64,000 bases of DNA. It comes from Chiloscyllium plagiosum. Taxonomy: Eukaryota. The stretch is taken from positions 89,341,645 through 89,405,644 of the forward strand of contig NC_057718.1 in the NCBI RefSeq assembly GCF_004010195.1, read 5' to 3'. This document shows, piece by piece, positions 1 to 64,000 of this stretch; position 1 is the stretch's first letter; each line of letters opens with the position of its first letter. Below the pieces are notes generated by a model. It was given only the letters and a program-made list of their open reading frames with translations. It had not been told where the DNA came from and ran no database searches. Position numbers and translations under genes: made by a program.

Positions 1-595
1 CTCCAACTCTATTTTGAATTAGTCCCTACCCTCCCCTTCACTGTTTTGATCACACCGCATTGCCCTTTGATGTGAAGGGCAGTGTTTGTCACTGGCCACT
101 CGGGCGTTTTCCTATCTTCCTGGTGGTGGAAATTGAACAAAGATTCGTGCTCTTTGTGTCTTTCACTGTGTCTCACACCTGCATACACACACCATGGGTG
201 CTGGGGATAAAATAAGCACTACCGCAGTTAGGTGGTAGTGTGGGGGTTAATATTAAAAAAAAAGAGAAAAAAAGAAAAAAATATACAGGAGATTTAAAAA
301 TAAACAAGGGTCTCTTTGTAAAAAAAAATCAATGTGTTCTCCACACAGCAAAAAAAAGGGGACTGTTATCATACAGCGTTAAAAAAACAAACAGGAGTGT
401 GTTCCCTATCCTCCCCTTCACTGTTTTGGTCACACAGCACTGTCCTTTGATGTGAAGGGCAGTGCTTGTCACTGGCCGCTCGGGTGTTTTCCTATCTTCC
501 TGGTGGTGGAAATTGAATAAAGATTTGTGCACTTTGTGTCTCTCACTGTGTCTCACACCTGCACACACACACCATGGGTGCTGGGGAAAAAGAAA
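1..595 (+). repeat. Two diverged direct copies (about 25-207 and 404-586) of a ~180-bp segment separated by A-rich runs; possibly the 3' UTR of an L1/Tx1-type retrotransposon
   Basis: Direct repeat visible with ~380-bp spacing; oligo-A tracts at 255-390; family assignment is tentative. Confidence 0.6.
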
Positions 596-755
596 AGCTG
601 TTCCTCTTGGGGAAATGTGGCATTCTTGCATCTGTGTCCAGATGGCCGAAAGCCAACACGTGTTGATGGCATGTCTTCTCTCTCAGCAACGCAAAGGAAA
701 TGCCAATTAAATTGTGTTAAAGCCGAGGTGGCTATAGCAGAAGTAAGGAGAGTAC

Positions 756-938
756 CTGTAGCACACAGCGCTGCCTACTGAGAGCGTGTTCCAGAGTGGA
801 CAATCGCTGGCTGAGGGACAGTTGGTCAGACTGAATAGCGGCTGCTGCTGAAGAGTCCACCTGCTGCCTCATCTCTTCCCCCAGGTCAGACAGGACATGA
901 AGAGAGTCCCGCAGTTTGGCCAACTCTTCCAACAGTGC
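756..938 (-). CDS. SYNE1: Nesprin-1 coding exon (ALLEELAKLRDSL...QRCVLQ)
   Basis: ctacag acceptor, gtactc donor, 183 nt phase 0-0; AAAIQSDQLSLSQ motif. Confidence 0.93.
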
Positions 939-1914
939 CTGTAGTTGCAATCAGAGAAGGGAGAGAGAGTATTTCACACAACAGCATGACTCCATGTCGG
1001 TACAAATAAACGGTCGCATTTCACCCCAAACCCATCACCACCACCCACCTTCTCCCACCCCAGGTACGCCATGCCTGATCTTGAACCTTAATCCGTCCTT
1101 CACAGCACAAACCCATTCATCTCCGTCTTGGACGTTTCAACTGATCTAAACCTATGATTCCACTTGTGGGGAGTGAGTTGCTAATTCCCACCATCTTCTG
1201 TAGCGGAAACTACCTGCCATTATTTAAGATAACACTTTATGTTCAGTATTTAGCTTCCAAAGCTTTTGGGGAGTCTGAGTTCAGGTGGAGATTACACGGA
1301 ATGTGAGAGAGGCGAGAGGGAGGCCATTCAGCCGACGGGATTTATTACCCACTGTCTCTTTCCCCTCTCTGTTTAAGGTCATAGAATATTACAGCACAGA
1401 AAGAGGACCTTCAGCCCATACAGGTCATCAGGAACCTATCCTGCTGTAATTCTATTTCTCAGCACTTGCTCCATAACCTCGTATGCTACGGTGTTTCAAG
1501 TAAAAAAAACAACTTATCAGGATATAATTCCATTTCTTTCTTTCCGATGTACTTGCCTGGTTTCCCCTTAAATCAATTACTCACTGCTCTATGGTAATAT
1601 TCGTGTTGGGCAGTCTATTGACTGGTGCAGAGAAGGCAGCTCGAAAATGCATTAACTGCTGTCGAAGCTGTAAGACCTACCAACAGGGGTTGTTTTGCAC
1701 ACTCATCTAACACACAATAGAATAATGGTGTGTTTCTGCAGAACCTGCATTTCTCAGAGAAGTGTCATTTGGCAAGGGGGTACTGTGGTGTAATAGGTAG
1801 TATTTCTGCACCCCCATGAGCTGAAAGGGTGATCCACTTTAAGAAAAAATAATTTAGTTTCATTGGGAAAACATTCGATTCCAGAAATCATGTCCCTTTA
1901 CAATATTCTACAAT

Positions 1915-2250
1915 GGGCGGCATGGTGGCTCAGTGGTTAGCACTGGTGCCAGGGACCCAGGTTCGATCCCACCCTTGGATGACTGTCTGTGTGGAGTTTG
2001 CACATCCTCCTAGTGTCTGTGTTATATGGATTGGTGGGTTAGCCATGCTGATCCACCCAGGTTAGGGTGGATTGGCCATGCTAAATTGTCCATTGTGTTC
2101 AGGGATGTGCAGGATAGGTGGAGTTAGCCTGGGAGATGCATGGTTATTGGAATAAGGTGGGGGGGGGGGGGGGGGGGGGTATCCAGGCAGGATGCTCTTC
2201 GGAGGGTTGGTGTGGACTCGATGGGCTGAATGGCCTGATTCCACACTGTA
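1915..2250 (+). mobile_element. HE1-like tRNA-derived V-SINE containing a G21 run (2159-2179)
   Basis: A box tggctcagtggt, B box ggttcgatccc, V-domain tgtgtggagtttgcac, CR1-like tail. Confidence 0.85.
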
Positions 2251-2724
2251 TGGTTAACATGATTTTGTTAAAGAAGAACATTTGTGGTATCAGCTAAGTT
2301 ACTTTGCTATACTGCTCAGCTTTGAAAACTTGAGTCCAGAACGTGTTCAGCCATCTGCACATTTCTGCTTAATGTAAAACAGATTTTAATAATTATAAAC
2401 TTAGCTCGGGGTTGACAAAAGAACCAGAAGCAACGAGTGGACTCTTCGACATTCAATGAATAGTTACCTTTGGAATGCACTCCCTGACCAGTGGGCAAAT
2501 ACAGATTCGATGAGAACTTTCAAAAGGTTACTGGCTGAATACTCGCAAAGGGAAAGAACTCCAGGGAGGTGGCGGACACCGAAGCAAATGCAAGTAATTG
2601 GACTGCATTTGAAAAAGAGGTGGCTCAAAATCGACAGGCCATCTTCGGCGTGGAGCTGTTGTATTCTTATTATTTTTGATGAATAAAGGGAACCGGGAAC
2701 TGACCTGTTACATATCCCAATTTG

Positions 2725-3020
2725 GGGCTGCAGAGTGACCCAGTGGTTAGCACTGCTGCCTCACAGCGCCAGGGTCCCAGGTTCAATTCTGGCCTCGGGT
2801 GACCGCCTGTGTGGAGTTTGCATGTTCTCCCCGTGTCTGCATGGGTTTCCTCCCACAGTCCAAAGATGTGCAGGTCAGGTGAATTGGTCACGCTAAATTG
2901 CCCATAGTGTTAGGTGCATTAATCAGAGGGAAATGGGTCTGGATGGGTTACTCTTCGGAGGGTCGGTGTGGACCTGTTGGGCTGAAGGGCCTGTTTCCAC
3001 ATTGTAGGGAATCTAATCTA
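2725..3020 (+). mobile_element. HE1-like V-SINE
   Basis: tRNA head, V-domain, tail gggcctgtttccacattgtagggaatctaatct. Confidence 0.85.
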
Positions 3021-3205
3021 AAGAAAAATGCACCTTAACTCTGCTCCCCAGATCCAGGTCTCGTGCAATGGAATTCCACTGAAATGGTCCACCATGGATT
3101 TAAAGTAACAAGTTACTGTTTGTTTTTACCTAAAAGGCATTAAAGTAAATTCTGGTCCTTTTTGTGTTGAAACTCTGCACTGATTGTTGTGTCTATAGTA
3201 CTCAC

Positions 3206-3410
3206 ATCACAGTCCTGAATCCAATTTGTAACCTCCTCCTCAGCGATATCTCTGTTCGCAGCTTTCTTAATCAACTCGTTGCTTTTGTCCTCCTGCTGTC
3301 GCACTGTAACTGAGCACTGGCCCGAGTAATCCCTGTACTTCTGCCAGAGCTGAAGGAGAATCTTGCTGGAGTGAAGTTGCTCCGCGATATCTTGAAGTAA
3401 ATTATTCCAG
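3206..3410 (-). CDS. SYNE1: Nesprin-1 coding exon (S-WNNLLQDIAEQL...WIQDCD)
   Basis: catcag acceptor, gtgagt donor, 205 nt phase 2-0; frame absent from ORF track. Confidence 0.93.
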
Positions 3411-4242
3411 CTGATGTGCAGAAATGAATTGCACTCGTTAGGTAATTTACAGGGAACAAAATTAGCCCTGGATTAACATAGGATACCCGTAATGGAGTCT
3501 GGAATACAAACTCTGCGTTGGAACAGAATTATAAGAACCTTACCTTTATATTTTACTTTAATTTGGAGGATGAGAACTGTTCGACAGCAGAGAACTGAGG
3601 AAGGCGATAGTGTGCTTTTAAAAAGCCAGTTAATGAAACTCATTTTGTGTGGTGTTTACACTGCTGCTTTGTTCAAGTATGGGGTCATTTGTGGACTGCT
3701 CTGCGTGTCTGTGAGAGTCAGCTAGCAACAAGTTGCTGATTGGTCTGTGAAATTGTGACCAACACTTGTAGAAGACAAAGACTGACAACAACTACCTGAT
3801 TGGCTCTTGGGCAGTAGACAGCTTGTGGGGGTTGAACAATGTGGCAGAAGCCTTTGGACCACTAAACATGTGACACAGCGAAAGTGAAGGAATGTGGATA
3901 TGCTTCCACGATGGGGTAGTATGTGGTTTGGAGGGGAACCTCCAAAGTAGTCGCACTCCCACGCATCTGCTGCCCTGGTCCTTCTCAGGTGGTAGAAGGT
4001 CACAGGTTTGGAAGATGCTATTGTAAGGAGCCTGGGTGAGTTAGTGCAGTTTATCTTGTAGATGGTGCACACTGCTGCTACTGTGCATCGGAGGGAGTAA
4101 AGGTTGGTGGATGTGGTGCCAATCAAGTGGGCTGCTTTGTCCTGGATGGTGTCAAGCTTCTTCAGTCTTGTTAGAACCTCACCCATCCTGACAAGTGAGG
4201 AGCATTCCATCACACTCCTGCCTTGTACCTTTGTAGATGGTC

Positions 4243-4392
4243 AAAGTTAAAAAAAAATCACACAACACCAGGACCTGACGAAGGAGCAGTGCTCCAAAAG
4301 CGTGTACTTTCAAAAACACCTGTTGGACTATAACCTGGCGTTGCGTGGTTTTTAACTTCGTCCATCCCAGTCCCACACTAGCACCTCCACAT
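4243..4392. mobile_element. Penelope-derived short insert, family 2 (degenerate hammerhead core at 4275-4300)
   Basis: cctgacgaaggagcagtgctccaaaag plus the tgttggactataacctgg tail shared with 12135 and 43843. Confidence 0.65.
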
Positions 4393-4490
4393 TGTGGATG
4401 GTGACATGCTTTGGAAAGCACTCCCTGAGGGGTGAGTTACTCACTGCTGGATTCCTAGCTTGACTTGTCGTTGTTATATTTTTAATATTA

Positions 4491-4712
4491 AGAGAAAGTG
4501 AGGACTGCAGATGTTGGAGATCAGAGTCAAAAGGTGTGGTGCTGGAAAAGCGCAGCCAGTCAGGCAACATTCGAGGAGCAGGAGAATTGACGTTTCGAGC
4601 ATAAGCTCTTTATCCATTCCTGATGAAGGGCTTATGCTCGAAACATCGATTCTCTTGCTCCTTGGATGCTGCCTGACCGGCTGTGCTTTTCCAGCACCAC
4701 ACCTTTTAGACT
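4491..4712. mobile_element. Penelope-derived inverted-repeat insert, family 1
   Basis: Arms symmetric about ~4615; core ctgatgaagggcttatgctcgaaac at 4620-4644. Confidence 0.75.
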
Positions 4713-5147
4713 ATTTATAATACTAATCTGGTTCAGTTTCTGGTCAATGGCAACCCTCAGGATGTCAATGGTGGGGGATTCACTGATGCTTGTGCAATTG
4801 AGTGCCATGGGGCAGTGGGTGGATCCTTTGATTGATGGAAATGGTCATGAAAGCCACTACATAAACATCTTTCTTCAGTGTTCACTTCGCACTTCCACCT
4901 CTAAAACTATCCTCCATGAAGTTTGCTGGGTGCTATCCAAATACAGATTCTCATTGTTCGGTGGACTAAGCCCAAGGGAAGATGGAATGGCAAGGTATAA
5001 TGGCCCAACTTGACAAGCTGGGAGATACAAACAAATACACAAGGGGACATCAGCCCTGAAGTCTCATCCTTGGGCAGGAGAGGGGTCTCTGACGTTTAGA
5101 ATTTTGAAGTGATGACCAACACATTCATCAAAAGCTAAGAGCTAGGC

Positions 5148-5275
5148 TGAAGTGGGTACTGCAGATGCTGGAGATTACAGTCTAGATTAGAGTGGTGCTA
5201 CAAAAGCACAGCCGGTCAGACAGTATCCGAGGAGCAGGAAAATCGACGTTTTGGGCAAATGCCCTTCATCAGGAA
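5148..5275 (-). mobile_element. Penelope-derived single arm, family 1
   Basis: Reverse complement reads cctgatgaagggcatttgcccaaaacgtcga followed by the family-1 tail. Confidence 0.7.
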
Positions 5276-5369
5276 GAGCTGGCAACTGTGCGTGAGGTTT
5301 AAGCGAACTACAAGATTGCACCATTAAAGATGTTCCCAATCATCCACACTCTTCAACACTGAAACACAG

Positions 5370-6787
5370 TGAAACCTCTGAAGAGCAGGTGTGCATGCTG
5401 GAACAGATAGAGATAGAGGAAGCTGGTGTGCTGAAAATTTTGTCAAACATTAAGATTGACAAGTCGCCAGGCCCACACCAGATTTGTCCTCGGCTGCTTT
5501 GGGAAACGGGAAATGCGATTCCTTCGCCACTTGCGAAGACCTTCGCATCCTCGCTCTCCACCGGAGTCGTACCGGAGGACTGGAGGGAGGCAAATGTAAT
5601 TCCTCTCTTCAAGAAAGGAAATAGGGAAATCCCCGACAATTACAGACCAGTCAGTCTCACGTCTGTCGTCTGCAAGGTGTTAGAAAGGATTCTGAGGGAT
5701 AGGATTTATGACCACCTGGGAGAGCATAGCTTGATTAAATGCAGTCAACACGGCTTTGTGAGGGGCAGGTCATATCTCACAAGCCTTATCGAGTTCTTTG
5801 AGGATGTGACTAGAAACGTTGATGAGGGTTGAGCTGTGGATATGGTGTATATGGACTTCAGCAAGGCATTTGATAAGGTTCCCCATGGTAGGCTCATTCA
5901 GAATATCAGGAGGAATGGGATTCAGGGGAACATAGCTGTCTGGATACAGAATTGGCTGGTCAACAGAAGACAGCAAGTGGTAGTAGAAGGAAAATATTCT
6001 GCCTGGAAGTCTGTGGTGAGTGGTGTTCCACAAGGCTCTGTCCTTGGGCCTCTACTGTCTGTACTTTTTATTAATGACTTGGATGAGGGGATTGAAGGAT
6101 GGGTCAGCAAGTTTGCAGACGACACAAAGGTTGGAGGTGTCGTTGATAGTATAGAGGGCTGTTGTAGGCTGCAGCAGGACATTGACAGGATGCAGAGATG
6201 GGCTGAGAGGTGGCAGATGGAGTTCAACCTGGATAAATGCGAGGTGATGCATTTNNNNNNNNNNNNNNNNNNNNNNNNNNNNNNNNNNNNNNNNNNNNNN
6301 NNNNNNNNNNNNNNNNNNNNNNNNNNNNNNNNNNNNNNNNNNNNNNNNNNNNNNNNNNNNNNNNNNNNNNNNNNNNNNNNNNNNNNNNNNNNNNNNNNNN
6401 NNNNNNNNNNNNNNNNNNNNNNNNNNNNNNNNNNNNNNNNNNNNNNNNNNNNNNNNNNNNNNNNNNNNNNNNNNNNNNNNNNNNNNGAGTCGATAGCCAG
6501 AGACTATTTCCCAGGGCAGAAATGGCTAACACGAGGGGTCATAGTTTTAAGTTGGTTGGAGGAAGGTATAGAGGGGATGTCAGAGGCGGGTTCTTTACAC
6601 AGAGAGTTGTGAGAGCATGGAATGCGTTGCCAGCAGCAGTTGTGGAAGCAAGGTCATTGGGGACATTTCAGAGACTGCTGGACATGCATATGGTCACAGA
6701 AATATGAGGGTGCATACATGAGGATCAATGGTCTGCACAACATTGTGGGCTGAAGGGCCTGTTCTATGCTGTACTGTTCTATGTTCT
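5370..6787 (+). mobile_element. CR1 LINE, 5'-truncated: RT domain to 3' end, in-frame stop at 5830-5832
   Basis: Motifs KSPGP, NYRPVSLTS, DFSKAFDKVPH, GVPQGSVLGP, KFADD; tail (gttctat)n; spans an assembly gap. Confidence 0.93.
6255..6485. other. Assembly gap (N run)
   Basis: 231 N. Confidence 1.
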
Positions 6788-7203
6788 ACGCTCTGGAAAA
6801 CGGGAGGTACAGTTGATGACAATACCTCACATGTGACAGAATAGTGGCCAATGAAGTACTGACAAACAAAGTAATGGCGGCGTAAGTGTGTTATTTTCAC
6901 TTGTGTCAGGCTGAATGTGGCAATTACTGCCCATTCCCTGTTTCCAAGGGAGCATGAAGAATCACCGAGGTAACAGGGAACCACACTGAGCTTCCCTTTC
7001 CTGAGGGACAACAGCTGTACGTTGAGGACAATCCAACCATTTCACACCACCCTTTTCTGCTGCCAGGTCACAAATTAGTGAATTCAGCTCACCACGATGG
7101 GTTTTGAGCTCGCTATGCTGCACATGGAGCACTGGAACCACAAGGCTAGAATTAATGTATCTAATTAATCATTAGAGGAGAGCATTGATGAGAAGACCCT
7201 CAT

Positions 7204-7606
7204 TCTGATCGCTGTCTTCCTGGGGGGGTCGGGGAAGCAAGACGGGCTGTCCTAGAGGTGGTCGGAAGGTGTGTCAAGGCAGACTGAGACCTGGAAGGGG
7301 CATGGGGTGGGCCGAGAGCCGGATGGGGTGTAGGGGCAGCCTGCCTTAGCGTGGCCAGAAGGTGGGAGGGATGTTGGCTTGCTGGGGGTCGGTATTTTAT
7401 GCATTTTTTAAAAATGTAATTGGACTGTCTTATATGTACTTACTGTTTTGTGATGATGGAAGGCGGGATTTGAGGTTTGTCCTCATTTCCTGAAAACTGG
7501 TTGAACGGAAGGACCTGGGGCCTGGCTTTGCCACTTCTCTGTATACAGCTGTTAATGTTATGTGTTTTGTAGACTGTATATTGTTTAATAAAATTTTAAA
7601 AATGAA
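7204..7606 (+). mobile_element. L1-like 5'-truncated retroposed 3' end with 11-bp TSD
   Basis: TSD aagaccctcat at 7193-7203 and 7607-7617; G-rich then T-rich body; AATAAA at 7587-7592; A-rich end. Confidence 0.65.
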
Positions 7607-7967
7607 AAGACCCTCATACATGGGAAATTCTGGGGACCACCCCCAAAGCAGTCAAAGAGCAGTGAGACCATTGCACAGCAGGCCAAGGGACTGTGTCGAA
7701 CAGGAAATTCAATATTAATAGATGACGCTTAGATAATAAAGTGACTCCCACTTTTCTCAGGTATCACAACTACAAAATAGGACTACACGACAAAAGCTTC
7801 AGATGTATTGACGCAGCTTCATCTATCAAATAATGCACAAGGACATAAACAGCTCATGCAGAGCAGCAATTGTAAGCCAGGATAAGGAGAAAGCATCAAA
7901 TGTCAGCTGTGACAGAGCAAGTGAGAGACAGTGGGAAAAGTACAACAAGCAGCCAGGGCAGAGCGAG

Positions 7968-8770
7968 GGATCCTGTGATTGGAGGGACAGACAGCAGGGG
8001 AGAAAGGGATCCTGTGATTAGCGGGACAAAGAGTATGGGAGAAAGGGAACCTGTGATTGGAGGAGCAAAGAGTGCGGGAGAAAACGAACCTGTGATTGGA
8101 GGAGCAGAGAGTTCGGGAGAGTGGGAACATGTGATTGGAGGAGCAGAGAGTCCACAAGAGAGGGAACCAGGGATTAGAGGAGCAGGGAGGATGGGAGACA
8201 CAGAACCTGTGTTTGGAGGAGCAGAGAGCGCAAGAGAGCGGTAGCCTGTAATTGGAGGAGCAGAGAGTGCAGGAGAGAGGGAACCTGTGATTGGAGAAGC
8301 AGAGAGTGCAGGAGAGAGGGAACCTGTGATTGGAGAAGCAGAGAGTGCAGGAGAGAGGGAACCTGTGATTGGAGAAGCAGAGAGTGCAGGAGAGAGGGAA
8401 CCTGTGATTGGAGAAGCAGAGAGTGCAGGAGAGAGGGAACCTGTGATTGGAGAAGCAGAGAGTGCAGGAGAGAGGGAACCTGTGATTGGAGAAGCAGAGA
8501 GTGCAGGAGAGAGGGAACCTGTGATTGGAGAAGCAGAGAGTGCAGGAGAGAGGGAACCTGTGATTGGAGAAGCAGAGAGTGCAGGAGAGAGGGAACCTGT
8601 GATTGGAGAAGCAGAGAGTGCAGGAGAGAGGGAACCTGTGATTGGAGGAGCAGAGTGTGCAGGAGAGAGGGAACCTGTGATTGGAGGAGCAGAGAGTGTA
8701 GGAGAGAGGGAACCTGTGATTGGAGGAGCAGAGAGTACAGGAGAGAGAGAAAACCTGTGATTGGAGGAGC
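7968..8770. repeat. 39-bp minisatellite (ggaacctgtgattggagaagcagagagtgcaggagagag), about 20 copies
   Basis: Near-perfect units ~8280-8630, degenerate toward 7968. Confidence 0.97.
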
Positions 8771-8794
8771 AGCAGCACTCAAGGAAATCCTTAC

Positions 8795-8928
8795 CTTGTA
8801 TTAACCTCATTGAGATTAGTTGTCAACAAGCTGCTGTCTGGTGGGTGGCACTCCTTCAGGAGTTGATTGGACACAGAGTCAAACTTCTGCAGGCTGCCTT
8901 CCGACTTATCCAGTTCCTCTTGGAGGTT
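8795..8928 (-). CDS. SYNE1: Nesprin-1 coding exon (NLQEELDKSEGSLQKF...LNEVNT-S)
   Basis: ttacag acceptor, gtaagg donor, 134 nt phase 0-2. Confidence 0.93.
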
Positions 8929-9319
8929 CTGTAAAATAAAAGGTGGACCCAACTTTGAAGAAGGTATGTATGTGCCATTTGGGGAACAGAAATACGGTGG
9001 CACTTGGATGTTTAACCGCAGAGGTGTACTCTGATCCTTTGTGGTTGGTACAACTGAAGCAATGGAACCACCTTGGACTGAGGCTGAGCTGAGCTAAGCT
9101 AAAGCCCCATCACAAGTGAAGGTGACAATTATTGGCCATTCCCTGTTTCAAGTGAACCAGGGGGAGTGGGGAGGGATGGCACATGAAGGAGAAAGGTGAA
9201 GAGACAGATTCTGAGAGGAGAGGTAGAGAAAAAGAGGACGAGGTTGAGTTTACATAGCACCTTCCAGGACGGTGGTGAATCATAAAAAGCTTTCAAGTCA
9301 ACAAAGTACAGCAGATATT

Positions 9320-9611
9320 TGGATTACAGTGTGGAAACAGGCCCTTCGGCCCAACAAGTCCACGGAAGCACAACCCACCCATACCCCTACATTTACCCCT
9401 TTACCTAACACTACGGGCAATTTAGCATGGCCAATTCACCTAACCTGCACATCTTTGGACTGTGGGAGGAAACTGGAGCACCCGGAGGAAACTCACGCAG
9501 ACACGGGGAGAATGTGCAAACTCCACGCAGTCAGTCGCCTGAGTTGGGAATTGAACCCAGGTCTCTGGCGCTGTGAGGCAGCAGTGCTAACCACTGTGCC
9601 ACCGTGCCGCC
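9320..9611 (-). mobile_element. HE1-like V-SINE with 15-bp TSD
   Basis: TSD caacaaagtacagca at 9299-9313 and 9612-9626. Confidence 0.9.
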
Positions 9612-11019
9612 CAACAAAGTACAGCAAACATTTTATTAACCAGCTCCTATTGGACCAGGAGTGTGCTGGTTGATTAAATATTCTGGTTGATTAAGAGGTC
9701 CACCAAATCAATGGAAAAACACACACTAAGTAACATAAACGTAATGAAGGGGGTATACACCTTACAGCATAAATCACTTAAATAATAATGCATCTTCGCC
9801 TTAAATAAAACCTATCGGCAGAGAGCCTCCTGATCGCACCCTTCAAATGACCACGTGGACATGGTGAAGATCCTAAAAATACATTAAACATCCGGTATTT
9901 CCAGTATATCATTTTTTGCCAGTTTATCAAGAGGGCCAGTTCATAAGGTGCCTGTTAAAACAAAGTTGGCTGCACTGTCAAAGTGTCATTATAACTTCAA
10001 TATGGACACGCAGCAGTCGATTTGTGCGCCTAATGAACAGGACACCGGTGGAGCGATAAATATTGGAAGCGGCATTGGATAGAGCGCCCCTGCTGGCTGG
10101 CCATGGATCTGAGCTGGGAGGGCAGAGTCACCTCAAGGGAAAGATGGCACATCACCACCTCAGTACTGCACGGTCACTGCTAACCTGAGATTGGCTGCGC
10201 TGGAGTGGAATTTCAACTCACAAACTACAGAGTCTGAGGTCAGTCTCGGGCAACACAGCAGAGGGGTGAAAAGCACAGTGCTGCCAGGCAGGAAGACAGA
10301 AAATACACAATAGGCTATTAACAGTGAAACTCTGGAAGAGGTTCAGTGAAGATCAATGATATGGAGGATCACACAAACACAGGCAGTCACCAGAACAAGA
10401 TGGAGACAGAACTTCAAAAGCAAGGAAAGGATTTTGTAAATAAATCACCACTGAATGAGCAGGCAGGATGGATCGTGATGATGGGAGTATGGGTGAAATT
10501 ATAGCTTAAATTAGTTTAAATTTAAAATTTCTTCCATTTAATTTGGGTGTCACTGGCAAGGCTAACATTTGTTGCTTGTCCCCAACTGCTAAGTGGCTTG
10601 TGAGGCCATTCCATACCGGATAAGCAAGACACAACCACATTACTACAGGTCTGGAATCCAATGTTGCGTGAGGACTGCAGATTTCCTTCCCCAGAGAATA
10701 CCCTTCCACCTTTCTCATCCCCTAATAAAAATAAACAAACCTCAGTCGCGCTCAGAGTTGAAACCCAGCAGCATCAGATTTTTTGTTTTGGAAGGGTGTG
10801 GGAGCAGAAGGGCAGGAGTGTCCCAGGTTTCCGATCCTCCGTGTGAGGAAAGTACTTTCGGATTTTGCTCCAGGAGAGATATTTAAAATTGTGGCACCTG
10901 CTGATTGGCTTTAAGGAAGGCAAATAGTGTTCTGGGGAGGATCAGAGAGGTAATTCCAGGGCTTCTGTACTACCTTTGTAAGATGGGGCAACAGCCCCTG
11001 CTACATGACTTCAGAGGTT

Positions 11020-11244
11020 AGAGTGTGTGGTGCTAGAAAAGCACAGCAGGCCAGGCAGCATCCAAGGAGCAGGAGAATCAACATTTCGGGCATTAGTCCT
11101 TAATCAGGAATGAGGCCTGATGAAGGGCTTAGGCCCGAAATGTCGACTCTCCTGTTCCGCGGATGCTGCCTGACCTGCTGTGCTTTTCCAGCACCACACT
11201 CTAAACTCTGGTCTCCAGCATCTGCTGTCCTCACTTTCTCTAGA
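11020..11244. mobile_element. Penelope-derived inverted-repeat insert, family 1, 12-bp TSD
   Basis: TSD acttcagaggtt at 11008-11019 and 11245-11256; core ctgatgaagggcttaggcccgaaa at 11117-11140. Confidence 0.8.
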
Positions 11245-11589
11245 ACTTCAGAGGTTGTAAGATTCCTCAATACAAAACACCACGCAGCAAATACAAGGGC
11301 GTATAAATGGGGTAGCGGTCAAGGGCTATGGGGACCAGGAAAAATTGTCATATGTGAATAATAAAAGCAATGGAGTAGACCAGGTGGGCTGAATGGGCAC
11401 AAATTCTCTGTAATTTCAGGTCCTCAACAAGCGCCACCACAAACGACACTGTTCACCAGGGTTTCAGTGGCAAAAGGGAATGAGTTCATTTGTCTGCAAG
11501 GGAGACAGCGTCCACCTGATCCACCTCAGGCAACCTTCATTAAATGTTACCAAATACCTGCAAGGACAGCGCAAAGTTCAAGCACTTAC

Positions 11590-11760
11590 CTGTAGGTTGT
11601 CTACCTGGATTTTCACAGCTTCCAGACAGCCAGTCAGCAAACGGAAACGTGAAAGGGAGTAGCGGGCGTCCATCAGGTGGCCATTAATGTCCTCATAGGC
11701 TGCCTTGTAAATATTCCACTGGTCCAGCAACGACTGGAGAGTGATCTTCAACTGGCCAAC
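11590..11760 (-). CDS. SYNE1: Nesprin-1 coding exon (VGQLKITLQSLLDQW...QVDNLQ)
   Basis: ttccag acceptor, gtaagt donor, 171 nt phase 0-0. Confidence 0.94.
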
Positions 11761-12134
11761 CTGGAACATGGCAAGGTCGGACAGTGAACGTGTGCTCTCT
11801 TGGATTGGGAAAGCCCACATGTCTGGAAAAGTCAAATAAGAGGTGGCCTGGCCTTTCTTGGTTGTGACTAACAGCATCTATTCCCTGCCTTATCGTGAAA
11901 ATAAACATGTTGTGAAGATAAACAAATGCTACAAAGTACCAGAACAAATATGATGAGACAATGGTCTCCTCAGTATTGTAAGATTACAAGGGAATGGTGG
12001 TTAAATCTTGTAGCAGCCACTGGCATGGCTTTGGCGCAGAAAGCTCTGCCTTGAACACGACACTTTATCTCATAAAAAGAAATGTTTGTTCTTGGGATCC
12101 TGATCACTTTTACTACTCAACCCTGGTTTCTGAG

Positions 12135-12329
12135 TTAAACATCACACAACACCAGGTTATAGTCCAACAGGTTTAATTGGAAGCACCAGCTTTCGGAGCG
12201 TCGCTCCTTCATCAGGTAGTTGTGATGAAGGAGCAGCGCTTCAAAAGCTAGCGCTTCCAATTAAACCTGTTGGACTATAACCCGGTGTTGTGTGATTGTT
12301 AAATTTGTACAACACCGGCATCTCCAAAT
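12135..12329. mobile_element. Penelope-derived inverted-repeat insert, family 2, 13-bp TSD
   Basis: TSD cctggtttctgag at 12122-12134 and 12330-12342; arms symmetric about ~12218. Confidence 0.8.
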
Positions 12330-13155
12330 CCTGGTTTCTGAGAGTCCATTAGGAGTTCATTGCATATTACAGGACTGGGATCGCACGTAGACCAGGTGTG
12401 TATGGGTGAGATAGAGACCTTTCTCTGAAGGGCATCACCCATCCAATTGGCCTTTTACTACAAGCCAATGGCTTTCAAGACCTGGTGCCCTGCTGTAAGT
12501 AATCAGCTTTGTTGAATTGGAAGGATTTGAGGAACTTCTTCTGATCCACTGTTAGAGCTTTCAAGCTGAAATGCCCCAAGACATGAGAGACATCTAATTC
12601 CACCTGATGGAGTGAGTATGTCAGATCAATGGGGTACAATGGTAGCCAGTGCCTTTATACTGTCATCCAAGTGCATGGTGCTGTCATTATCCAAACTTCC
12701 ACAAAAGGTTGCTGATAATTCATTCATTTGCTTATCTCTTATTGATTTTTTTTAAATGGGTATGGTGTTGCTGGCAAGACTAAAGTGCTCTAGCCTCCCC
12801 CAATTGCCCTTGAAGTGCCATTGCAAAGGGAAGTTTGAGAGTCAATCACTTTGCTGAGGATCTGGAGTCACAGGCTGAAGGCCAAACCAAGTAACAACAC
12901 CCTTCCCGGATGAGGTCTGTGAACTAGATGGGAATTTTGCAACAATTAGCTTTCATGGTCACCACATTTTCCAGAGTTTTGTTCATTAAGATTTAATTTC
13001 CCCCAACGGCCATGGTGGGGGGTTGAACCCACGTCCAGACAGCACTGCCCTGGGCCTCAGGATGAGCAGCCCAAATGACATTACCGTCATCTCACTGTCT
13101 CCCCATTTCTGCACAGAATCAAAGTATGAATGAGAGGAATCAGGTGAAGTAACTA

Positions 13156-13710
13156 CACGGCCATCCACTGTCACACGGCCATCCACAGTCACACGGCCAT
13201 CCACAGTCACACGGCCATCCACAGTCACACGGCCATCCACCGTCACACGGCCATCCACAGTCACACAGCCATCCACAGTCACACAGCCATCCACAGTCAC
13301 ACAGCCGTCCACCGTCACACGGCCGTCCACCGTCACACGGCCGTCCACCGTCACACGGCCGTCCACCGTCACACGGCCGTCCACCGTCACACGGCCGTCC
13401 ACCGTCACACGGCCGTCCACCGTCACACGGCCGTCCACCGTCACACGGCCGTCCACCGTCACACGGCCGTCCACCGTCACACGGCCGTCCACCGTCACAC
13501 GGCCGTCCACCGTCACACGGCCGTCCACCGTCACACGGCCATCCACCGTCACACGGCCACCCACCGTCTCACGGCCATCCACCGTCTCACGGCCATCCAC
13601 CGTCTCACAGCCATCCACCGTCTCACAGCCATCCACCGTCTCACAGCCATCCACCGTCATCACAGCCATCCGTCATCACAGCCATCCACCAACCCACAGC
13701 CATCCACCAT
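13156..13710. repeat. 18-bp minisatellite (cacacggccgtccaccgt), about 30 copies
   Basis: Direct tandem units, homogeneous centre, degenerate edges. Confidence 0.97.
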
Positions 13711-13865
13711 CAATCCAAGAACCAGCCTGTATCAGTCACCCTCCATCAGTCATTGTCTGTCATTCATCAGTTATCCCCCAGACAAGCAGACAGTCATCCT
13801 CCATTATCCAATCAGTCATCCTGCACCAATCAAACGGCTGGCCTCCATCACTGAGGTATTATTAC

Positions 13866-14021
13866 CAAGTGGTCCAGATGAGCCCAGGAATGATTAAGTT
13901 CTCGGAGTGTTTCCATAACGTTGCTGGAAGCCTCCTCTTTCTTGTTCTGTATCAGCACCAGGCCACTTTTCTCAACTTTCTCCACTTCCTTCTCTTTCAC
14001 TCGGATAATATCTTCCAGTTC
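13866..14021 (-). CDS. SYNE1: Nesprin-1 coding exon (ELEDIIRVKEKEVEK...WAHLDHL)
   Basis: tcttag acceptor, gtaata donor, 156 nt phase 0-0. Confidence 0.93.
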
Positions 14022-14329
14022 CTAAGAAATAAAATTATGTAAGTTTGCCTCACAGAGATAGACTGATAGTTATGAGCTGCACGAACCCCCTCCCACATTA
14101 TTGATTTCACCCTGCCCCATCTATACATCCTCCATACCCTCCGCTCTCACATCTCATTCAAGATATTTTCTCATCAACCTAGTCAGAGATGTTATCACAC
14201 ACCATTGGAACGGGTGAGGTTTGAACCTGGGTCTCCTGTGTCAGAGGTACGCTCACTACTACTGCACCAGAAGAGCCCCACGTCCTGTTCTATGTTACAT
14301 GCTTTAATCATTCCATGTGGTAGCAAGAT

Positions 14330-14620
14330 CTACACAGTTTAAAAGTAAGGGGTAGGCCATTTGGAACAGAGTTGAGGAGAAACTTCTTCACCCAGAGAGT
14401 GGTGGACATATGGAATGCTCTGCCCCAGAAGGCAGTGGAGGTCAAGTCTCGAGATACTTTCAAGAAAGAGATGGATAGAGCTCTTAGAGATAGCGGAATC
14501 AAGGGCTATGGGGATAAGGCAGGAACAGAATACTAATTGTGGATGATCAGCCATGATCATAATGAATGGTGGTGCTGGTCGAAGGGTCAAATGGCCTACT
14601 CCTGCACCTACTGTCTATCG
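14330..14620 (+). mobile_element. CR1 LINE 3' fragment
   Basis: RRNFFTQRVVDIWNALP-type ORF2 end and 3' UTR. Confidence 0.85.
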
Positions 14621-15104
14621 TCTACATTCTCATGAATCGTTCAGTAAAACACTCCTTCCTGAACGCCTCGCTGGATTCATTATTGACTGCCTTCTCCCCA
14701 CTGTGTGGTTTCAGACTCCCCTTGTCTCTCTGTCAATGATGTGGATGCTCCTTTTAATCTTAAACCCCCTCCTTAGCCTTCCACCTTCTAAAGGCAGCAG
14801 CCTGTAAGAGTTTCCTGAGAGCTGACAAGAGGAGATCACAGATCCCATCAGATAGGGCACCTCAGCACAATTCCCACCAGTCTGGGGGCAAGATTTGCCT
14901 TCAGTTCAAATGGGCCGACAAAGTGCTGACTAGAGGTCGAGTATATGAGAAGAAATAGTGGAACCAGAGCAGATCAGAAACTTTCACTTGATTTACCCAG
15001 GTGTACATGCGTGCTAAGGAGAAGCTGGGCTGCTAGTCTCTGGCTTGAGAGGATTCTCAAAAACAGAGGGGAGGAAGTGATGAGGTTTTCATTCGAATTC
15101 ATAC

Positions 15105-15260
15105 CTGGCAATCCTTCAGTGCAGAATGGATAGAGGCAAGGTCACTGACTGAGTGCCACTTCTTCAGTTGGTCCTCCTGAGATTCAAACCAATCTTTCAA
15201 GCATTGGACACTATTCTCATACTCCGCCCACGATTCTCGTGAGGTTTCTAACGACCCAAT
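15105..15260 (-). CDS. SYNE1: Nesprin-1 coding exon (IGSLETSRESWAEYENSVQCLK...ALKDCQ)
   Basis: tgacag acceptor, gtatga donor, 156 nt phase 0-0. Confidence 0.93.
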
Positions 15261-15427
15261 CTGTCAAAGCAAATGCACTTGATTAAAGGTCAACTATCAG
15301 AGTACAGCTGGAAGTTTCAACCGAGAGATTAGCAACCACCATCTTAACGGACAGATCGACATCTGGTATCTTCCAGGACACAGCGGAATTTTGTTCAGCA
15401 TTTCCACAGACAATGCAAATCCACCAA

Positions 15428-15655
15428 AATAAGGCAAAGAGCTGTGAGATCAGAAACAAGAACAGAAATTGCTGGAGAAACTCAGCAGGTTATGCAGCAT
15501 CTGTGGAGAGAACGCAGGAGTTCACATTTTGAGACCAGTGACCCTTCTACTGAACACTTCTGAGGAGGGGTCACCGGACTCAAAGCGTGGACTCTGACTT
15601 CTCTCCACAGAGGCTGCCAGACCTGCTGAGTTTCTCCAGCTATTTCCATTTTCTG
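15428..15655. mobile_element. Inverted-repeat insert, family 3 (probably Penelope-derived)
   Basis: Arms gctggagaaactcagcagg / cctgctgagtttctccagc; degenerate ctgagga...stem core near centre. Confidence 0.65.
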
Positions 15656-16255
15656 AACGCGAATCAACGTCCTGTTTGGGAGTATGGGGTGGATTTGGGG
15701 GGGGGCGGGACTTGCCAGTCTCAGGACACCCCAGGCCTGCGCCATGTCTCAAACTCACCGAGACCCCGAGGGGCAGAGTGGTGACCCGTTCCTTCTTTCT
15801 GAGCCTTCACGGGTGCTGGATGTGAGTCAGCAGTGGAAGAGATCACTGTATTGGAATACAGACAGGCAGCCATTTTGGTGCTAATCTGCCTTTTCACTCA
15901 ATCCATACCACAGCATCATCTTGGCACTTTGCTTTCATAATCCTCTATACTCCCAACATGAATCCATCCATTGCCTTTTTGAAATTTTCCACTATTCCAG
16001 CTGCGACATCATATTGGAGTCTTCCATAACCCTTTGTAGGCCTCAACTCCTCAGTGCCTTGCTGGACTTGTTGTTTCCTTTGCTTCTGAATGCCCCCACA
16101 AAAGGAAATGGTTTCTCTTTACCTATCCTATCAGTTCAAACACCTCAGTGCGATCAAACTTTAATTTCTAGTGCTCAAAAAGGCATATGCATGAAGGGCC
16201 TCAGTGAATGAATTTTGAGCAAACTCTGGCCCTCACTTCTGCCCACATAGTTTAA

Positions 16256-16465
16256 AAAAAAACAGTAGAACTGCAGATGCTGGAAATCAGAAACAAAAAC
16301 AGAAATTGCTGGAAAAACACACAGGTCTGTCAGCATCTGGAGAGAGAAATCTGGGTTAATGTTTCTGAGGAAGGGTCACTGGATCCGAAACGGCAACTCT
16401 GATTTCTCTCCATAGATGCTGCCAGACCTGCTGAGTTTTTTTTTCAGCAATTTCTATTTCTGTTA
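16256..16465. mobile_element. Inverted-repeat insert, family 3, with hammerhead-like core at 16365-16390
   Basis: ctgaggaagggtcactggatccgaaac; arms match 15428-15655. Confidence 0.7.
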
Positions 16466-17223
16466 CTCTTAGTTTCACATTTTTAAGCCTGTTATTATTC
16501 AGGTGAAGTTGTGTTCCACCCATCCTTCCTCAGATGCTCAGAACTGAATGCAGTAATCTAAATGTGGCCGAAATGCCACTCCTTCAGGTAACGGACAATG
16601 TTCCATTCGCATTTTCAATTATGTTTTGTACCTATGCATCAGCCTTTCACAATTCCCGTGCCTAGACACCTAAACCCGTCTGCTTCTTCACAGTTCCCAG
16701 CTGCTCACCGTTTGGAAGTTAATCTCATCAAACCTTCAGGTCGGAAGCAGATTCCCACAGCAAACCAAATTTGCCACTATTTACCAACCTCACCTTATCC
16801 ATCAAAGTCTCTGTCACAATCTGCTGCCATCCACATTAGTTACTGTGCCACCAAGTCAAAGTAGCACCAGCAAATACCTTCGGGAGGAGTTTGGTGTCAC
16901 AGCCACATGAGATGCCTCTGATAACGTCCACATAGTGAAATCATTTGTTCTCATTGGTAAGGTTGGAACATCCAGTTGGTTTTTTTCCCCCCCTAAAACA
17001 GGGAACAGGAGAAGACCAACAAGTCCGCTGAACAAGCCCCACGCTGACGAACCCTGAAGGATCAGGAATGGTCACTTGGACAGCCTCCCCGACAGCAGCG
17101 TGATCACCCATGGCAAATAATGAACCGCGAAAACCAGGGCAATAAAAAGGCAAGGTGCTCTGGGAGTCTCTCCATGGAGGTGGAAACCAGTTCAGGGGCA
17201 GTGTGTGAAAACCTCTCCGTTAC

Positions 17224-17400
17224 CTGCTCAGTAATGTGTCCTTGCAGCAGTTGCCACCTCCTGTTCATTATTCCAAGGCGCTCAGCGAAATCAGTTTTGT
17301 CACTGCGCTTACTCTCCACGTCATGGCTACTGATCTGCAGTACTGACTGGTTCACAAAGTCCACCGTCAACTGCTTACATGCCAGGTCAATCTTGAAAGC
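17224..17400 (-). CDS. SYNE1: Nesprin-1 coding exon (AFKIDLACKQLTVDFVNQS...GHITEQ)
   Basis: tcacag acceptor, gtaacg donor, 177 nt phase 0-0. Confidence 0.94.
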
Positions 17401-17427
17401 CTGTGAAGGACGAATACATTAGCATAA

Positions 17428-17675
17428 CTTGGGTGACTGTCTGTGTGGAGTTTGCACGTTCTCTCCCTATGCGTGTGGGTCTGCACCGGTTCCCTCCCAC
17501 AGTCCAAAGATGTGCAGGGTAGGTGGACTGGCTATGCTCAATTGCCCCATAGTGTCCAGGGATGTGCAGACTAGGTGGATGAGCCATTAGGAAGTGCAGG
17601 ATTACGGGGTTTGGGTGGGATGCTCTTCAGAGGGTCGGTGTGGACAAATGGTCTCCTTCCACACTGTGGGAGTTC
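17428..17675 (+). mobile_element. HE1-like V-SINE, 5'-truncated, 28 bp from an exon acceptor
   Basis: V-domain and tail present. Confidence 0.85.
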
Positions 17676-18780
17676 TAAAAGAAGAACAATCCCACAAGCT
17701 GGTGTCAATAGAGGCCAATGCATGGAGAGGTCTTCAGGTACTGAATCAGGCAAAAGTGAGGCTTAGGGTGTGGAGCAACTGCAAATTAAATTTCTGATCA
17801 GATTGGCAACGGACTCCATCTCTATTCCACCTGCCCAGTCTTCCCTATTCTTCTTAGCTCGTGGGTCACCAGCAACCCACCAGCTTCCAATTCAACCTTC
17901 CTCAAGTGGCAGCTCACAAGGAAGGGACATCATGCCCAGAATCAACTCTCTTCCCCAGACGTGTGACCTCTGCTCAGTCCCTCTGCCTCACCGTGCACCC
18001 GAGGTCACAAACTTGGAGCTAAGCTGACCTCGTGTTGCTTTATTGCTACGCAGGAAGGACTGATGTTCCAATAGCACACCGACACGTGGGCAAAATCAAA
18101 CATTCACCACCCGCGCCCCCACATTGATTGATTAATTTTACTGTCAAGTGCACAGTGAAAAGCTTTGTCTGTGAGCAGTACAGGCAGATCATAGTGAGCA
18201 AGGATGTACAGATCAAACAGAGGCGTACAGGTAGTAACTTTTACACATTTAGAATTTCAGTATAGAACATTTATAAGACATGTTAGAGTTAGATCTGCTT
18301 TAGGGAGCTCACCAGGAATTGCAGAGTGTTGCGCATTTTGCAATGCACCTTTACTGCAGTGCAATGCTTCACAGGAGCACTGTCATGCAGAATGATCAAA
18401 AGCAGAAACAGCTGCTGAAGTGTTCCAAGGGTCCGTTCCAGGGACCCCAGCCTCGGCCCGACTCTCCAGTGGAGTACTGAGGAGTACTCGCATGTCTGAG
18501 GTGCTGTCATGCACTTCACACTGCACTGAGGCTCCATCCAGCCCTCAGCAGAGGGAATGAAGGAGCCCATCACACTATTCAAAGTAAAGCAGGGAAGCTC
18601 ACCCTGTTACCTGAGCCGAAATGTATCCTTCAGCTTGATGCAAACAGATTACTCAACCCGTTGCGACACTGCCAAAGGTGGAACCTTGCTATGTGAAAAT
18701 GGGGTGCCCATTTCTCCACCAAATAACATTGGCATTAACTCAAAGCACATGACTGGTTACTTATGGAAATATTTGAAGAA

Positions 18781-18906
18781 ATAGTGTTAGGTGCATTAGT
18801 CAGGGCTAAATATAGGGTAGGGGAAGGGTCTGGGTGGTTCGGATGGTTGGTGTGGACTTGTTGGGCCAAAAGGCCTGTTTCCATATTGTAGGAATTCTAA
18901 TCTAAT
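18781..18906 (+). mobile_element. HE1-like SINE 3' fragment inserted in an older Deu-type SINE
   Basis: Tail sequence; flanks 18380-18780 resemble 25230-25594. Confidence 0.7.
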
Positions 18907-19157
18907 CAAAAAAAAACTAATGGGCGTTATGTAAATACAGACTCTTTTTTTACGTTCTACTTCTCAGAAACATACAAAATCTTTCAGCTAATTCCTCTTC
19001 TCAGTGACAATATGGCTGACCTGTATCTTGTCACCAGCTCTTGACTATAATCATTAGTCTATTACCAAGCAACTGATCAAAGGTCTTTGGAAGATCTGGA
19101 TAAATTACCTCAACCGCATTGTCACTGCCTGCTCTGTTACCTTCAATAAATTAACAA

Positions 19158-19277
19158 GGTCAGGGGTAAACGTAGGAAAATGGGGTAGGGGAATGAGTCT
19201 GAGTGGGTTACTCTTCGGAGGGTTGGTGTGGACTAGTTGGGCTGAAGGGCCTGTTTCCACTCTATAAGGATTCTATG
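19158..19277 (+). mobile_element. HE1-like SINE 3' fragment
   Basis: ctcttcggagggttggtgtggac...gggcctgtttccac tail. Confidence 0.75.
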
Positions 19278-19697
19278 TAAGGTTGGCTTGAAACCTACGC
19301 TGACTGCTCATTATACTGTTTCTCATTTCTCGATGTCTGTCTAACCTCTCTTTCAGCAGTGTTTCCAATATTTCATCTCACTGATGTTAAGCTGTGGTAA
19401 CAATCTGTTCTCCATCTTAAAAATACAAGTGACAACGATCCACTAATTGGCTGACACGTCACCAAGTTTTAAACAAAGTTTTAGATCTGAACAGTAAACA
19501 CCAGCTATATCTTCCCTGATTCGCTTAAAATAAATGTGGTTGCTATGCAGAGCAGAGATTTTGACCATTTTAGTTTATTCATTAACCTTTTTTTATTTTA
19601 AGTGTACTTGCATTATTCATATCATCATTAAATAAATAGCAAAGCAATATAATTGTTTGATAGTTTTGCAATCTCTTTCTGGTTACCTGTGGTATCA

Positions 19698-20925
19698 AAC
19701 TGCCATCCTTAATGGTCCTGTTACCATCACAACCTGCCATTCTTAATGGTCTGGTTACCATCACAACCTGCCATCCTTAATGGTACTGTTACCATCACAA
19801 CCTGCCATCCTTAATGGTCCGGTTACCGTAACAACCTGCCATCTTTAATGGTCCGGTTACCACCACAACCTGCCATCCTTAATGGTCCGGTTACCATCAC
19901 AACCTGCCATCCTTAATGGTCCTGTTACCGTAACAACCTGCCATCCTTAATGGTCCGGTTACTACCACAACCTGCCATTCTTAATGGTCCGGTTACCATC
20001 ACAACCTGCCATCCTTAATGGTCCTGTTACCATCACAACCTCCCATCCTTAATGGTCCGGTTACCGTAACAACCTGCCATCCTTAATAGTCCGGTTACCA
20101 TCACAACCTGCCATCCTTAATGGTCCGGTTACCATCACTACCTCCCATCCTTAATGGTCCTGTTACCATCACAACCTGCCATCCTTAATGGTCTGGTTAC
20201 CATCACAACCTCCCATCCTTAATGTCCTGTTACCATCACAACCTGCCATCCTTATTGGTCCGGTTACCATCACAACCTGCCATCCTTAATGGTCCTGTTA
20301 CTATCACAACCTGCCATCCTTAATGGTCCGGTTACCGTAACAACCTGCCATCCTTAATGGTCCTGTTACCGTCACAACCTCCCATCCTTAATGGTCTGGT
20401 TACCGTAACAACCTGCCATCCTTAATGGTCCGGTTACCATCACAACCTACCATCCTTAATGGTCTGGTTACCGTAACAACCTGCCATTCTTAATGATCCT
20501 GTTACCATCACAACCTGCCATCCTTAATGGTCCTGTTACCATCACAACCTGCCATCCTTAATGGTCCTGTTGCCGTAACAACCTCCCATCCTTAATGGTC
20601 CGGTTACCGTAACAACCTGCCATCCTTAATGGTCCTGTTACCATCACAACCTGCTATTCTTAATGGTCCGGTTACCGTAACAACCTGCCATCCTTAATGG
20701 TCTGGTTACCGTAACAACCTGCCATCCTTAATGGTCCTGTTACCGTAACAACCTGCCATCCTTAATGGTCCGGTTACCATCACAACCTGCAATCCTTAAT
20801 GGTCCTGTTACCATCACAACCTGCCATCCTGAATGGTCTGGTTACCGTAACAACCTGCCATCCTTAATGGTCCTGTTACCATCACAACCTGCCATCCTGA
20901 ATGGTCTGGTTACCGTAACAACCTT
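19698..20925. repeat. 34-bp minisatellite (caacctgccatccttaatggtccggttaccatca), about 36 copies
   Basis: Contiguous units without spacers; interspersed variants ATCAC/GTAAC and CCG/CCT/CTG. Confidence 0.97.
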
Positions 20926-21239
20926 CCAGTTTTCATTGATGTGTCAATCACATATTTTCATCATCTTGTTTTATATTGTTTGTTACCTTAACTTAAATTG
21001 TTTTTTATTTCTCTAATCTTTTCGCACCATCTCTGATCATGTACTCTTCAGTTATTCATATATTTACTGAATGTCTCTTTCCTCATCCTTATGCCTATAT
21101 TCAATGATGAAGGCTCAGCAACAGTTAGCCGTTCTTTCCTTTCAGTGGAACATACGTTCCTGAACTCTGTTGAACATTGTATTAGATGTTTCACATTGTT
21201 GTTCTATATTGCTGTTTATCCCCTTTTGTTTTCCCAAAG

Positions 21240-21570
21240 TTAGAATCACTGAATCCCTATTGCACAGAGAGAGACCATTCGGCCAATAGAGTCTGCACCA
21301 ACCCTCCAAAAAACATCCCGGATCCAGCCCCCCACCTATCACTGTAACCCTGCTAACCTACCCAGCCTGCACAACCCTATGTAGCCTGACCAATCCACCT
21401 AACCTGCGCATCTTTGGACTGTGGGAGGAAACCGGAGCACCGGGTGGAAATACACACAGACATGGGGAGAATGTCTGTGTGGAGTTTGCACAGTCACCCA
21501 AGGCTGGAATCAAACCCGGGTCCCAGGTGCTGTAAGGCAGCAGTGCTAACCACTGAGCCACCGCGTTGCC
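21240..21570 (-). mobile_element. HE1-like V-SINE
   Basis: Head, V-domain and tail on minus strand. Confidence 0.85.
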
Positions 21571-21946
21571 CCAAAGTTCTATTCTCAGCCTCTCAACACC
21601 AACTACTGTAGAAAACTCCTGAGTTAGTTTTCATATTACTCACGCCTTTCTCTATCACACCTTAAAGCATTGTAATATTATTATGGTCACTATTCCCCAA
21701 ACTCTCCACCTTTACTTCTCCTTCCTGCTCTCATTCGTTCACAATTACTAAATCCAATATTGAATATTGTCTCGTTATGCCTCTAACATACTGGGTAGAA
21801 AGGAATCATTGGCACTCCATCTCCTTACTAACTACCCTGTTCCTGTCGATTAGTTTTCAGTTATTCTTTAACAGTTTTAAGTTCAATGAAATCAACCCTG
21901 AATCGACTTTATTCGAGACAATGTTAGCCTAGACTTTCTTCCTTAC

Positions 21947-22096
21947 CTTGTACTTCTTGAGGTATTGTTCTATCATCTGTGAACCCACAGCACTTCGAAT
22001 TCTCTCATCATCCTCTTCAAGGGTTTGTTCCATAAGTGAAATCCAGTTCATGAGCTCGTTGATGGCTGTGCGTGAAGGCAATTTCTCCATCTGAAG
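21947..22096 (-). CDS. SYNE1: Nesprin-1 coding exon (LQMEKLPSRTAINELMNWISLME...YLKKYK)
   Basis: tctcag acceptor, gtaagg donor, 150 nt phase 0-0. Confidence 0.93.
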
Positions 22097-22225
22097 CTGA
22101 GAAGAGAAAGATTTTCAACTTCTTCCATAGTCGGCATCCGTCCTGCACCTCGACACTCAGGAGCACCAAGCTTGTTATTGTAATTTATGATAGGGATTAC
22201 AACCAGAGCAAGGTAAAACTCACAG

Positions 22226-22650
22226 AAGGATGTTAGGGCTGTTTTCCCTGGAGCATCAGAGGCTGAGGGGTGACCTTATAGAGGTTTACAAAATTATGAG
22301 GGGCATGGATAGGATAAGTAGGCAAAGTCTTTTCCCTGGGGTTGGGGAGTCCAGAACTAGAGGGCATAGGTTTCGGGTGAGAGGGGAAAGATATAAAAGA
22401 GACTTACGGGGCAACTTTTTCACGCAGAGGGTGGTACGTGTATGGAATGAGCTGCCAGAGGAAGTGGTGGAGGCTGGTACAATGGCAACAATTAAGAGGC
22501 ATCTGGATGGGTATATGAATAGGAAGGTTTTGGAGGGATATGGGCCGGGTGCTGGCAAATGGGAAAAATAAAAATTTAGGATATTTGGTTGGCCTGGACG
22601 AGTTAGACTGAAGGGTCTGTTTCAGTGCTGTACATCTCTGTGGCTCTATG
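22226..22650 (+). mobile_element. CR1 (HER1-like) LINE 3' fragment
   Basis: RLRGDLIEVYKIM...TRGH...FFTQRVVRVWNELP. Confidence 0.9.
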
Positions 22651-22742
22651 TGTGATTGTGTAAACTATTTCAACTATGTCCATGGACTGACATAGAATCG
22701 TAGAATCCCTACAATCCCTACAGCGTGGATCTCAGGTCCTTG

Positions 22743-23471
22743 TGTTATGAAGGTGTAGGTGAGTACTGTATCTTTAAGAGAGTGTGGAAGTTGGCATGGA
22801 CCGAGAGAACACAGAGTGTGCTGAAAAATTTAAAAAGGTAACATTTGCTTGTGAAAACAAATAGCTAGAGCTGCGTTGCTATGTTACGCAACAAATTTGA
22901 ATTCAGCCAATAGTTCAAATTATGCCCCAAGATACCAAAATCAGGTCGAATTCGAATTTTAATATTTTGGAAGACATCTAATCACTGTCCGATGTTTTGG
23001 GTATATAAAATTGGGCATTTTGAACAGTTAGCGAGAGTGGCAAATAGCACCAATGAAAATATGGCCTGTAGATCCTCTCTCTGAAAGGTACCTTTTCATG
23101 TAAAAGTTGTGAAGTAGAAGACCGAAGACCCAGGAAAGAACAAAGATACCAAGGGAAAAGCAACAACTGGCTGGTTTTTAAACCTGATTTTTTTTTGTAA
23201 ACTCAATCGGGGGGGCTTTACTGGATCAAGATAGTGTCGTAGAGGGGGAGGCAGATAAATTGATCAGACGAAGGAGGATTACCGTGTAGATAGTTGGTGT
23301 TTAATGTTCTTGTATTTCTTGGAGTTAAAGAATAAATTGTTAATTTTTTTCTTTACAAACAGGGGTTTTTGTAGTTCTCGGTCACTCATACTTTAACAGA
23401 TTATGAGGCGAAGTGAGCTTTTCTGTGAGTCTGGTTCAAATTAGCAGAAGGGTTTACCCCATGTCACAACA
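22743..23471 (+). mobile_element. Solo LTR (729 bp), Gypsy/ERV-type
   Basis: TG...CA ends with 8-bp imperfect inverted termini tgttatga/tcacaaca; 4-bp TSD cttg; CCAAT 22907, TATATAAAA 23002, AATAAA 23331. Confidence 0.85.
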
Positions 23472-24097
23472 CTTGGGTCCATGAGGCAACAGTGCTAACC
23501 ACTGACCATAGACATCAAACCAACACTGAGTTCCAAATGTCTCCTCTCAAATTACCATCCTCACTCTTGCATGGAGATCTGGAGTGATGGCTCAGCTCAG
23601 CTCCTCAGACAGGCCCACAGGCTCCCTGGCTTGATTCTACTTCAATACCTAGATACTCAATCTTGTGGCATGGGAGGGCGGAAGTGGGAGATTGGCTGAG
23701 AACTCCCAGGACTTAGAGCTTGGCTGCAATGCCTCATGGTCACTTCACAAGCGTTCACCCCTCCCTCACTCAAGAGGAGTGGAGGCTTCTGACTGGAGAA
23801 GCACAGAAGGTGGCCACTCAGCCCATTCAATTGGTGTCAGCTCCCGTGCTGGAAAACTAACCCCGCGTGCTACAGTGTCGATCCCAAAACTATTTGCCGT
23901 GCCTCACTATCTCCTTACGGGCCTGCACATTTCTGAACGCAGGGAACAAGAGAGGAAGTCGCAAGTTTGCTCTCTCTCTCTCTCGCTCTCCCCTCCCCCA
24001 TGATGAAAAAGGGAGCCCCCAAATATCCAAATTCTTCACGCGCATTAGATTCTCACTGGATTGCCTTTACTCGGTGACACATCAATCTCTCCCATAC

Positions 24098-24280
24098 CTG
24101 GTGCAGCCTCTCTTGGACCAGGGGGATTTGAGTGAGGAGCTCTGTCCACTGTCCGTCCGTCTGGGCCAGCCCAGATCGCAAGGAAGCTGTGTCCACCTTC
24201 TTGAGCCGCAGGAGCTGATTTCCCCGACTCAGCACCGAGGATTTGAGGGAGGACTTGGTGTCGACCTCCTTGGAAAATTC
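24098..24280 (-). CDS. SYNE1: Nesprin-1 coding exon (EFSKEVDTKSSLKSSVLS...VQERLHQ)
   Basis: tcccag acceptor, gtatgg donor, 183 nt phase 0-0. Confidence 0.94.
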
Positions 24281-24587
24281 CTGGGAAAGGAACCGAGTCA
24301 GTAGACGATTTGGAAAGCTGCTCACGCACTGCTGCTAAACCAGTCCATTATTAAAAGCACTAGTCATGTGCAATAATTAAATGGGAAAACAAAGCCTGTT
24401 TAAAACATGCATTAGATTAGAATCATGCAGCACAAAAGGATGTCATTTGGCATATTGCTTTTTTCTTATTTGTTAAATGCTAGGCCAATATTTATGACTC
24501 ATCCCATTGGGGGAATCTAAGAGTCAACCACATTACTGTGGGCCTGGAGTCACACAGAGGCCAGACCAGCTAAGGACGGCAGAGTTA

Positions 24588-25015
24588 GCTCTGAAGAAGG
24601 GAGAGTGGACTCGGAACATTAACTCTGTTTTTCTCTCTACAGATGCTGCCAGACCTGCTGAGTTTCTCCATCAGAACTCCTGCATCTTTGTTTTAGAATT
24701 TGCAAACTGGATGGGCTTTGATAACAATCGATCGTAGTTTGGATAAGCCGGCTTTAAAAACAGCAGCTGCTGGGGAAGCTCAGCAGGTCTGGCAGCATCT
24801 GCGGGAAAAAGCAGAGTGAACGTTTCGAGTCTCAGAGCTCGACAAAGCTTTTGACACTGTGAAACACTGGATGACAGCGTGGATGACAAAGCTTTTCACT
24901 GTGCCTCAGTGCACGCGGCAATAAATTCAATTCAACTCAACTCATCTGTCAGACCTGCTGAGCTTCTCCAGCAACGTCTGCTTTTGCTCCACATTTCCGG
25001 CATCTTGCAGTTCAT
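24588..25015. mobile_element. Cluster of family-3 insert fragments in both orientations
   Basis: gatgctgccagacctgctgag motif on + at ~24642 and partly at ~24946, on - at ~24778. Confidence 0.6.
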
Positions 25016-25229
25016 TGTTTCAATTTAATTCCAGTTTCTTTCTCTTTTAAATTGAATCCAAGTTTCACCAGGGTGGGATTCAAACCCATGTCCCCAGCAC
25101 ATGACCCTGGGATGATTGGTTGAGTAACATTCCCATTGTGCCACCGCCTCCCCTGTGCTGTGTTGCTCCAGCTCTTTGGGAAGAGCTTCCTGCTAATTCA
25201 CACTGTCCCTGTAGTGCGGCAGATTTTGC

Positions 25230-25594
25230 CTTTTGAAGCCACTCAAAGCTCTGAGTGTTAACAATCCAGGCTGACCTTCCAGTGCTAGTGGACAGCCACA
25301 CTAGCAGAGACACAGTCGTTCAAGGAAGGTATGATATTGAAGGCCTAGCTACACTCTCAGGTGGACACTAAATACCCCATGATGCCATTGTGAAGCAGCA
25401 CAGGGGCCCTACCTCTGCTGCCAATATTTACCTACCAGCCATATCTTGAAACAGATTATCTGGTCATTAGCAGACTGGACGCAAATTAGCTGCTGTGTTC
25501 CCTACATTCCAACAGTGGCTACATTTCAACGGTACTGCATTAAGTAAAATGCTTCGAGACGTCCAGTGGTTGTGAATGGCGCTATACAAATGCA
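25230..25594 (+). mobile_element. Old Deu-domain-type SINE (SacSINE1-like); related fragments near 18380, 30950, 45030, 50050, 57490 and 62450
   Basis: Shared motifs ctcaggtggac, aaacagattatctggtcatt, gcaaattagctgctgtgttccctacat, gctatacaaatgca. Confidence 0.55.
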
Positions 25595-25802
25595 GAGAAA
25601 ATGAGGTCTGCAGATGCTGGAGATCAGAGATGGAAATGTGTTGCTGGAGAAGCGCAGCAGGTCAGGCAGCATCTAGGGAACAGGAGAATCAACGTTTCGG
25701 GCATTAGCCCTTCTTCAGGAAGGGCTAATGCCCGAAACGTCGATTCTCCTGTTCCCTAGATGCTGCCTGACCTGCTGCGCTTCTCCAGCAACACATTTCC
25801 AT
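25595..25802. mobile_element. Young Penelope-derived inverted-repeat insert, family 1, 14-15 bp TSD
   Basis: 85-bp arms 25629-25713 and 25719-25803 with one mismatch; TSD (c)gctatacaaatgca. Confidence 0.85.
25688..25721 (-). ncRNA. Minimal type I hammerhead ribozyme motif
   Basis: CUGAAGA-A-GGGC-UAAU-GCCC-GAAACGUU; palindromic ACGU at stem III. Confidence 0.55.
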
Positions 25803-26157
25803 CGCTATACAAATGCAACCTTTGCTTTTTACGCTACTGGAGGGAGACTGCACGGGAAGTGTAGATAGTATTGATCAGACAAGGAGATCACTTCTGCGGG
25901 CAGGGGGGTAAAGAAAACTTACAATCTCAGCTCTCTGCAGCAATCAGAACTGTCCTGTGTGTTAATAGGCCAGCTGCTAGCTATACCTCACAATATCCAG
26001 CGGTAATTCAAACAGTAATCCTATCTGCAGGAGATTCAAGGCCACAAGTAAGTTTAGGAATGTCTTGATGTATGATTTACATGGGATAATTCAGATTTTA
26101 AGGAAAGCAAAATCCTGCTAATATTTTGTCCCAATGTTTATAGGTCAGCATGAATCA

Positions 26158-26476
26158 AGATTAGATTCCCGACAGTGTGCAAACAGGCCCTTCGGCCCAA
26201 CAAGTCTACACTGACCCTCCAAACAGTAACCCACCCAGAGCCATTCCCCTATCCTATATTTACCCCTGACTAATGCACCTAACCTATGGGCAATTTAGCA
26301 TGGCCAATTCACCGGACCTGCACGTCTTTGGACTGTGGGAGGAAACCGGAGCACCCGGAGGAAACCCACGCAGACACGGAGAGAATGTGCAAACTCTACA
26401 CACACAGTCGCCCAAGGCGGGAATTGAACCTGGGTGCTGGGGCAACAGTGCGAACCACTGAGCCACCGTGCCACCC
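26158..26476 (-). mobile_element. HE1-like V-SINE
   Basis: Full head-to-tail match to other copies. Confidence 0.88.
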
Positions 26477-27097
26477 CAACCACCCATAAAACCTCACATT
26501 TTATTGGCCAATGTTCTTAATGTCTGGGTGACAACCTCGTAAACTCCACATTCCCCCACCACTGAAAGGGACAGCTCCCCTTCTTATCTGCTGGGTGGCT
26601 CATGCTGTTTCCAGTATGAACAAGCCCGGCAAGGAAATGGCACCTGCGGCACAGGGGAGGTGATGACACAATGGCAACACCTCTATCCATGCAGGCTATC
26701 CCAGGGCATTCCCAGTCTAATCCCATTTTCTCACAAACAACTATCCGATTTCCAATGTCTCGATTCTGCTTCAACAACGGCTGAATGCAGCAACTCATGC
26801 AGACCAACGCTCAAGGAGATCTTTCTTATCTCCTCCCCTTCCAACCCAGCACACCCTTTCTCTCCCCCCCAACAAAATGTAAAGTTTGAGACGTGGGTGT
26901 CAGTTACCGCTCACCCTTAAATGACTCTGGAGAGAGGGCTTGAGCAGCAGAAACAAATGCTCTGCAGGCACCACATCCTAACCCGCAGCAGCCTCTGGAG
27001 GTTTCACTAAGGTCTCACGTCGTGCTTGAACCAGCAGACATTACGTTATCGCCCGCCAAGGTGGCAAATGTCAGGATGTGAAGCGGTAGACACTCAC

Positions 27098-27230
27098 CAG
27101 AAACGAGCTAAGGTGGTCCCTGATGGCGTCGAGCTCCTGTGGAAGGGTCACTGACTGCAGCTTCCAAAATTCCAGGCGCTCCACTGCAGACTGGAGCCAT
27201 TGATTCAGCTCAGTGTACTCAACCTGGTAC
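27098..27230 (-). CDS. SYNE1: Nesprin-1 coding exon (R-YQVEYTELNQWLQSA...HLSSFL)
   Basis: gcgaag acceptor, gtgagt donor, 133 nt phase 2-0, complements previous exon. Confidence 0.92.
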
Positions 27231-27989
27231 CTTCGCAGGAAGCAAAGGAATGAGCAAGAGTTAACTGAAGAGAAACAAGGTGTCGACAGCCCAGACACGT
27301 GGAGAAAACCACAGAAGATTCAAAACAATGTGGAAGTGAAACGTACAGCCAAATCTAAGGAGGAGGGGAAGAACGGGGTTTACTTATGTTTGGATCCTGA
27401 TGGAGCTCTGCGCTCTGATTGGAGTCCCACACTGTTATCACTTCCTAGACAAACTATGTATCATCTCTGTAAGTATGAGCAAGAGCTAAATCCGAGCTCC
27501 CAATCTGCTGACTGCCCAAGGTCTCTGCTCCCTCTGTGAGGGCCTACCGTTCTCACGCAGCATGGCAGCCAGTTACCAGGATGACACAAACCCATCAAAA
27601 GGTGAGCAGGCTTCCTGCGCCAGTAACCAAACACCCATCCTTAGTGATTCAGGCTGCTGACCTCTGACCTCTCACGGCAGCGAGTCTCTCGGGCCTGAAC
27701 TCATGGTTGGATGCCCACATCAAAACTACCCCACGGGATGGGGATATCTTGAGGAGGTTCATGGTGTGGAAATCAAGTTGGGTTCATGGCATGCCAGTTG
27801 AGGGGGTTGGGCAGGGATGATCCCAGACACTAGGTGTGGAGAACTTGGGAGGGTACAAAAGCAGGGTTACTGACTTCCACATTTCTTGTGTTGGGCTTTC
27901 ACGAACTCCTATTCACTGTCACCCTCACCGTGCTATGCTGGTTCTTGTTCCGGCTACATCTAGAGTTCAGCACTCTCAACTGGGTGTTC

Positions 27990-28375
27990 TAATCCCTCTG
28001 AGGCCTGTCCCCTCAAGATAACATTCTTCAAGGCTTACACAGGTTGGGTGCTCAGAAGCTGTTTTTCAGACTGACAAATCTAGAACTTGGGCTCAGAGCC
28101 TCGGAATAAGACAATAACCATTTCGGACTGAGATGAGGAGAAATTTCTTCATAAAAGGAATGTAAATCTTTGGAATACCTTAACCCCAAAGTGCTGTGGA
28201 TGTTCAGTTGTTGAGCATGTTTAAGATCTAGATCAATAGAGTTTTAGTCACTAAGGGTATCAAGGGACATTGGGTATGGACAGGGGAGTACACAGAGGTC
28301 GATCAGACAGAACCTTACTGAATAGCAGCACAGGCCCGAGGGGGGTTGTTGTGTGGTTGGCCTCCTGTTTCTCAT
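27990..28375 (+). mobile_element. Degenerate CR1 3' fragment
   Basis: gagatgaggagaaatttcttc and 3' UTR remnants. Confidence 0.65.
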
Positions 28376-29276
28376 GATCTTTACCAATACCTCCAGCCTC
28401 AGAATCTTTCAAGATCTCTGCTCTGCTCAGACCTTGTGAGTCTAGAATTTCCTCCACCCTGACAAATTTCTTCAGAGTTAGAGTTTTCTTACAGCCTCTT
28501 AATGCTGACTCGTATTCGGGAAATGTAGGCCGTGGTCTCTTCCTTATGCTCCGGGTGATACTAGCAAGGGGATAATTGGGCATCCACTCTCGTTGCCCTG
28601 ACAACCAGTGGCTTCAGTCAACCATTTAAAGTGAACCTGGAGTAAAGCATATGGAGTCGGTTCGAATAATCCGTTCCACCCCAGCCCCCTTTCCCGGGAG
28701 GACATTCGTAAACCCAGTTGTGGATTTTTACAATTCAGTTGTTTGATGATCATTTTCCTGATGCTAGTCGCAATGATCAGTTTTAATGAATTTAATCTGG
28801 TCATTGCCTCAGCTAAGATTTCAACTCTTGACCTCAAGGCTATGAATACTCCAAATTAATGTGCCCCACACCCAAAGCCCTACTTGATTCAAAGACAGTG
28901 ACAGCACAACCATCTATTTACAGAGAACGGCTCATCTCACTCCCATTAGTATTTCATATTGGAATGGAGTTAATAGCAAAAAACAAACAAAAACATTCCA
29001 TATACAATAAAACTACTTTTAAATCACCATGTAACAAACTTAACAGGAAGTGACTGAACAATGTAAAATGTTGTGGATAACACAGCGGTAAACAGGCTAA
29101 AAAATAGACTAGATTCCCACCATGTAAAAGGAGCAGATTCTGAATTCATAAAGCCCCATTTAAAAAGAGCGAATAACCAGTCAGATACAATTTACATCAA
29201 AATGAACGGCTTAAGAGTAAAAGCGGTCATCAGCTGACCTGTGTGAGACCTGACAACGATGGAAATGAAAGAAAGA

Positions 29277-29430
29277 CACACACACACTCTCTCTCACACA
29301 CAGACACACTCTCTCTCACACACACAGACACACTCTCTCTCACACACACAGTCTCTCTCACACACACACACACTCTCTCTTATACACAAACACACACACA
29401 ACACACACACACACAAGCACACACACACAC
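29277..29430. repeat. Compound (CA)n/(CT)n microsatellite
   Basis: Visible dinucleotide runs. Confidence 0.95.
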
Positions 29431-30139
29431 CCTAGTTTTAAAGGCCAGTTTAATGAACGAACAAGTGAAACTATCATTTGCCATTGCCACCAGTTATCGA
29501 CTCTTTCCAGTAAATGATATAAATCACCTCTGAACCAGTCCAGATCTTCTGAGATCTGACTGTCTCTTCAGGAAGAGCCCTTTCCATCACCCTTTATCAA
29601 GCAGTTGGTAAAAGGTAACAGAGCCCTCATGGGATAGGTGCTATGACAGTAAACCCTAGTCTCTGTGGCATTGGGGCTGTTAATTAGCCTCAGTGAGCCA
29701 GGGTGTTCTTGCTCACTCTCTAGTCATCCCTTCTGGAAAGTAAGCTTGACCTTGGGTATTTTAAGTTGAGGACAGGATCAGTAGCTGCTGCGATGCCTCT
29801 GCAGCCAAATAGTCTGTGGGCTTCACGCTCCAAATTCACATCTGAAAAGTGACCGCTGTACGTGACACTGTTCAGCTACTCCTGAGCCAACCCTGCATGG
29901 AGACTGTTGTATAAGGAGCTGGTTGGTGGGGGAACGCTTAAGATCTCAAAGGATTGAGACACATCATCTGGGTCTCCTTCATAGCCTCTGCAACGATCAC
30001 AGACGTGTTAAGGTGCAAAGAGTGGCCATTCAGCCCACAGTGCCTGCAGCAGCTCGCTCAATGAACATCACTGCCTGCTTCCAATCTCCCGCTTTTCTCC
30101 CCTGCCCCATTCTCTTGCACATTCAAGTCAAGTCACCAT

Positions 30140-30335
30140 AGTCTTGCCAGACTATACAGCTGCTCTCTCATTAGAGTGATGACTGATGGTGATTTCACCT
30201 CAGACAAAGGGAGAGGTTGAGAAGGTGGGTCCTTCATGGCAAACTCAGCCAGTGATGGGAATTGAAGCCACGCTGTTGGCATCACAGTGCTTCGCAAACC
30301 AACTGTCCAGCCAACTGAGCTAAACTGACCCCTCC
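30140..30335 (-). mobile_element. Unclassified tRNA-headed SINE fragment
   Basis: Minus strand begins ggggtcagtttagctcagttgg (A box) with B-box-like gcttcaattccc. Confidence 0.5.
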
Positions 30336-30449
30336 CCCCTTTTCATACACATTATTCCTATCCAAATAATCACCCAATTCTCTCCTCAATGCCTCAATTG
30401 AACCATCCTCCATCACACATCCAGGCAGAGCACTGCAGACCCTAACTAA

Positions 30450-30787
30450 TTCTGGTCTCCAGGATGTTGTGAAACTTGAAAGGGTTCAGAAAAGATTTAC
30501 AAGGATGTTGCCAGGGTTGGAGGATTTGGGCTATCGAGAGAGGCTGACCAGGGCGGGGCTGTTTTCCCTGCAGAGTCGGAGGCTGAGGGGTGACTTTATA
30601 GAGGTTTATAAAATCATGAGGGGCACGGGTAGGGTATAATAGGCAAGGTCTTCTCCCTGGGGTCGGGGAGTCCAGAACTAGAGGGCATAGGCGTAGGGTA
30701 AGAGGGGAAAGATATAAAAGGGACCTAAGAGGCTACTTTTTCACACAGAGGGTGGTGCATGTATGGAATGTGCTGCCAGAGGAAGCC
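30450..30787 (+). mobile_element. CR1 3' ORF2 fragment
   Basis: Matches 22226 and 46330 copies. Confidence 0.85.
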
Positions 30788-31327
30788 AGTACATCCATAC
30801 CAGGGAAAGAGCATGGTGGCAGCAATTTACCAGATGGAATCTTGCCCAAGAAATGGGAGGTGCTGAGGATTCACCTGACAATACGGGTGAGGGTAAGCAG
30901 AAGCACAAACGTTACTTTTGGTGCTCAGAGCTTATTGGTCTGAATCAGTCTCGGTGAAACGCAGCAGTAACGAGCTCTATGCTTCATCTCCGATGCTTAA
31001 GCACACCGTGCAGGCAGAAGGTCTCGTGTTCCCGATGGAATGTTAAAACCGAGGTGTCGCCTGAGCATTCAAGTAGATCTGCGCAGGATTCAGTGGCCCT
31101 GTTACGAGGATGGTCAGGGGAGGATCTATCCTTCAACTGACATCGCCCAATCTGGTCGTTATCACTTCTGTGCACGTGGGATCTTGCTGTGCAGCATCCC
31201 AAACACTTCAACTGCAGAATGTGTGATGAGACCCAGAAGTGAAAGACCAGACTGGAAAACCTGACAGGTTGGATTTCGGAAACTGCAGCCCACAGTTCAG
31301 ACCCACTGACAAAGTTCTCCCTTTTAC

Positions 31328-31524
31328 CTGTTCCAGTGTTTCAGGACAGTTTCGAGGCGATGTAACTCCCTGCTCACTCTGGTGGTACTGGACAGCCAGT
31401 TCTCCCCGAGCTGGGCTACCTGAGCCTCCAGTTCTGCACAACTGACAGACATCAGGAGCTTCCTCCCATCTTCCAGCACTTGGTACAACTGTGGCTGATG
31501 TTCAGTCAAGCTGGCCTTTAACCT
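31328..31524 (-). CDS. SYNE1: Nesprin-1 coding exon (RLKASLTEHQPQLYQVLEDG...LKHWN-R)
   Basis: tttcag acceptor, gtaaaa donor, 197 nt phase 0-2. Confidence 0.93.
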
Positions 31525-32544
31525 CTGAAATGGACAGAACATCAAATCAGATAGAGGCCATTTAGCCCATCGAGTCTATAGTGGCCCTCCAAAGAGCAGC
31601 CTGCCCAGGAGTTTGGTAAAGTGCTCCTCCATACTGTACCCCACTTTATCCAGAGGCAGCCTCCACAATTATTACCTGGTCTTCTGAAACGCAAGTTGCA
31701 AGTACAAGTTCAGCAGGAAGCGGATGTTAGTGGGGGTGGGGTGGGGTGAACGGAAAGGGACATTTTCCTCTCACGCCATTCTGCGGTTCTCAGCTCAACA
31801 CCATACACACACACAAGGAGCAGGACCAACACTGAGGGCCATCATTACCTTTCACCTGAAAGATTGTAGTGCTATATCAGCTGGTCCAGGTATTCAGTCC
31901 CTGCAAACATGCAGCATCACCCTGGACACCTGCAGCTCCATCTTCTGGGTCCTTTCACCCCTCCCTCAGGCAGCCTCTGCCTCCTTTCCTCAGACAGACG
32001 TCCACTTTGAGCTGCGGCCAATACAGTCCAGCCTCCCTCCCTCTGTCATCCTCTGCGTCATGTGGAACTTTGACCACACGATCTCAATTGTTACATAGCG
32101 CAGGCAAACGCAAACCCATCACAAGAAAGCAGCGGCTATCTGCCCCGAAATCGCGGCCTACCTTACCTGCTGCACACCATTTTCACCCACAACTGTGACT
32201 CTGAATGCACGGACTGCCCAATTGTCTAGACTTTGATTGGGAAGGGAAACTCAATTCTGGTGAGCTGACCTTTTAAGGAGCGCGTGTGATGTGCAAATGT
32301 GTTCAAAAGGGCTTCCTGAAGCTTGTCGTCATCATATTGTGCCAGACTCACGTGGGACGATTTAGATCGTCTATATTTGTAAACGGGGAAACAAACTTTA
32401 AGGAATCATTGGGAGAGAATGTGAATCAAGCATCAAAAATCATGGTTTACATCTTCAGCCTGGCCTCTGTTCAGGCCAGGAATTGTCACAAGCAGATCAG
32501 GTAGGACACAATGATTTGGTGAATGCGCGTTTGTCATATTTCAA

Positions 32545-33040
32545 GGAAGGGTATTCTAGTTATGGAGGGAGCAGCCCAATGGTTTACCAACTGGTTTGGC
32601 AACTAATTCCTAGGAAGGCAGGACTGACACGTGAAGAGGGTTAGGATTTGGTTAGGACCGTACTCACTAGAGCTTTGAAGAAAGACGGGGGAATCTCATA
32701 GAAACCTCTAGAATTTGAACAGGATTAGACAAGGTAAATGCAGGAAGGACGTTCCCGACGATCAGAATGTCCAGAGTCAAGGGTCACAGTTTTAAGACAC
32801 AGGGTAGGTCATTTAGGACTGAGCTGAAGAGGAATTTCTTCATCCAGAGCCTGTGGAATTCTCTGCCACAGAAAGCAGTTGAATCCAAAATACTGAATGT
32901 TTATATGAATGAGTTAGATATGGCTCTTAGGGCAAGAAGGATCAAAAGGGTACAGGGATAAAGTGGGAACAGGGTACACTGATGGAGGACCAGCCATGAA
33001 TGCTGTAGCAGGCTTAAAGGGCTGAATGGCCTACTCCTGT
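32545..33040 (+). mobile_element. Degenerate CR1 3' fragment
   Basis: KGHSFK...RNFFIQSLWNSLPQ. Confidence 0.75.
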
Positions 33041-33194
33041 AGCAGCTATTTTCTACAAATGAATTACTTTTATTGTCATTGTATAACATAATATCGTAAA
33101 ATATTATTATTTTACAGTGAGAAAAGCCGTAAAATACAGTGAAAAGCTTTTCCACCATTGCCATGATCTGAGTTTCAAGAACAAGAAAACTTAT

Positions 33195-34408
33195 CACAGA
33201 ATCCCTACAGTGTGGAAACAGGCCCTTCAGCTCAAAAAGTCCACCGTGACCCTCCGAACAGTAACCCACCCAGACCCATTCCCCTATTGCTCTACATTAC
33301 CATTAACTAACGCACCTAATCCACACATCCCTGAACACCACGGGCAATTTATTGTGGCCAATTCACCTAACCTGCACATCTTTGGACTGTGGGAGTTGTT
33401 GCGAGGGTTGGAGGATTTGAGCTATAGGGAGAGCATCAGAGGCTGAGGGGTGACCTTATAGAGGTTTACAAAATTATGAGGGACATGGATAGGGTAAATA
33501 GGCAAAGTGTTTTCCCTGGGGTCAGGGAGTCCAGAACTAGAGGACATAGGTTTAGGGTGAGAGGGGAAAGATATAAAAGAGACCTAAGGAGCAACTTTTT
33601 TCACGCAGAGGGTGGTACGTGTATGGAATGAGCTGGCAGAGGATGTGGTGGAGGCTGGTACAAAGCCATGTTGACTATCCCTAATCAGTCCTTGCCTTTC
33701 CAAATACATGTACATCCTGTCCCTCAGGATTCCCTCCAACAACTTGCCCACCACCGAGGTCAGGCTCACTGGTCTATAGTTCCCTGGCTTGTCTTTACCG
33801 CCCTTCTTAAACAGTGGCACCACTTTTGCCAACCTCCAGTCTTCTGGCACCTCACCTGTGACTATCGATGATACAAATATCTCAGCAAGAGGCCCAGCAA
33901 TCACTTCTCTAGCTTCCCACAGAGTTCTCGGGTACACCTGATCAGGTCCTGGGGATTTATCCACCTTTACCCGTTTCAAGACATCTAGCCCTTCCTCCTC
34001 TGTAATCTGGACATTTTGCAAGATGTCACCATCTATTTCCCTACAGTCTATATCTTCCATATCCTTTTCCACAGTAAATACTGATGCAAAATATTCATTT
34101 AGTATCTCCTCGATTTTCTGTGGCTCCACACAAAGGCCGCCTTGCTGATCTTTAAGGGGCCCTATTCTCTCCCTAGTTACCCTTTTGTCCTTAATATATT
34201 TATAAAAACCCTTTGGATTCTCCTTAATTCTATTTGCCAAAGCTATCTCATGTCCCCGATTTGCCCTCCTGATTTCCCTCTTAAGTATACTCCTACTTTC
34301 TTTATACTCTTCTAAGGATTGACTCGATCTATCCTGTCTGTACCCGACTTTTTGCTTCCTTCTTTTTATTAACCAAACCCTCAATTTCTTTAGTCATCCA
34401 GCATTCCA
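33195..34408. mobile_element. Composite insert: HE1-like SINE 3' half (-, 33195-33394), CR1 3' piece (+, 33395-33663), CR1 ORF2 piece (-, 33664-34408)
   Basis: Minus frame open for ~240 codons (ILNEYFASVF, KSPGPD, NYRPVSLTS, SQHGF) joined directly to an inverted CR1 3' segment. Confidence 0.88.
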
Positions 34409-34760
34409 TTGAAACTTAAAACAATTTAGCTGAGAAAATGATTTCCTTTAGTGGGTGAATTAAGAACAAAGGGGCACGCTCTTAAAATTAGGGCAACAAT
34501 CGCGTGACGTTAGAAATGACTAGAGGAAATCTACAGCTTTGATCCCACGAGACTGCAGACTCAAGGTCTATTGGAGCTTCCAAGATTGAGACTGTCAGGT
34601 TCTCACACCTGGGTATCAGGGGACACAGGGCACAACCTTGTGAATGGAGATGAAGGGTCAATAAGCCTCCATCTAACTGAATGGTGGAGCAGGCCCCTGG
34701 AGTTGAATGGCTTCTGCCCAGTCCTGTTGCTCAGGAGCAGTGGCTGAAACCCAAACTGAC

Positions 34761-34892
34761 CTGATACAGCGCGATCCGTTCCGTGAGCCGTTCTTCAGAT
34801 TCCTCCACCAGACCTGCACCGGGAATGCTGTTCTCCACCCCTTCGAGCTGTCTGTACAGAGCATCGTAATCCCTCGCCAGGTTAGTCCAGGT
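34761..34892 (-). CDS. SYNE1: Nesprin-1 coding exon (TWTNLARDYD...ERIALYQ)
   Basis: ccttag acceptor, gtcagt donor, 132 nt phase 0-0. Confidence 0.92.
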
Positions 34893-35142
34893 CTAAGGGG
34901 GAGAGACAGCACAATACCTCAGACACCGTTGTTCCAATGGCTATTGATCACTGACATTTTTTCAAACCAAGAAATTGTCACATTTCTGTGGGGGTTTATT
35001 CTGCTGACTTTCTATTCAGTTTGAGCCCATTCTTCCTCACTGACCCACTCACATAAATGGGGACTCCATTCAAACCTGGCTTGTCAACCTAAAATTCATA
35101 AACTACAGCAAGACATAGAAATCAAAGTAGATAACTCTTACT

Positions 35143-35610
35143 CTACACAGTCAGGCGTGTGATGGAATACTCCCCTCTTGCCTGGATGGGTGCATCTCCA
35201 ACAACACTCAAGATGTTTGACACCATCCAGGACAAAGCAACCAGCTTAATTAACATCCACAAGCATCCACTCCCTCCAACACTGACATTGAGAAGCAGCA
35301 GTGTTGCACTGCAGGAGTTCATCAAGGCTCATTAGCCAGTACATTCCAAACCCGTGACCACTCCCATCCGGAGTGGATAACAGCGACAGATACAATGGGA
35401 ACACCACGGCCTTCAATTTCCCCTCCAAGTCACTCACCATCCTGACTTGGAAACAGTCTGTTTCAATGGCTCCAAATTCTGAAATTCCCCTCCCTCAGGG
35501 CATTGTGGGTCTACCCGCAGCACGTGGACGGCAGCGGTTCAAGGAGGCAGCTCACCCCCACCTTCTCAAGGGGGCAACTAGGGACGGGCAATAAATACTG
35601 GCACAGCCGA
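35143..35610 (+). mobile_element. CR1/L2-group LINE 3' end fragment
   Basis: VRRVMEYSPLAWMG...TLKMFDTIQDKA; tail gggcaataaatactggc. Confidence 0.7.
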
Positions 35611-35858
35611 CGACACCCAGGGCCAACGAGGACATTTTAAAAAGTGTACGTGCTACAGAAATGCATCGTCCTGAGTCTCCCTTCTCAGAAGCAGATTGAA
35701 TATAGACTCAAAGTGTGACACATGCTCTCGATTAACTTACTAATTGGATCAGGCGCTGGGATAAAACGAGAGAGAAATTCTCTATTCACAGCACCAGGTA
35801 AGATTCTCTCTGAGTATAATGAAGAGGAAGAATACCTGAGTAGTCCCACCTCAGTTCT

Positions 35859-35994
35859 GGGTAAAAACAAGGACAACAGATGCTGGAAACCAGATTCTGG
35901 ATTAGAGTGGTGCTGGAAAAGCACAGCAGTTCAGGCAGCTTCCGAGGAGCAGGATGCTGCCTGAACTGCTGTGCTTTTCCAGCACCACTCTAAT
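35859..35994. mobile_element. Penelope-derived inverted-repeat insert, family 1, centre deleted, 13-bp TSD
   Basis: TSD ccacctcagttct at 35846-35858 and 35995-36007; ~40-bp matching arms. Confidence 0.8.
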
Positions 35995-36609
35995 CCACCT
36001 CAGTTCTCCCAACCCACTACTGCCTGTTGCACATGTGATGAAAATGGCAATGACAAGTATACCTCACTGTGCACAGGCAACAGGAGACATTCACCTCAGT
36101 ATTGTCCTTGGCACATAAAGATAATGAAGGATGGCGTTTGCTCTCATTTTGCACATAGACCTTAAAACAGAAGCTCATTTCTGACATTGCGCAGCACTTC
36201 CATACTCAGTTCAACTTATCCACTGCCCAATATACACCTTCTCGTGGTTGAACAGCGAGCATTGATATAATCCACACTCCTTTTATGTTGAGGAAATTAG
36301 AAAATTTAATTGCAAGAGGATGCATCCTGATCATAGCATACAATACTTGGCGCACAACATGAATTCTGAAGCCCCTTATCTCATTGAGTGCCTTATATCC
36401 CAAATATTTACACTGTTCCCACCAGAGCCTGTCACCCTGCTCTCCCAGCTCACTTCCTCTGTGATCCTGCTCTAGTCAATGTTAATTTTATGTTGATTGT
36501 ATTGTTGGAGTTAAGGATTAACTGGTGGGAGGAAATTAAGCAAGTGCTTTGACCACGTATGAACATACGCTGAGACACTGATGGGTAAGAGGCAGCTATG
36601 GGCAATATT

Positions 36610-36910
36610 AAATCCCTACAGTGTGGAAACAGGCCATTCAGCACACACCAGCCCTCTGAAGAGCATCCTTCCTAGTCAAACCTGTTCTTCTACCTCAGTT
36701 ACATTACATTTCCCTCTGGCTAATCCACCTGGCCTGCACATCCCTGGACACTATGGCCAATCCATCCCGACCTACACATGTTTGGACTGTGGGAGGAAAT
36801 CCACACAGACATGAGGAGAACGTGCAAACTCCATGCAGTCACCAAAGGGTGGAATCGAACCTGGGTCCCCGGCACTGTGAGGCAGCAGTGCTAACCACTG
36901 AGCCACTGTG
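36610..36910 (-). mobile_element. HE1-like V-SINE
   Basis: Head and V-domain on minus strand. Confidence 0.8.
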
Positions 36911-37450
36911 CAATGCTGTTCTCTGTGAATAAATCTACTATCAAGAAAAAGTACTGTATCTGCTTCCCAATCCATCCATTTCTAACAGTGTTAAAAGGAC
37001 AGAGGAAATCTAGGAAGATCCATACAGTGCACAAGTTATGCCAAGCAACACTATGAAACAATATATACCATCACTAAGCTTGAAAAAATTTCAAATACTC
37101 AAGACTGACAGCAGAAACATTTATCAAATCAAACCCTTAGCTAGAATAAATTCTCTGTAATTCTGGCAAGACTTCAACAGAAATACAAATATTCATTTCG
37201 CCCAGAACAATCAGTCTAATCAGCTTTGGGCTATTTTCCAGTCAGCTCAGGAACTACTTCCACAATAACGTTTTACTTTACTGTCGGCACGTCATTAACT
37301 GAGACAACTTCACTTCTTGTGATTTCTCCGGATCCTGAAATTATTCTGACAGAGGGGACGGTCGAGCATTTCTGCAGTGCCCTTTATCGGTGATACACTG
37401 CAAACCGCAGAGAGCTGCGGCCATTTCAGAATCCATGTCAAAGAACTTAC

Positions 37451-37624
37451 CTCAAAAACGCTTTCCAATTCCACACCTCTCCCATGAGCTGCCTTCAGTA
37501 AAGCCGAGCACTTGGTCATCAGTTCCTGCTGGGAGCTGCTTTCTTTCTGATGGATACAGGAGTTTACTTTTTTACAGAGTGTTTCTGTAAGGATTTTGTG
37601 AGACTCCAGCCCTTGGAAAAATTC
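37451..37624 (-). CDS. SYNE1: Nesprin-1 coding exon (EFFQGLESHKILTETL...GVELESVFE)
   Basis: tcacag acceptor, gtaagt donor, 174 nt phase 0-0. Confidence 0.93.
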
Positions 37625-37914
37625 CTGTGATAAAGTGCAAAAAAGATGATTAACTTGGAAAACAATCCAGCTCATTCACTGCAGCCGGAGAACTCTCCAA
37701 CCTATAAGAGCGGAGGACATTTTCACACCAGCGGGAACGAGTTAGAGAGGAAGGGTGTTCAAAAAGACAGGGTGACAGAGCAGGAACAGGAGGAGTAATG
37801 CAGAGAGGTTGTTCCTTTTCTTGTTCCTCTCTTCCTAAATTTTTAGTTTTTCTTAAACATCCCCTCATGGAGAGGTCAGTGGTGATTCCATCAGAGCATT
37901 GCAACAGCTCAGGG

Positions 37915-40860
37915 CCCAGGGCACAGTGCGTTGGTCAGTGGGCCCGGAGTACAGTGGGACAGTCACTGGGCCTGGAGTACAGTGGGACGGTCAGTGGGCC
38001 CGGAGCACAGTGGGACGGTCACTGGGCCTGGAGCACAGTGGGACAGTCACTGGGCCTGGAGTACAGTGGGATGGTCAGTGGGCCCGGAGCACAGTGGGAC
38101 GGTCAGTGGGCCGGGAGCACAGTGGGACAGTCAATGGGCCCGGAGCACAGTGGGACGGTCAGTGGGCCCGGAGCACAGTGGGACGGTCAGTGGGCCCGGA
38201 GCACAGTGGGACGGTGAGTGGGCCCGGAGCACAGTGGGACGGTCAGTGGGCCCGGAGCACAGTGGGACGGTGAGTAGGACCAGAGCACAGTGGGACGGTG
38301 AGTGGGCCTGGAGCACAGTGGGACGGTCAGTAGGGCCGTAGCACAGTTGGACGGACAGTGGGCCTGGAGTACAGTGGGACCGTCAGTAGGACCGGAGCAC
38401 AGTGGGACGGTCAGTGGGCCTGGAGTACATTGGGACGGTGAGTGGGCCCGGAGCACAGTGGGACGGTGAGTGGGCCCGGAGCACAGTGGGACGGTGAGTG
38501 GGCCCGGAGCACAGTGGGACGGTCAGTGGGCCCGGAGCACAGTGGGACGGTCAGTAGGACCGGAGCACAGTGGGACGGTGAGTGGGCCTGGAGCACAGTG
38601 GGACGGTCAGTGGGCCCGGAGCACAGTGGGACGGTGAGTGGGCCCGGAGCACAGTGGAATGGTGAGTGGGCCCGGAGCACAGTGGAATGGTGAGTGGGCC
38701 CGGAGCACAGTGGAATGGTGAGTGGGCCCGGAGCACAGTGGAATGGTGAGTGGGCCCGGAGCACAGTGGAATGGTGAGTGGGCCCGGAGCACAGTGGAAT
38801 GGTGAGTGGGCCCGGAGTACATTGGGACGGTGAGTGGGCCCGGAGCACAGTGGGACGGTGAGTGGGCCCGGAGCACAGTGGGACGGTGAGTGGGCCCGGA
38901 GCACAGTGGGACGGTGAGTGGGCCCGGAGCAACAGTGGGATGGTCAGTGGGCCCGGAGCACAGTGGGACGGTCAGTAGGACCGGAGCACAGTGGGACGGT
39001 GAGTGGGTCCGGAGCACAGTGGGACGGTCAGTAGGGCTGTAGCACAGTTGGACGGACAGTGCGCCTGGAGCACAGTGGGACGGTCAGTAGGACCGGAGCA
39101 CAGTGGGACGGTGAGTGCGCCCGGAGCACAGTGGGACGGTCAGTGGGCCCGGAGTACAGTGGGACGGTCAGTGGGCCCGGAGCGCAGTGGGATGGTGAGT
39201 AGGGCTGTAGCACAGTTGGACAGACAGTGGGCCTGGAGCACATTGGAACGGTCAGTGGGCCCGGAGCACAGTGGGACGGTCAGTAGGACCGGAGCACAGT
39301 GGGACGGTCAGTGGGCCTGGAGCACGGTGGGAGGGTGAGTGGGCCTGGAGCACGGTGGGACGGTGAGTGGGCCCGGAGCACAGTGGGACGGTCAGTGGGC
39401 CCGGAGCACAGTGGAACGGTCAGTGGGCCCGGAGCACAGTGGGACGGTCAGTGGGCCCGGAGCACAGTGGGACGGTCAGTGGGCCCGGAGCACAGTGGGA
39501 CGGTCAGTGGGCCCGGAGCACAGTGGGACGGTGAGTGGGCCCGGAGCACAGTGGAATGGTGAGTGGGCCCGGAGCACAGTGGAATGGTGAGTGGGCCCGG
39601 AGCACAGTGGGACGGTCAGTGCGCCCGGAGCACATTGGGACGGTCAGTGGGCCCGGAGCACAGTGGGACAGTCAGTGGGCCCGGAGCACAGTGGGACAGT
39701 CAGTGGGCCCGAAGCACAGTGGGACGGTCAGTGCGCCCGGAGCACAGTGGGACGGTCAGTGGGCCGGAGCACAGTGGGACGGTCAGTAGGACCGGAGCAC
39801 AGTGGGACGGTCAGTGGGCCTGGAGCAAAGTGGGACTGTCAGTCGGGCCGTAGCACAGTTGGACGGATAGTGGGCCCGGAGCACAGTGGGACGGTCAGTG
39901 GGCCCGGAGCACAGTGGGACGGTGAGTGGGCCCAGAGCACAGTGGGACGGTGAGTGGGCCTGGAGCACAGTGGGACGGTGAGTGGGCCCGGAGCACAGTG
40001 GGACGGTGAGTGGGCCCGGAGCACAGTGGGACGGTCAGTGGGCCTGTAGCACAGTGGTTCGGTCAGTGAGCCCGGAGCACAGTGGATGGTCAGTGGGCCC
40101 GGAGCACAGTGGGACGGTCAGTGGGCCCAGAGCACAGTTGGACAGTCAGTGGGCCCAGAGCACAGTGGGACAGTCAGTGGGCCCGGAGCACAGTGGGACA
40201 GTTAGTGGGCCCAGAGCACAGTGGGACGGTCAGTGGGCCCGGAGCACAGTGGGACGGTCAGTGGGCCTGGAGCACAGTGGGACGGTCAGTGGGCCCGGAA
40301 CACAGTGGGACGGTCAGTGGGCCCGGAGCACAGTGGAACGGTCAGTGGGCCCGGAGCACAGTGGGATCGTCAGTGGGCCCGGAGCACAGTGGGACGGTGA
40401 GTAGGGCCGGAGCACAGTGGGACGGTCAGTGGGCCCGGAGCACAGTGGGACGGTCAGTGGGCCCGGAGCACAGTGGGATGGTGAGTAGGGCCGGAGCACA
40501 GTGGGACGGTCAGTGGGCCCGGAGCACAGTGGGATAGTGAGTAGGGCCGGAGCACAGTGGGACGGTCTGTGGGCCTGGAGCACAGTGGGACGGTCAATGG
40601 GCCTGGGTTGGAGTGGCCAGTGGGGTGGGCCCGGAGCACAGTGGGACGGTCAGTGGGCCCGGAGCACAGTGGGACGGTCAGTGGGCCCGGAGCACAGTGG
40701 GACGGTCAGTGGGCCCGGAGCACAGTGGGACGGTCAGTGGGCCCAGAACACTGTGGGATGGTGAGTAGGGCCGGAGCACAGTGGGACGGTCTGTGGGCCT
40801 GGAGCACAGTGGGACGGTTAATGGGCCTGGGTTGGAGTGGCCAGTGGGCTCGAGGCCCAG
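37915..40860. repeat. 28-bp GC-rich minisatellite (gggcccggagcacagtgggacggtcagt), about 105 copies
   Basis: ~2.9 kb of tandem units with clustered variants. Confidence 0.98.
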
Positions 40861-40924
40861 AGTGGAGCAGACAGTCAGCAGCCCTAGAGTTCTGGTCCAG
40901 GATTCTCACGAGGTAAAATTGCAG

Positions 40925-41378
40925 GTTGGGTAGGTAGTTAGGAAGGCAAATGCAATTATAGCATTTATTTCGAGAGGACTTGAACATAAAAGCAAGGATG
41001 TACCTCTGAGGCTCTATAAGGCTCTGTTCAGACCACATTTGGAGTATTGAGTGCAGTTTAGGGCCCCATATCTCAGGAAGGATGTACTGGCCATGGAGCG
41101 TGATCAGAGGTGGTTCATGAGAATGGTCCCAGGAATGAAAAGCTTAACATCTGAGGAACATTTGAGGATCCTGGCTCTATACTCAATGGATTTTAGAAGG
41201 AAGGAGGTGGGGGGGGATCTAATTGAAACATACAGAATACTGAATGCCCTGGACAGAATGGATCTTGGGAATATGTTTCCATTGGTAGGAGCGACTAGAA
41301 CCTGAGGGCCCAGCCTCAGAGTAAAGGGAAGACCTTTTAGAATGGAGCTAAGGAGAAACTTCTTCAGACAGAGAGTGG
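40925..41378 (+). mobile_element. CR1 ORF2 3' fragment
   Basis: LYKAL.RPHLEY..QF.APYLRKDVLAMER. Confidence 0.85.
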
Positions 41379-41475
41379 ATCAAATGGAACGTTTGCCGAT
41401 ATCTTCGATACATTTCTATGGCTGATATTCCCAATACGTAGGTAACAGCCTGTGGTCCTGCATGCCCATACTAAC

Positions 41476-41676
41476 CTTGTGTTTATTCAGAAGATTCTTG
41501 ACGTCTTCCTTAGACGTGACCAGGATCCTCTTGTCCAGTGACATCTTCTCTTGGCCTGTGTCTGTCAGATCGGTCAGATCCTGCAGAGCTTGTTCATACT
41601 GTCCCCTCAGAGCCAGGCTCTGGTTTAAGGAGCTGCGGCTGGATCCAATGATCATCGTCAGCTCTTCGTACATATC
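41476..41676 (-). CDS. SYNE1: Nesprin-1 coding exon (DMYEELTMIIGS...LLNKHK)
   Basis: ttaaag acceptor, gttagt donor, 201 nt phase 0-0. Confidence 0.93.
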
Positions 41677-41864
41677 CTTTAAAAGGAGAATGGAAAGTTT
41701 TGTGAAATGCAAAGGGACTGGTGCTATGATTGTCTCTCAGCCCCATTACTGAGTACTCAATAGCTGCAGGACTGCCATGTCCAACTCACCATGTTGATAT
41801 TAACATGCAGGGAAATACTTTATAATCTCTGTATCCAAAACCAAATTCTGCATCAATACATAGA

Positions 41865-42203
41865 CTGGCACAGGGACTCAATGGTTAGCACTGCTGCCTC
41901 ACAGCACCAGTGACCTAGGTTCAATCCCAGGCTCAGGCCACTGTCTGTGTGGAGTTTGCACATTCTCCCCGTGTCTGCGTGGGTTTCCTCCGGGTGCTCC
42001 GGTTTCCTCGCACAATCCAAAGATGTGCAGGTCAGGTGGATTGGCCGTGCTAAATTGCTCATAGTGTTCAGGGATGTGTAGGTTAGGTGCATCAGCCTGG
42101 GGTAAATATAGCGGGAATGGGTCTGGGTGGGTTGCTCTTTGGAGGGTCGGTGTGGACTTGTTGGGCCGAATGGCCTATTTTCACTGTAGGGAATCTAATC
42201 TAA
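41865..42203 (+). mobile_element. HE1-like V-SINE
   Basis: Full length, + strand. Confidence 0.88.
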
Positions 42204-42478
42204 TTCAGTGAGACCCGCAATCACATACAGCTGACAAAACCAACCAAACCAACACACAACATGCAGACATAACCAGATAATGTGACACTTCTAGACGGAA
42301 TCAGTTTGCAGAGAAAACAATAACATAGGATGGTGTAAAACCAACTCCCGAATTCAGCACAGGCTGTAATGATCCCCCTTCCCCATTCTAAACTCTCCGT
42401 TTGGAAGGTAAAGGGCTTCAGCCAATGGTGCAGCAGTGATCTTTCCCAGAGAAATGTCTGCAGTAAGAGTGTCCAGAC

Positions 42479-42598
42479 CTGCACTTTCGAGAGGTCCAGC
42501 AGTATCGCCTGATCTGGCTGCAGCTTCTCTCCCCGCTCTTTCAAATGACCAATCCGTGCCTCAAATTCCCTCAGGTCATCTTCCGCTTGCAAAATGGC
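42479..42598 (-). CDS. SYNE1: Nesprin-1 coding exon (AILQAEDDLREF...DLSKVQ)
   Basis: tgacag acceptor, gtctgg donor, 120 nt phase 0-0. Confidence 0.92.
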
Positions 42599-42649
42599 CT
42601 GTCAACAGAAGTAACAGATTTTATGGCAGTGTCCAGACATGTTGCTTTC

Positions 42650-43016
42650 ATTGGAGAAAAGAAGGTTTAGGGGTGACTTGATAGAGGTGTACAAGATGAT
42701 TGGGGTTTAGATAGGGTTGACCATGAGAGCCTTTTTCCACGTATGGAGTCAGCTATTATGAGGGGGCATAGCTTTAAATTAAGGGGGAGTTGGTATAGGA
42801 CAGATGTTAGGGGTAGATTCTTTACTCAGCGAGTCGTGAGTTCATGGAATGCCCTGCCAGTAGCAGTGGTGGACTCTCCCTCTTTATGGGCATTTAAGCG
42901 GGCATTGGATAGGCATTTGGAGGATAGTGGGCTAGTGTAGGTTAGGTGGGCTTGGATCGGCGCAACATCGAGGGCCAAAGGGCCTGTACTGCGCTGTATT
43001 CTTCTATGTTCTATGT
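42650..43016 (+). mobile_element. CR1 3' end (same young subfamily as 55905-56325)
   Basis: RGHSFKLRG...FFTQRVVSSWNALP; tail ttctatgttctatg. Confidence 0.9.
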
Positions 43017-43457
43017 TTACATGAACTCCGGCATCTCAGGTCAAGGGCAGAGGACTTTGGAGAGTTTTTTCCATCCTTTTCCTTGCACACAGACATATGA
43101 ATGAAAACGAGACCAGCCTTCAATAGCTACACCTTTGTTCAGCCTTATTGGGAAAGTCCGACGGATTAATTTTACTTGTTTTGGGTAGAGAAGCAGATAT
43201 GATGCCGTGTACACATGTGTACTGTTCCAACACAGAGCCAGGCTGATACTGGCAGCACTGCCCAAGAGGAGGGATCGGTTTCTCTGTGCCCAAATTCTCG
43301 AGAGTGTTTGTGGGACCAAAGGGCACGATCTCAGAGGAAGGGATTGCCCATTTAAGACAGAAATGAGGAGCAATGTCTTCTTTCAGAGGCAAGTGAATCT
43401 ATCGATGGCTTTACTGCAGAGGGCTGTTGAGGCTGGGTCATCAAGTATATTCAAGAT

Positions 43458-43661
43458 TTTAGTGAGTTTTGAGAAGATTTGTGGCTCAGGTTGAAGTTCT
43501 GGATGTAGGTTTGCTCGCTGAGCTGGAAGGTTCATTTCCAGACATTTCGTCACCCTACTAGGTAACATCTTCAGTGGGCCTCTGGGCGGAAGATGTTACC
43601 TAGTAGGGTGATGAAAGTCTGGAAATGAACCTTCCAGCTCAGCGAGCAAACCTACATCCTG
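43458..43661. mobile_element. Penelope-derived inverted-repeat insert, family 4, 10-bp TSD
   Basis: Arms 43501-43572 and ~43589-43659; TSD tattcaagat at 43448-43457 and 43662-43671. Confidence 0.8.
43538..43577 (-). ncRNA. Minimal type I hammerhead ribozyme motif (family 4)
   Basis: CCA-CUGAAGA-U-GUUACC-uaguag-GGUGAC-GAAAUGUC-UGG; stems I and II pair. Confidence 0.6.
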
Positions 43662-43842
43662 TATTCAAGATATATAGGTTTTTTATCAGTAAGGGAATCA
43701 AGGATTATGGAGATAAGGCAGGAAAGTGGAGTTCAGGATGATCAAATCAGCCATGGCCTCACTAAATGGCAGAACACTAAACCCGATGGGCTGACTGGCT
43801 ATTTCTGCTCTCATATCTTACAGTCTTATAGTTTAGAGTATG

Positions 43843-43965
43843 TTATGGAGGTGCCGGTGTTGGACTGGGGCGGACAAAGTCAGAAGTCACACTACACCAG
43901 GTTTTAGTCCAACGGGGTTTATTTGAAATCACAAGCTTTCGGAGCGCTGCTCCTTCATCAGGTGA
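43843..43965 (-). mobile_element. Penelope-derived single arm, family 2
   Basis: Same tail as 12135-12329. Confidence 0.7.
43929..43965 (-). ncRNA. Best-preserved minimal type I hammerhead ribozyme motif, sense to SYNE1 pre-mRNA
   Basis: UCAC-CUGAUGA-A-GGAGC-AGC-GCUCC-GAAAGCUU-GUGA; 4-bp stem I, 5-bp stem II, palindromic AGCU. Confidence 0.65.
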
Positions 43966-44282
43966 AGGGGAGACGCAATCCCAAGATTTAAGCTGGGAAC
44001 CCATTCCCAGAAAGAACACTGAGCTCACTGAGAACTGGCTATTTGGAAAGGAAGGGTATATAAATGATAAGGGGGAGTAAGGTTACGGGGGACAGCATAA
44101 ATGGAAGTGCCATCTCCAAAATATCCTTCCCTATCGCAAGGTCTGAAATTCCCAAACGCTTTAAAGAAACAATTGCAATCATTAGAAGTTGTTTCCCTTC
44201 CCTCCAATATCTATCTTGGAATACCATCTTAAACCAAAAACAAGTGGAGTTGTAGCTTGATACAGACAGGAGTGATTCTTAC

Positions 44283-44384
44283 CTGCAGTTGCTCTGTGAC
44301 GGTATGCCCCAAAGCCTCAGCTAGCTTCTGTAGGACGACATATTTACTATCAGCCAGGGAGGTGATCAGCAGCTTCAACTCAGT
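44283..44384 (-). CDS. SYNE1: Nesprin-1 coding exon (TELKLLITSLADSKYVVLQKL...EQLQ)
   Basis: ttgcag acceptor, gtaaga donor, 102 nt phase 0-0. Confidence 0.92.
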
Positions 44385-44717
44385 CTGCAAACAACAAAGA
44401 ACAGCAAGGGGGTTTGCAAAGGGTGACAATTCCGCTTCCCGTGACTGTCCTTGAAAAGACACACATCAAGAGCTCTGCAGTCAGTGCACCAAAATGACCT
44501 AAAAACTCAACCATCAGTACACCCCATCCACCGCAGAGGCCTTAGTCCTACACATCTCCTTCATACAGTCTCACTGCCCTGATGTCTTATGCCGATCCAT
44601 TCACAAATTCAGAATCCAGAGCTTCTCAAACTTTCCAACATGGCCCTTCCAAGATGTACACTGTCACCTATGGCTCACTTGGTATCAGACTTGCTGACAA
44701 AGCTTGAAGGTTGCGGA

Positions 44718-44995
44718 TTCTGACCAGACCCACCCCCTCGCCCTATCCCCATGACCCCAGATTTGCCATGGCTAACCCACCTAGCCTGCACAAGATGGGG
44801 CAATTTAGCGTGGCCAATCCACCTAACCTGCACTTTTTGGATTATGGGAGGGAACCGGAGCACCCGGAGGAAACCCACACAGACACAGGGGAGAATGTGC
44901 AAACTCCACACAGACAGTCGCCTGAGGCGGGAAACGAACCCAGGTCCCTGGCGCTGTGAGGCAGCTGTGCTAACCACCGAGCCACCGTGCTGCCC
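44718..44995 (-). mobile_element. HE1-like V-SINE
   Basis: Head and V-domain on minus strand. Confidence 0.85.
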
Positions 44996-45864
44996 TCTAT
45001 GCACATGTGCGTATGTAATTCTCAGCCAATATCACTGAAACAGATGATCTAATCATTTATTTAATTGCTTGTGGGATGTTACGGTGGACAAAATGGCTGT
45101 TGCATCCCCTAGAACAGACTACAATTTAAAATAAAAACAGTAAAGTACTTTGGAGTGTTCTGAGGACATGACAGATGCTACCTAAATGCAATTCCTTCTC
45201 TCCTTTCTATGTTCCAACAAAGCTGTATACGTTCCCTGTTGTTGGTAAGCAATAGGATTTGTCATTGATCCACCAAACGCACTGTGGTGCTACATGGAGG
45301 CCCCATCCATCGCTCTAGGCATTTCAATTTCATACTAGAGAGACCAGAAAGTGGGGTTGAAGGGTGAACAGAGTCTGGACGAGTGAGATCATCACGGTTT
45401 GGCAGTCAAATATAACCGTGGTTCAGTTACTCTATTCCATTGGTAGCAGTGTGACAGCCAGTGACAACATAAGCAAATGAGTGTTGTTTTGTAAAGCAGA
45501 GTAACCGGTTGATTAGCATGGCAACAGCATAACTTAACCTCTCCAGGAAAACCACCCTCACGGAAGGTCCAAACCACACTATTCTCTTCTGAAAGCACCG
45601 AAGTGAGAATGCTGATGGTTGGAACTCCCCCATCTCTCTCTGACTATGGCTCTTTAATCATCAATCTTTCCCACATGCAACTCATTCCCCTTTGCCTTCC
45701 CCATGTAAAATGTGGAAAAATCCTTTTGTGCAAGTTTTAAGCAGCACACATAATTTGCAGATACGCAGTTAACAGGTACAACTCTTTCACACAGCGGGTG
45801 GTGCGTGTATGGTAGGAGCTGCCAGAGGAAGTGGTAGAGGCTGGTACAACTACAAGTACTTGAT

Positions 45865-46180
45865 AAGATTAGATTAGATTAGATGCTCTAGTGTGGAAAC
45901 AGGCCCATCAGCCCAACCAGTCCACACCAACCCTCCAAAGAGTAACCCACTCAGACCCATTTCATTCTAACCAATGCACCTAACACTACGGGCAACATAG
46001 CAAGGCCAATTCACCTGACCTGCACATCTTTGGACTGTAGGAGGAAACCGGAGCACCCGGAGGAAACCCACGCAGACACAGGGAGAATGTGCAAACTCTA
46101 CACAGATAGTCACCCGAGGCCGGAATCGAACCTGGGACGCTGGTGCTGTGAGGCAGCAGTGCTAACCACTGAGCCCCCGG
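45865..46180 (-). mobile_element. HE1-like V-SINE
   Basis: Full length with (gatta)n tail. Confidence 0.88.
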
Positions 46181-46329
46181 TGATAAATGTCACTGTTCTA
46201 CACGAACAACGTGCTTTGATTTCAGACCGCTGTTCTCAGACCTTGACTGACTGCAATGAACAACAACGTCTCCAGCCACCATGCCAAACATGAACCTGAG
46301 CTGTTCCATTTAACCTCTGTTCCATATTA

Positions 46330-47045
46330 CCAAGGGAGTGTTGCTGAACAAAGAGACCTTGGAGTGCAGGTTCATAACTCCTTGAAAGTGGAGTCTCAGG
46401 TAGATAGGATAATGAGGAAGGCATTTGGTACGCTTTCCTTTATTGGTCAGAGGAGTTGGGAGGTTCTGTTGCGGCTGTACAGAACATTGGTTAGGCCACT
46501 GTTGGAATTTTGCGTGCAATTCTGGTCTCCTTCCTATCGGAAAGATGTTGTGAAACTTGAAAGGGTCAGAAAAGATTTACAATGATGTAGCCAGGGTTGG
46601 AGGATTTGAGCTATTGGTAGAGACTGAATAGGCTGGGGCTGTTTTCCCTGGAGCGTTGGAGACTGAGGGGTGACCTTATAGAGGTTTATAAGATTATGAG
46701 AGGCATGGATAGGATAAACAGGCAAAGTCTTTTCCCTGGGGGGGAGGAGTCCAGAACTAGAGGGCATAGGTTTAGGGTGAGAGGGGAAATATATAAAAGA
46801 GACCAAAGGGGCAACTTTTTCACACCGAGGGCGGTGCATGTGTGGAATGAGCTGCCAGAGGATGTGGTGGAGGCTGGTACAATTGCAACATTTAAAAGGC
46901 ATTTGGATGGGTATATGAATAGGAACGGTTTAGAGGGATATGGGCCGGGTGATGGCAAGTGGACCCGATTGGTTTGGGATATCTGGTCGGCATGGACAAG
47001 TGGACCAAAGGGTCTGTTTCCGTGCTGTACACCTCTATGACTCTG
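46330..47045 (+). mobile_element. CR1 (HER1-like) ORF2 C-terminus and 3' UTR
   Basis: EQRDLGVQV...LYRTLVRPLLEFCVQFWSP...WNELP. Confidence 0.92.
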
Positions 47046-47609
47046 TAATTAGCTACAGAACCATGGAAATGGTGCAGAACAGCTTGCCCAGCCTGAGGAG
47101 TAGGGAATCAACAAAACTTCTCAGACACTTTTTCAACATTCAGCCCCATGTTGAAGCAGTCAGGGTCCCTGGTTGCCTGCCTCCTATGATCTTAAAACAT
47201 ATTTAAGGTTCTGTACGCAAATGGCATACAACTGAAAACAATTAAAATGCATACAGTAGAAATTTAATCTTTATTAAATTGTAACGTATGTTAAAAATAT
47301 TCCGAGTGATCTCGTTAGTATAAAATTCTATCATGACTGTCACAACAGAGCTGCCTGTGTAACCTGGTCACTGTTACTCCCCACTTATCACTGGGAACGA
47401 TATAATCGCACACTTGTATTTATTGCTACTGTGCTACACGAAAACCCTGCAGCTCGCAGTAACCCTGCAGCTTCTTAAAGTGTTTGAAATTACCTTGCAG
47501 TTTGCTATTTCATTGGAAACGATCATTTGCAGTTATCTAAAAATAATCCGGTGAGTTTTAAGCAGTGTGCGTTATTTGCAGCTCTGTGCAGATATGCATT
47601 TAACAGGTA

Positions 47610-47948
47610 AAACCTTTTTATGCAGAGGGTTGTGCGTGTGAGGAGTGAGGAAGTGGTGGAGGCCTGTACAATTACAATATCTGGATGGGTATATGAATAG
47701 GAAGGGTTTAGGGGGATGTGGGCCAAATGCTGGCAAATGGGACTCGGTTAATGCAGGATATCGGGTCAGCATGGACAAGTTGGTCCAGTCTATTCAGTCT
47801 CTACCAATAGCTCAAATCCTCCAACTCTGGCTACATCCTTGTAAATCTTTTCTGAACCCTTTCAAGTTTCAAAACATCTTTCTGATAGGAAGGAGACCAG
47901 AACTGCACGCAATATCCCAACAGTGGCCTCACCAATGTCCTGTACAGG
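47610..47948. mobile_element. CR1 3' end (+) fused to an inverted CR1 ORF2 piece (-)
   Basis: Strand switch near 47785. Confidence 0.75.
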
Positions 47949-48080
47949 CTTTTCAATTTTGGAAATGGAAAAGTGCATTTGCAGCAGCAACCTCTGGGAA
48001 TACTCCAAGCCGACTCCAGGGAAATCCTTCAGGGCAGTGAAGCATAGCCAGATTCATCCTGAAGACAGAGCAGCACTTAC

Positions 48081-48287
48081 TTGGTACTCCACCAGCTGCT
48101 GCAATTGGTCTTTGATCTTCTCACAGCGCTCCTTCACCGTTAACCCCAGCGCACCAAGTCTTTCACAGAGGCAGCTCACGGTTTCCTCGATGGCATCCTG
48201 GTTCACCGGCTCAGGCAGAATATGGAAAAAGGCATCCTTCTTCTCGTTGACTTCTTCAATCACTTCCTCAATATCTTTCCCGAGAGC
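48081..48287 (-). CDS. SYNE1: Nesprin-1 coding exon (ALGKDIEEVI...QQLVEYQ)
   Basis: ctccag acceptor, gtaagt donor, 207 nt phase 0-0. Confidence 0.92.
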
Positions 48288-48543
48288 CTGGAGTAAACAA
48301 ATCAGCAGCTGGCATCAAGTGACTGCACACTGGGCAGGCAGGCGGTTCATTCCCAGCCTCAGGGGGGGCCCTGACTGATAGATGAAACCCATGGTCTTCA
48401 CCCCACACCTCCCCCTGCACTTTGACAGCCTACGGTCTAGATACAAACAGACGTCCAGTCCCTCCGCTGCACTCTACAAATATAGGGCTTTATCGGCACT
48501 GTGAGGAGATGTCAGCTACCTTTAAACATGGACAATCTCTTAC

Positions 48544-48699
48544 CTCTTCATGATACAAGTGTGTCTCAGCCTTTTCTGGGAGGAAACTTGTGCTGACCAG
48601 CAAGTGGTCTTCAATTCCATCCAACCAACGACAGGTAACTGAAACCGCGTCGTACAACTTCTGTTCCAGCGGGAGGCTTTGCTCCTCGGCATCTTTACC
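48544..48699 (-). CDS. SYNE1: Nesprin-1 coding exon (GKDAEEQSLPLEQKLYDAVS...HLYHEE)
   Basis: ctgaag acceptor after long polypyrimidine tract, gtaaga donor, 156 nt phase 0-0. Confidence 0.88.
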
Positions 48700-48719
48700 C
48701 TTCAGACCAGCGAACGGCA

Positions 48720-49262
48720 GAGGGGCGGGGAAGAGGGGCGGGAGGGGGAGGAGAGAGGGGGGAGAGGGNNNNNNNNNNNNNNNNNNNNNNNNNNNNNNNN
48801 NNNNNNNNNNNNNNNNNNNNNNNNNNNNNNNNNNNNNNNNNNNNNNNNNNNNNNNNNNNNNNNNNNNNNNNNNNNNNNNNNNNNNNNNNNNNNNNNNNNN
48901 NNNNNNNNNNNNNNNNNNNNNNNNNNNNNNNNNNNNNNNNNNNNNNNNNNNNNNNNNNNNNNNNNNNNNNNNNNNNNNNNNNNNNNNNNNNNNNNNNNNN
49001 NNNNNNNNNNNNNNNNNNNNNNNNNNNNNNNNNNNNNNNNNNNNNNNNNNNNATGAGCGGGGAGAGAGAGAGAGAGGCCAAGAGAGGTGGGGGGGAGAGA
49101 GAGAGAGAGACAGACAGACAGACAAAGAGTGCATGGGAGAAAGAGAGTGCATAGGAAGAAGAGAGAGAGGGAGGAAGAGACAGAGGGAGGAACAGAGAGA
49201 GAGGGAGGGAGGAAGAGGAGGAGACAGAGGGAGGACGAGAGAACAGGAGGGAGAGAGAAGAT
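48720..49262. repeat. GA-rich low-complexity tract containing an assembly gap (N 48769-49052)
   Basis: Purine-rich on + strand; fills most of a 638-bp intron. Confidence 0.9.
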
Positions 49263-49337
49263 GAGTAAGTGACTCTGACCAACCTCACTGCTTCCATCAA
49301 AGATTTGGATAAAGTGGAGTGAGGATGCTGTACATAC

Positions 49338-49475
49338 CTGAGGTGTAACCTCTCCAAAGGCCTGACCCAGGCCAGTCAGGAGGGATTTTGCTGTCTGCAC
49401 AGACTTGTCCAACGTCTGAGCCTCCCCTTTGAATAAAACCATACCACTCGATACTGTACTGGACACACCATAGAC
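49338..49475 (-). CDS. SYNE1: Nesprin-1 coding exon (VYGVSSTVSSG...AFGEVTPQ)
   Basis: tagcag acceptor, gtatgt donor, 138 nt phase 0-0. Confidence 0.87.
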
Positions 49476-50227
49476 CTGCTAACAGTGAGCAGAGAGAGGC
49501 ATGAATCACACTATTTCACAGATAAGTCTGCATCCAAACAAAGGCCATTCAATCAGTGAGCAGAATTACCAGCTCGGTCGGTGTGATTGTTATTTGTTGG
49601 GTAAATGCCTATCATATATATTCTGATGGATGACAGAGCGGGGAGACAGAAATAACTGGCATTGCTGTCCCTCTATACAAGACCAAGTCAAACACACTGA
49701 TCTCCCGGGAGGAGCCATGACCAGGGAGACCAAAGATTGGAGACAGAATCAGCTAATTGTACTCTGAGCTCAACTGTACAATTCCCCCCCCATCATGTGC
49801 ATCAGGTCTTACCTTCAAACCCCACTCTGAAGGCTTCAGCATGTGTTCCTGGCTGGCACCTTAATGTGGTACTGAGCACTGTCAGGGAATGTCTGTTCTC
49901 TGCTGGCCAGAAAACATTCACAAGAAACAGGAACAGGGTTCGGCCATTTGACCCCTGAGCCAGTCCTGTGGTTCAACAGGATTATGACTGATCCAATGTT
50001 CCTCATGTCCATCTTCCAGTATTTTCTCTAGAAACCTTGACTCCCCCCCCAACTCATCGGGAATCCTGAAGCACTGCTCACAAGAGCAGGGCTGTCCTCA
50101 CCAGTGTCGGGGTCAATCTTATCTCCGGTCTGGTCATGACCCCATTGCTGCTTCCGGGAACCTGCAGTGCGTAAAGTGGTTTCTGTGTCTACCACATTAA
50201 TGCAGCGGCCAGATGTCCAAATTACTT

Positions 50228-50530
50228 CATAGAAACAAGCCATTTGGCCCACTGAGTCCACATCGACCCTCCGAACGGCAACCCACTCCCCTACCCTATC
50301 CCTGTAACCCTGCAACTCTCTATGGCTGACGCATTTAGCTTACACATCCCTGGACCCTATGGGCAATTTAGCCTGGCCAATTCACCTGACCTGCACATCT
50401 GTGGGCTGTGGGAGGAAACCCACACAGACACGAGGAGAATGTGCAAACTCCACACAGACAGTCACTCGAGGGTGGAATCGAACCGGGTCCCTGGTGCTAT
50501 GAGGCAGCAGTGCTAACCACTGAGCCATCG
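50228..50530 (-). mobile_element. HE1-like V-SINE
   Basis: Head, V-domain and tail. Confidence 0.85.
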
Positions 50531-50658
50531 TTGCACCTATGGCAAAGCACTTTGGGATACCTTGGAGCTCAGAAAGGCATGACACAGTGTTAATGTACAT
50601 TCCCACAGGCAGAGCTCCATGTACCTGCGGGACAGGAGCTGTATGATCCAGCAGTTAC

Positions 50659-50821
50659 CTTTTGCTCCTGGTTTTGCTCCAACGCAGCTTCGAACAGCTT
50701 CTGCTTGCTGCTGATCTCCTTCAGCAGATTCCGCCACTTGGCTCCCAGTTGCTGAAGGCCGTACAGCTTCTCTCCCTCGAAGCCAAGCTCCAGGGGTAAG
50801 GTTTCAGGCTGGGCTGTCTCA
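50659..50821 (-). CDS. SYNE1: Nesprin-1 coding exon (xETAQPETLPLELGFEGEK...LEQNQEQK)
   Basis: ttgccag acceptor, gtaact donor, 163 nt, starts in phase 2. Confidence 0.88.
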
Positions 50822-51114
50822 CTGGCAAAGCCAAAAGAAAAACCAAAACCCATAAAAGTCAGTAACTCTGGCACCACAACAACTGATTGTCATCGGAGGG
50901 AGAGGGGCGGTGCAGGCAAACAGCCTGCCATTACCTTTACCTGCCCATCATCCCAAAGATGTCAAACACCTTGCCGAGCCACGTGCACCGGTTACATCCC
51001 CCAAGCAAGCTGCTGTGTGATCCTGTTCGGGTGACTGTCAGCAGATTACTCTGCCAACACACACACTGTCTTTGAGCCTGACTGTCTCAGGGACACCGTC
51101 ATTTCTTGGGATTT

Positions 51115-51610
51115 CATGGAGTCATACAGCAGAGAGACAGAGCCTCTGGCCCAACTCATCCATGCTGGCCGGTTTCTAAAACTGACCTAGTCCCATTTGC
51201 CTGCGTTTGGCCCTCTAAACCCTTCCCATTCATGTACCTGTCCAAAAGCCTTTTAGATGTTACCATTGTCCCAGCCTCCACCACGTCTACTATCATCTCA
51301 TTCCATTCACACACCACCCTCTGTGGGAAAAAGTTGCCCCGCAAATCCCTTTTAAATCTTTCCCCTCTCACCTTAAACCTATGCCCTCTCCTTTTGAATT
51401 CCCCTACCCTAGGGAAGAAAGCTCGACTGTTTGCCTCATTCATGCCCCTCATGGTTTCATAAACCTCGAGAAGGTCACTCCTCAGACTCCGACGCTCCAA
51501 GGAGATAAGTCCCAGCCTATCCAGCGCCTCGTAATAATTCAAACCCTCCAGTCTCCGTAACGTCCTCGTAAATCTTTCCTGAACCCTCTCCAGTTTAGTA
51601 ACGCCCTTCC
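51115..51610 (-). mobile_element. CR1 3' fragment
   Basis: KLERVQERFTR...RGHRFKVRGERF...FFPQRVV. Confidence 0.88.
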
Positions 51611-51769
51611 TATAGGGTTGAGTAGGTGGAGGGTGTGACAACAGTGTGGACTAAGGCTTTCATGACCCTATCAATGGGACATGGAGTCCAAATGGGAATG
51701 CTGACCTTTGGCCAGCTGAGACCACTCGGTACAAAGACAGATTCACTGCTGATGATTCCTGCTTTCTTG

Positions 51770-52072
51770 GTTAGATTACTTACAATGTGGAAACAGGCCC
51801 TTCGGCCCAACAAGTCCACACTGACCCGCCGAAGGGCAACCCACCCAGACCCATTCCCCTACATTTGCCCCTTCACCTAACACTATGGGCAATTTAACAT
51901 GGCCAATTCACTAACCTGCACATTTTTGGATTGTGGGAGGAAACTGGAGGAAATCCACGCAGATGCGGGGAGAATGTGCAAACTCCACACAGAGAGTCGC
52001 CTGAGGTGGGAATTGAACCTGGGTCTCTGGCACTGTGAGGCAGTAGTGCTAACCACTGTGCCACCGTGCCAC
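51770..52072 (-). mobile_element. HE1-like V-SINE
   Basis: Full length. Confidence 0.88.
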
Positions 52073-52077
52073 CATTT

Positions 52078-52209
52078 ATATGTTTGGGTTTTTTTGCATT
52101 GGTGATGTAACTTCCTGTTCTTTTTCCTCAGTGGATGGTAGATGGGGTCTAACTCGATATGTTTGTTGATAGAGTTCCGGTTGGAATGCCATGCTTCTAG
52201 GAATTCTCT
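52078..52209 (-). mobile_element. Penelope-like element ORF C-terminal (GIY-YIG region) fragment
   Basis: Minus frame REFLEAWHSNRNSINKHIELDPIYHPLR. Confidence 0.7.
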
Positions 52210-52440
52210 TTGAGAGCCAAGACGGAAATCTGTCCTCTACAGAAGAGTCACTGGAGTTGCCACTCAAAACTTTGTGCAGATGTAGCTGGCACACGTAATG
52301 GACACACCTTCCTCATTCTCTCTGGTGGTGAACACAGGGCAGGCTCCCACCATTTGAACCAAACTTGTGGTCAGCGCTCACACTGGGGGCTAACATGGAC
52401 CTGGACCCTACACAATGGACAACGAGAATTCACTTCAACC

Positions 52441-52940
52441 NNNNNNNNNNNNNNNNNNNNNNNNNNNNNNNNNNNNNNNNNNNNNNNNNNNNNNNNNNNN
52501 NNNNNNNNNNNNNNNNNNNNNNNNNNNNNNNNNNNNNNNNNNNNNNNNNNNNNNNNNNNNNNNNNNNNNNNNNNNNNNNNNNNNNNNNNNNNNNNNNNNN
52601 NNNNNNNNNNNNNNNNNNNNNNNNNNNNNNNNNNNNNNNNNNNNNNNNNNNNNNNNNNNNNNNNNNNNNNNNNNNNNNNNNNNNNNNNNNNNNNNNNNNN
52701 NNNNNNNNNNNNNNNNNNNNNNNNNNNNNNNNNNNNNNNNNNNNNNNNNNNNNNNNNNNNNNNNNNNNNNNNNNNNNNNNNNNNNNNNNNNNNNNNNNNN
52801 NNNNNNNNNNNNNNNNNNNNNNNNNNNNNNNNNNNNNNNNNNNNNNNNNNNNNNNNNNNNNNNNNNNNNNNNNNNNNNNNNNNNNNNNNNNNNNNNNNNN
52901 NNNNNNNNNNNNNNNNNNNNNNNNNNNNNNNNNNNNNNNN
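52441..52940. other. Assembly gap (500 N)
   Basis: Exactly 500 N, probably a placeholder size. Confidence 1.
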
Positions 52941-53332
52941 TCGTGCAAGGTCACCCTTCCTCTCGCGCTGACTCAGACTCAGCAAACTCAAGACGGACCA
53001 TCTAGTCTGCCACGAGCCTGACCAGGGAGCACCCACAAGGTAAATCAACTGTGGTGGCATCGTAATTCGAGCCGGGACCTGCCTCAGTCCCTGCCGAAAC
53101 GTCCATACTGCCAGCTGGATGGCAATCAGGTTCTAAAGCCGAACCAATCTTTACCAATCGATAACCAACCCAATAGCCTGCATCGGCAGGGGCTCATGTC
53201 AGGTCATCTTACTCTGTATATCTCAGTGCCATGTGTCACTTCCATTTACTGAAGTCGTTCACATTGTACATACTATAGGGCACCAGTAAAATGTAATAAA
53301 GCAGAGCCTGAAAAGCCCATGTGGCAAACTGT

Positions 53333-53630
53333 TTAGAATCTCTACAGTGTGGAAACAGGCCCTTCGGCCCAACAAATCCACACTGACCCTCCGAAGAGTA
53401 ACGCACCCAGACTCATTTCCCTCTGACTAATGCACCTAACACTATGCGTAATTTAGCATGGCCAATTCACCTAACCTGCACATTTTTGGACTGTGGGAGG
53501 AAACCGGAGCACCCAGAGGAAACCCACGCAGACACAGGGAGAACGTGCAAACTCCACACAGACAGTCACCAAAGGCTGGAATCGAACCTATGACCGTAGT
53601 ACTATGAGGCAGCAGTGCTAACCACTGAGT
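53333..53630 (-). mobile_element. HE1-like V-SINE
   Basis: Near full length. Confidence 0.88.
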
Positions 53631-53891
53631 GTTATTGAGCTATTGTGACTGACGATGAGAAAAATTTTTTTCCAGCATTCCCCCTCCCCCCCCATCTTCA
53701 TTTTGTTCAGTGAGAATTTATCAACAGTCACAGTATTTCACTGTCTGCCCTCAAGTGACTCTTGGAAGCCCCTACTTAACCTTTTCTGACAATCTCCATT
53801 TCAAAGTGGAGTGCTGGCCTTTATCGGAATAGGAACTCCCACCACTGGTGCCGGGCTTCCTGTGACTAATACCGGGCAATGGCTCACTTAC

Positions 53892-54026
53892 TTTCTGTCT
53901 CTGCAGGCTGTTCTGCTGGTGCTGATAGCGGCTGGCTCGAGCTTGTACCAGCCACTCCTGGACACTGGGGCTGGGGCGGAACGTGAAATCGATTTCTGTA
54001 TCCTCCTTCTCCTGCACCACACCATG
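53892..54026 (-). CDS. SYNE1: Nesprin-1 coding exon (HGVVQEKEDTE...SLQRQK)
   Basis: tttaag acceptor, gtaagt donor, 135 nt phase 0-0; SPSVQEWLVQAR motif. Confidence 0.88.
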
Positions 54027-54104
54027 CTTAAATCACACAGAAGAGAGGCACGCAGTTACTTGAAGGGACTATACTTTCAATTCTACCAAACCACACCTCA
54101 CTCT

Positions 54105-54416
54105 TTCGTTTCATTTCAACTCCCCCTCCCACTCTGCCGAGGACATGGAGGTCCTGGGCCTCCTTCACCGCCGTTCCCTCACCACCAGACGTCTGGAGGA
54201 AGAACGCCTCCTATCACCTTCATCCCCTCCCCCACTCACCTATTGTACTCTATGCCACTTTCTCCTCACCCCTACCCTCCTCTAGCTTATCTCTCCACGC
54301 TTCAGGCTCTCTGCCTTTATTCCTGATGAAGGGCTTTTGCCAGAAACGTCGATTTTGCTGCTCCTTGGATGCTGCCTGAACTGCTGTGCTCTTCCAGCAC
54401 CACTGATCCAGAATCC
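54105..54416 (+). mobile_element. Penelope-like element 3' fragment: endonuclease C-terminus, pyrimidine tract, hammerhead core and family-1 tail
   Basis: 54112-54210 encodes HFNSPSHSAEDMEVLGLLHRRSLTTRRLEEERL; ctgatgaagggcttttgccagaaacgtc starts at 54323. Confidence 0.78.
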
Positions 54417-55197
54417 GTTTTTGTAACCTATTTGTTCACAGGATGAGGGTGCCGCTGGCTAGGTTACCATTTACGGCCCATCCCGAATTACACTTGGGGA
54501 AGGTGCGAGACAGTCACCTTCCTGACTTACTGCAGTCCTTGGGAGGTAGCTCCAACCTACGTTCTGTCAGGAGGGAGCTTCAGGACATTGTCCCAGCACC
54601 AGTGAAGGGTGTTGTGCGCTTAGGAGGTGAATCTAAGCAGGTGGTCATCTGGTGCCCTTCTCCTTCCAGACGGTGGAGGTCATGGATATGGAAGGTACTG
54701 CCCAAAGGAGCCAGGTTAAGTTGCTGCTTTGCGTCCTGTTAACGGCAAATCGCTTTGGTACTAATTTTGGATGGAGTTTCCTAACAGTTTCAAGTCTTAA
54801 AAAGACCATTCCAGACCCAAGGCCCATACAAACGGAGGAGACCGGCAAATATCTTCAGTGACGTAGAGAATTCAACAGGATGCGGGGGTGTGGGAGGCAA
54901 ATTTGGCTCATGTTCGAATGTTCGCAGAATCACACAGAATGTATCAGCACGAAACAGGCTGGGACTTATGTTCTACACTAGTTACCTGCTCCCACTTTAT
55001 CAGCATGCAATCCCAACCCTTTCTCCTTCATGAGTTTATCTCGCTTTATTAAGTGCATGCATGTTAGTTGTCTCAACCTGAGGATACAAGTATTTTCTGG
55101 TAAAGATGTTTCTCCTGAATTCCTTATTGGATGTATCCGTGACCTTTTCCATTTATAGTTCCTCGTTTTGAACTCCATCAAATGTGGACACAGATGT

Positions 55198-55408
55198 GGA
55201 GAAAGTGAGGATGCTGGAGATCTGAGTCAAAAAGTGTGGTGCTGGAAAAGCACAGCCGGTCAGGCAGCAGCCAAGGAGCAGGAGAGTCGACGTTTCAAGC
55301 ATTAGCCCTACATCAGGCATGTTGTGATGGAAGAGTTTATGCTCGAAACGTTGACCCTCCTGCTGCTTGGATGCTGCCTGACCGGCTGTGCTTTTCCAGC
55401 ACCACACA
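55198..55408. mobile_element. Penelope-derived inverted-repeat insert, family 1
   Basis: Arms symmetric about ~55320; degenerate cores. Confidence 0.75.
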
Positions 55409-55904
55409 TCCCGAGATGTACCTCCTCAAACCCTTTGTCTATTTGAAATATCTCCATCCGATGGCCCTTCAACCTCCTGTTCTCGGGAAAACAGTCAAAT
55501 CTGTCGAATGGCTCTGGCTTCAGTGATGCAACTCATCAACCACGGCTCTGGAATTTGGTGGGCACACAGACCACTTCACAGGGGGCTGAGCTGATACCCC
55601 TCCCTGGCTCAGAACAAAGTCAGGAAATTCCACATCCGTGTTTCACAATATTAACATGACCGTTCTGTCCATGTGTGTTCCTGGCTCTCAATGACACAAC
55701 TGCCCCACTCCCTCATCAATGCCCCCATTATTCCACTCTGACATTGAACAGAGGCCAAAGCTTCCTGAAGATTGGATGTCGGAGGGGGTTTCTATGAGGA
55801 AGGGTAACCTGGCAACATGTATAAGAGCACCATGAAATATGGACTGGGAAAAGGTGACCTATCCACTTGCCTCATCATCTGCACAAAAAATAGAGAGAGA
55901 AGAG

Positions 55905-56325
55905 AAATTGCCACCCAGGTAAATAGTGCAGTGAAGAAGGCATATGGCGTACTGGCTTTTATTGGTAGAGGAATTGAGTTCCGGAGTCCTGAGGTCATGT
56001 TGCAGTTGTATAAGACTCTGGTGCGGCCACATCTGGAGTATTGTGTGCAGTTTTGGTCGCCATACTATAGGAAGGATGTGGAGGCACTGGAACGGGTGCA
56101 GAGGAGGTTTAAGGGGTAGGTTCTTTACTCAGCGATTCGTGAGTTCATGGAATGCCCTGTCAGTAGCAGTGGTGGACTCTCCCTCTTTATGGGCATTTAA
56201 GCGGGCATTGGATAGGCATATGGAGGATAGTGGGCTAGTGTAGGTTAGGTGGGCTTGGATCAGCGCAACATCGAGGGCCGAAGGGCCTGTACTGCGCTGT
56301 ATTCTTCTATGTTCTATGTTCTATG
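55905..56325 (+). mobile_element. CR1 3' fragment with internal deletion near 56110
   Basis: QLYKTLVRPHLEYCVQFWSP...VQRRF jumps straight to GRFFTQR. Confidence 0.9.
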
Positions 56326-56421
56326 GTTTGGATAAATTGTCTTCCTTTGTGGAATATTGCTGGGGTGAGCCCTCTGAGGGGTACAATACAGTTAGCGTGG
56401 GTACGCATGCAATGACCTTAC

Positions 56422-56613
56422 TTTGATACTGATACTTCTGTCCTGCAACATTTTCTGCAGCTCCACCAAGCTCCCCTTCAGATTCTGGAGCTTCTCGATC
56501 AGGTGCTCTGCTTGCTCCCTGGTCTGCGGCTTCCCTTCCAGGACGAGGTTCTCACTGTTCATGGAGAGCTCCGAAACGGACGCCACTTTCCGCTCGATCT
56601 CCACCAACATGTT
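56422..56613 (-). CDS. SYNE1: Nesprin-1 coding exon (NMLVEIERKV...DRSISIK)
   Basis: gacag acceptor, gtaagg donor, 192 nt phase 0-0. Confidence 0.92.
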
Positions 56614-57849
56614 CTGTCAAAGCATAAACAGCAAGATCAACTCAAATCATCTCCCAACACACACGTGTGCAAAAAAACAGATACATGTGTGTGCACGTGC
56701 ACATACGGACAGTTCTTCTGTAACATGATGGTTGGGTTCATGTGCATCCCCGCATGATAGAAACATCCCGCTTTAGAAACAGTGCTTAAAGTATTGGCGA
56801 TGTAATCACCTTACAGCCAACACAGGTTTTAAAAGTTTAGAAACTGTGTTCCCCAATTCGTCCATCACATTCAGTTAATATGTGTTAATGATGTGCATGC
56901 TATAGCAGAATGACCTGTACATACGTGTGCACACATACACAACGACACAGATCTGATTGATAACCTCCGCAAAAGCCTGTGTATTCATCCCACAAGTAGC
57001 TGCTATTTCGAACCTTCCTCCAAACACAGTTCAGTGAAACCTCTTAAAACACATTCATGCTTGCAAAGGCAGCCTGCTTCACAAAAGTTAGTTCACAGAT
57101 TACTGGCCGTGTCCTGGTCAATATTCATCCCTCAACCCAGCATGTAAAAGAGATTATCCAGAGAGCATACCTCTGGGATCCTGCGGCCCTCCAGTTGGCT
57201 GCTGTGGCTTTCTAAATCGCAAACGTGATTGCATTTCAAAAACGCCCAGAGGAAGCAATCTATCAAATCCAAGTTCATTATGAGCTGCAGCAGAATGCCC
57301 AGCTGGGAAAGGCTACAGCCAATGATAATGGTGACCTGCTCCTCAGGGCCAAATTCCAGCAAGAGAAAAGCACAACACTTCCCAACACCTCACTGACCGT
57401 TCCCCCCCTCACAGCTCACATTTGGTGACTACGCTAGAAGGCCATCAAAAATTCACAACAGCCCCAGCCTTATCTCAGTGCACTGGTAATCAGGCATTCG
57501 AGAGTGTTTCAGATGATCGGAGATTCAAGTCCCATTCCAGGCACTCAGTCACGAAATCTAGGATGATACTCTCAACAGACGGCTGCATTGCCAGAAGTAC
57601 CATTGTTTAGGCGAGCTGTTAAAACAGAGACCCACCTCCTTCCCAGGTGGGCTTCAAAGGCTCCAGGGCACCCACTAAAGAGCAGAAGACTTCTGCCAAG
57701 AGGCTCCAGGGTATCCTACATGACAAGATTGGCCACACAACTTGAAACCACTCCACTGATTGTCAAACTCTGCTGGGTGTGAACAGACATTCTGCTCGAA
57801 TCCAGTGCTGAAGAGACAGCAGCAGAACATTGAGCCAATCAGAATACGA

Positions 57850-59335
57850 TCAGGCTGAGTCAAAATGGTTTAGTGAAAGGGAAATAGTGCTTGACAAACC
57901 ATTAGGGTTCTGTGAGAATGTAACAAGCAGGGTAGATAGAAGAGAATCAGTCAGTGTTGTACCTGGATTTAGATGACCAAAAGGTATGTAATAAGGCAGG
58001 TCTAGAAAGGTTAGTACTTAAGGCAAAATCCTATAGTGTTGGGAAGATTGATCAGCATAGGGAGGGAACTGGCTGACTAATAGCAAGGTAGATAGACTGG
58101 GCAGGTAGGTTGGTTATATCGGTAGTAGATAAGTCATTTTTAGGATAGCAAGCTGTAACTTGTATCTGTTGCAGGGAACAGTGCTAGGGCCTCAACTATT
58201 TACAATTTGTATTCATGACTTGGATGAAGAGACAAACGGTACTGTAGCCAAATTTACTGATGAGACCAAAGATCAGTAAGAAAGCACAGTGAGAGGTCAC
58301 TGCACATGATCTGCAAAGGGACATAGGCAGGCTAAGTTGAGTGGATGAAAAAAGACAGCAGACGGAATTTAATGTGGGAAAGTGTGAAGTCATCCACTGT
58401 GGCAGGCCAAACTGAAAAGCAGATTATTATTTAAATAGAACAAAACCGTAGAATACCCTGGTACAAAGGGACCTGGTGTCATTCTCCATGGGTCCGATCA
58501 GGCAAGTACTGGAAGGAATTAAGAAAGCAACCTGAACGTTACCCTTTATTGCAAGCAGTTGGAGTATAAAAGTAGGGAAGTCTTGATGCAACTATACAGG
58601 GTACAATCGAGCTGAAAATGTGTTGCTGGAAAAGCGCAGCAGGTCAGGCAGCATCCAAGGAGCAGGAGAATCGATGTTTCGGGCATGAGCCCTTCTTCAA
58701 GAAACGTCGATTCTCCTGCTCCTTGGATGCTGCCTGACCTGCTGCACTTTTCCAGCAACACATTTTCAGCTCTGATCTCCAGCATCTGCAGTCCTCACTT
58801 CCTCCTCGGGTACAATCGAGACCTCACTTAGAGCAGAGTGTACAATTTTTGATCACCTTACTTAAGGAGTTAACATTCACTTGGCCAATTCATAGGGTGA
58901 GAGGTTTGTCTTATCAAAAGCAATTGAGCAGGTTGGGCCTAGGTTGGGCAATGGGCCTCATTGGAGTCTACAAGAATGAGGAGCTTCTTATTCAAATACG
59001 TAAGATCCTGAGGGAGCTTGTCAGGGAGCTGGGACAATATTTCCTCACGAGGGGAATTCTAGAATGAGGGGACACAGTTTCAAAAGAAGGGATTACCCAT
59101 TTAAGACAGAGTGAGAAGGAATTTCTTCTTTCTGAAGGTTGTTACTGTCTAGAATGTTCTGCCCAGCGAGCGGTGGAGGCCAGTGGATCATTGAAAGTAT
59201 TTAAGGTTGAAGTGGTCAGGTTTTTAATTGACAAGAAAGTGAGAAGTTAATGATGAACTTAAGAGCAGTGATGATCTCATTGACTGGTGTAGCAGGGCTG
59301 AATGACCCACTCGTGCTCCTGTTCCTTATATTCTT
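57850..59335 (+). mobile_element. Old degenerate CR1 RT region and 3' end
   Basis: Remnants of QGTVLGPQLFTI and AKFTDETK motifs with many stops. Confidence 0.75.
58612..58807. mobile_element. Penelope-derived inverted-repeat insert, family 1, 13-bp TSD, nested in CR1
   Basis: TSD gggtacaatcgag at 58599-58611 and 58808-58820. Confidence 0.82.
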
Positions 59336-59479
59336 CTGTAAGTTGTTCAGACATTATGCAAATCCAACATTTCTGTCCTAGCTCAAAAGTGATTTCATCA
59401 CACCTCAATTAAATAAAATCTAGGCATGCAAGGAAAGTGAATCTCCATTGTCTGTTCATCTTTGAGCTTGAATCAATAC

Positions 59480-59653
59480 CTGACAATCATTGAGCTGTTC
59501 ATCCATGTCCATCTGCTCCTTGGGAACCTTCAGTGTTGCATCCAGAATGGCCTTTGTAATTAGAAGCCAATTGTCCAGTTCATCAGCCTCACTGCGATAC
59601 ACTTGGAGAGCTTGCTCCTGACGCTGTTGCTCTTCCTGTTCATTCAGCCTCTC
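59480..59653 (-). CDS. SYNE1: Nesprin-1 coding exon (ERLNEQEEQQRQEQALQ...QLNDCQ)
   Basis: ttttag acceptor, gtattg donor, 174 nt phase 0-0. Confidence 0.93.
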
Positions 59654-59889
59654 CTAAAAGAAATAAAAAATCAAAACCGTGCATTTATACACAACCATGT
59701 GCTTATACACAACGGTCACTGCTCAAGATGCGGCCCACTCGATATTAAGGACCCCTTTTCTGATCACCTCTAGTCAGCTCACAATTGGGCCTACAAGTGT
59801 GTCATCTTAATTCTCCAACGTACCCTCGACGCTCCATCCTTTGTCTGCCGCATGACAACCTTCTAACCACAACACCGAGGTAAACTTTT

Positions 59890-60255
59890 GGCAAAGGCTG
59901 TGGTATAGTGGTAATGTCACCCGGTCAGTAACACAGACGTCCAGGCTAAACTTCTCAGGAGCACAGATTCACACCCTCCGCCAACACGACAGCCGGTGGA
60001 ATTTAGGTTTAACAAATAAAATCTGCAATGGATGGTGAGTCAGAGTAATGGCGACCATGAAACTGCCAACAGTTGTTGTAAAAAGCCATCTTGATTCATT
60101 AAGTATCAGCAGAAAGGAAATCTGCCATCCTTCCCTGGGCTGGCCTACGTGTGACTCCAGACCCAGACCAGTGCTCTCTGAAATGGCCAAGCAAGCCACT
60201 TAATTCCAGGACAATTTGGGATCGGCAACAAATGCTTTACATCCTGTCAAGAATA
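59890..60255 (+). mobile_element. Unclassified SINE (related pieces at ~10540, 12760, 24480, 61660 and 62190)
   Basis: tRNA-like head tggtatagtggt; core aggaaatctgcc...gtgactccagaccc; tail resembles the LINE at 35143-35610. Confidence 0.55.
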
Positions 60256-60356
60256 AATTTTTACAAAATTTTCTATTTCTAATGATGCTGACCTTTACTT
60301 CTTTAAGTCTCTGTTACCAGGAAAGCGTGTGGGGAGTGCTTTCAGGGTCTACAAAC

Positions 60357-60551
60357 CTCAAGAAGTTGCTTCTTTCCCAATGCTTTCATCTTGATGGTGG
60401 CCATGCGCTCTGCGAGCACGGTTAGCGTGGACTGCATAGCCAGCTGGTCAGACGTATCTGTGTCCATAGTGTCAGACACTAGCTCTTCGGCAAAACAGAT
60501 CTGCAGTTCGTTGATCTCATCCTGGAGTGTCACAATCTCTTCCATCAGCGC
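60357..60551 (-). CDS. SYNE1: Nesprin-1 coding exon (ALMEEIVTLQ...GKKQLLE)
   Basis: ttcccag acceptor, gtttgt donor, 195 nt phase 0-0. Confidence 0.93.
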
Positions 60552-60768
60552 CTGGGAACAGACAGAGCCACAAATATCCTTAAGCCAAATCCGACCAAGA
60601 TTCAAAGTTCAATGGACACTGATAAAAGAGTGTGCAGAGTCCGACTGGTCCCACAGGCTCCCTCTGAAAGCAGCACATGCCTGTACATCAGGGAGATAAA
60701 TGCCTGGACAGCAAAGTCCATCAATAGCAGTAATGAGTGAATCAGGCACAGCTACACACACGCCATAC

Positions 60769-60930
60769 CTGGTGAGCAGCCACCTGGACATCATGGCTCT
60801 GGCTAGCATCGAGCGCCTCCCCCAGCTTCCCTTCGATCGACTCCATCTTGGCCGAGACAGACTGCACGGAATCCTGATATTTCTGCTGTCGTTCAAGGGC
60901 CTCATAAAGAGTCCGCTGCTTTTCACTGAT
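60769..60930 (-). CDS. SYNE1: Nesprin-1 coding exon 1 of window (ISEKQRTLYE...VAAHQ, 54 codons)
   Basis: ctacag acceptor, gtatgg donor, 162 nt phase 0-0, open frame not shown in ORF track. Confidence 0.93.
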
Positions 60931-61094
60931 CTGTAGCGGGAAGGGTTAGAGGGCAAATATTTACACAGCAAATACTGGGAGATAGCAGGTTATCATGCAA
61001 CTTTGTTAATAGACCTTCCTTCAGATCCCATGTGATCAGAGCAACCTTCCCAGAAACCATGGACAGGGAGGAAAATAATATCAGTCTCTCCGAC

Positions 61095-61525
61095 ACACAG
61101 ACAAATGAAGACTCATGCACATGCAGACACTCACACATGCACACGTGCACAGACACACACGTGCAGACATGCAAAGACACGCAGGCACATGCATATATGT
61201 GAAGACACGCGTTTACATGCACAGGCACACACATGTACAGACATGCAGAACACACACATTACATGCAGACACAGACACACACATACATGTACAGATGCAC
61301 ACACGCAGACATGCACAGACACGCACAGGCAGACATGCACAGACGCAGATACACGCATTACATGCAGACACGCAAACACGCGCATACATACACACACATG
61401 TAGACATGCACAAACACACACACAGTGGTGCACAGACACACACACAGACATGCACAGACCCACACATGCAGACACACATACATGCACAGACACAGGCAGT
61501 TACACGCACACATGGGCACACACAC
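61095..61525. repeat. Degenerate CA-rich simple repeat
   Basis: Alternating purine-pyrimidine acacatgcag-type units. Confidence 0.9.
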
Positions 61526-62652
61526 ATTTCCTCTTTTGTCTTCATGCCATAACAACAATTTTCCCCGTCCAATCACTCCCTCCTCCTACAGTAACACCAT
61601 TGTTCTGCCTTTCCTCCAGTGTTCCTCATGCTCAGGAAGCAACGCTGCTGGATGGTGTTGTGGTGATAGTGTCACTGACCTGGTCATCCTGAGGCTCACA
61701 TCTCACAGCAGCTGATGGGATTTACATTCTGTTAGTTATTGGGAATGAAGTGATCATCTCAGTGACGATGACCAAACCTCACGTGGTTTACCAATGCTCT
61801 TTTGGGAAGACAATCGCACTTTTGTTTGGTCTGGCTCACATGTGACTCCAGACCTGCCTGCACTACCGTTAACTTGGTCTTAATATCCTCCTAAAATGGC
61901 ATAGCAAACCACGCTGTTGTACCGAAGCACTGCAAATGTCTTTCTAGTCGCATTCACCTTTCTATGTGCAGACATCAGGCTGATATACCAGTTTGGGGGA
62001 GTGCCACATTGTCAAAGGTATTGCAGTTCAGTCGAGACATTAAACCAAAGTCCCTCTGCCTGCTCCATTTTCGTTCTTTCACGGGAGGTGGGCCAGTGTT
62101 TGTGCCCATCCCTTACTACCCTTGTGGAGGGGCTGTGAAGCCAGTTCCTTGAGTGGTTGCCATGGTTTCATTTCCATGGTGTGTAGCTGCTTAAGCCTTT
62201 TCAGGGGACAGTGAAGAGTCAATCACATATTTATCAGTCAGTAAGGGTGGCAGATTTCCTTCCCAAAGAGCATCAGTGAATCTGTTAGCCAACAACTGAA
62301 GATAGTTTCAACACACCATCATCGTTTCAATTCTAACTGAACCTCTAAAAGGTAATTCAATTTAAATTCCACCAGCGACTGTGGATTTTGAACCCATCCT
62401 CCATTTATTTAGGCCTCTGGATTACAAACACACTAAACTACCATTGCCCTGAATGTAAAAGAGCCCATGGGATTAGTTAAAGAAGAACAGTGGTGTTCTC
62501 CCCAGTGATCTACGCAACATCACTGAAACACATTAGCTGGCCATTCACCTCATATGAAATTTGGATTCCAACATTAAAATAGGGACTACACTTCAAACGT
62601 ACTTCATAAATAACGTATGAGTGGCACTTGGGACACTAGAAGAATTAGAACA

Positions 62653-63025
62653 AGAATCCCTACCATGTAGAAACAGGCCCTTTGGTCCAAAAGTCCACAC
62701 TGAACCTCCAAACAGTAACCACCCAGACCCACCCCCCATCCTGACTAATGTGCCTAACCTACGCATCCCTGGACACTACGGACAATTTAGCACGGCCAAT
62801 TCACCTAACCTACACATACCTGAACACTATGGGCAACTTAGCATGGCCAATTCACCTGACCTGCAGATCTCTGGACTGTGGGAGGAAACCAGACCACCCA
62901 CAGGAAACCCACGCAGAACCCTGAGAACATGCAAACTCCACAATCAGTCACCTGAGGCTGGAATTGAACCCGGGTCCCTGGCGCTGTGAGGCAGCAGTGC
63001 TAACCACTGAGCCACCGTGCCGCCA
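62653..63025 (-). mobile_element. HE1-like V-SINE with an internal 51-bp tandem duplication
   Basis: Duplicated units at 62753-62803 and 62804-62854. Confidence 0.85.
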
Positions 63026-63139
63026 CATCTTGGGGCTGTGCAAATTTCAACACATTTTAAATAAAATAAATTGCATTTAATGTTGAAAAATACTACCCTT
63101 CATCATCACCATTTGTCCAGTTAATAATCCCCCTCACCA

Positions 63140-63435
63140 TACAGAATCATAGAATCCTTACCGTAGGAAAGCAGGCCCTTCGGTCCATCAAGTCTGCACC
63201 GACTCTCCGAAGACCATCTGACCAGACACACACCCCTACCACATCCCTGTAACCCTGCATTTCCCATGGCTAATGCACCTAATCTACACAACCCTGAACA
63301 CTATGGACAAGTTTGCAATAGCCAATCCACTCAACCTGCACATCTTTGGACTGTGTGAGGAAACATACCCAGACATAAGTAGAACGTGGAAACTCCACAC
63401 AAACAGACAGTCGCCCAAGGCTGGAATCGAAACCT
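63140..63435 (-). mobile_element. HE1-like V-SINE, head truncated
   Basis: V-domain and tail. Confidence 0.8.
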
Positions 63436-64000
63436 ACGAGAAAATTTCAAAATCCTTCTAACTCTATCATGGAGCTTTCATTACAGCTTCTCCTCTTATG
63501 GCAGCCATGTTAATATGTTCTCTGCAGCACCCATACTATCTGGGCCTGTGTGCCCTTGTGCTCCTGCTGCATTACAGCAAGGCTTCGGGGCTCCAGAGTA
63601 CTTGGGGGAAGTATGAATGAGCACTCCCAGATTGGTTGGGTGCAAGAGCTCCAATCGTATAGCACAGATCTAACTGGCTGAGGGGCCTCCTCAGCATGGT
63701 TGCCATGGTAGCCATGCTACACTCCAAGTGCTCAAATCCCACCGTGGTAATTGGAGAATTTGACTTCGGTTTTAAAAAGAATAATAATCTGCTGTCAGTA
63801 AAAGTGACCATAAAGATATTGGCGGTAGATTCACAACTAGAATGCTGTTACCCTTTAAAGAAGGAAGCCGTTTATCATTACCAGACACAGGCTGGATGCA
63901 GCTCTTTCAGAATTAACAAAACCACTGTCAGTGGTGAAAGAAAGTCTGTTGCCTTCCCGGGGCAACAATAAGTACCTACCCTCACTAACGATGCCCCATC

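Follow-up and report, generated by a model that had tools for sequence, protein, structure and literature searches.

We found that a 64,000-nt stretch of the Chiloscyllium plagiosum genome (GCF_004010195.1, NC_057718.1 positions 89,341,645-89,405,644, forward strand), hereafter the window, carries about one short repeat insert per 4 kb, and that these inserts either match the ends of Penelope-like elements, which bear a ribozyme, or are similar to them. Repeats are present at all 15 places listed in an initial annotation, which had sorted them into four families and described them as mostly inverted repeats of 120-230 bp. Eleven of the 15 are indeed head-to-head palindromes, but three are single arms (5148, 43843, and 54105) and one is a composite; the size range does not hold for the insert at 54105, which is ~305 bp long and contains ORF sequence. 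Nine of the 11 palindromes measure 196-228 bp, and ten are self-complementary at 78-97% over 93-184 nt, whereas the one at 4243 has only a 30-nt inverted arm. The initial annotation mentioned neither a one-sided tail nor target-site duplications, and both are present in the inserts.

Family 1 includes six palindromes. The one at 4492..4711 has a 34-nt left tail, a 15-bp duplication with two mismatches, and a perfect hammerhead core (4620-4643, + strand) with ACAU at stem III. That at 11020..11244 has a right tail of ~42 nt, a perfect core with AUGU (11117-11140, +), and a perfect 12-bp duplication (11008-11019 and 11245-11256). The youngest of the family (97%), at 25595..25802, combines a 35-nt left tail and a perfect 15-bp duplication (25580-25594 and 25803-25817) with a complete hammerhead (25695-25718, - strand, ACGU, U17). 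The palindrome at 35859..35994 has a 42-nt left tail and a perfect 13-bp duplication, and lacks a hammerhead because both arms begin downstream of it. At 55198..55413, with a 36-nt left tail, both cores are damaged and a 6-bp flanking repeat is not above control. The last, at 58612..58807, lies in a CR1-like reverse transcriptase fragment and has a 38-nt right tail and a perfect 13-bp duplication (58599-58611 and 58808-58820). The single tailed arm at 5148..5275 (-) has lost G12 from its core (5249-5272, -), and its 7-bp flanking repeat is likewise not above control.

In family 2, the insert at 4243..4391 consists of two arms set head to head, the inverted one of 30 nt (4243-4272) and a tailed one on the + strand; the core of the latter (4275-4299, +) has one lesion, and the 11-bp duplication (4231-4241 and 4392-4402) one mismatch. 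The palindrome at 12135..12329 has a perfect core (12191-12215, -) with AGCU but G17, a 27-nt right tail which itself carries a 10-nt deletion, and a perfect 13-bp duplication (12122-12134 and 12330-12342). The single tailed arm at 43843..43967 (-) contains AATAAA at 43918-43923 and a complete hammerhead (43937-43961, -, AGCU, U17), and scoring of its flanks found no target-site duplication. The family 3 palindrome at 15428..15655 has a 37-nt left tail, two decayed cores, and no duplication above control; that at 16256..16469 has a 33-nt left tail, a tailed arm beginning at GAAA, and a perfect core with ACGG (16365-16390, +). The composite at 24585..25020 consists of three old family 3 fragments, 24585-24690 (+), 24756-24840 (-), and 24946-25020 (+, tailed), the latter two standing head to head with a 105-nt spacer between them. 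Family 4 is represented by one palindrome (43458..43661, 97%) in a CR1-like LINE fragment, with a 43-nt left tail, a perfect 10-bp duplication, a perfect core with AUGU (43545-43574, -), and an open frame of 37 codons that begins with an ATG at 43568, where stem II starts, and extends as far as the tail end.

A search for CUGANGA-N-stem II-GAAA, with stem II of at least 4 bp and G as its first base, gave seven exact cores against a mean of 0.05 in 40 order-3 Markov control sequences, and 12 cores with at most one core mismatch against 0.53. All exact and near-exact cores in the 64-kb window fall within the listed inserts. The extra base, the G10.1-C11.1 pair, and the stem II and CUGANGA/GAAA core of a minimal type I hammerhead are present, and the four stem II sequences (GGGC/GCCC, GGAGC/GCUCC, GGGUC/GAUCC, and GUUACC/GGUGAC) are as first reported. 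The accompanying statement that intact copies have ACGU or AGCU at stem III proved too broad: it fits only three of the seven perfect cores (25695-25718, 12191-12215, and 43937-43961), the others having AUGU (two), ACAU (one), or ACGG (one), and only two of 28 arms keep every hammerhead feature. At the family level, ACGU accounts for 56-59% of depth at the stem III/cut site of family 4 and A17 for 52-78% in family 2, and the partners of a stem I pair in family 4 vary from C-G to U-A at 35-39% and 47-49% of depth, each counted separately. Helix I of family 1 is only ~2-4 bp. The predicted cost of opening the hammerhead is 25-36 kcal/mol in five of six palindromes, 5 in the sixth, and 0.8 in a single arm; on this prediction, five of the six palindromic copies tested would have the ribozyme hidden within the hairpin. 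Most hammerheads of the inserts are either decayed or predicted to be folded shut. Dimer cleavage was reportedly treated by Lunse and co-workers in 2017. Rfam returned no hammerhead among 22 matches (E at most 5), and the family 1 core pattern was found in neither viral (0) nor prokaryote (0) contigs. Rfam also lists microRNA look-alikes for these hairpins, below threshold.

The four families had been called unrelated. Families 2 and 4 do share only the core with the others, but arms of families 1 and 3 align at 75% over 69 nt (pairwise E ~1e-8) and at 88% over 34 nt (E 5e-9); judged from these alignments, there are three lineages, not four, families 1 and 3 being homologous. The proposed Penelope origin is borne out for family 1 by the long copy at 54108..54412 (+), which lacks a tail and in which a GIY-YIG endonuclease C-terminal fragment (54112-54207, +) stands 5' of a pyrimidine-rich 3' region and a hammerhead (54323-54346, +) with one broken stem II base pair; it extends to family 3 by homology, and the anatomy of families 2 and 4 suggests it for them. 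Positions 54079-54207 match the C-terminus of a Chiloscyllium punctatum protein, P0002 (33 of 44 residues identical, search E 3.7e-11), whose Pfam hits are reverse transcriptase and GIY-YIG, both under the cut-off, with PF26215 precomputed. The reading frame predicted for P0008, a Stegostoma relative, continues into the family 1 hammerhead (10 of 14 residues). We take the shark protein linked to family 1 to be Neptune-like, from its Neptune-type cysteine linker, a clade label that draws in part on PMC8557442. When 120 proteins were compared with the window by tblastn, Penelope coding sequence was confined to 54079-54207, to which 36 of 42 rows belong; the remaining six rows are weak or match a SINE-like repeat. 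Pfam gave no match for the 50-aa endonuclease fragment or for 11 host exon frames, an Atlas search with one host exon frame gave none, protein searches found no homologue of the 37-codon family 4 peptide, and a P0002 search in metagenome contigs gave 164 pattern matches, none confirmed. No full-length Penelope element was seen.

Perfect duplications of 10-15 bp (score at least 10) flank six of the 14 inserts tested, and eight of 14, in families 1, 2, and 4, score at least 8; in the controls, swapped flanks gave 0 of 182 at a score of at least 9, and random sites 2 of 300 at a score of at least 10. No duplication above control was found in six of the 14, including every family 3 copy tested, and two of the three single arms clearly lack one. 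Removal of the 58612 insert with one duplicate restores the residue spacing of two other CR1-like reverse transcriptase fragments in the window. No exact empty allele of 43458 was found among the 15 of 412 joints listed. Skip joints at 43458 derive from other copies of the host LINE. The long inverted repeats, and the absence of coding capacity from most copies, could suggest MITEs, or remnants of some other DNA transposon in which a hammerhead-like motif arose by chance, a confusion against which the initial annotation had rightly warned. The perfect 10-15-bp duplications, however, exclude MITEs: the duplications vary in length, the tail is one-sided so that tail-side repeats are not terminal, symmetric terminal inverted repeats with a fixed short duplication are absent, and single arms exist. 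With the core far above chance and a direct link to a reverse transcriptase/GIY-YIG protein, the MITE reading is already refuted for families 1 and 3 and overall scarcely conceivable.

All ten full palindromes, from all four families, have a tail of 27-43 nt on one arm only. The tail lies on the left in seven of the 11 palindromes and on the right in four, as expected whether or not a miniature master exists. Relative to C3, arm starts read by eye in 28 arms fall at -11 to +5 in 20, at +17 or later in seven, and far upstream in one; those of family 3 were read from junctions. The 11 centre junctions are all different, with arms joined by 0-3-nt microhomology or by short filler. The inserts had been described as miniature derivatives, and the similar sizes (196-228 bp in nine of 11) and the single duplication around the whole hairpin would suit a palindromic master that copies itself as a 200-bp unit; since no two centres are alike, and each locus has its own junction fillers and arm starts, the palindromes are likely one-off insertion products, and such a master is very improbable. 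Cleavage was considered as the cause of the 5' ends and rejected, as no arm begins at the cut site and the nearest begins ~5 nt beyond it. Stalling of the reverse transcriptase at the fold also seems less likely than run-off, because the ends lie past the entire ribozyme.

The high copy number suggested initially was confirmed in two DNA runs, in which ~50,000 and ~42,000 contigs matched a 661-bp stretch. In each run 437 contigs break off at the tail-less end of family 4 (43500), and 696 and 714 at the tail end of family 2 (43846), with unrelated flanks; a fall in depth beyond 43584 was left out of these counts because native upstream sequence lies outside the 661-bp stretch. Strand-switch joints at other loci pair 43965-43967 with 43891, 43892, 43902, or 43913. 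Shared upstream sequence is present in more than 1200 RNA reads of family 2 and in some DNA contigs, and therefore the 5' boundary is not absolute. In RNAs related to family 2, polyadenylation occurs at about 43903-43905, ~30 nt beyond a hammerhead left uncut; family 2 carries a working poly(A) signal. RNA reads span the cut site, and that library would miss fragments as short as the products of cleavage. The 5' boundary is sharp and the copy number very high, which might indicate that the template is a separate 120-nt non-autonomous, SINE-like RNA, transcribed from the stumps (the short hairpin inserts) and mobilised in trans, as Penelope ends are able to act in trans according to the available text of published work. 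Yet the same boundary occurs in three unrelated lineages, the long family 1 copy, like many family 2 reads, extends beyond it into native upstream sequence, and the anole protein needed RNA past the tail (to +172) that is absent from the stumps; we regard such a template as quite unlikely.

We consider it probable, at roughly two chances in three, that the inserts are 90-130-nt Penelope pLTR ends with a minimal hammerhead, as seen directly in family 1 and presumed for the others, and that the hairpin arose from two reverse transcriptions primed off both strands of one staggered cut. In this scheme, the GIY-YIG endonuclease of the element would cut the strands 10-15 bp apart, the spacing recorded in the duplications. 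Each cut end would then prime RNA copying at one of two internal sites ~35-43 nt apart, and the two start sites would leave a tail on one arm only; the ends are fixed, and the priming is modelled on the anole element in vitro. Both copies would terminate prematurely, in most cases at the hammerhead's 5' edge, probably because this is where the RNA begins, and would be joined head to head by microhomology or filler, a step to which we attribute the variety of the junctions. The ribozyme would be a passenger, because the ends miss the cut site, the copies deteriorate, and folding predicts that in read-through RNA it is enclosed in the hairpin.

It is also conceivable, albeit somewhat unlikely, that the mirror arm of these Penelope insertions came from fold-back self-priming or a template switch rather than from a second target-primed event. 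An overlap of 1-3 nt is frequent at the centres (25586, 35859, 16256, and 58605), young arms are 97-98% alike, and self-priming has been proposed for rotifer head-to-head palindromes in the part of PMC3846280 available. But the end of the short arm is a second fixed site that directly adjoins the duplication, several centres have fillers or arm starts 20-55 nt apart, and in the anole system both strands of the target are extended by the protein from the same pair of sites (PMC11167929). Sister-arm similarity itself has no power to separate twin priming from fold-back; sister arms are clearly nearest each other, as compared with any other copy, in only two of the six family 1 palindromes.

The combination of inverted repeat, tail, and duplication, and also the minimal hammerhead, are already published features of Penelope, and the inserts were likely added one by one through reverse transcription in that published pattern. 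According to the accessible sections of Arkhipova et al. 2013 (PMC3846280) and Craig et al. 2021 (PMC8557442), the insertion unit of endonuclease-bearing Penelope-like elements has an inverted pLTR, an optional 30-40-bp tail, and a short duplication. As far as those sections go, the inserts resemble such units in the head-to-head 5'-truncated inverted copy, the one-end tail, the junction overlap, the occurrence of solo pLTRs, and a duplication around the whole unit (8-10 bp in the published cases). They differ in lacking the ORF and second direct pLTR, which leaves ~200 bp, in their density of about one per 4 kb, and in that most arms end at the 5' edge of the hammerhead. They share with the metazoan Penelope hammerheads in the accessible text of Cervera and De la Pena 2014 (PMC4209133) the extra base between 9 and 10.1, G10.1-C11.1, palindromic 15.2-16.2, a short helix I, several families per genome, and mostly single motifs from truncated elements. 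Some opposite-strand pairs there are 100-700 bp apart, whereas those here abut; the 4,000-9,000 counted per genome appear to fall short of the abundance that our contig counts suggest, and sharks are not named in what is accessible of its results and discussion. Non-LTR retrozymes, as the available part of Cervera and De la Pena 2020 (PMC7229834) presents them, are also short, non-coding, hammerhead-bearing, and of high copy, but they are arranged in tandem, head to tail, and their hammerheads are of the canonical type I, in contrast to the dispersed, head-to-head, minimal, Penelope ORF-tied inserts here; no tandem head-to-tail copies occur among the 15 loci.

The closest mechanistic parallel is Poseidon of Anolis carolinensis (Frangieh et al. 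2024, PMC11167929), in which the ORF start lies 26 nt from the cut site and reverse transcription starts at +111-118, and whose protein in vitro cuts and extends both strands with uncut RNA as template. Like Poseidon, the inserts would have two internal reverse transcription start sites bounding the tail; in family 4 the open frame starts at stem II, the cut site follows the ATG by 28 nt, and the tail ends at +111, which agrees with the spacing in Poseidon. That paper contains no account of hairpin stumps or of how they are joined, and, unlike Poseidon, the protein to which family 1 is linked has a Neptune-type cysteine linker. What the window adds is the arm start near the core (20 of 28), the family 4 geometry, and family 2 polyadenylation past an uncut hammerhead. 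No paper on shark Penelope hairpin stumps was found in the openly readable literature, Dfam and Repbase aside.

More tentatively, it is possible that the shark Penelope messenger starts just 5' of the hammerhead. With the family 2 poly(A) site ~30 nt past the cut site and before both reverse transcription start sites, only the start sites of the 5' repeat would be usable in a unit-length RNA, and twin priming would run off its 5' end, mass-producing 200-bp hairpins of fixed size. If so, the position of the transcript start could be read from the stumps across the genome, and tandem read-through would be required for full-length transposition. For annotation, these common shark repeats are to be filed as Penelope insertion products, not as MITEs or microRNA hairpins. 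The formation of Penelope inverted repeats is still open in the accessible text of published work, and tens of thousands of minimal two-armed products, their duplications intact, offer a data set with which to weigh twin priming against fold-back and to find where the RNA starts. For the host, the stumps would place many long double-stranded hairpins in pre-mRNA.

The 15 short inserts in this window are real, Penelope-derived and ordinary in kind, representing minimal insertion products at high density. Self-comparison of the window recovered palindromes or repeats at every locus named in the initial annotation. That they are mostly inverted repeats is borne out by 11 head-to-head palindromes, albeit three others consist of one arm only and 24588 is pieced together from three fragments. 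In contrast, the four families proposed to be unrelated reduce to three lineages, because families 1 and 3 are homologous in their downstream half and tail, with arms matching at 75% over 69 nt (pairwise E about 1e-8). With regard to the hammerhead core said to be kept in every family, we found seven strict matches to the minimal pattern (Markov control mean 0.05) and 12 when one core mismatch was allowed (control 0.53), all within the inserts, but the 35859 palindrome lacks a hammerhead.

In all ten full palindromes one arm exceeds the other by 27-43 nt at its outer 3' end. Neither this one-sided tail nor the flanking duplications had been remarked upon in the initial annotation. Perfect direct repeats flank 43458 (10 bp), 11020 (12 bp), 25595 (15 bp), and 12135, 35859 and 58612 (13 bp each), and repeats of 11-15 bp with one or two mismatches flank 4243 and 4492, enclosing whole units. 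No flanking repeat above control was found at six of the 14 loci tested, a set outside which 24588 lies; swapped flanks gave a score of at least 9 in 0 of 182 pairs, and random sites a score of at least 10 in 2 of 300. At 58612, the residues of the host RT motif regain their spacing once the insert and one duplicate are removed, as judged against two other CR1-like fragments. The suggestion that such inserts could be MITEs or other DNA transposons, which carry fixed short duplications, is excluded, since the duplications vary from 10 to 15 bp and the arms are lopsided. Penelope-like elements are already known to show an inverted truncated copy, a one-sided tail of 30-40 bp and a short duplication (PMC8557442 and PMC3846280).

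The long family 1 copy at 54108 extends about 215 nt beyond its hammerhead on the upstream side, into a reading frame matching the C-terminus of the Chiloscyllium punctatum protein P0002 (33 of 44 residues identical), which carries RT and GIY-YIG hits. In P0002 a cysteine linker separates RT from endonuclease, a feature that, according to PMC8557442, marks the Neptune and Nematis clades, and P0002 is a candidate member on that basis. Furthermore, the Stegostoma relative P0008 is predicted to read through the 3' region into the family 1 core, a match that is weak by itself (E 0.075) but positioned as expected. The tailed arm of family 4 is a 37-codon open frame whose ATG lies where stem II begins and which stays open as far as the tail end at +111; protein searches with its peptide found no homologue. 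The ORF of the anole Poseidon element likewise begins at stem II, with the cut site 26 nt past the ORF start (28 in family 4) and RT starts at +111-118, as described in part of PMC11167929. Family 2 is a putative Penelope derivative on the basis of its core, tail and duplication. Some gene models of rays that bear the names of host genes (P0006 and P0014) consist mostly of Penelope RT/endonuclease sequence and are likely annotation contamination.

All palindrome centres in the window are distinct, with 1-3-nt overlaps, fillers, or arms starting far apart, and therefore the mirror image is likely built anew at every insertion. Fold-back self-priming, suggested for rotifer elements in a passage of PMC3846280, is a less likely source of the mirror arm. 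The anole protein is described in part of PMC11167929 as cutting and extending both strands and as starting at two internal RNA sites bounding the tail. A staggered cut could thus let each end prime one of the two sites, and joining of the two short cDNAs would give tail-arm, centre and arm within one duplication. Such twin priming and joining would account for the unit layout exactly. The degree of identity between sister arms favours neither route. By eye, the duplicated target often opens with 1-3 bases identical to the start of the missing tail (tail-less ends at 11020, 25802, 35994, 58612 and 12135), and at 11020 8 of 12 target bases match it; these matches may point to pairing-assisted priming. 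Also by eye, arms start at -11 to +5 of C3, the first core position, in 20 of 28 cases, at +17 or later in seven and far upstream in one, and none starts at the hammerhead cut site. This absence would be in line with an uncut RNA template, as used in vitro by the anole element (PMC11167929, in part). Ends just past the entire ribozyme fit better with run-off from a putative RNA 5' end than with a stall; the terminal repeat of the Drosophila element contains an internal promoter (PMC2377424).

The claim that intact copies carry a palindromic stem III holds better at the level of families than for individual copies. Core, exact stem III palindrome and allowed position 17 are complete in only two of 28 arms (25695-25718 and 43937-43961), two further arms have AUGU at stem III, and lesions frequently fall at CG pairs, as neutral decay would give. 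In two DNA runs, taken from two related organisms and aligned to 43400-44060 at 85% likeness, ACGU is restored in other family 4 copies at 56-59% of depth, A17 is present at 52-78% of depth across family 2, and both sides of one family 4 stem I pair, counted per side, vary from C-G to U-A (among the 40 of 243 matches listed). Thus the motif is intact at the family level. Folding predicts that in palindromic copies the hammerhead pairs with the partner arm, the cost of freeing the core being 25-36 kcal/mol in five of six palindromes, 5.1 in the oldest palindrome and 0.8 in a single arm. Given this predicted burial together with decay, it is unlikely that the window copies function as ribozymes.

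The same DNA runs yielded 49,856 and 41,592 matching contigs, and summed depth on the inserts was about five orders above unique flank, neither figure being a copy number. Among the 24 of 1806 loose ends listed, contigs stop in large numbers at the tail-less end of family 4 (43500; 437 and 437), at the tail end of family 2 (43846; 696 and 714) and immediately 5' of the family 2 core (43964 and 43967; 854 and 822), beyond which contigs agree poorly. In strand-switch joints at other loci, a start at 43965-43967 is joined to partners lying at four separate positions. The data suggest that the family 2 insert 43843-43967 is common to both organisms; a contig of the second spans 43940-44060 with five differences, with only 28 letters inside the insert, short of the 31-letter rule.

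Among 2518 aligned 150-nt reads from one poly(A) single-cell RNA run, of which about 2% was read, 836 join a T run to family 2 sequence and 449 more terminate likewise. Because the DNA runs continue through this junction without any A run, family 2 has a poly(A) site in use. This site precedes the two 3' end sites and lies about 14 nt downstream of AATAAA or ATTAAA and about 30 nt downstream of the hammerhead cut site; the finding comes from one run, whose reads may stem from host or element transcripts at any number of loci. Reads at the site span the cut site, cut products being too short for detection here, and 1242 reads (four rows) extend into four related upstream sequences.

The surrounding sequence is vertebrate-like and rich in CR1-like LINE pieces, including numerous 3' fragments, and in a SINE-like repeat of about 300 bp with about 15 copies (1914-2268, 2716-3028, 9324-9620, 41866-42206 and about 12 more), inside which the public protein model P0005 starts. 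A G-rich 28-bp unit forms a tandem array at 37783-41250 (more than 100 copies, about 89% identity), further minisatellites and simple repeats at 7900-8800, 13134-14039, 19678-20936 and 61036-61689 give rise to long spurious ORFs, and three N runs (6255-6486, 48769-49052 and 52441-52940) total 1016 bases. The nearest named protein relatives are carpet shark proteins. Minus-strand frames that look like exons for a long helical protein (for example 11581-11877, 17107-17418, 41419-41736 and 56392-56616) presumably resemble a nesprin/SYNE-type spectrin-repeat gene, a label for which Pfam and Atlas searches of these frames gave no support; if they are one such gene, the inserts would be intronic.

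Minimal hammerheads are known, according to part of PMC4209133, mostly as single motifs of truncated Penelope-like copies and sometimes as pairs on opposite strands. Our literature searches found no paper on such shark Penelope stumps. The inserts would be useful for testing how the inverted arm forms and where the RNA begins and ends.
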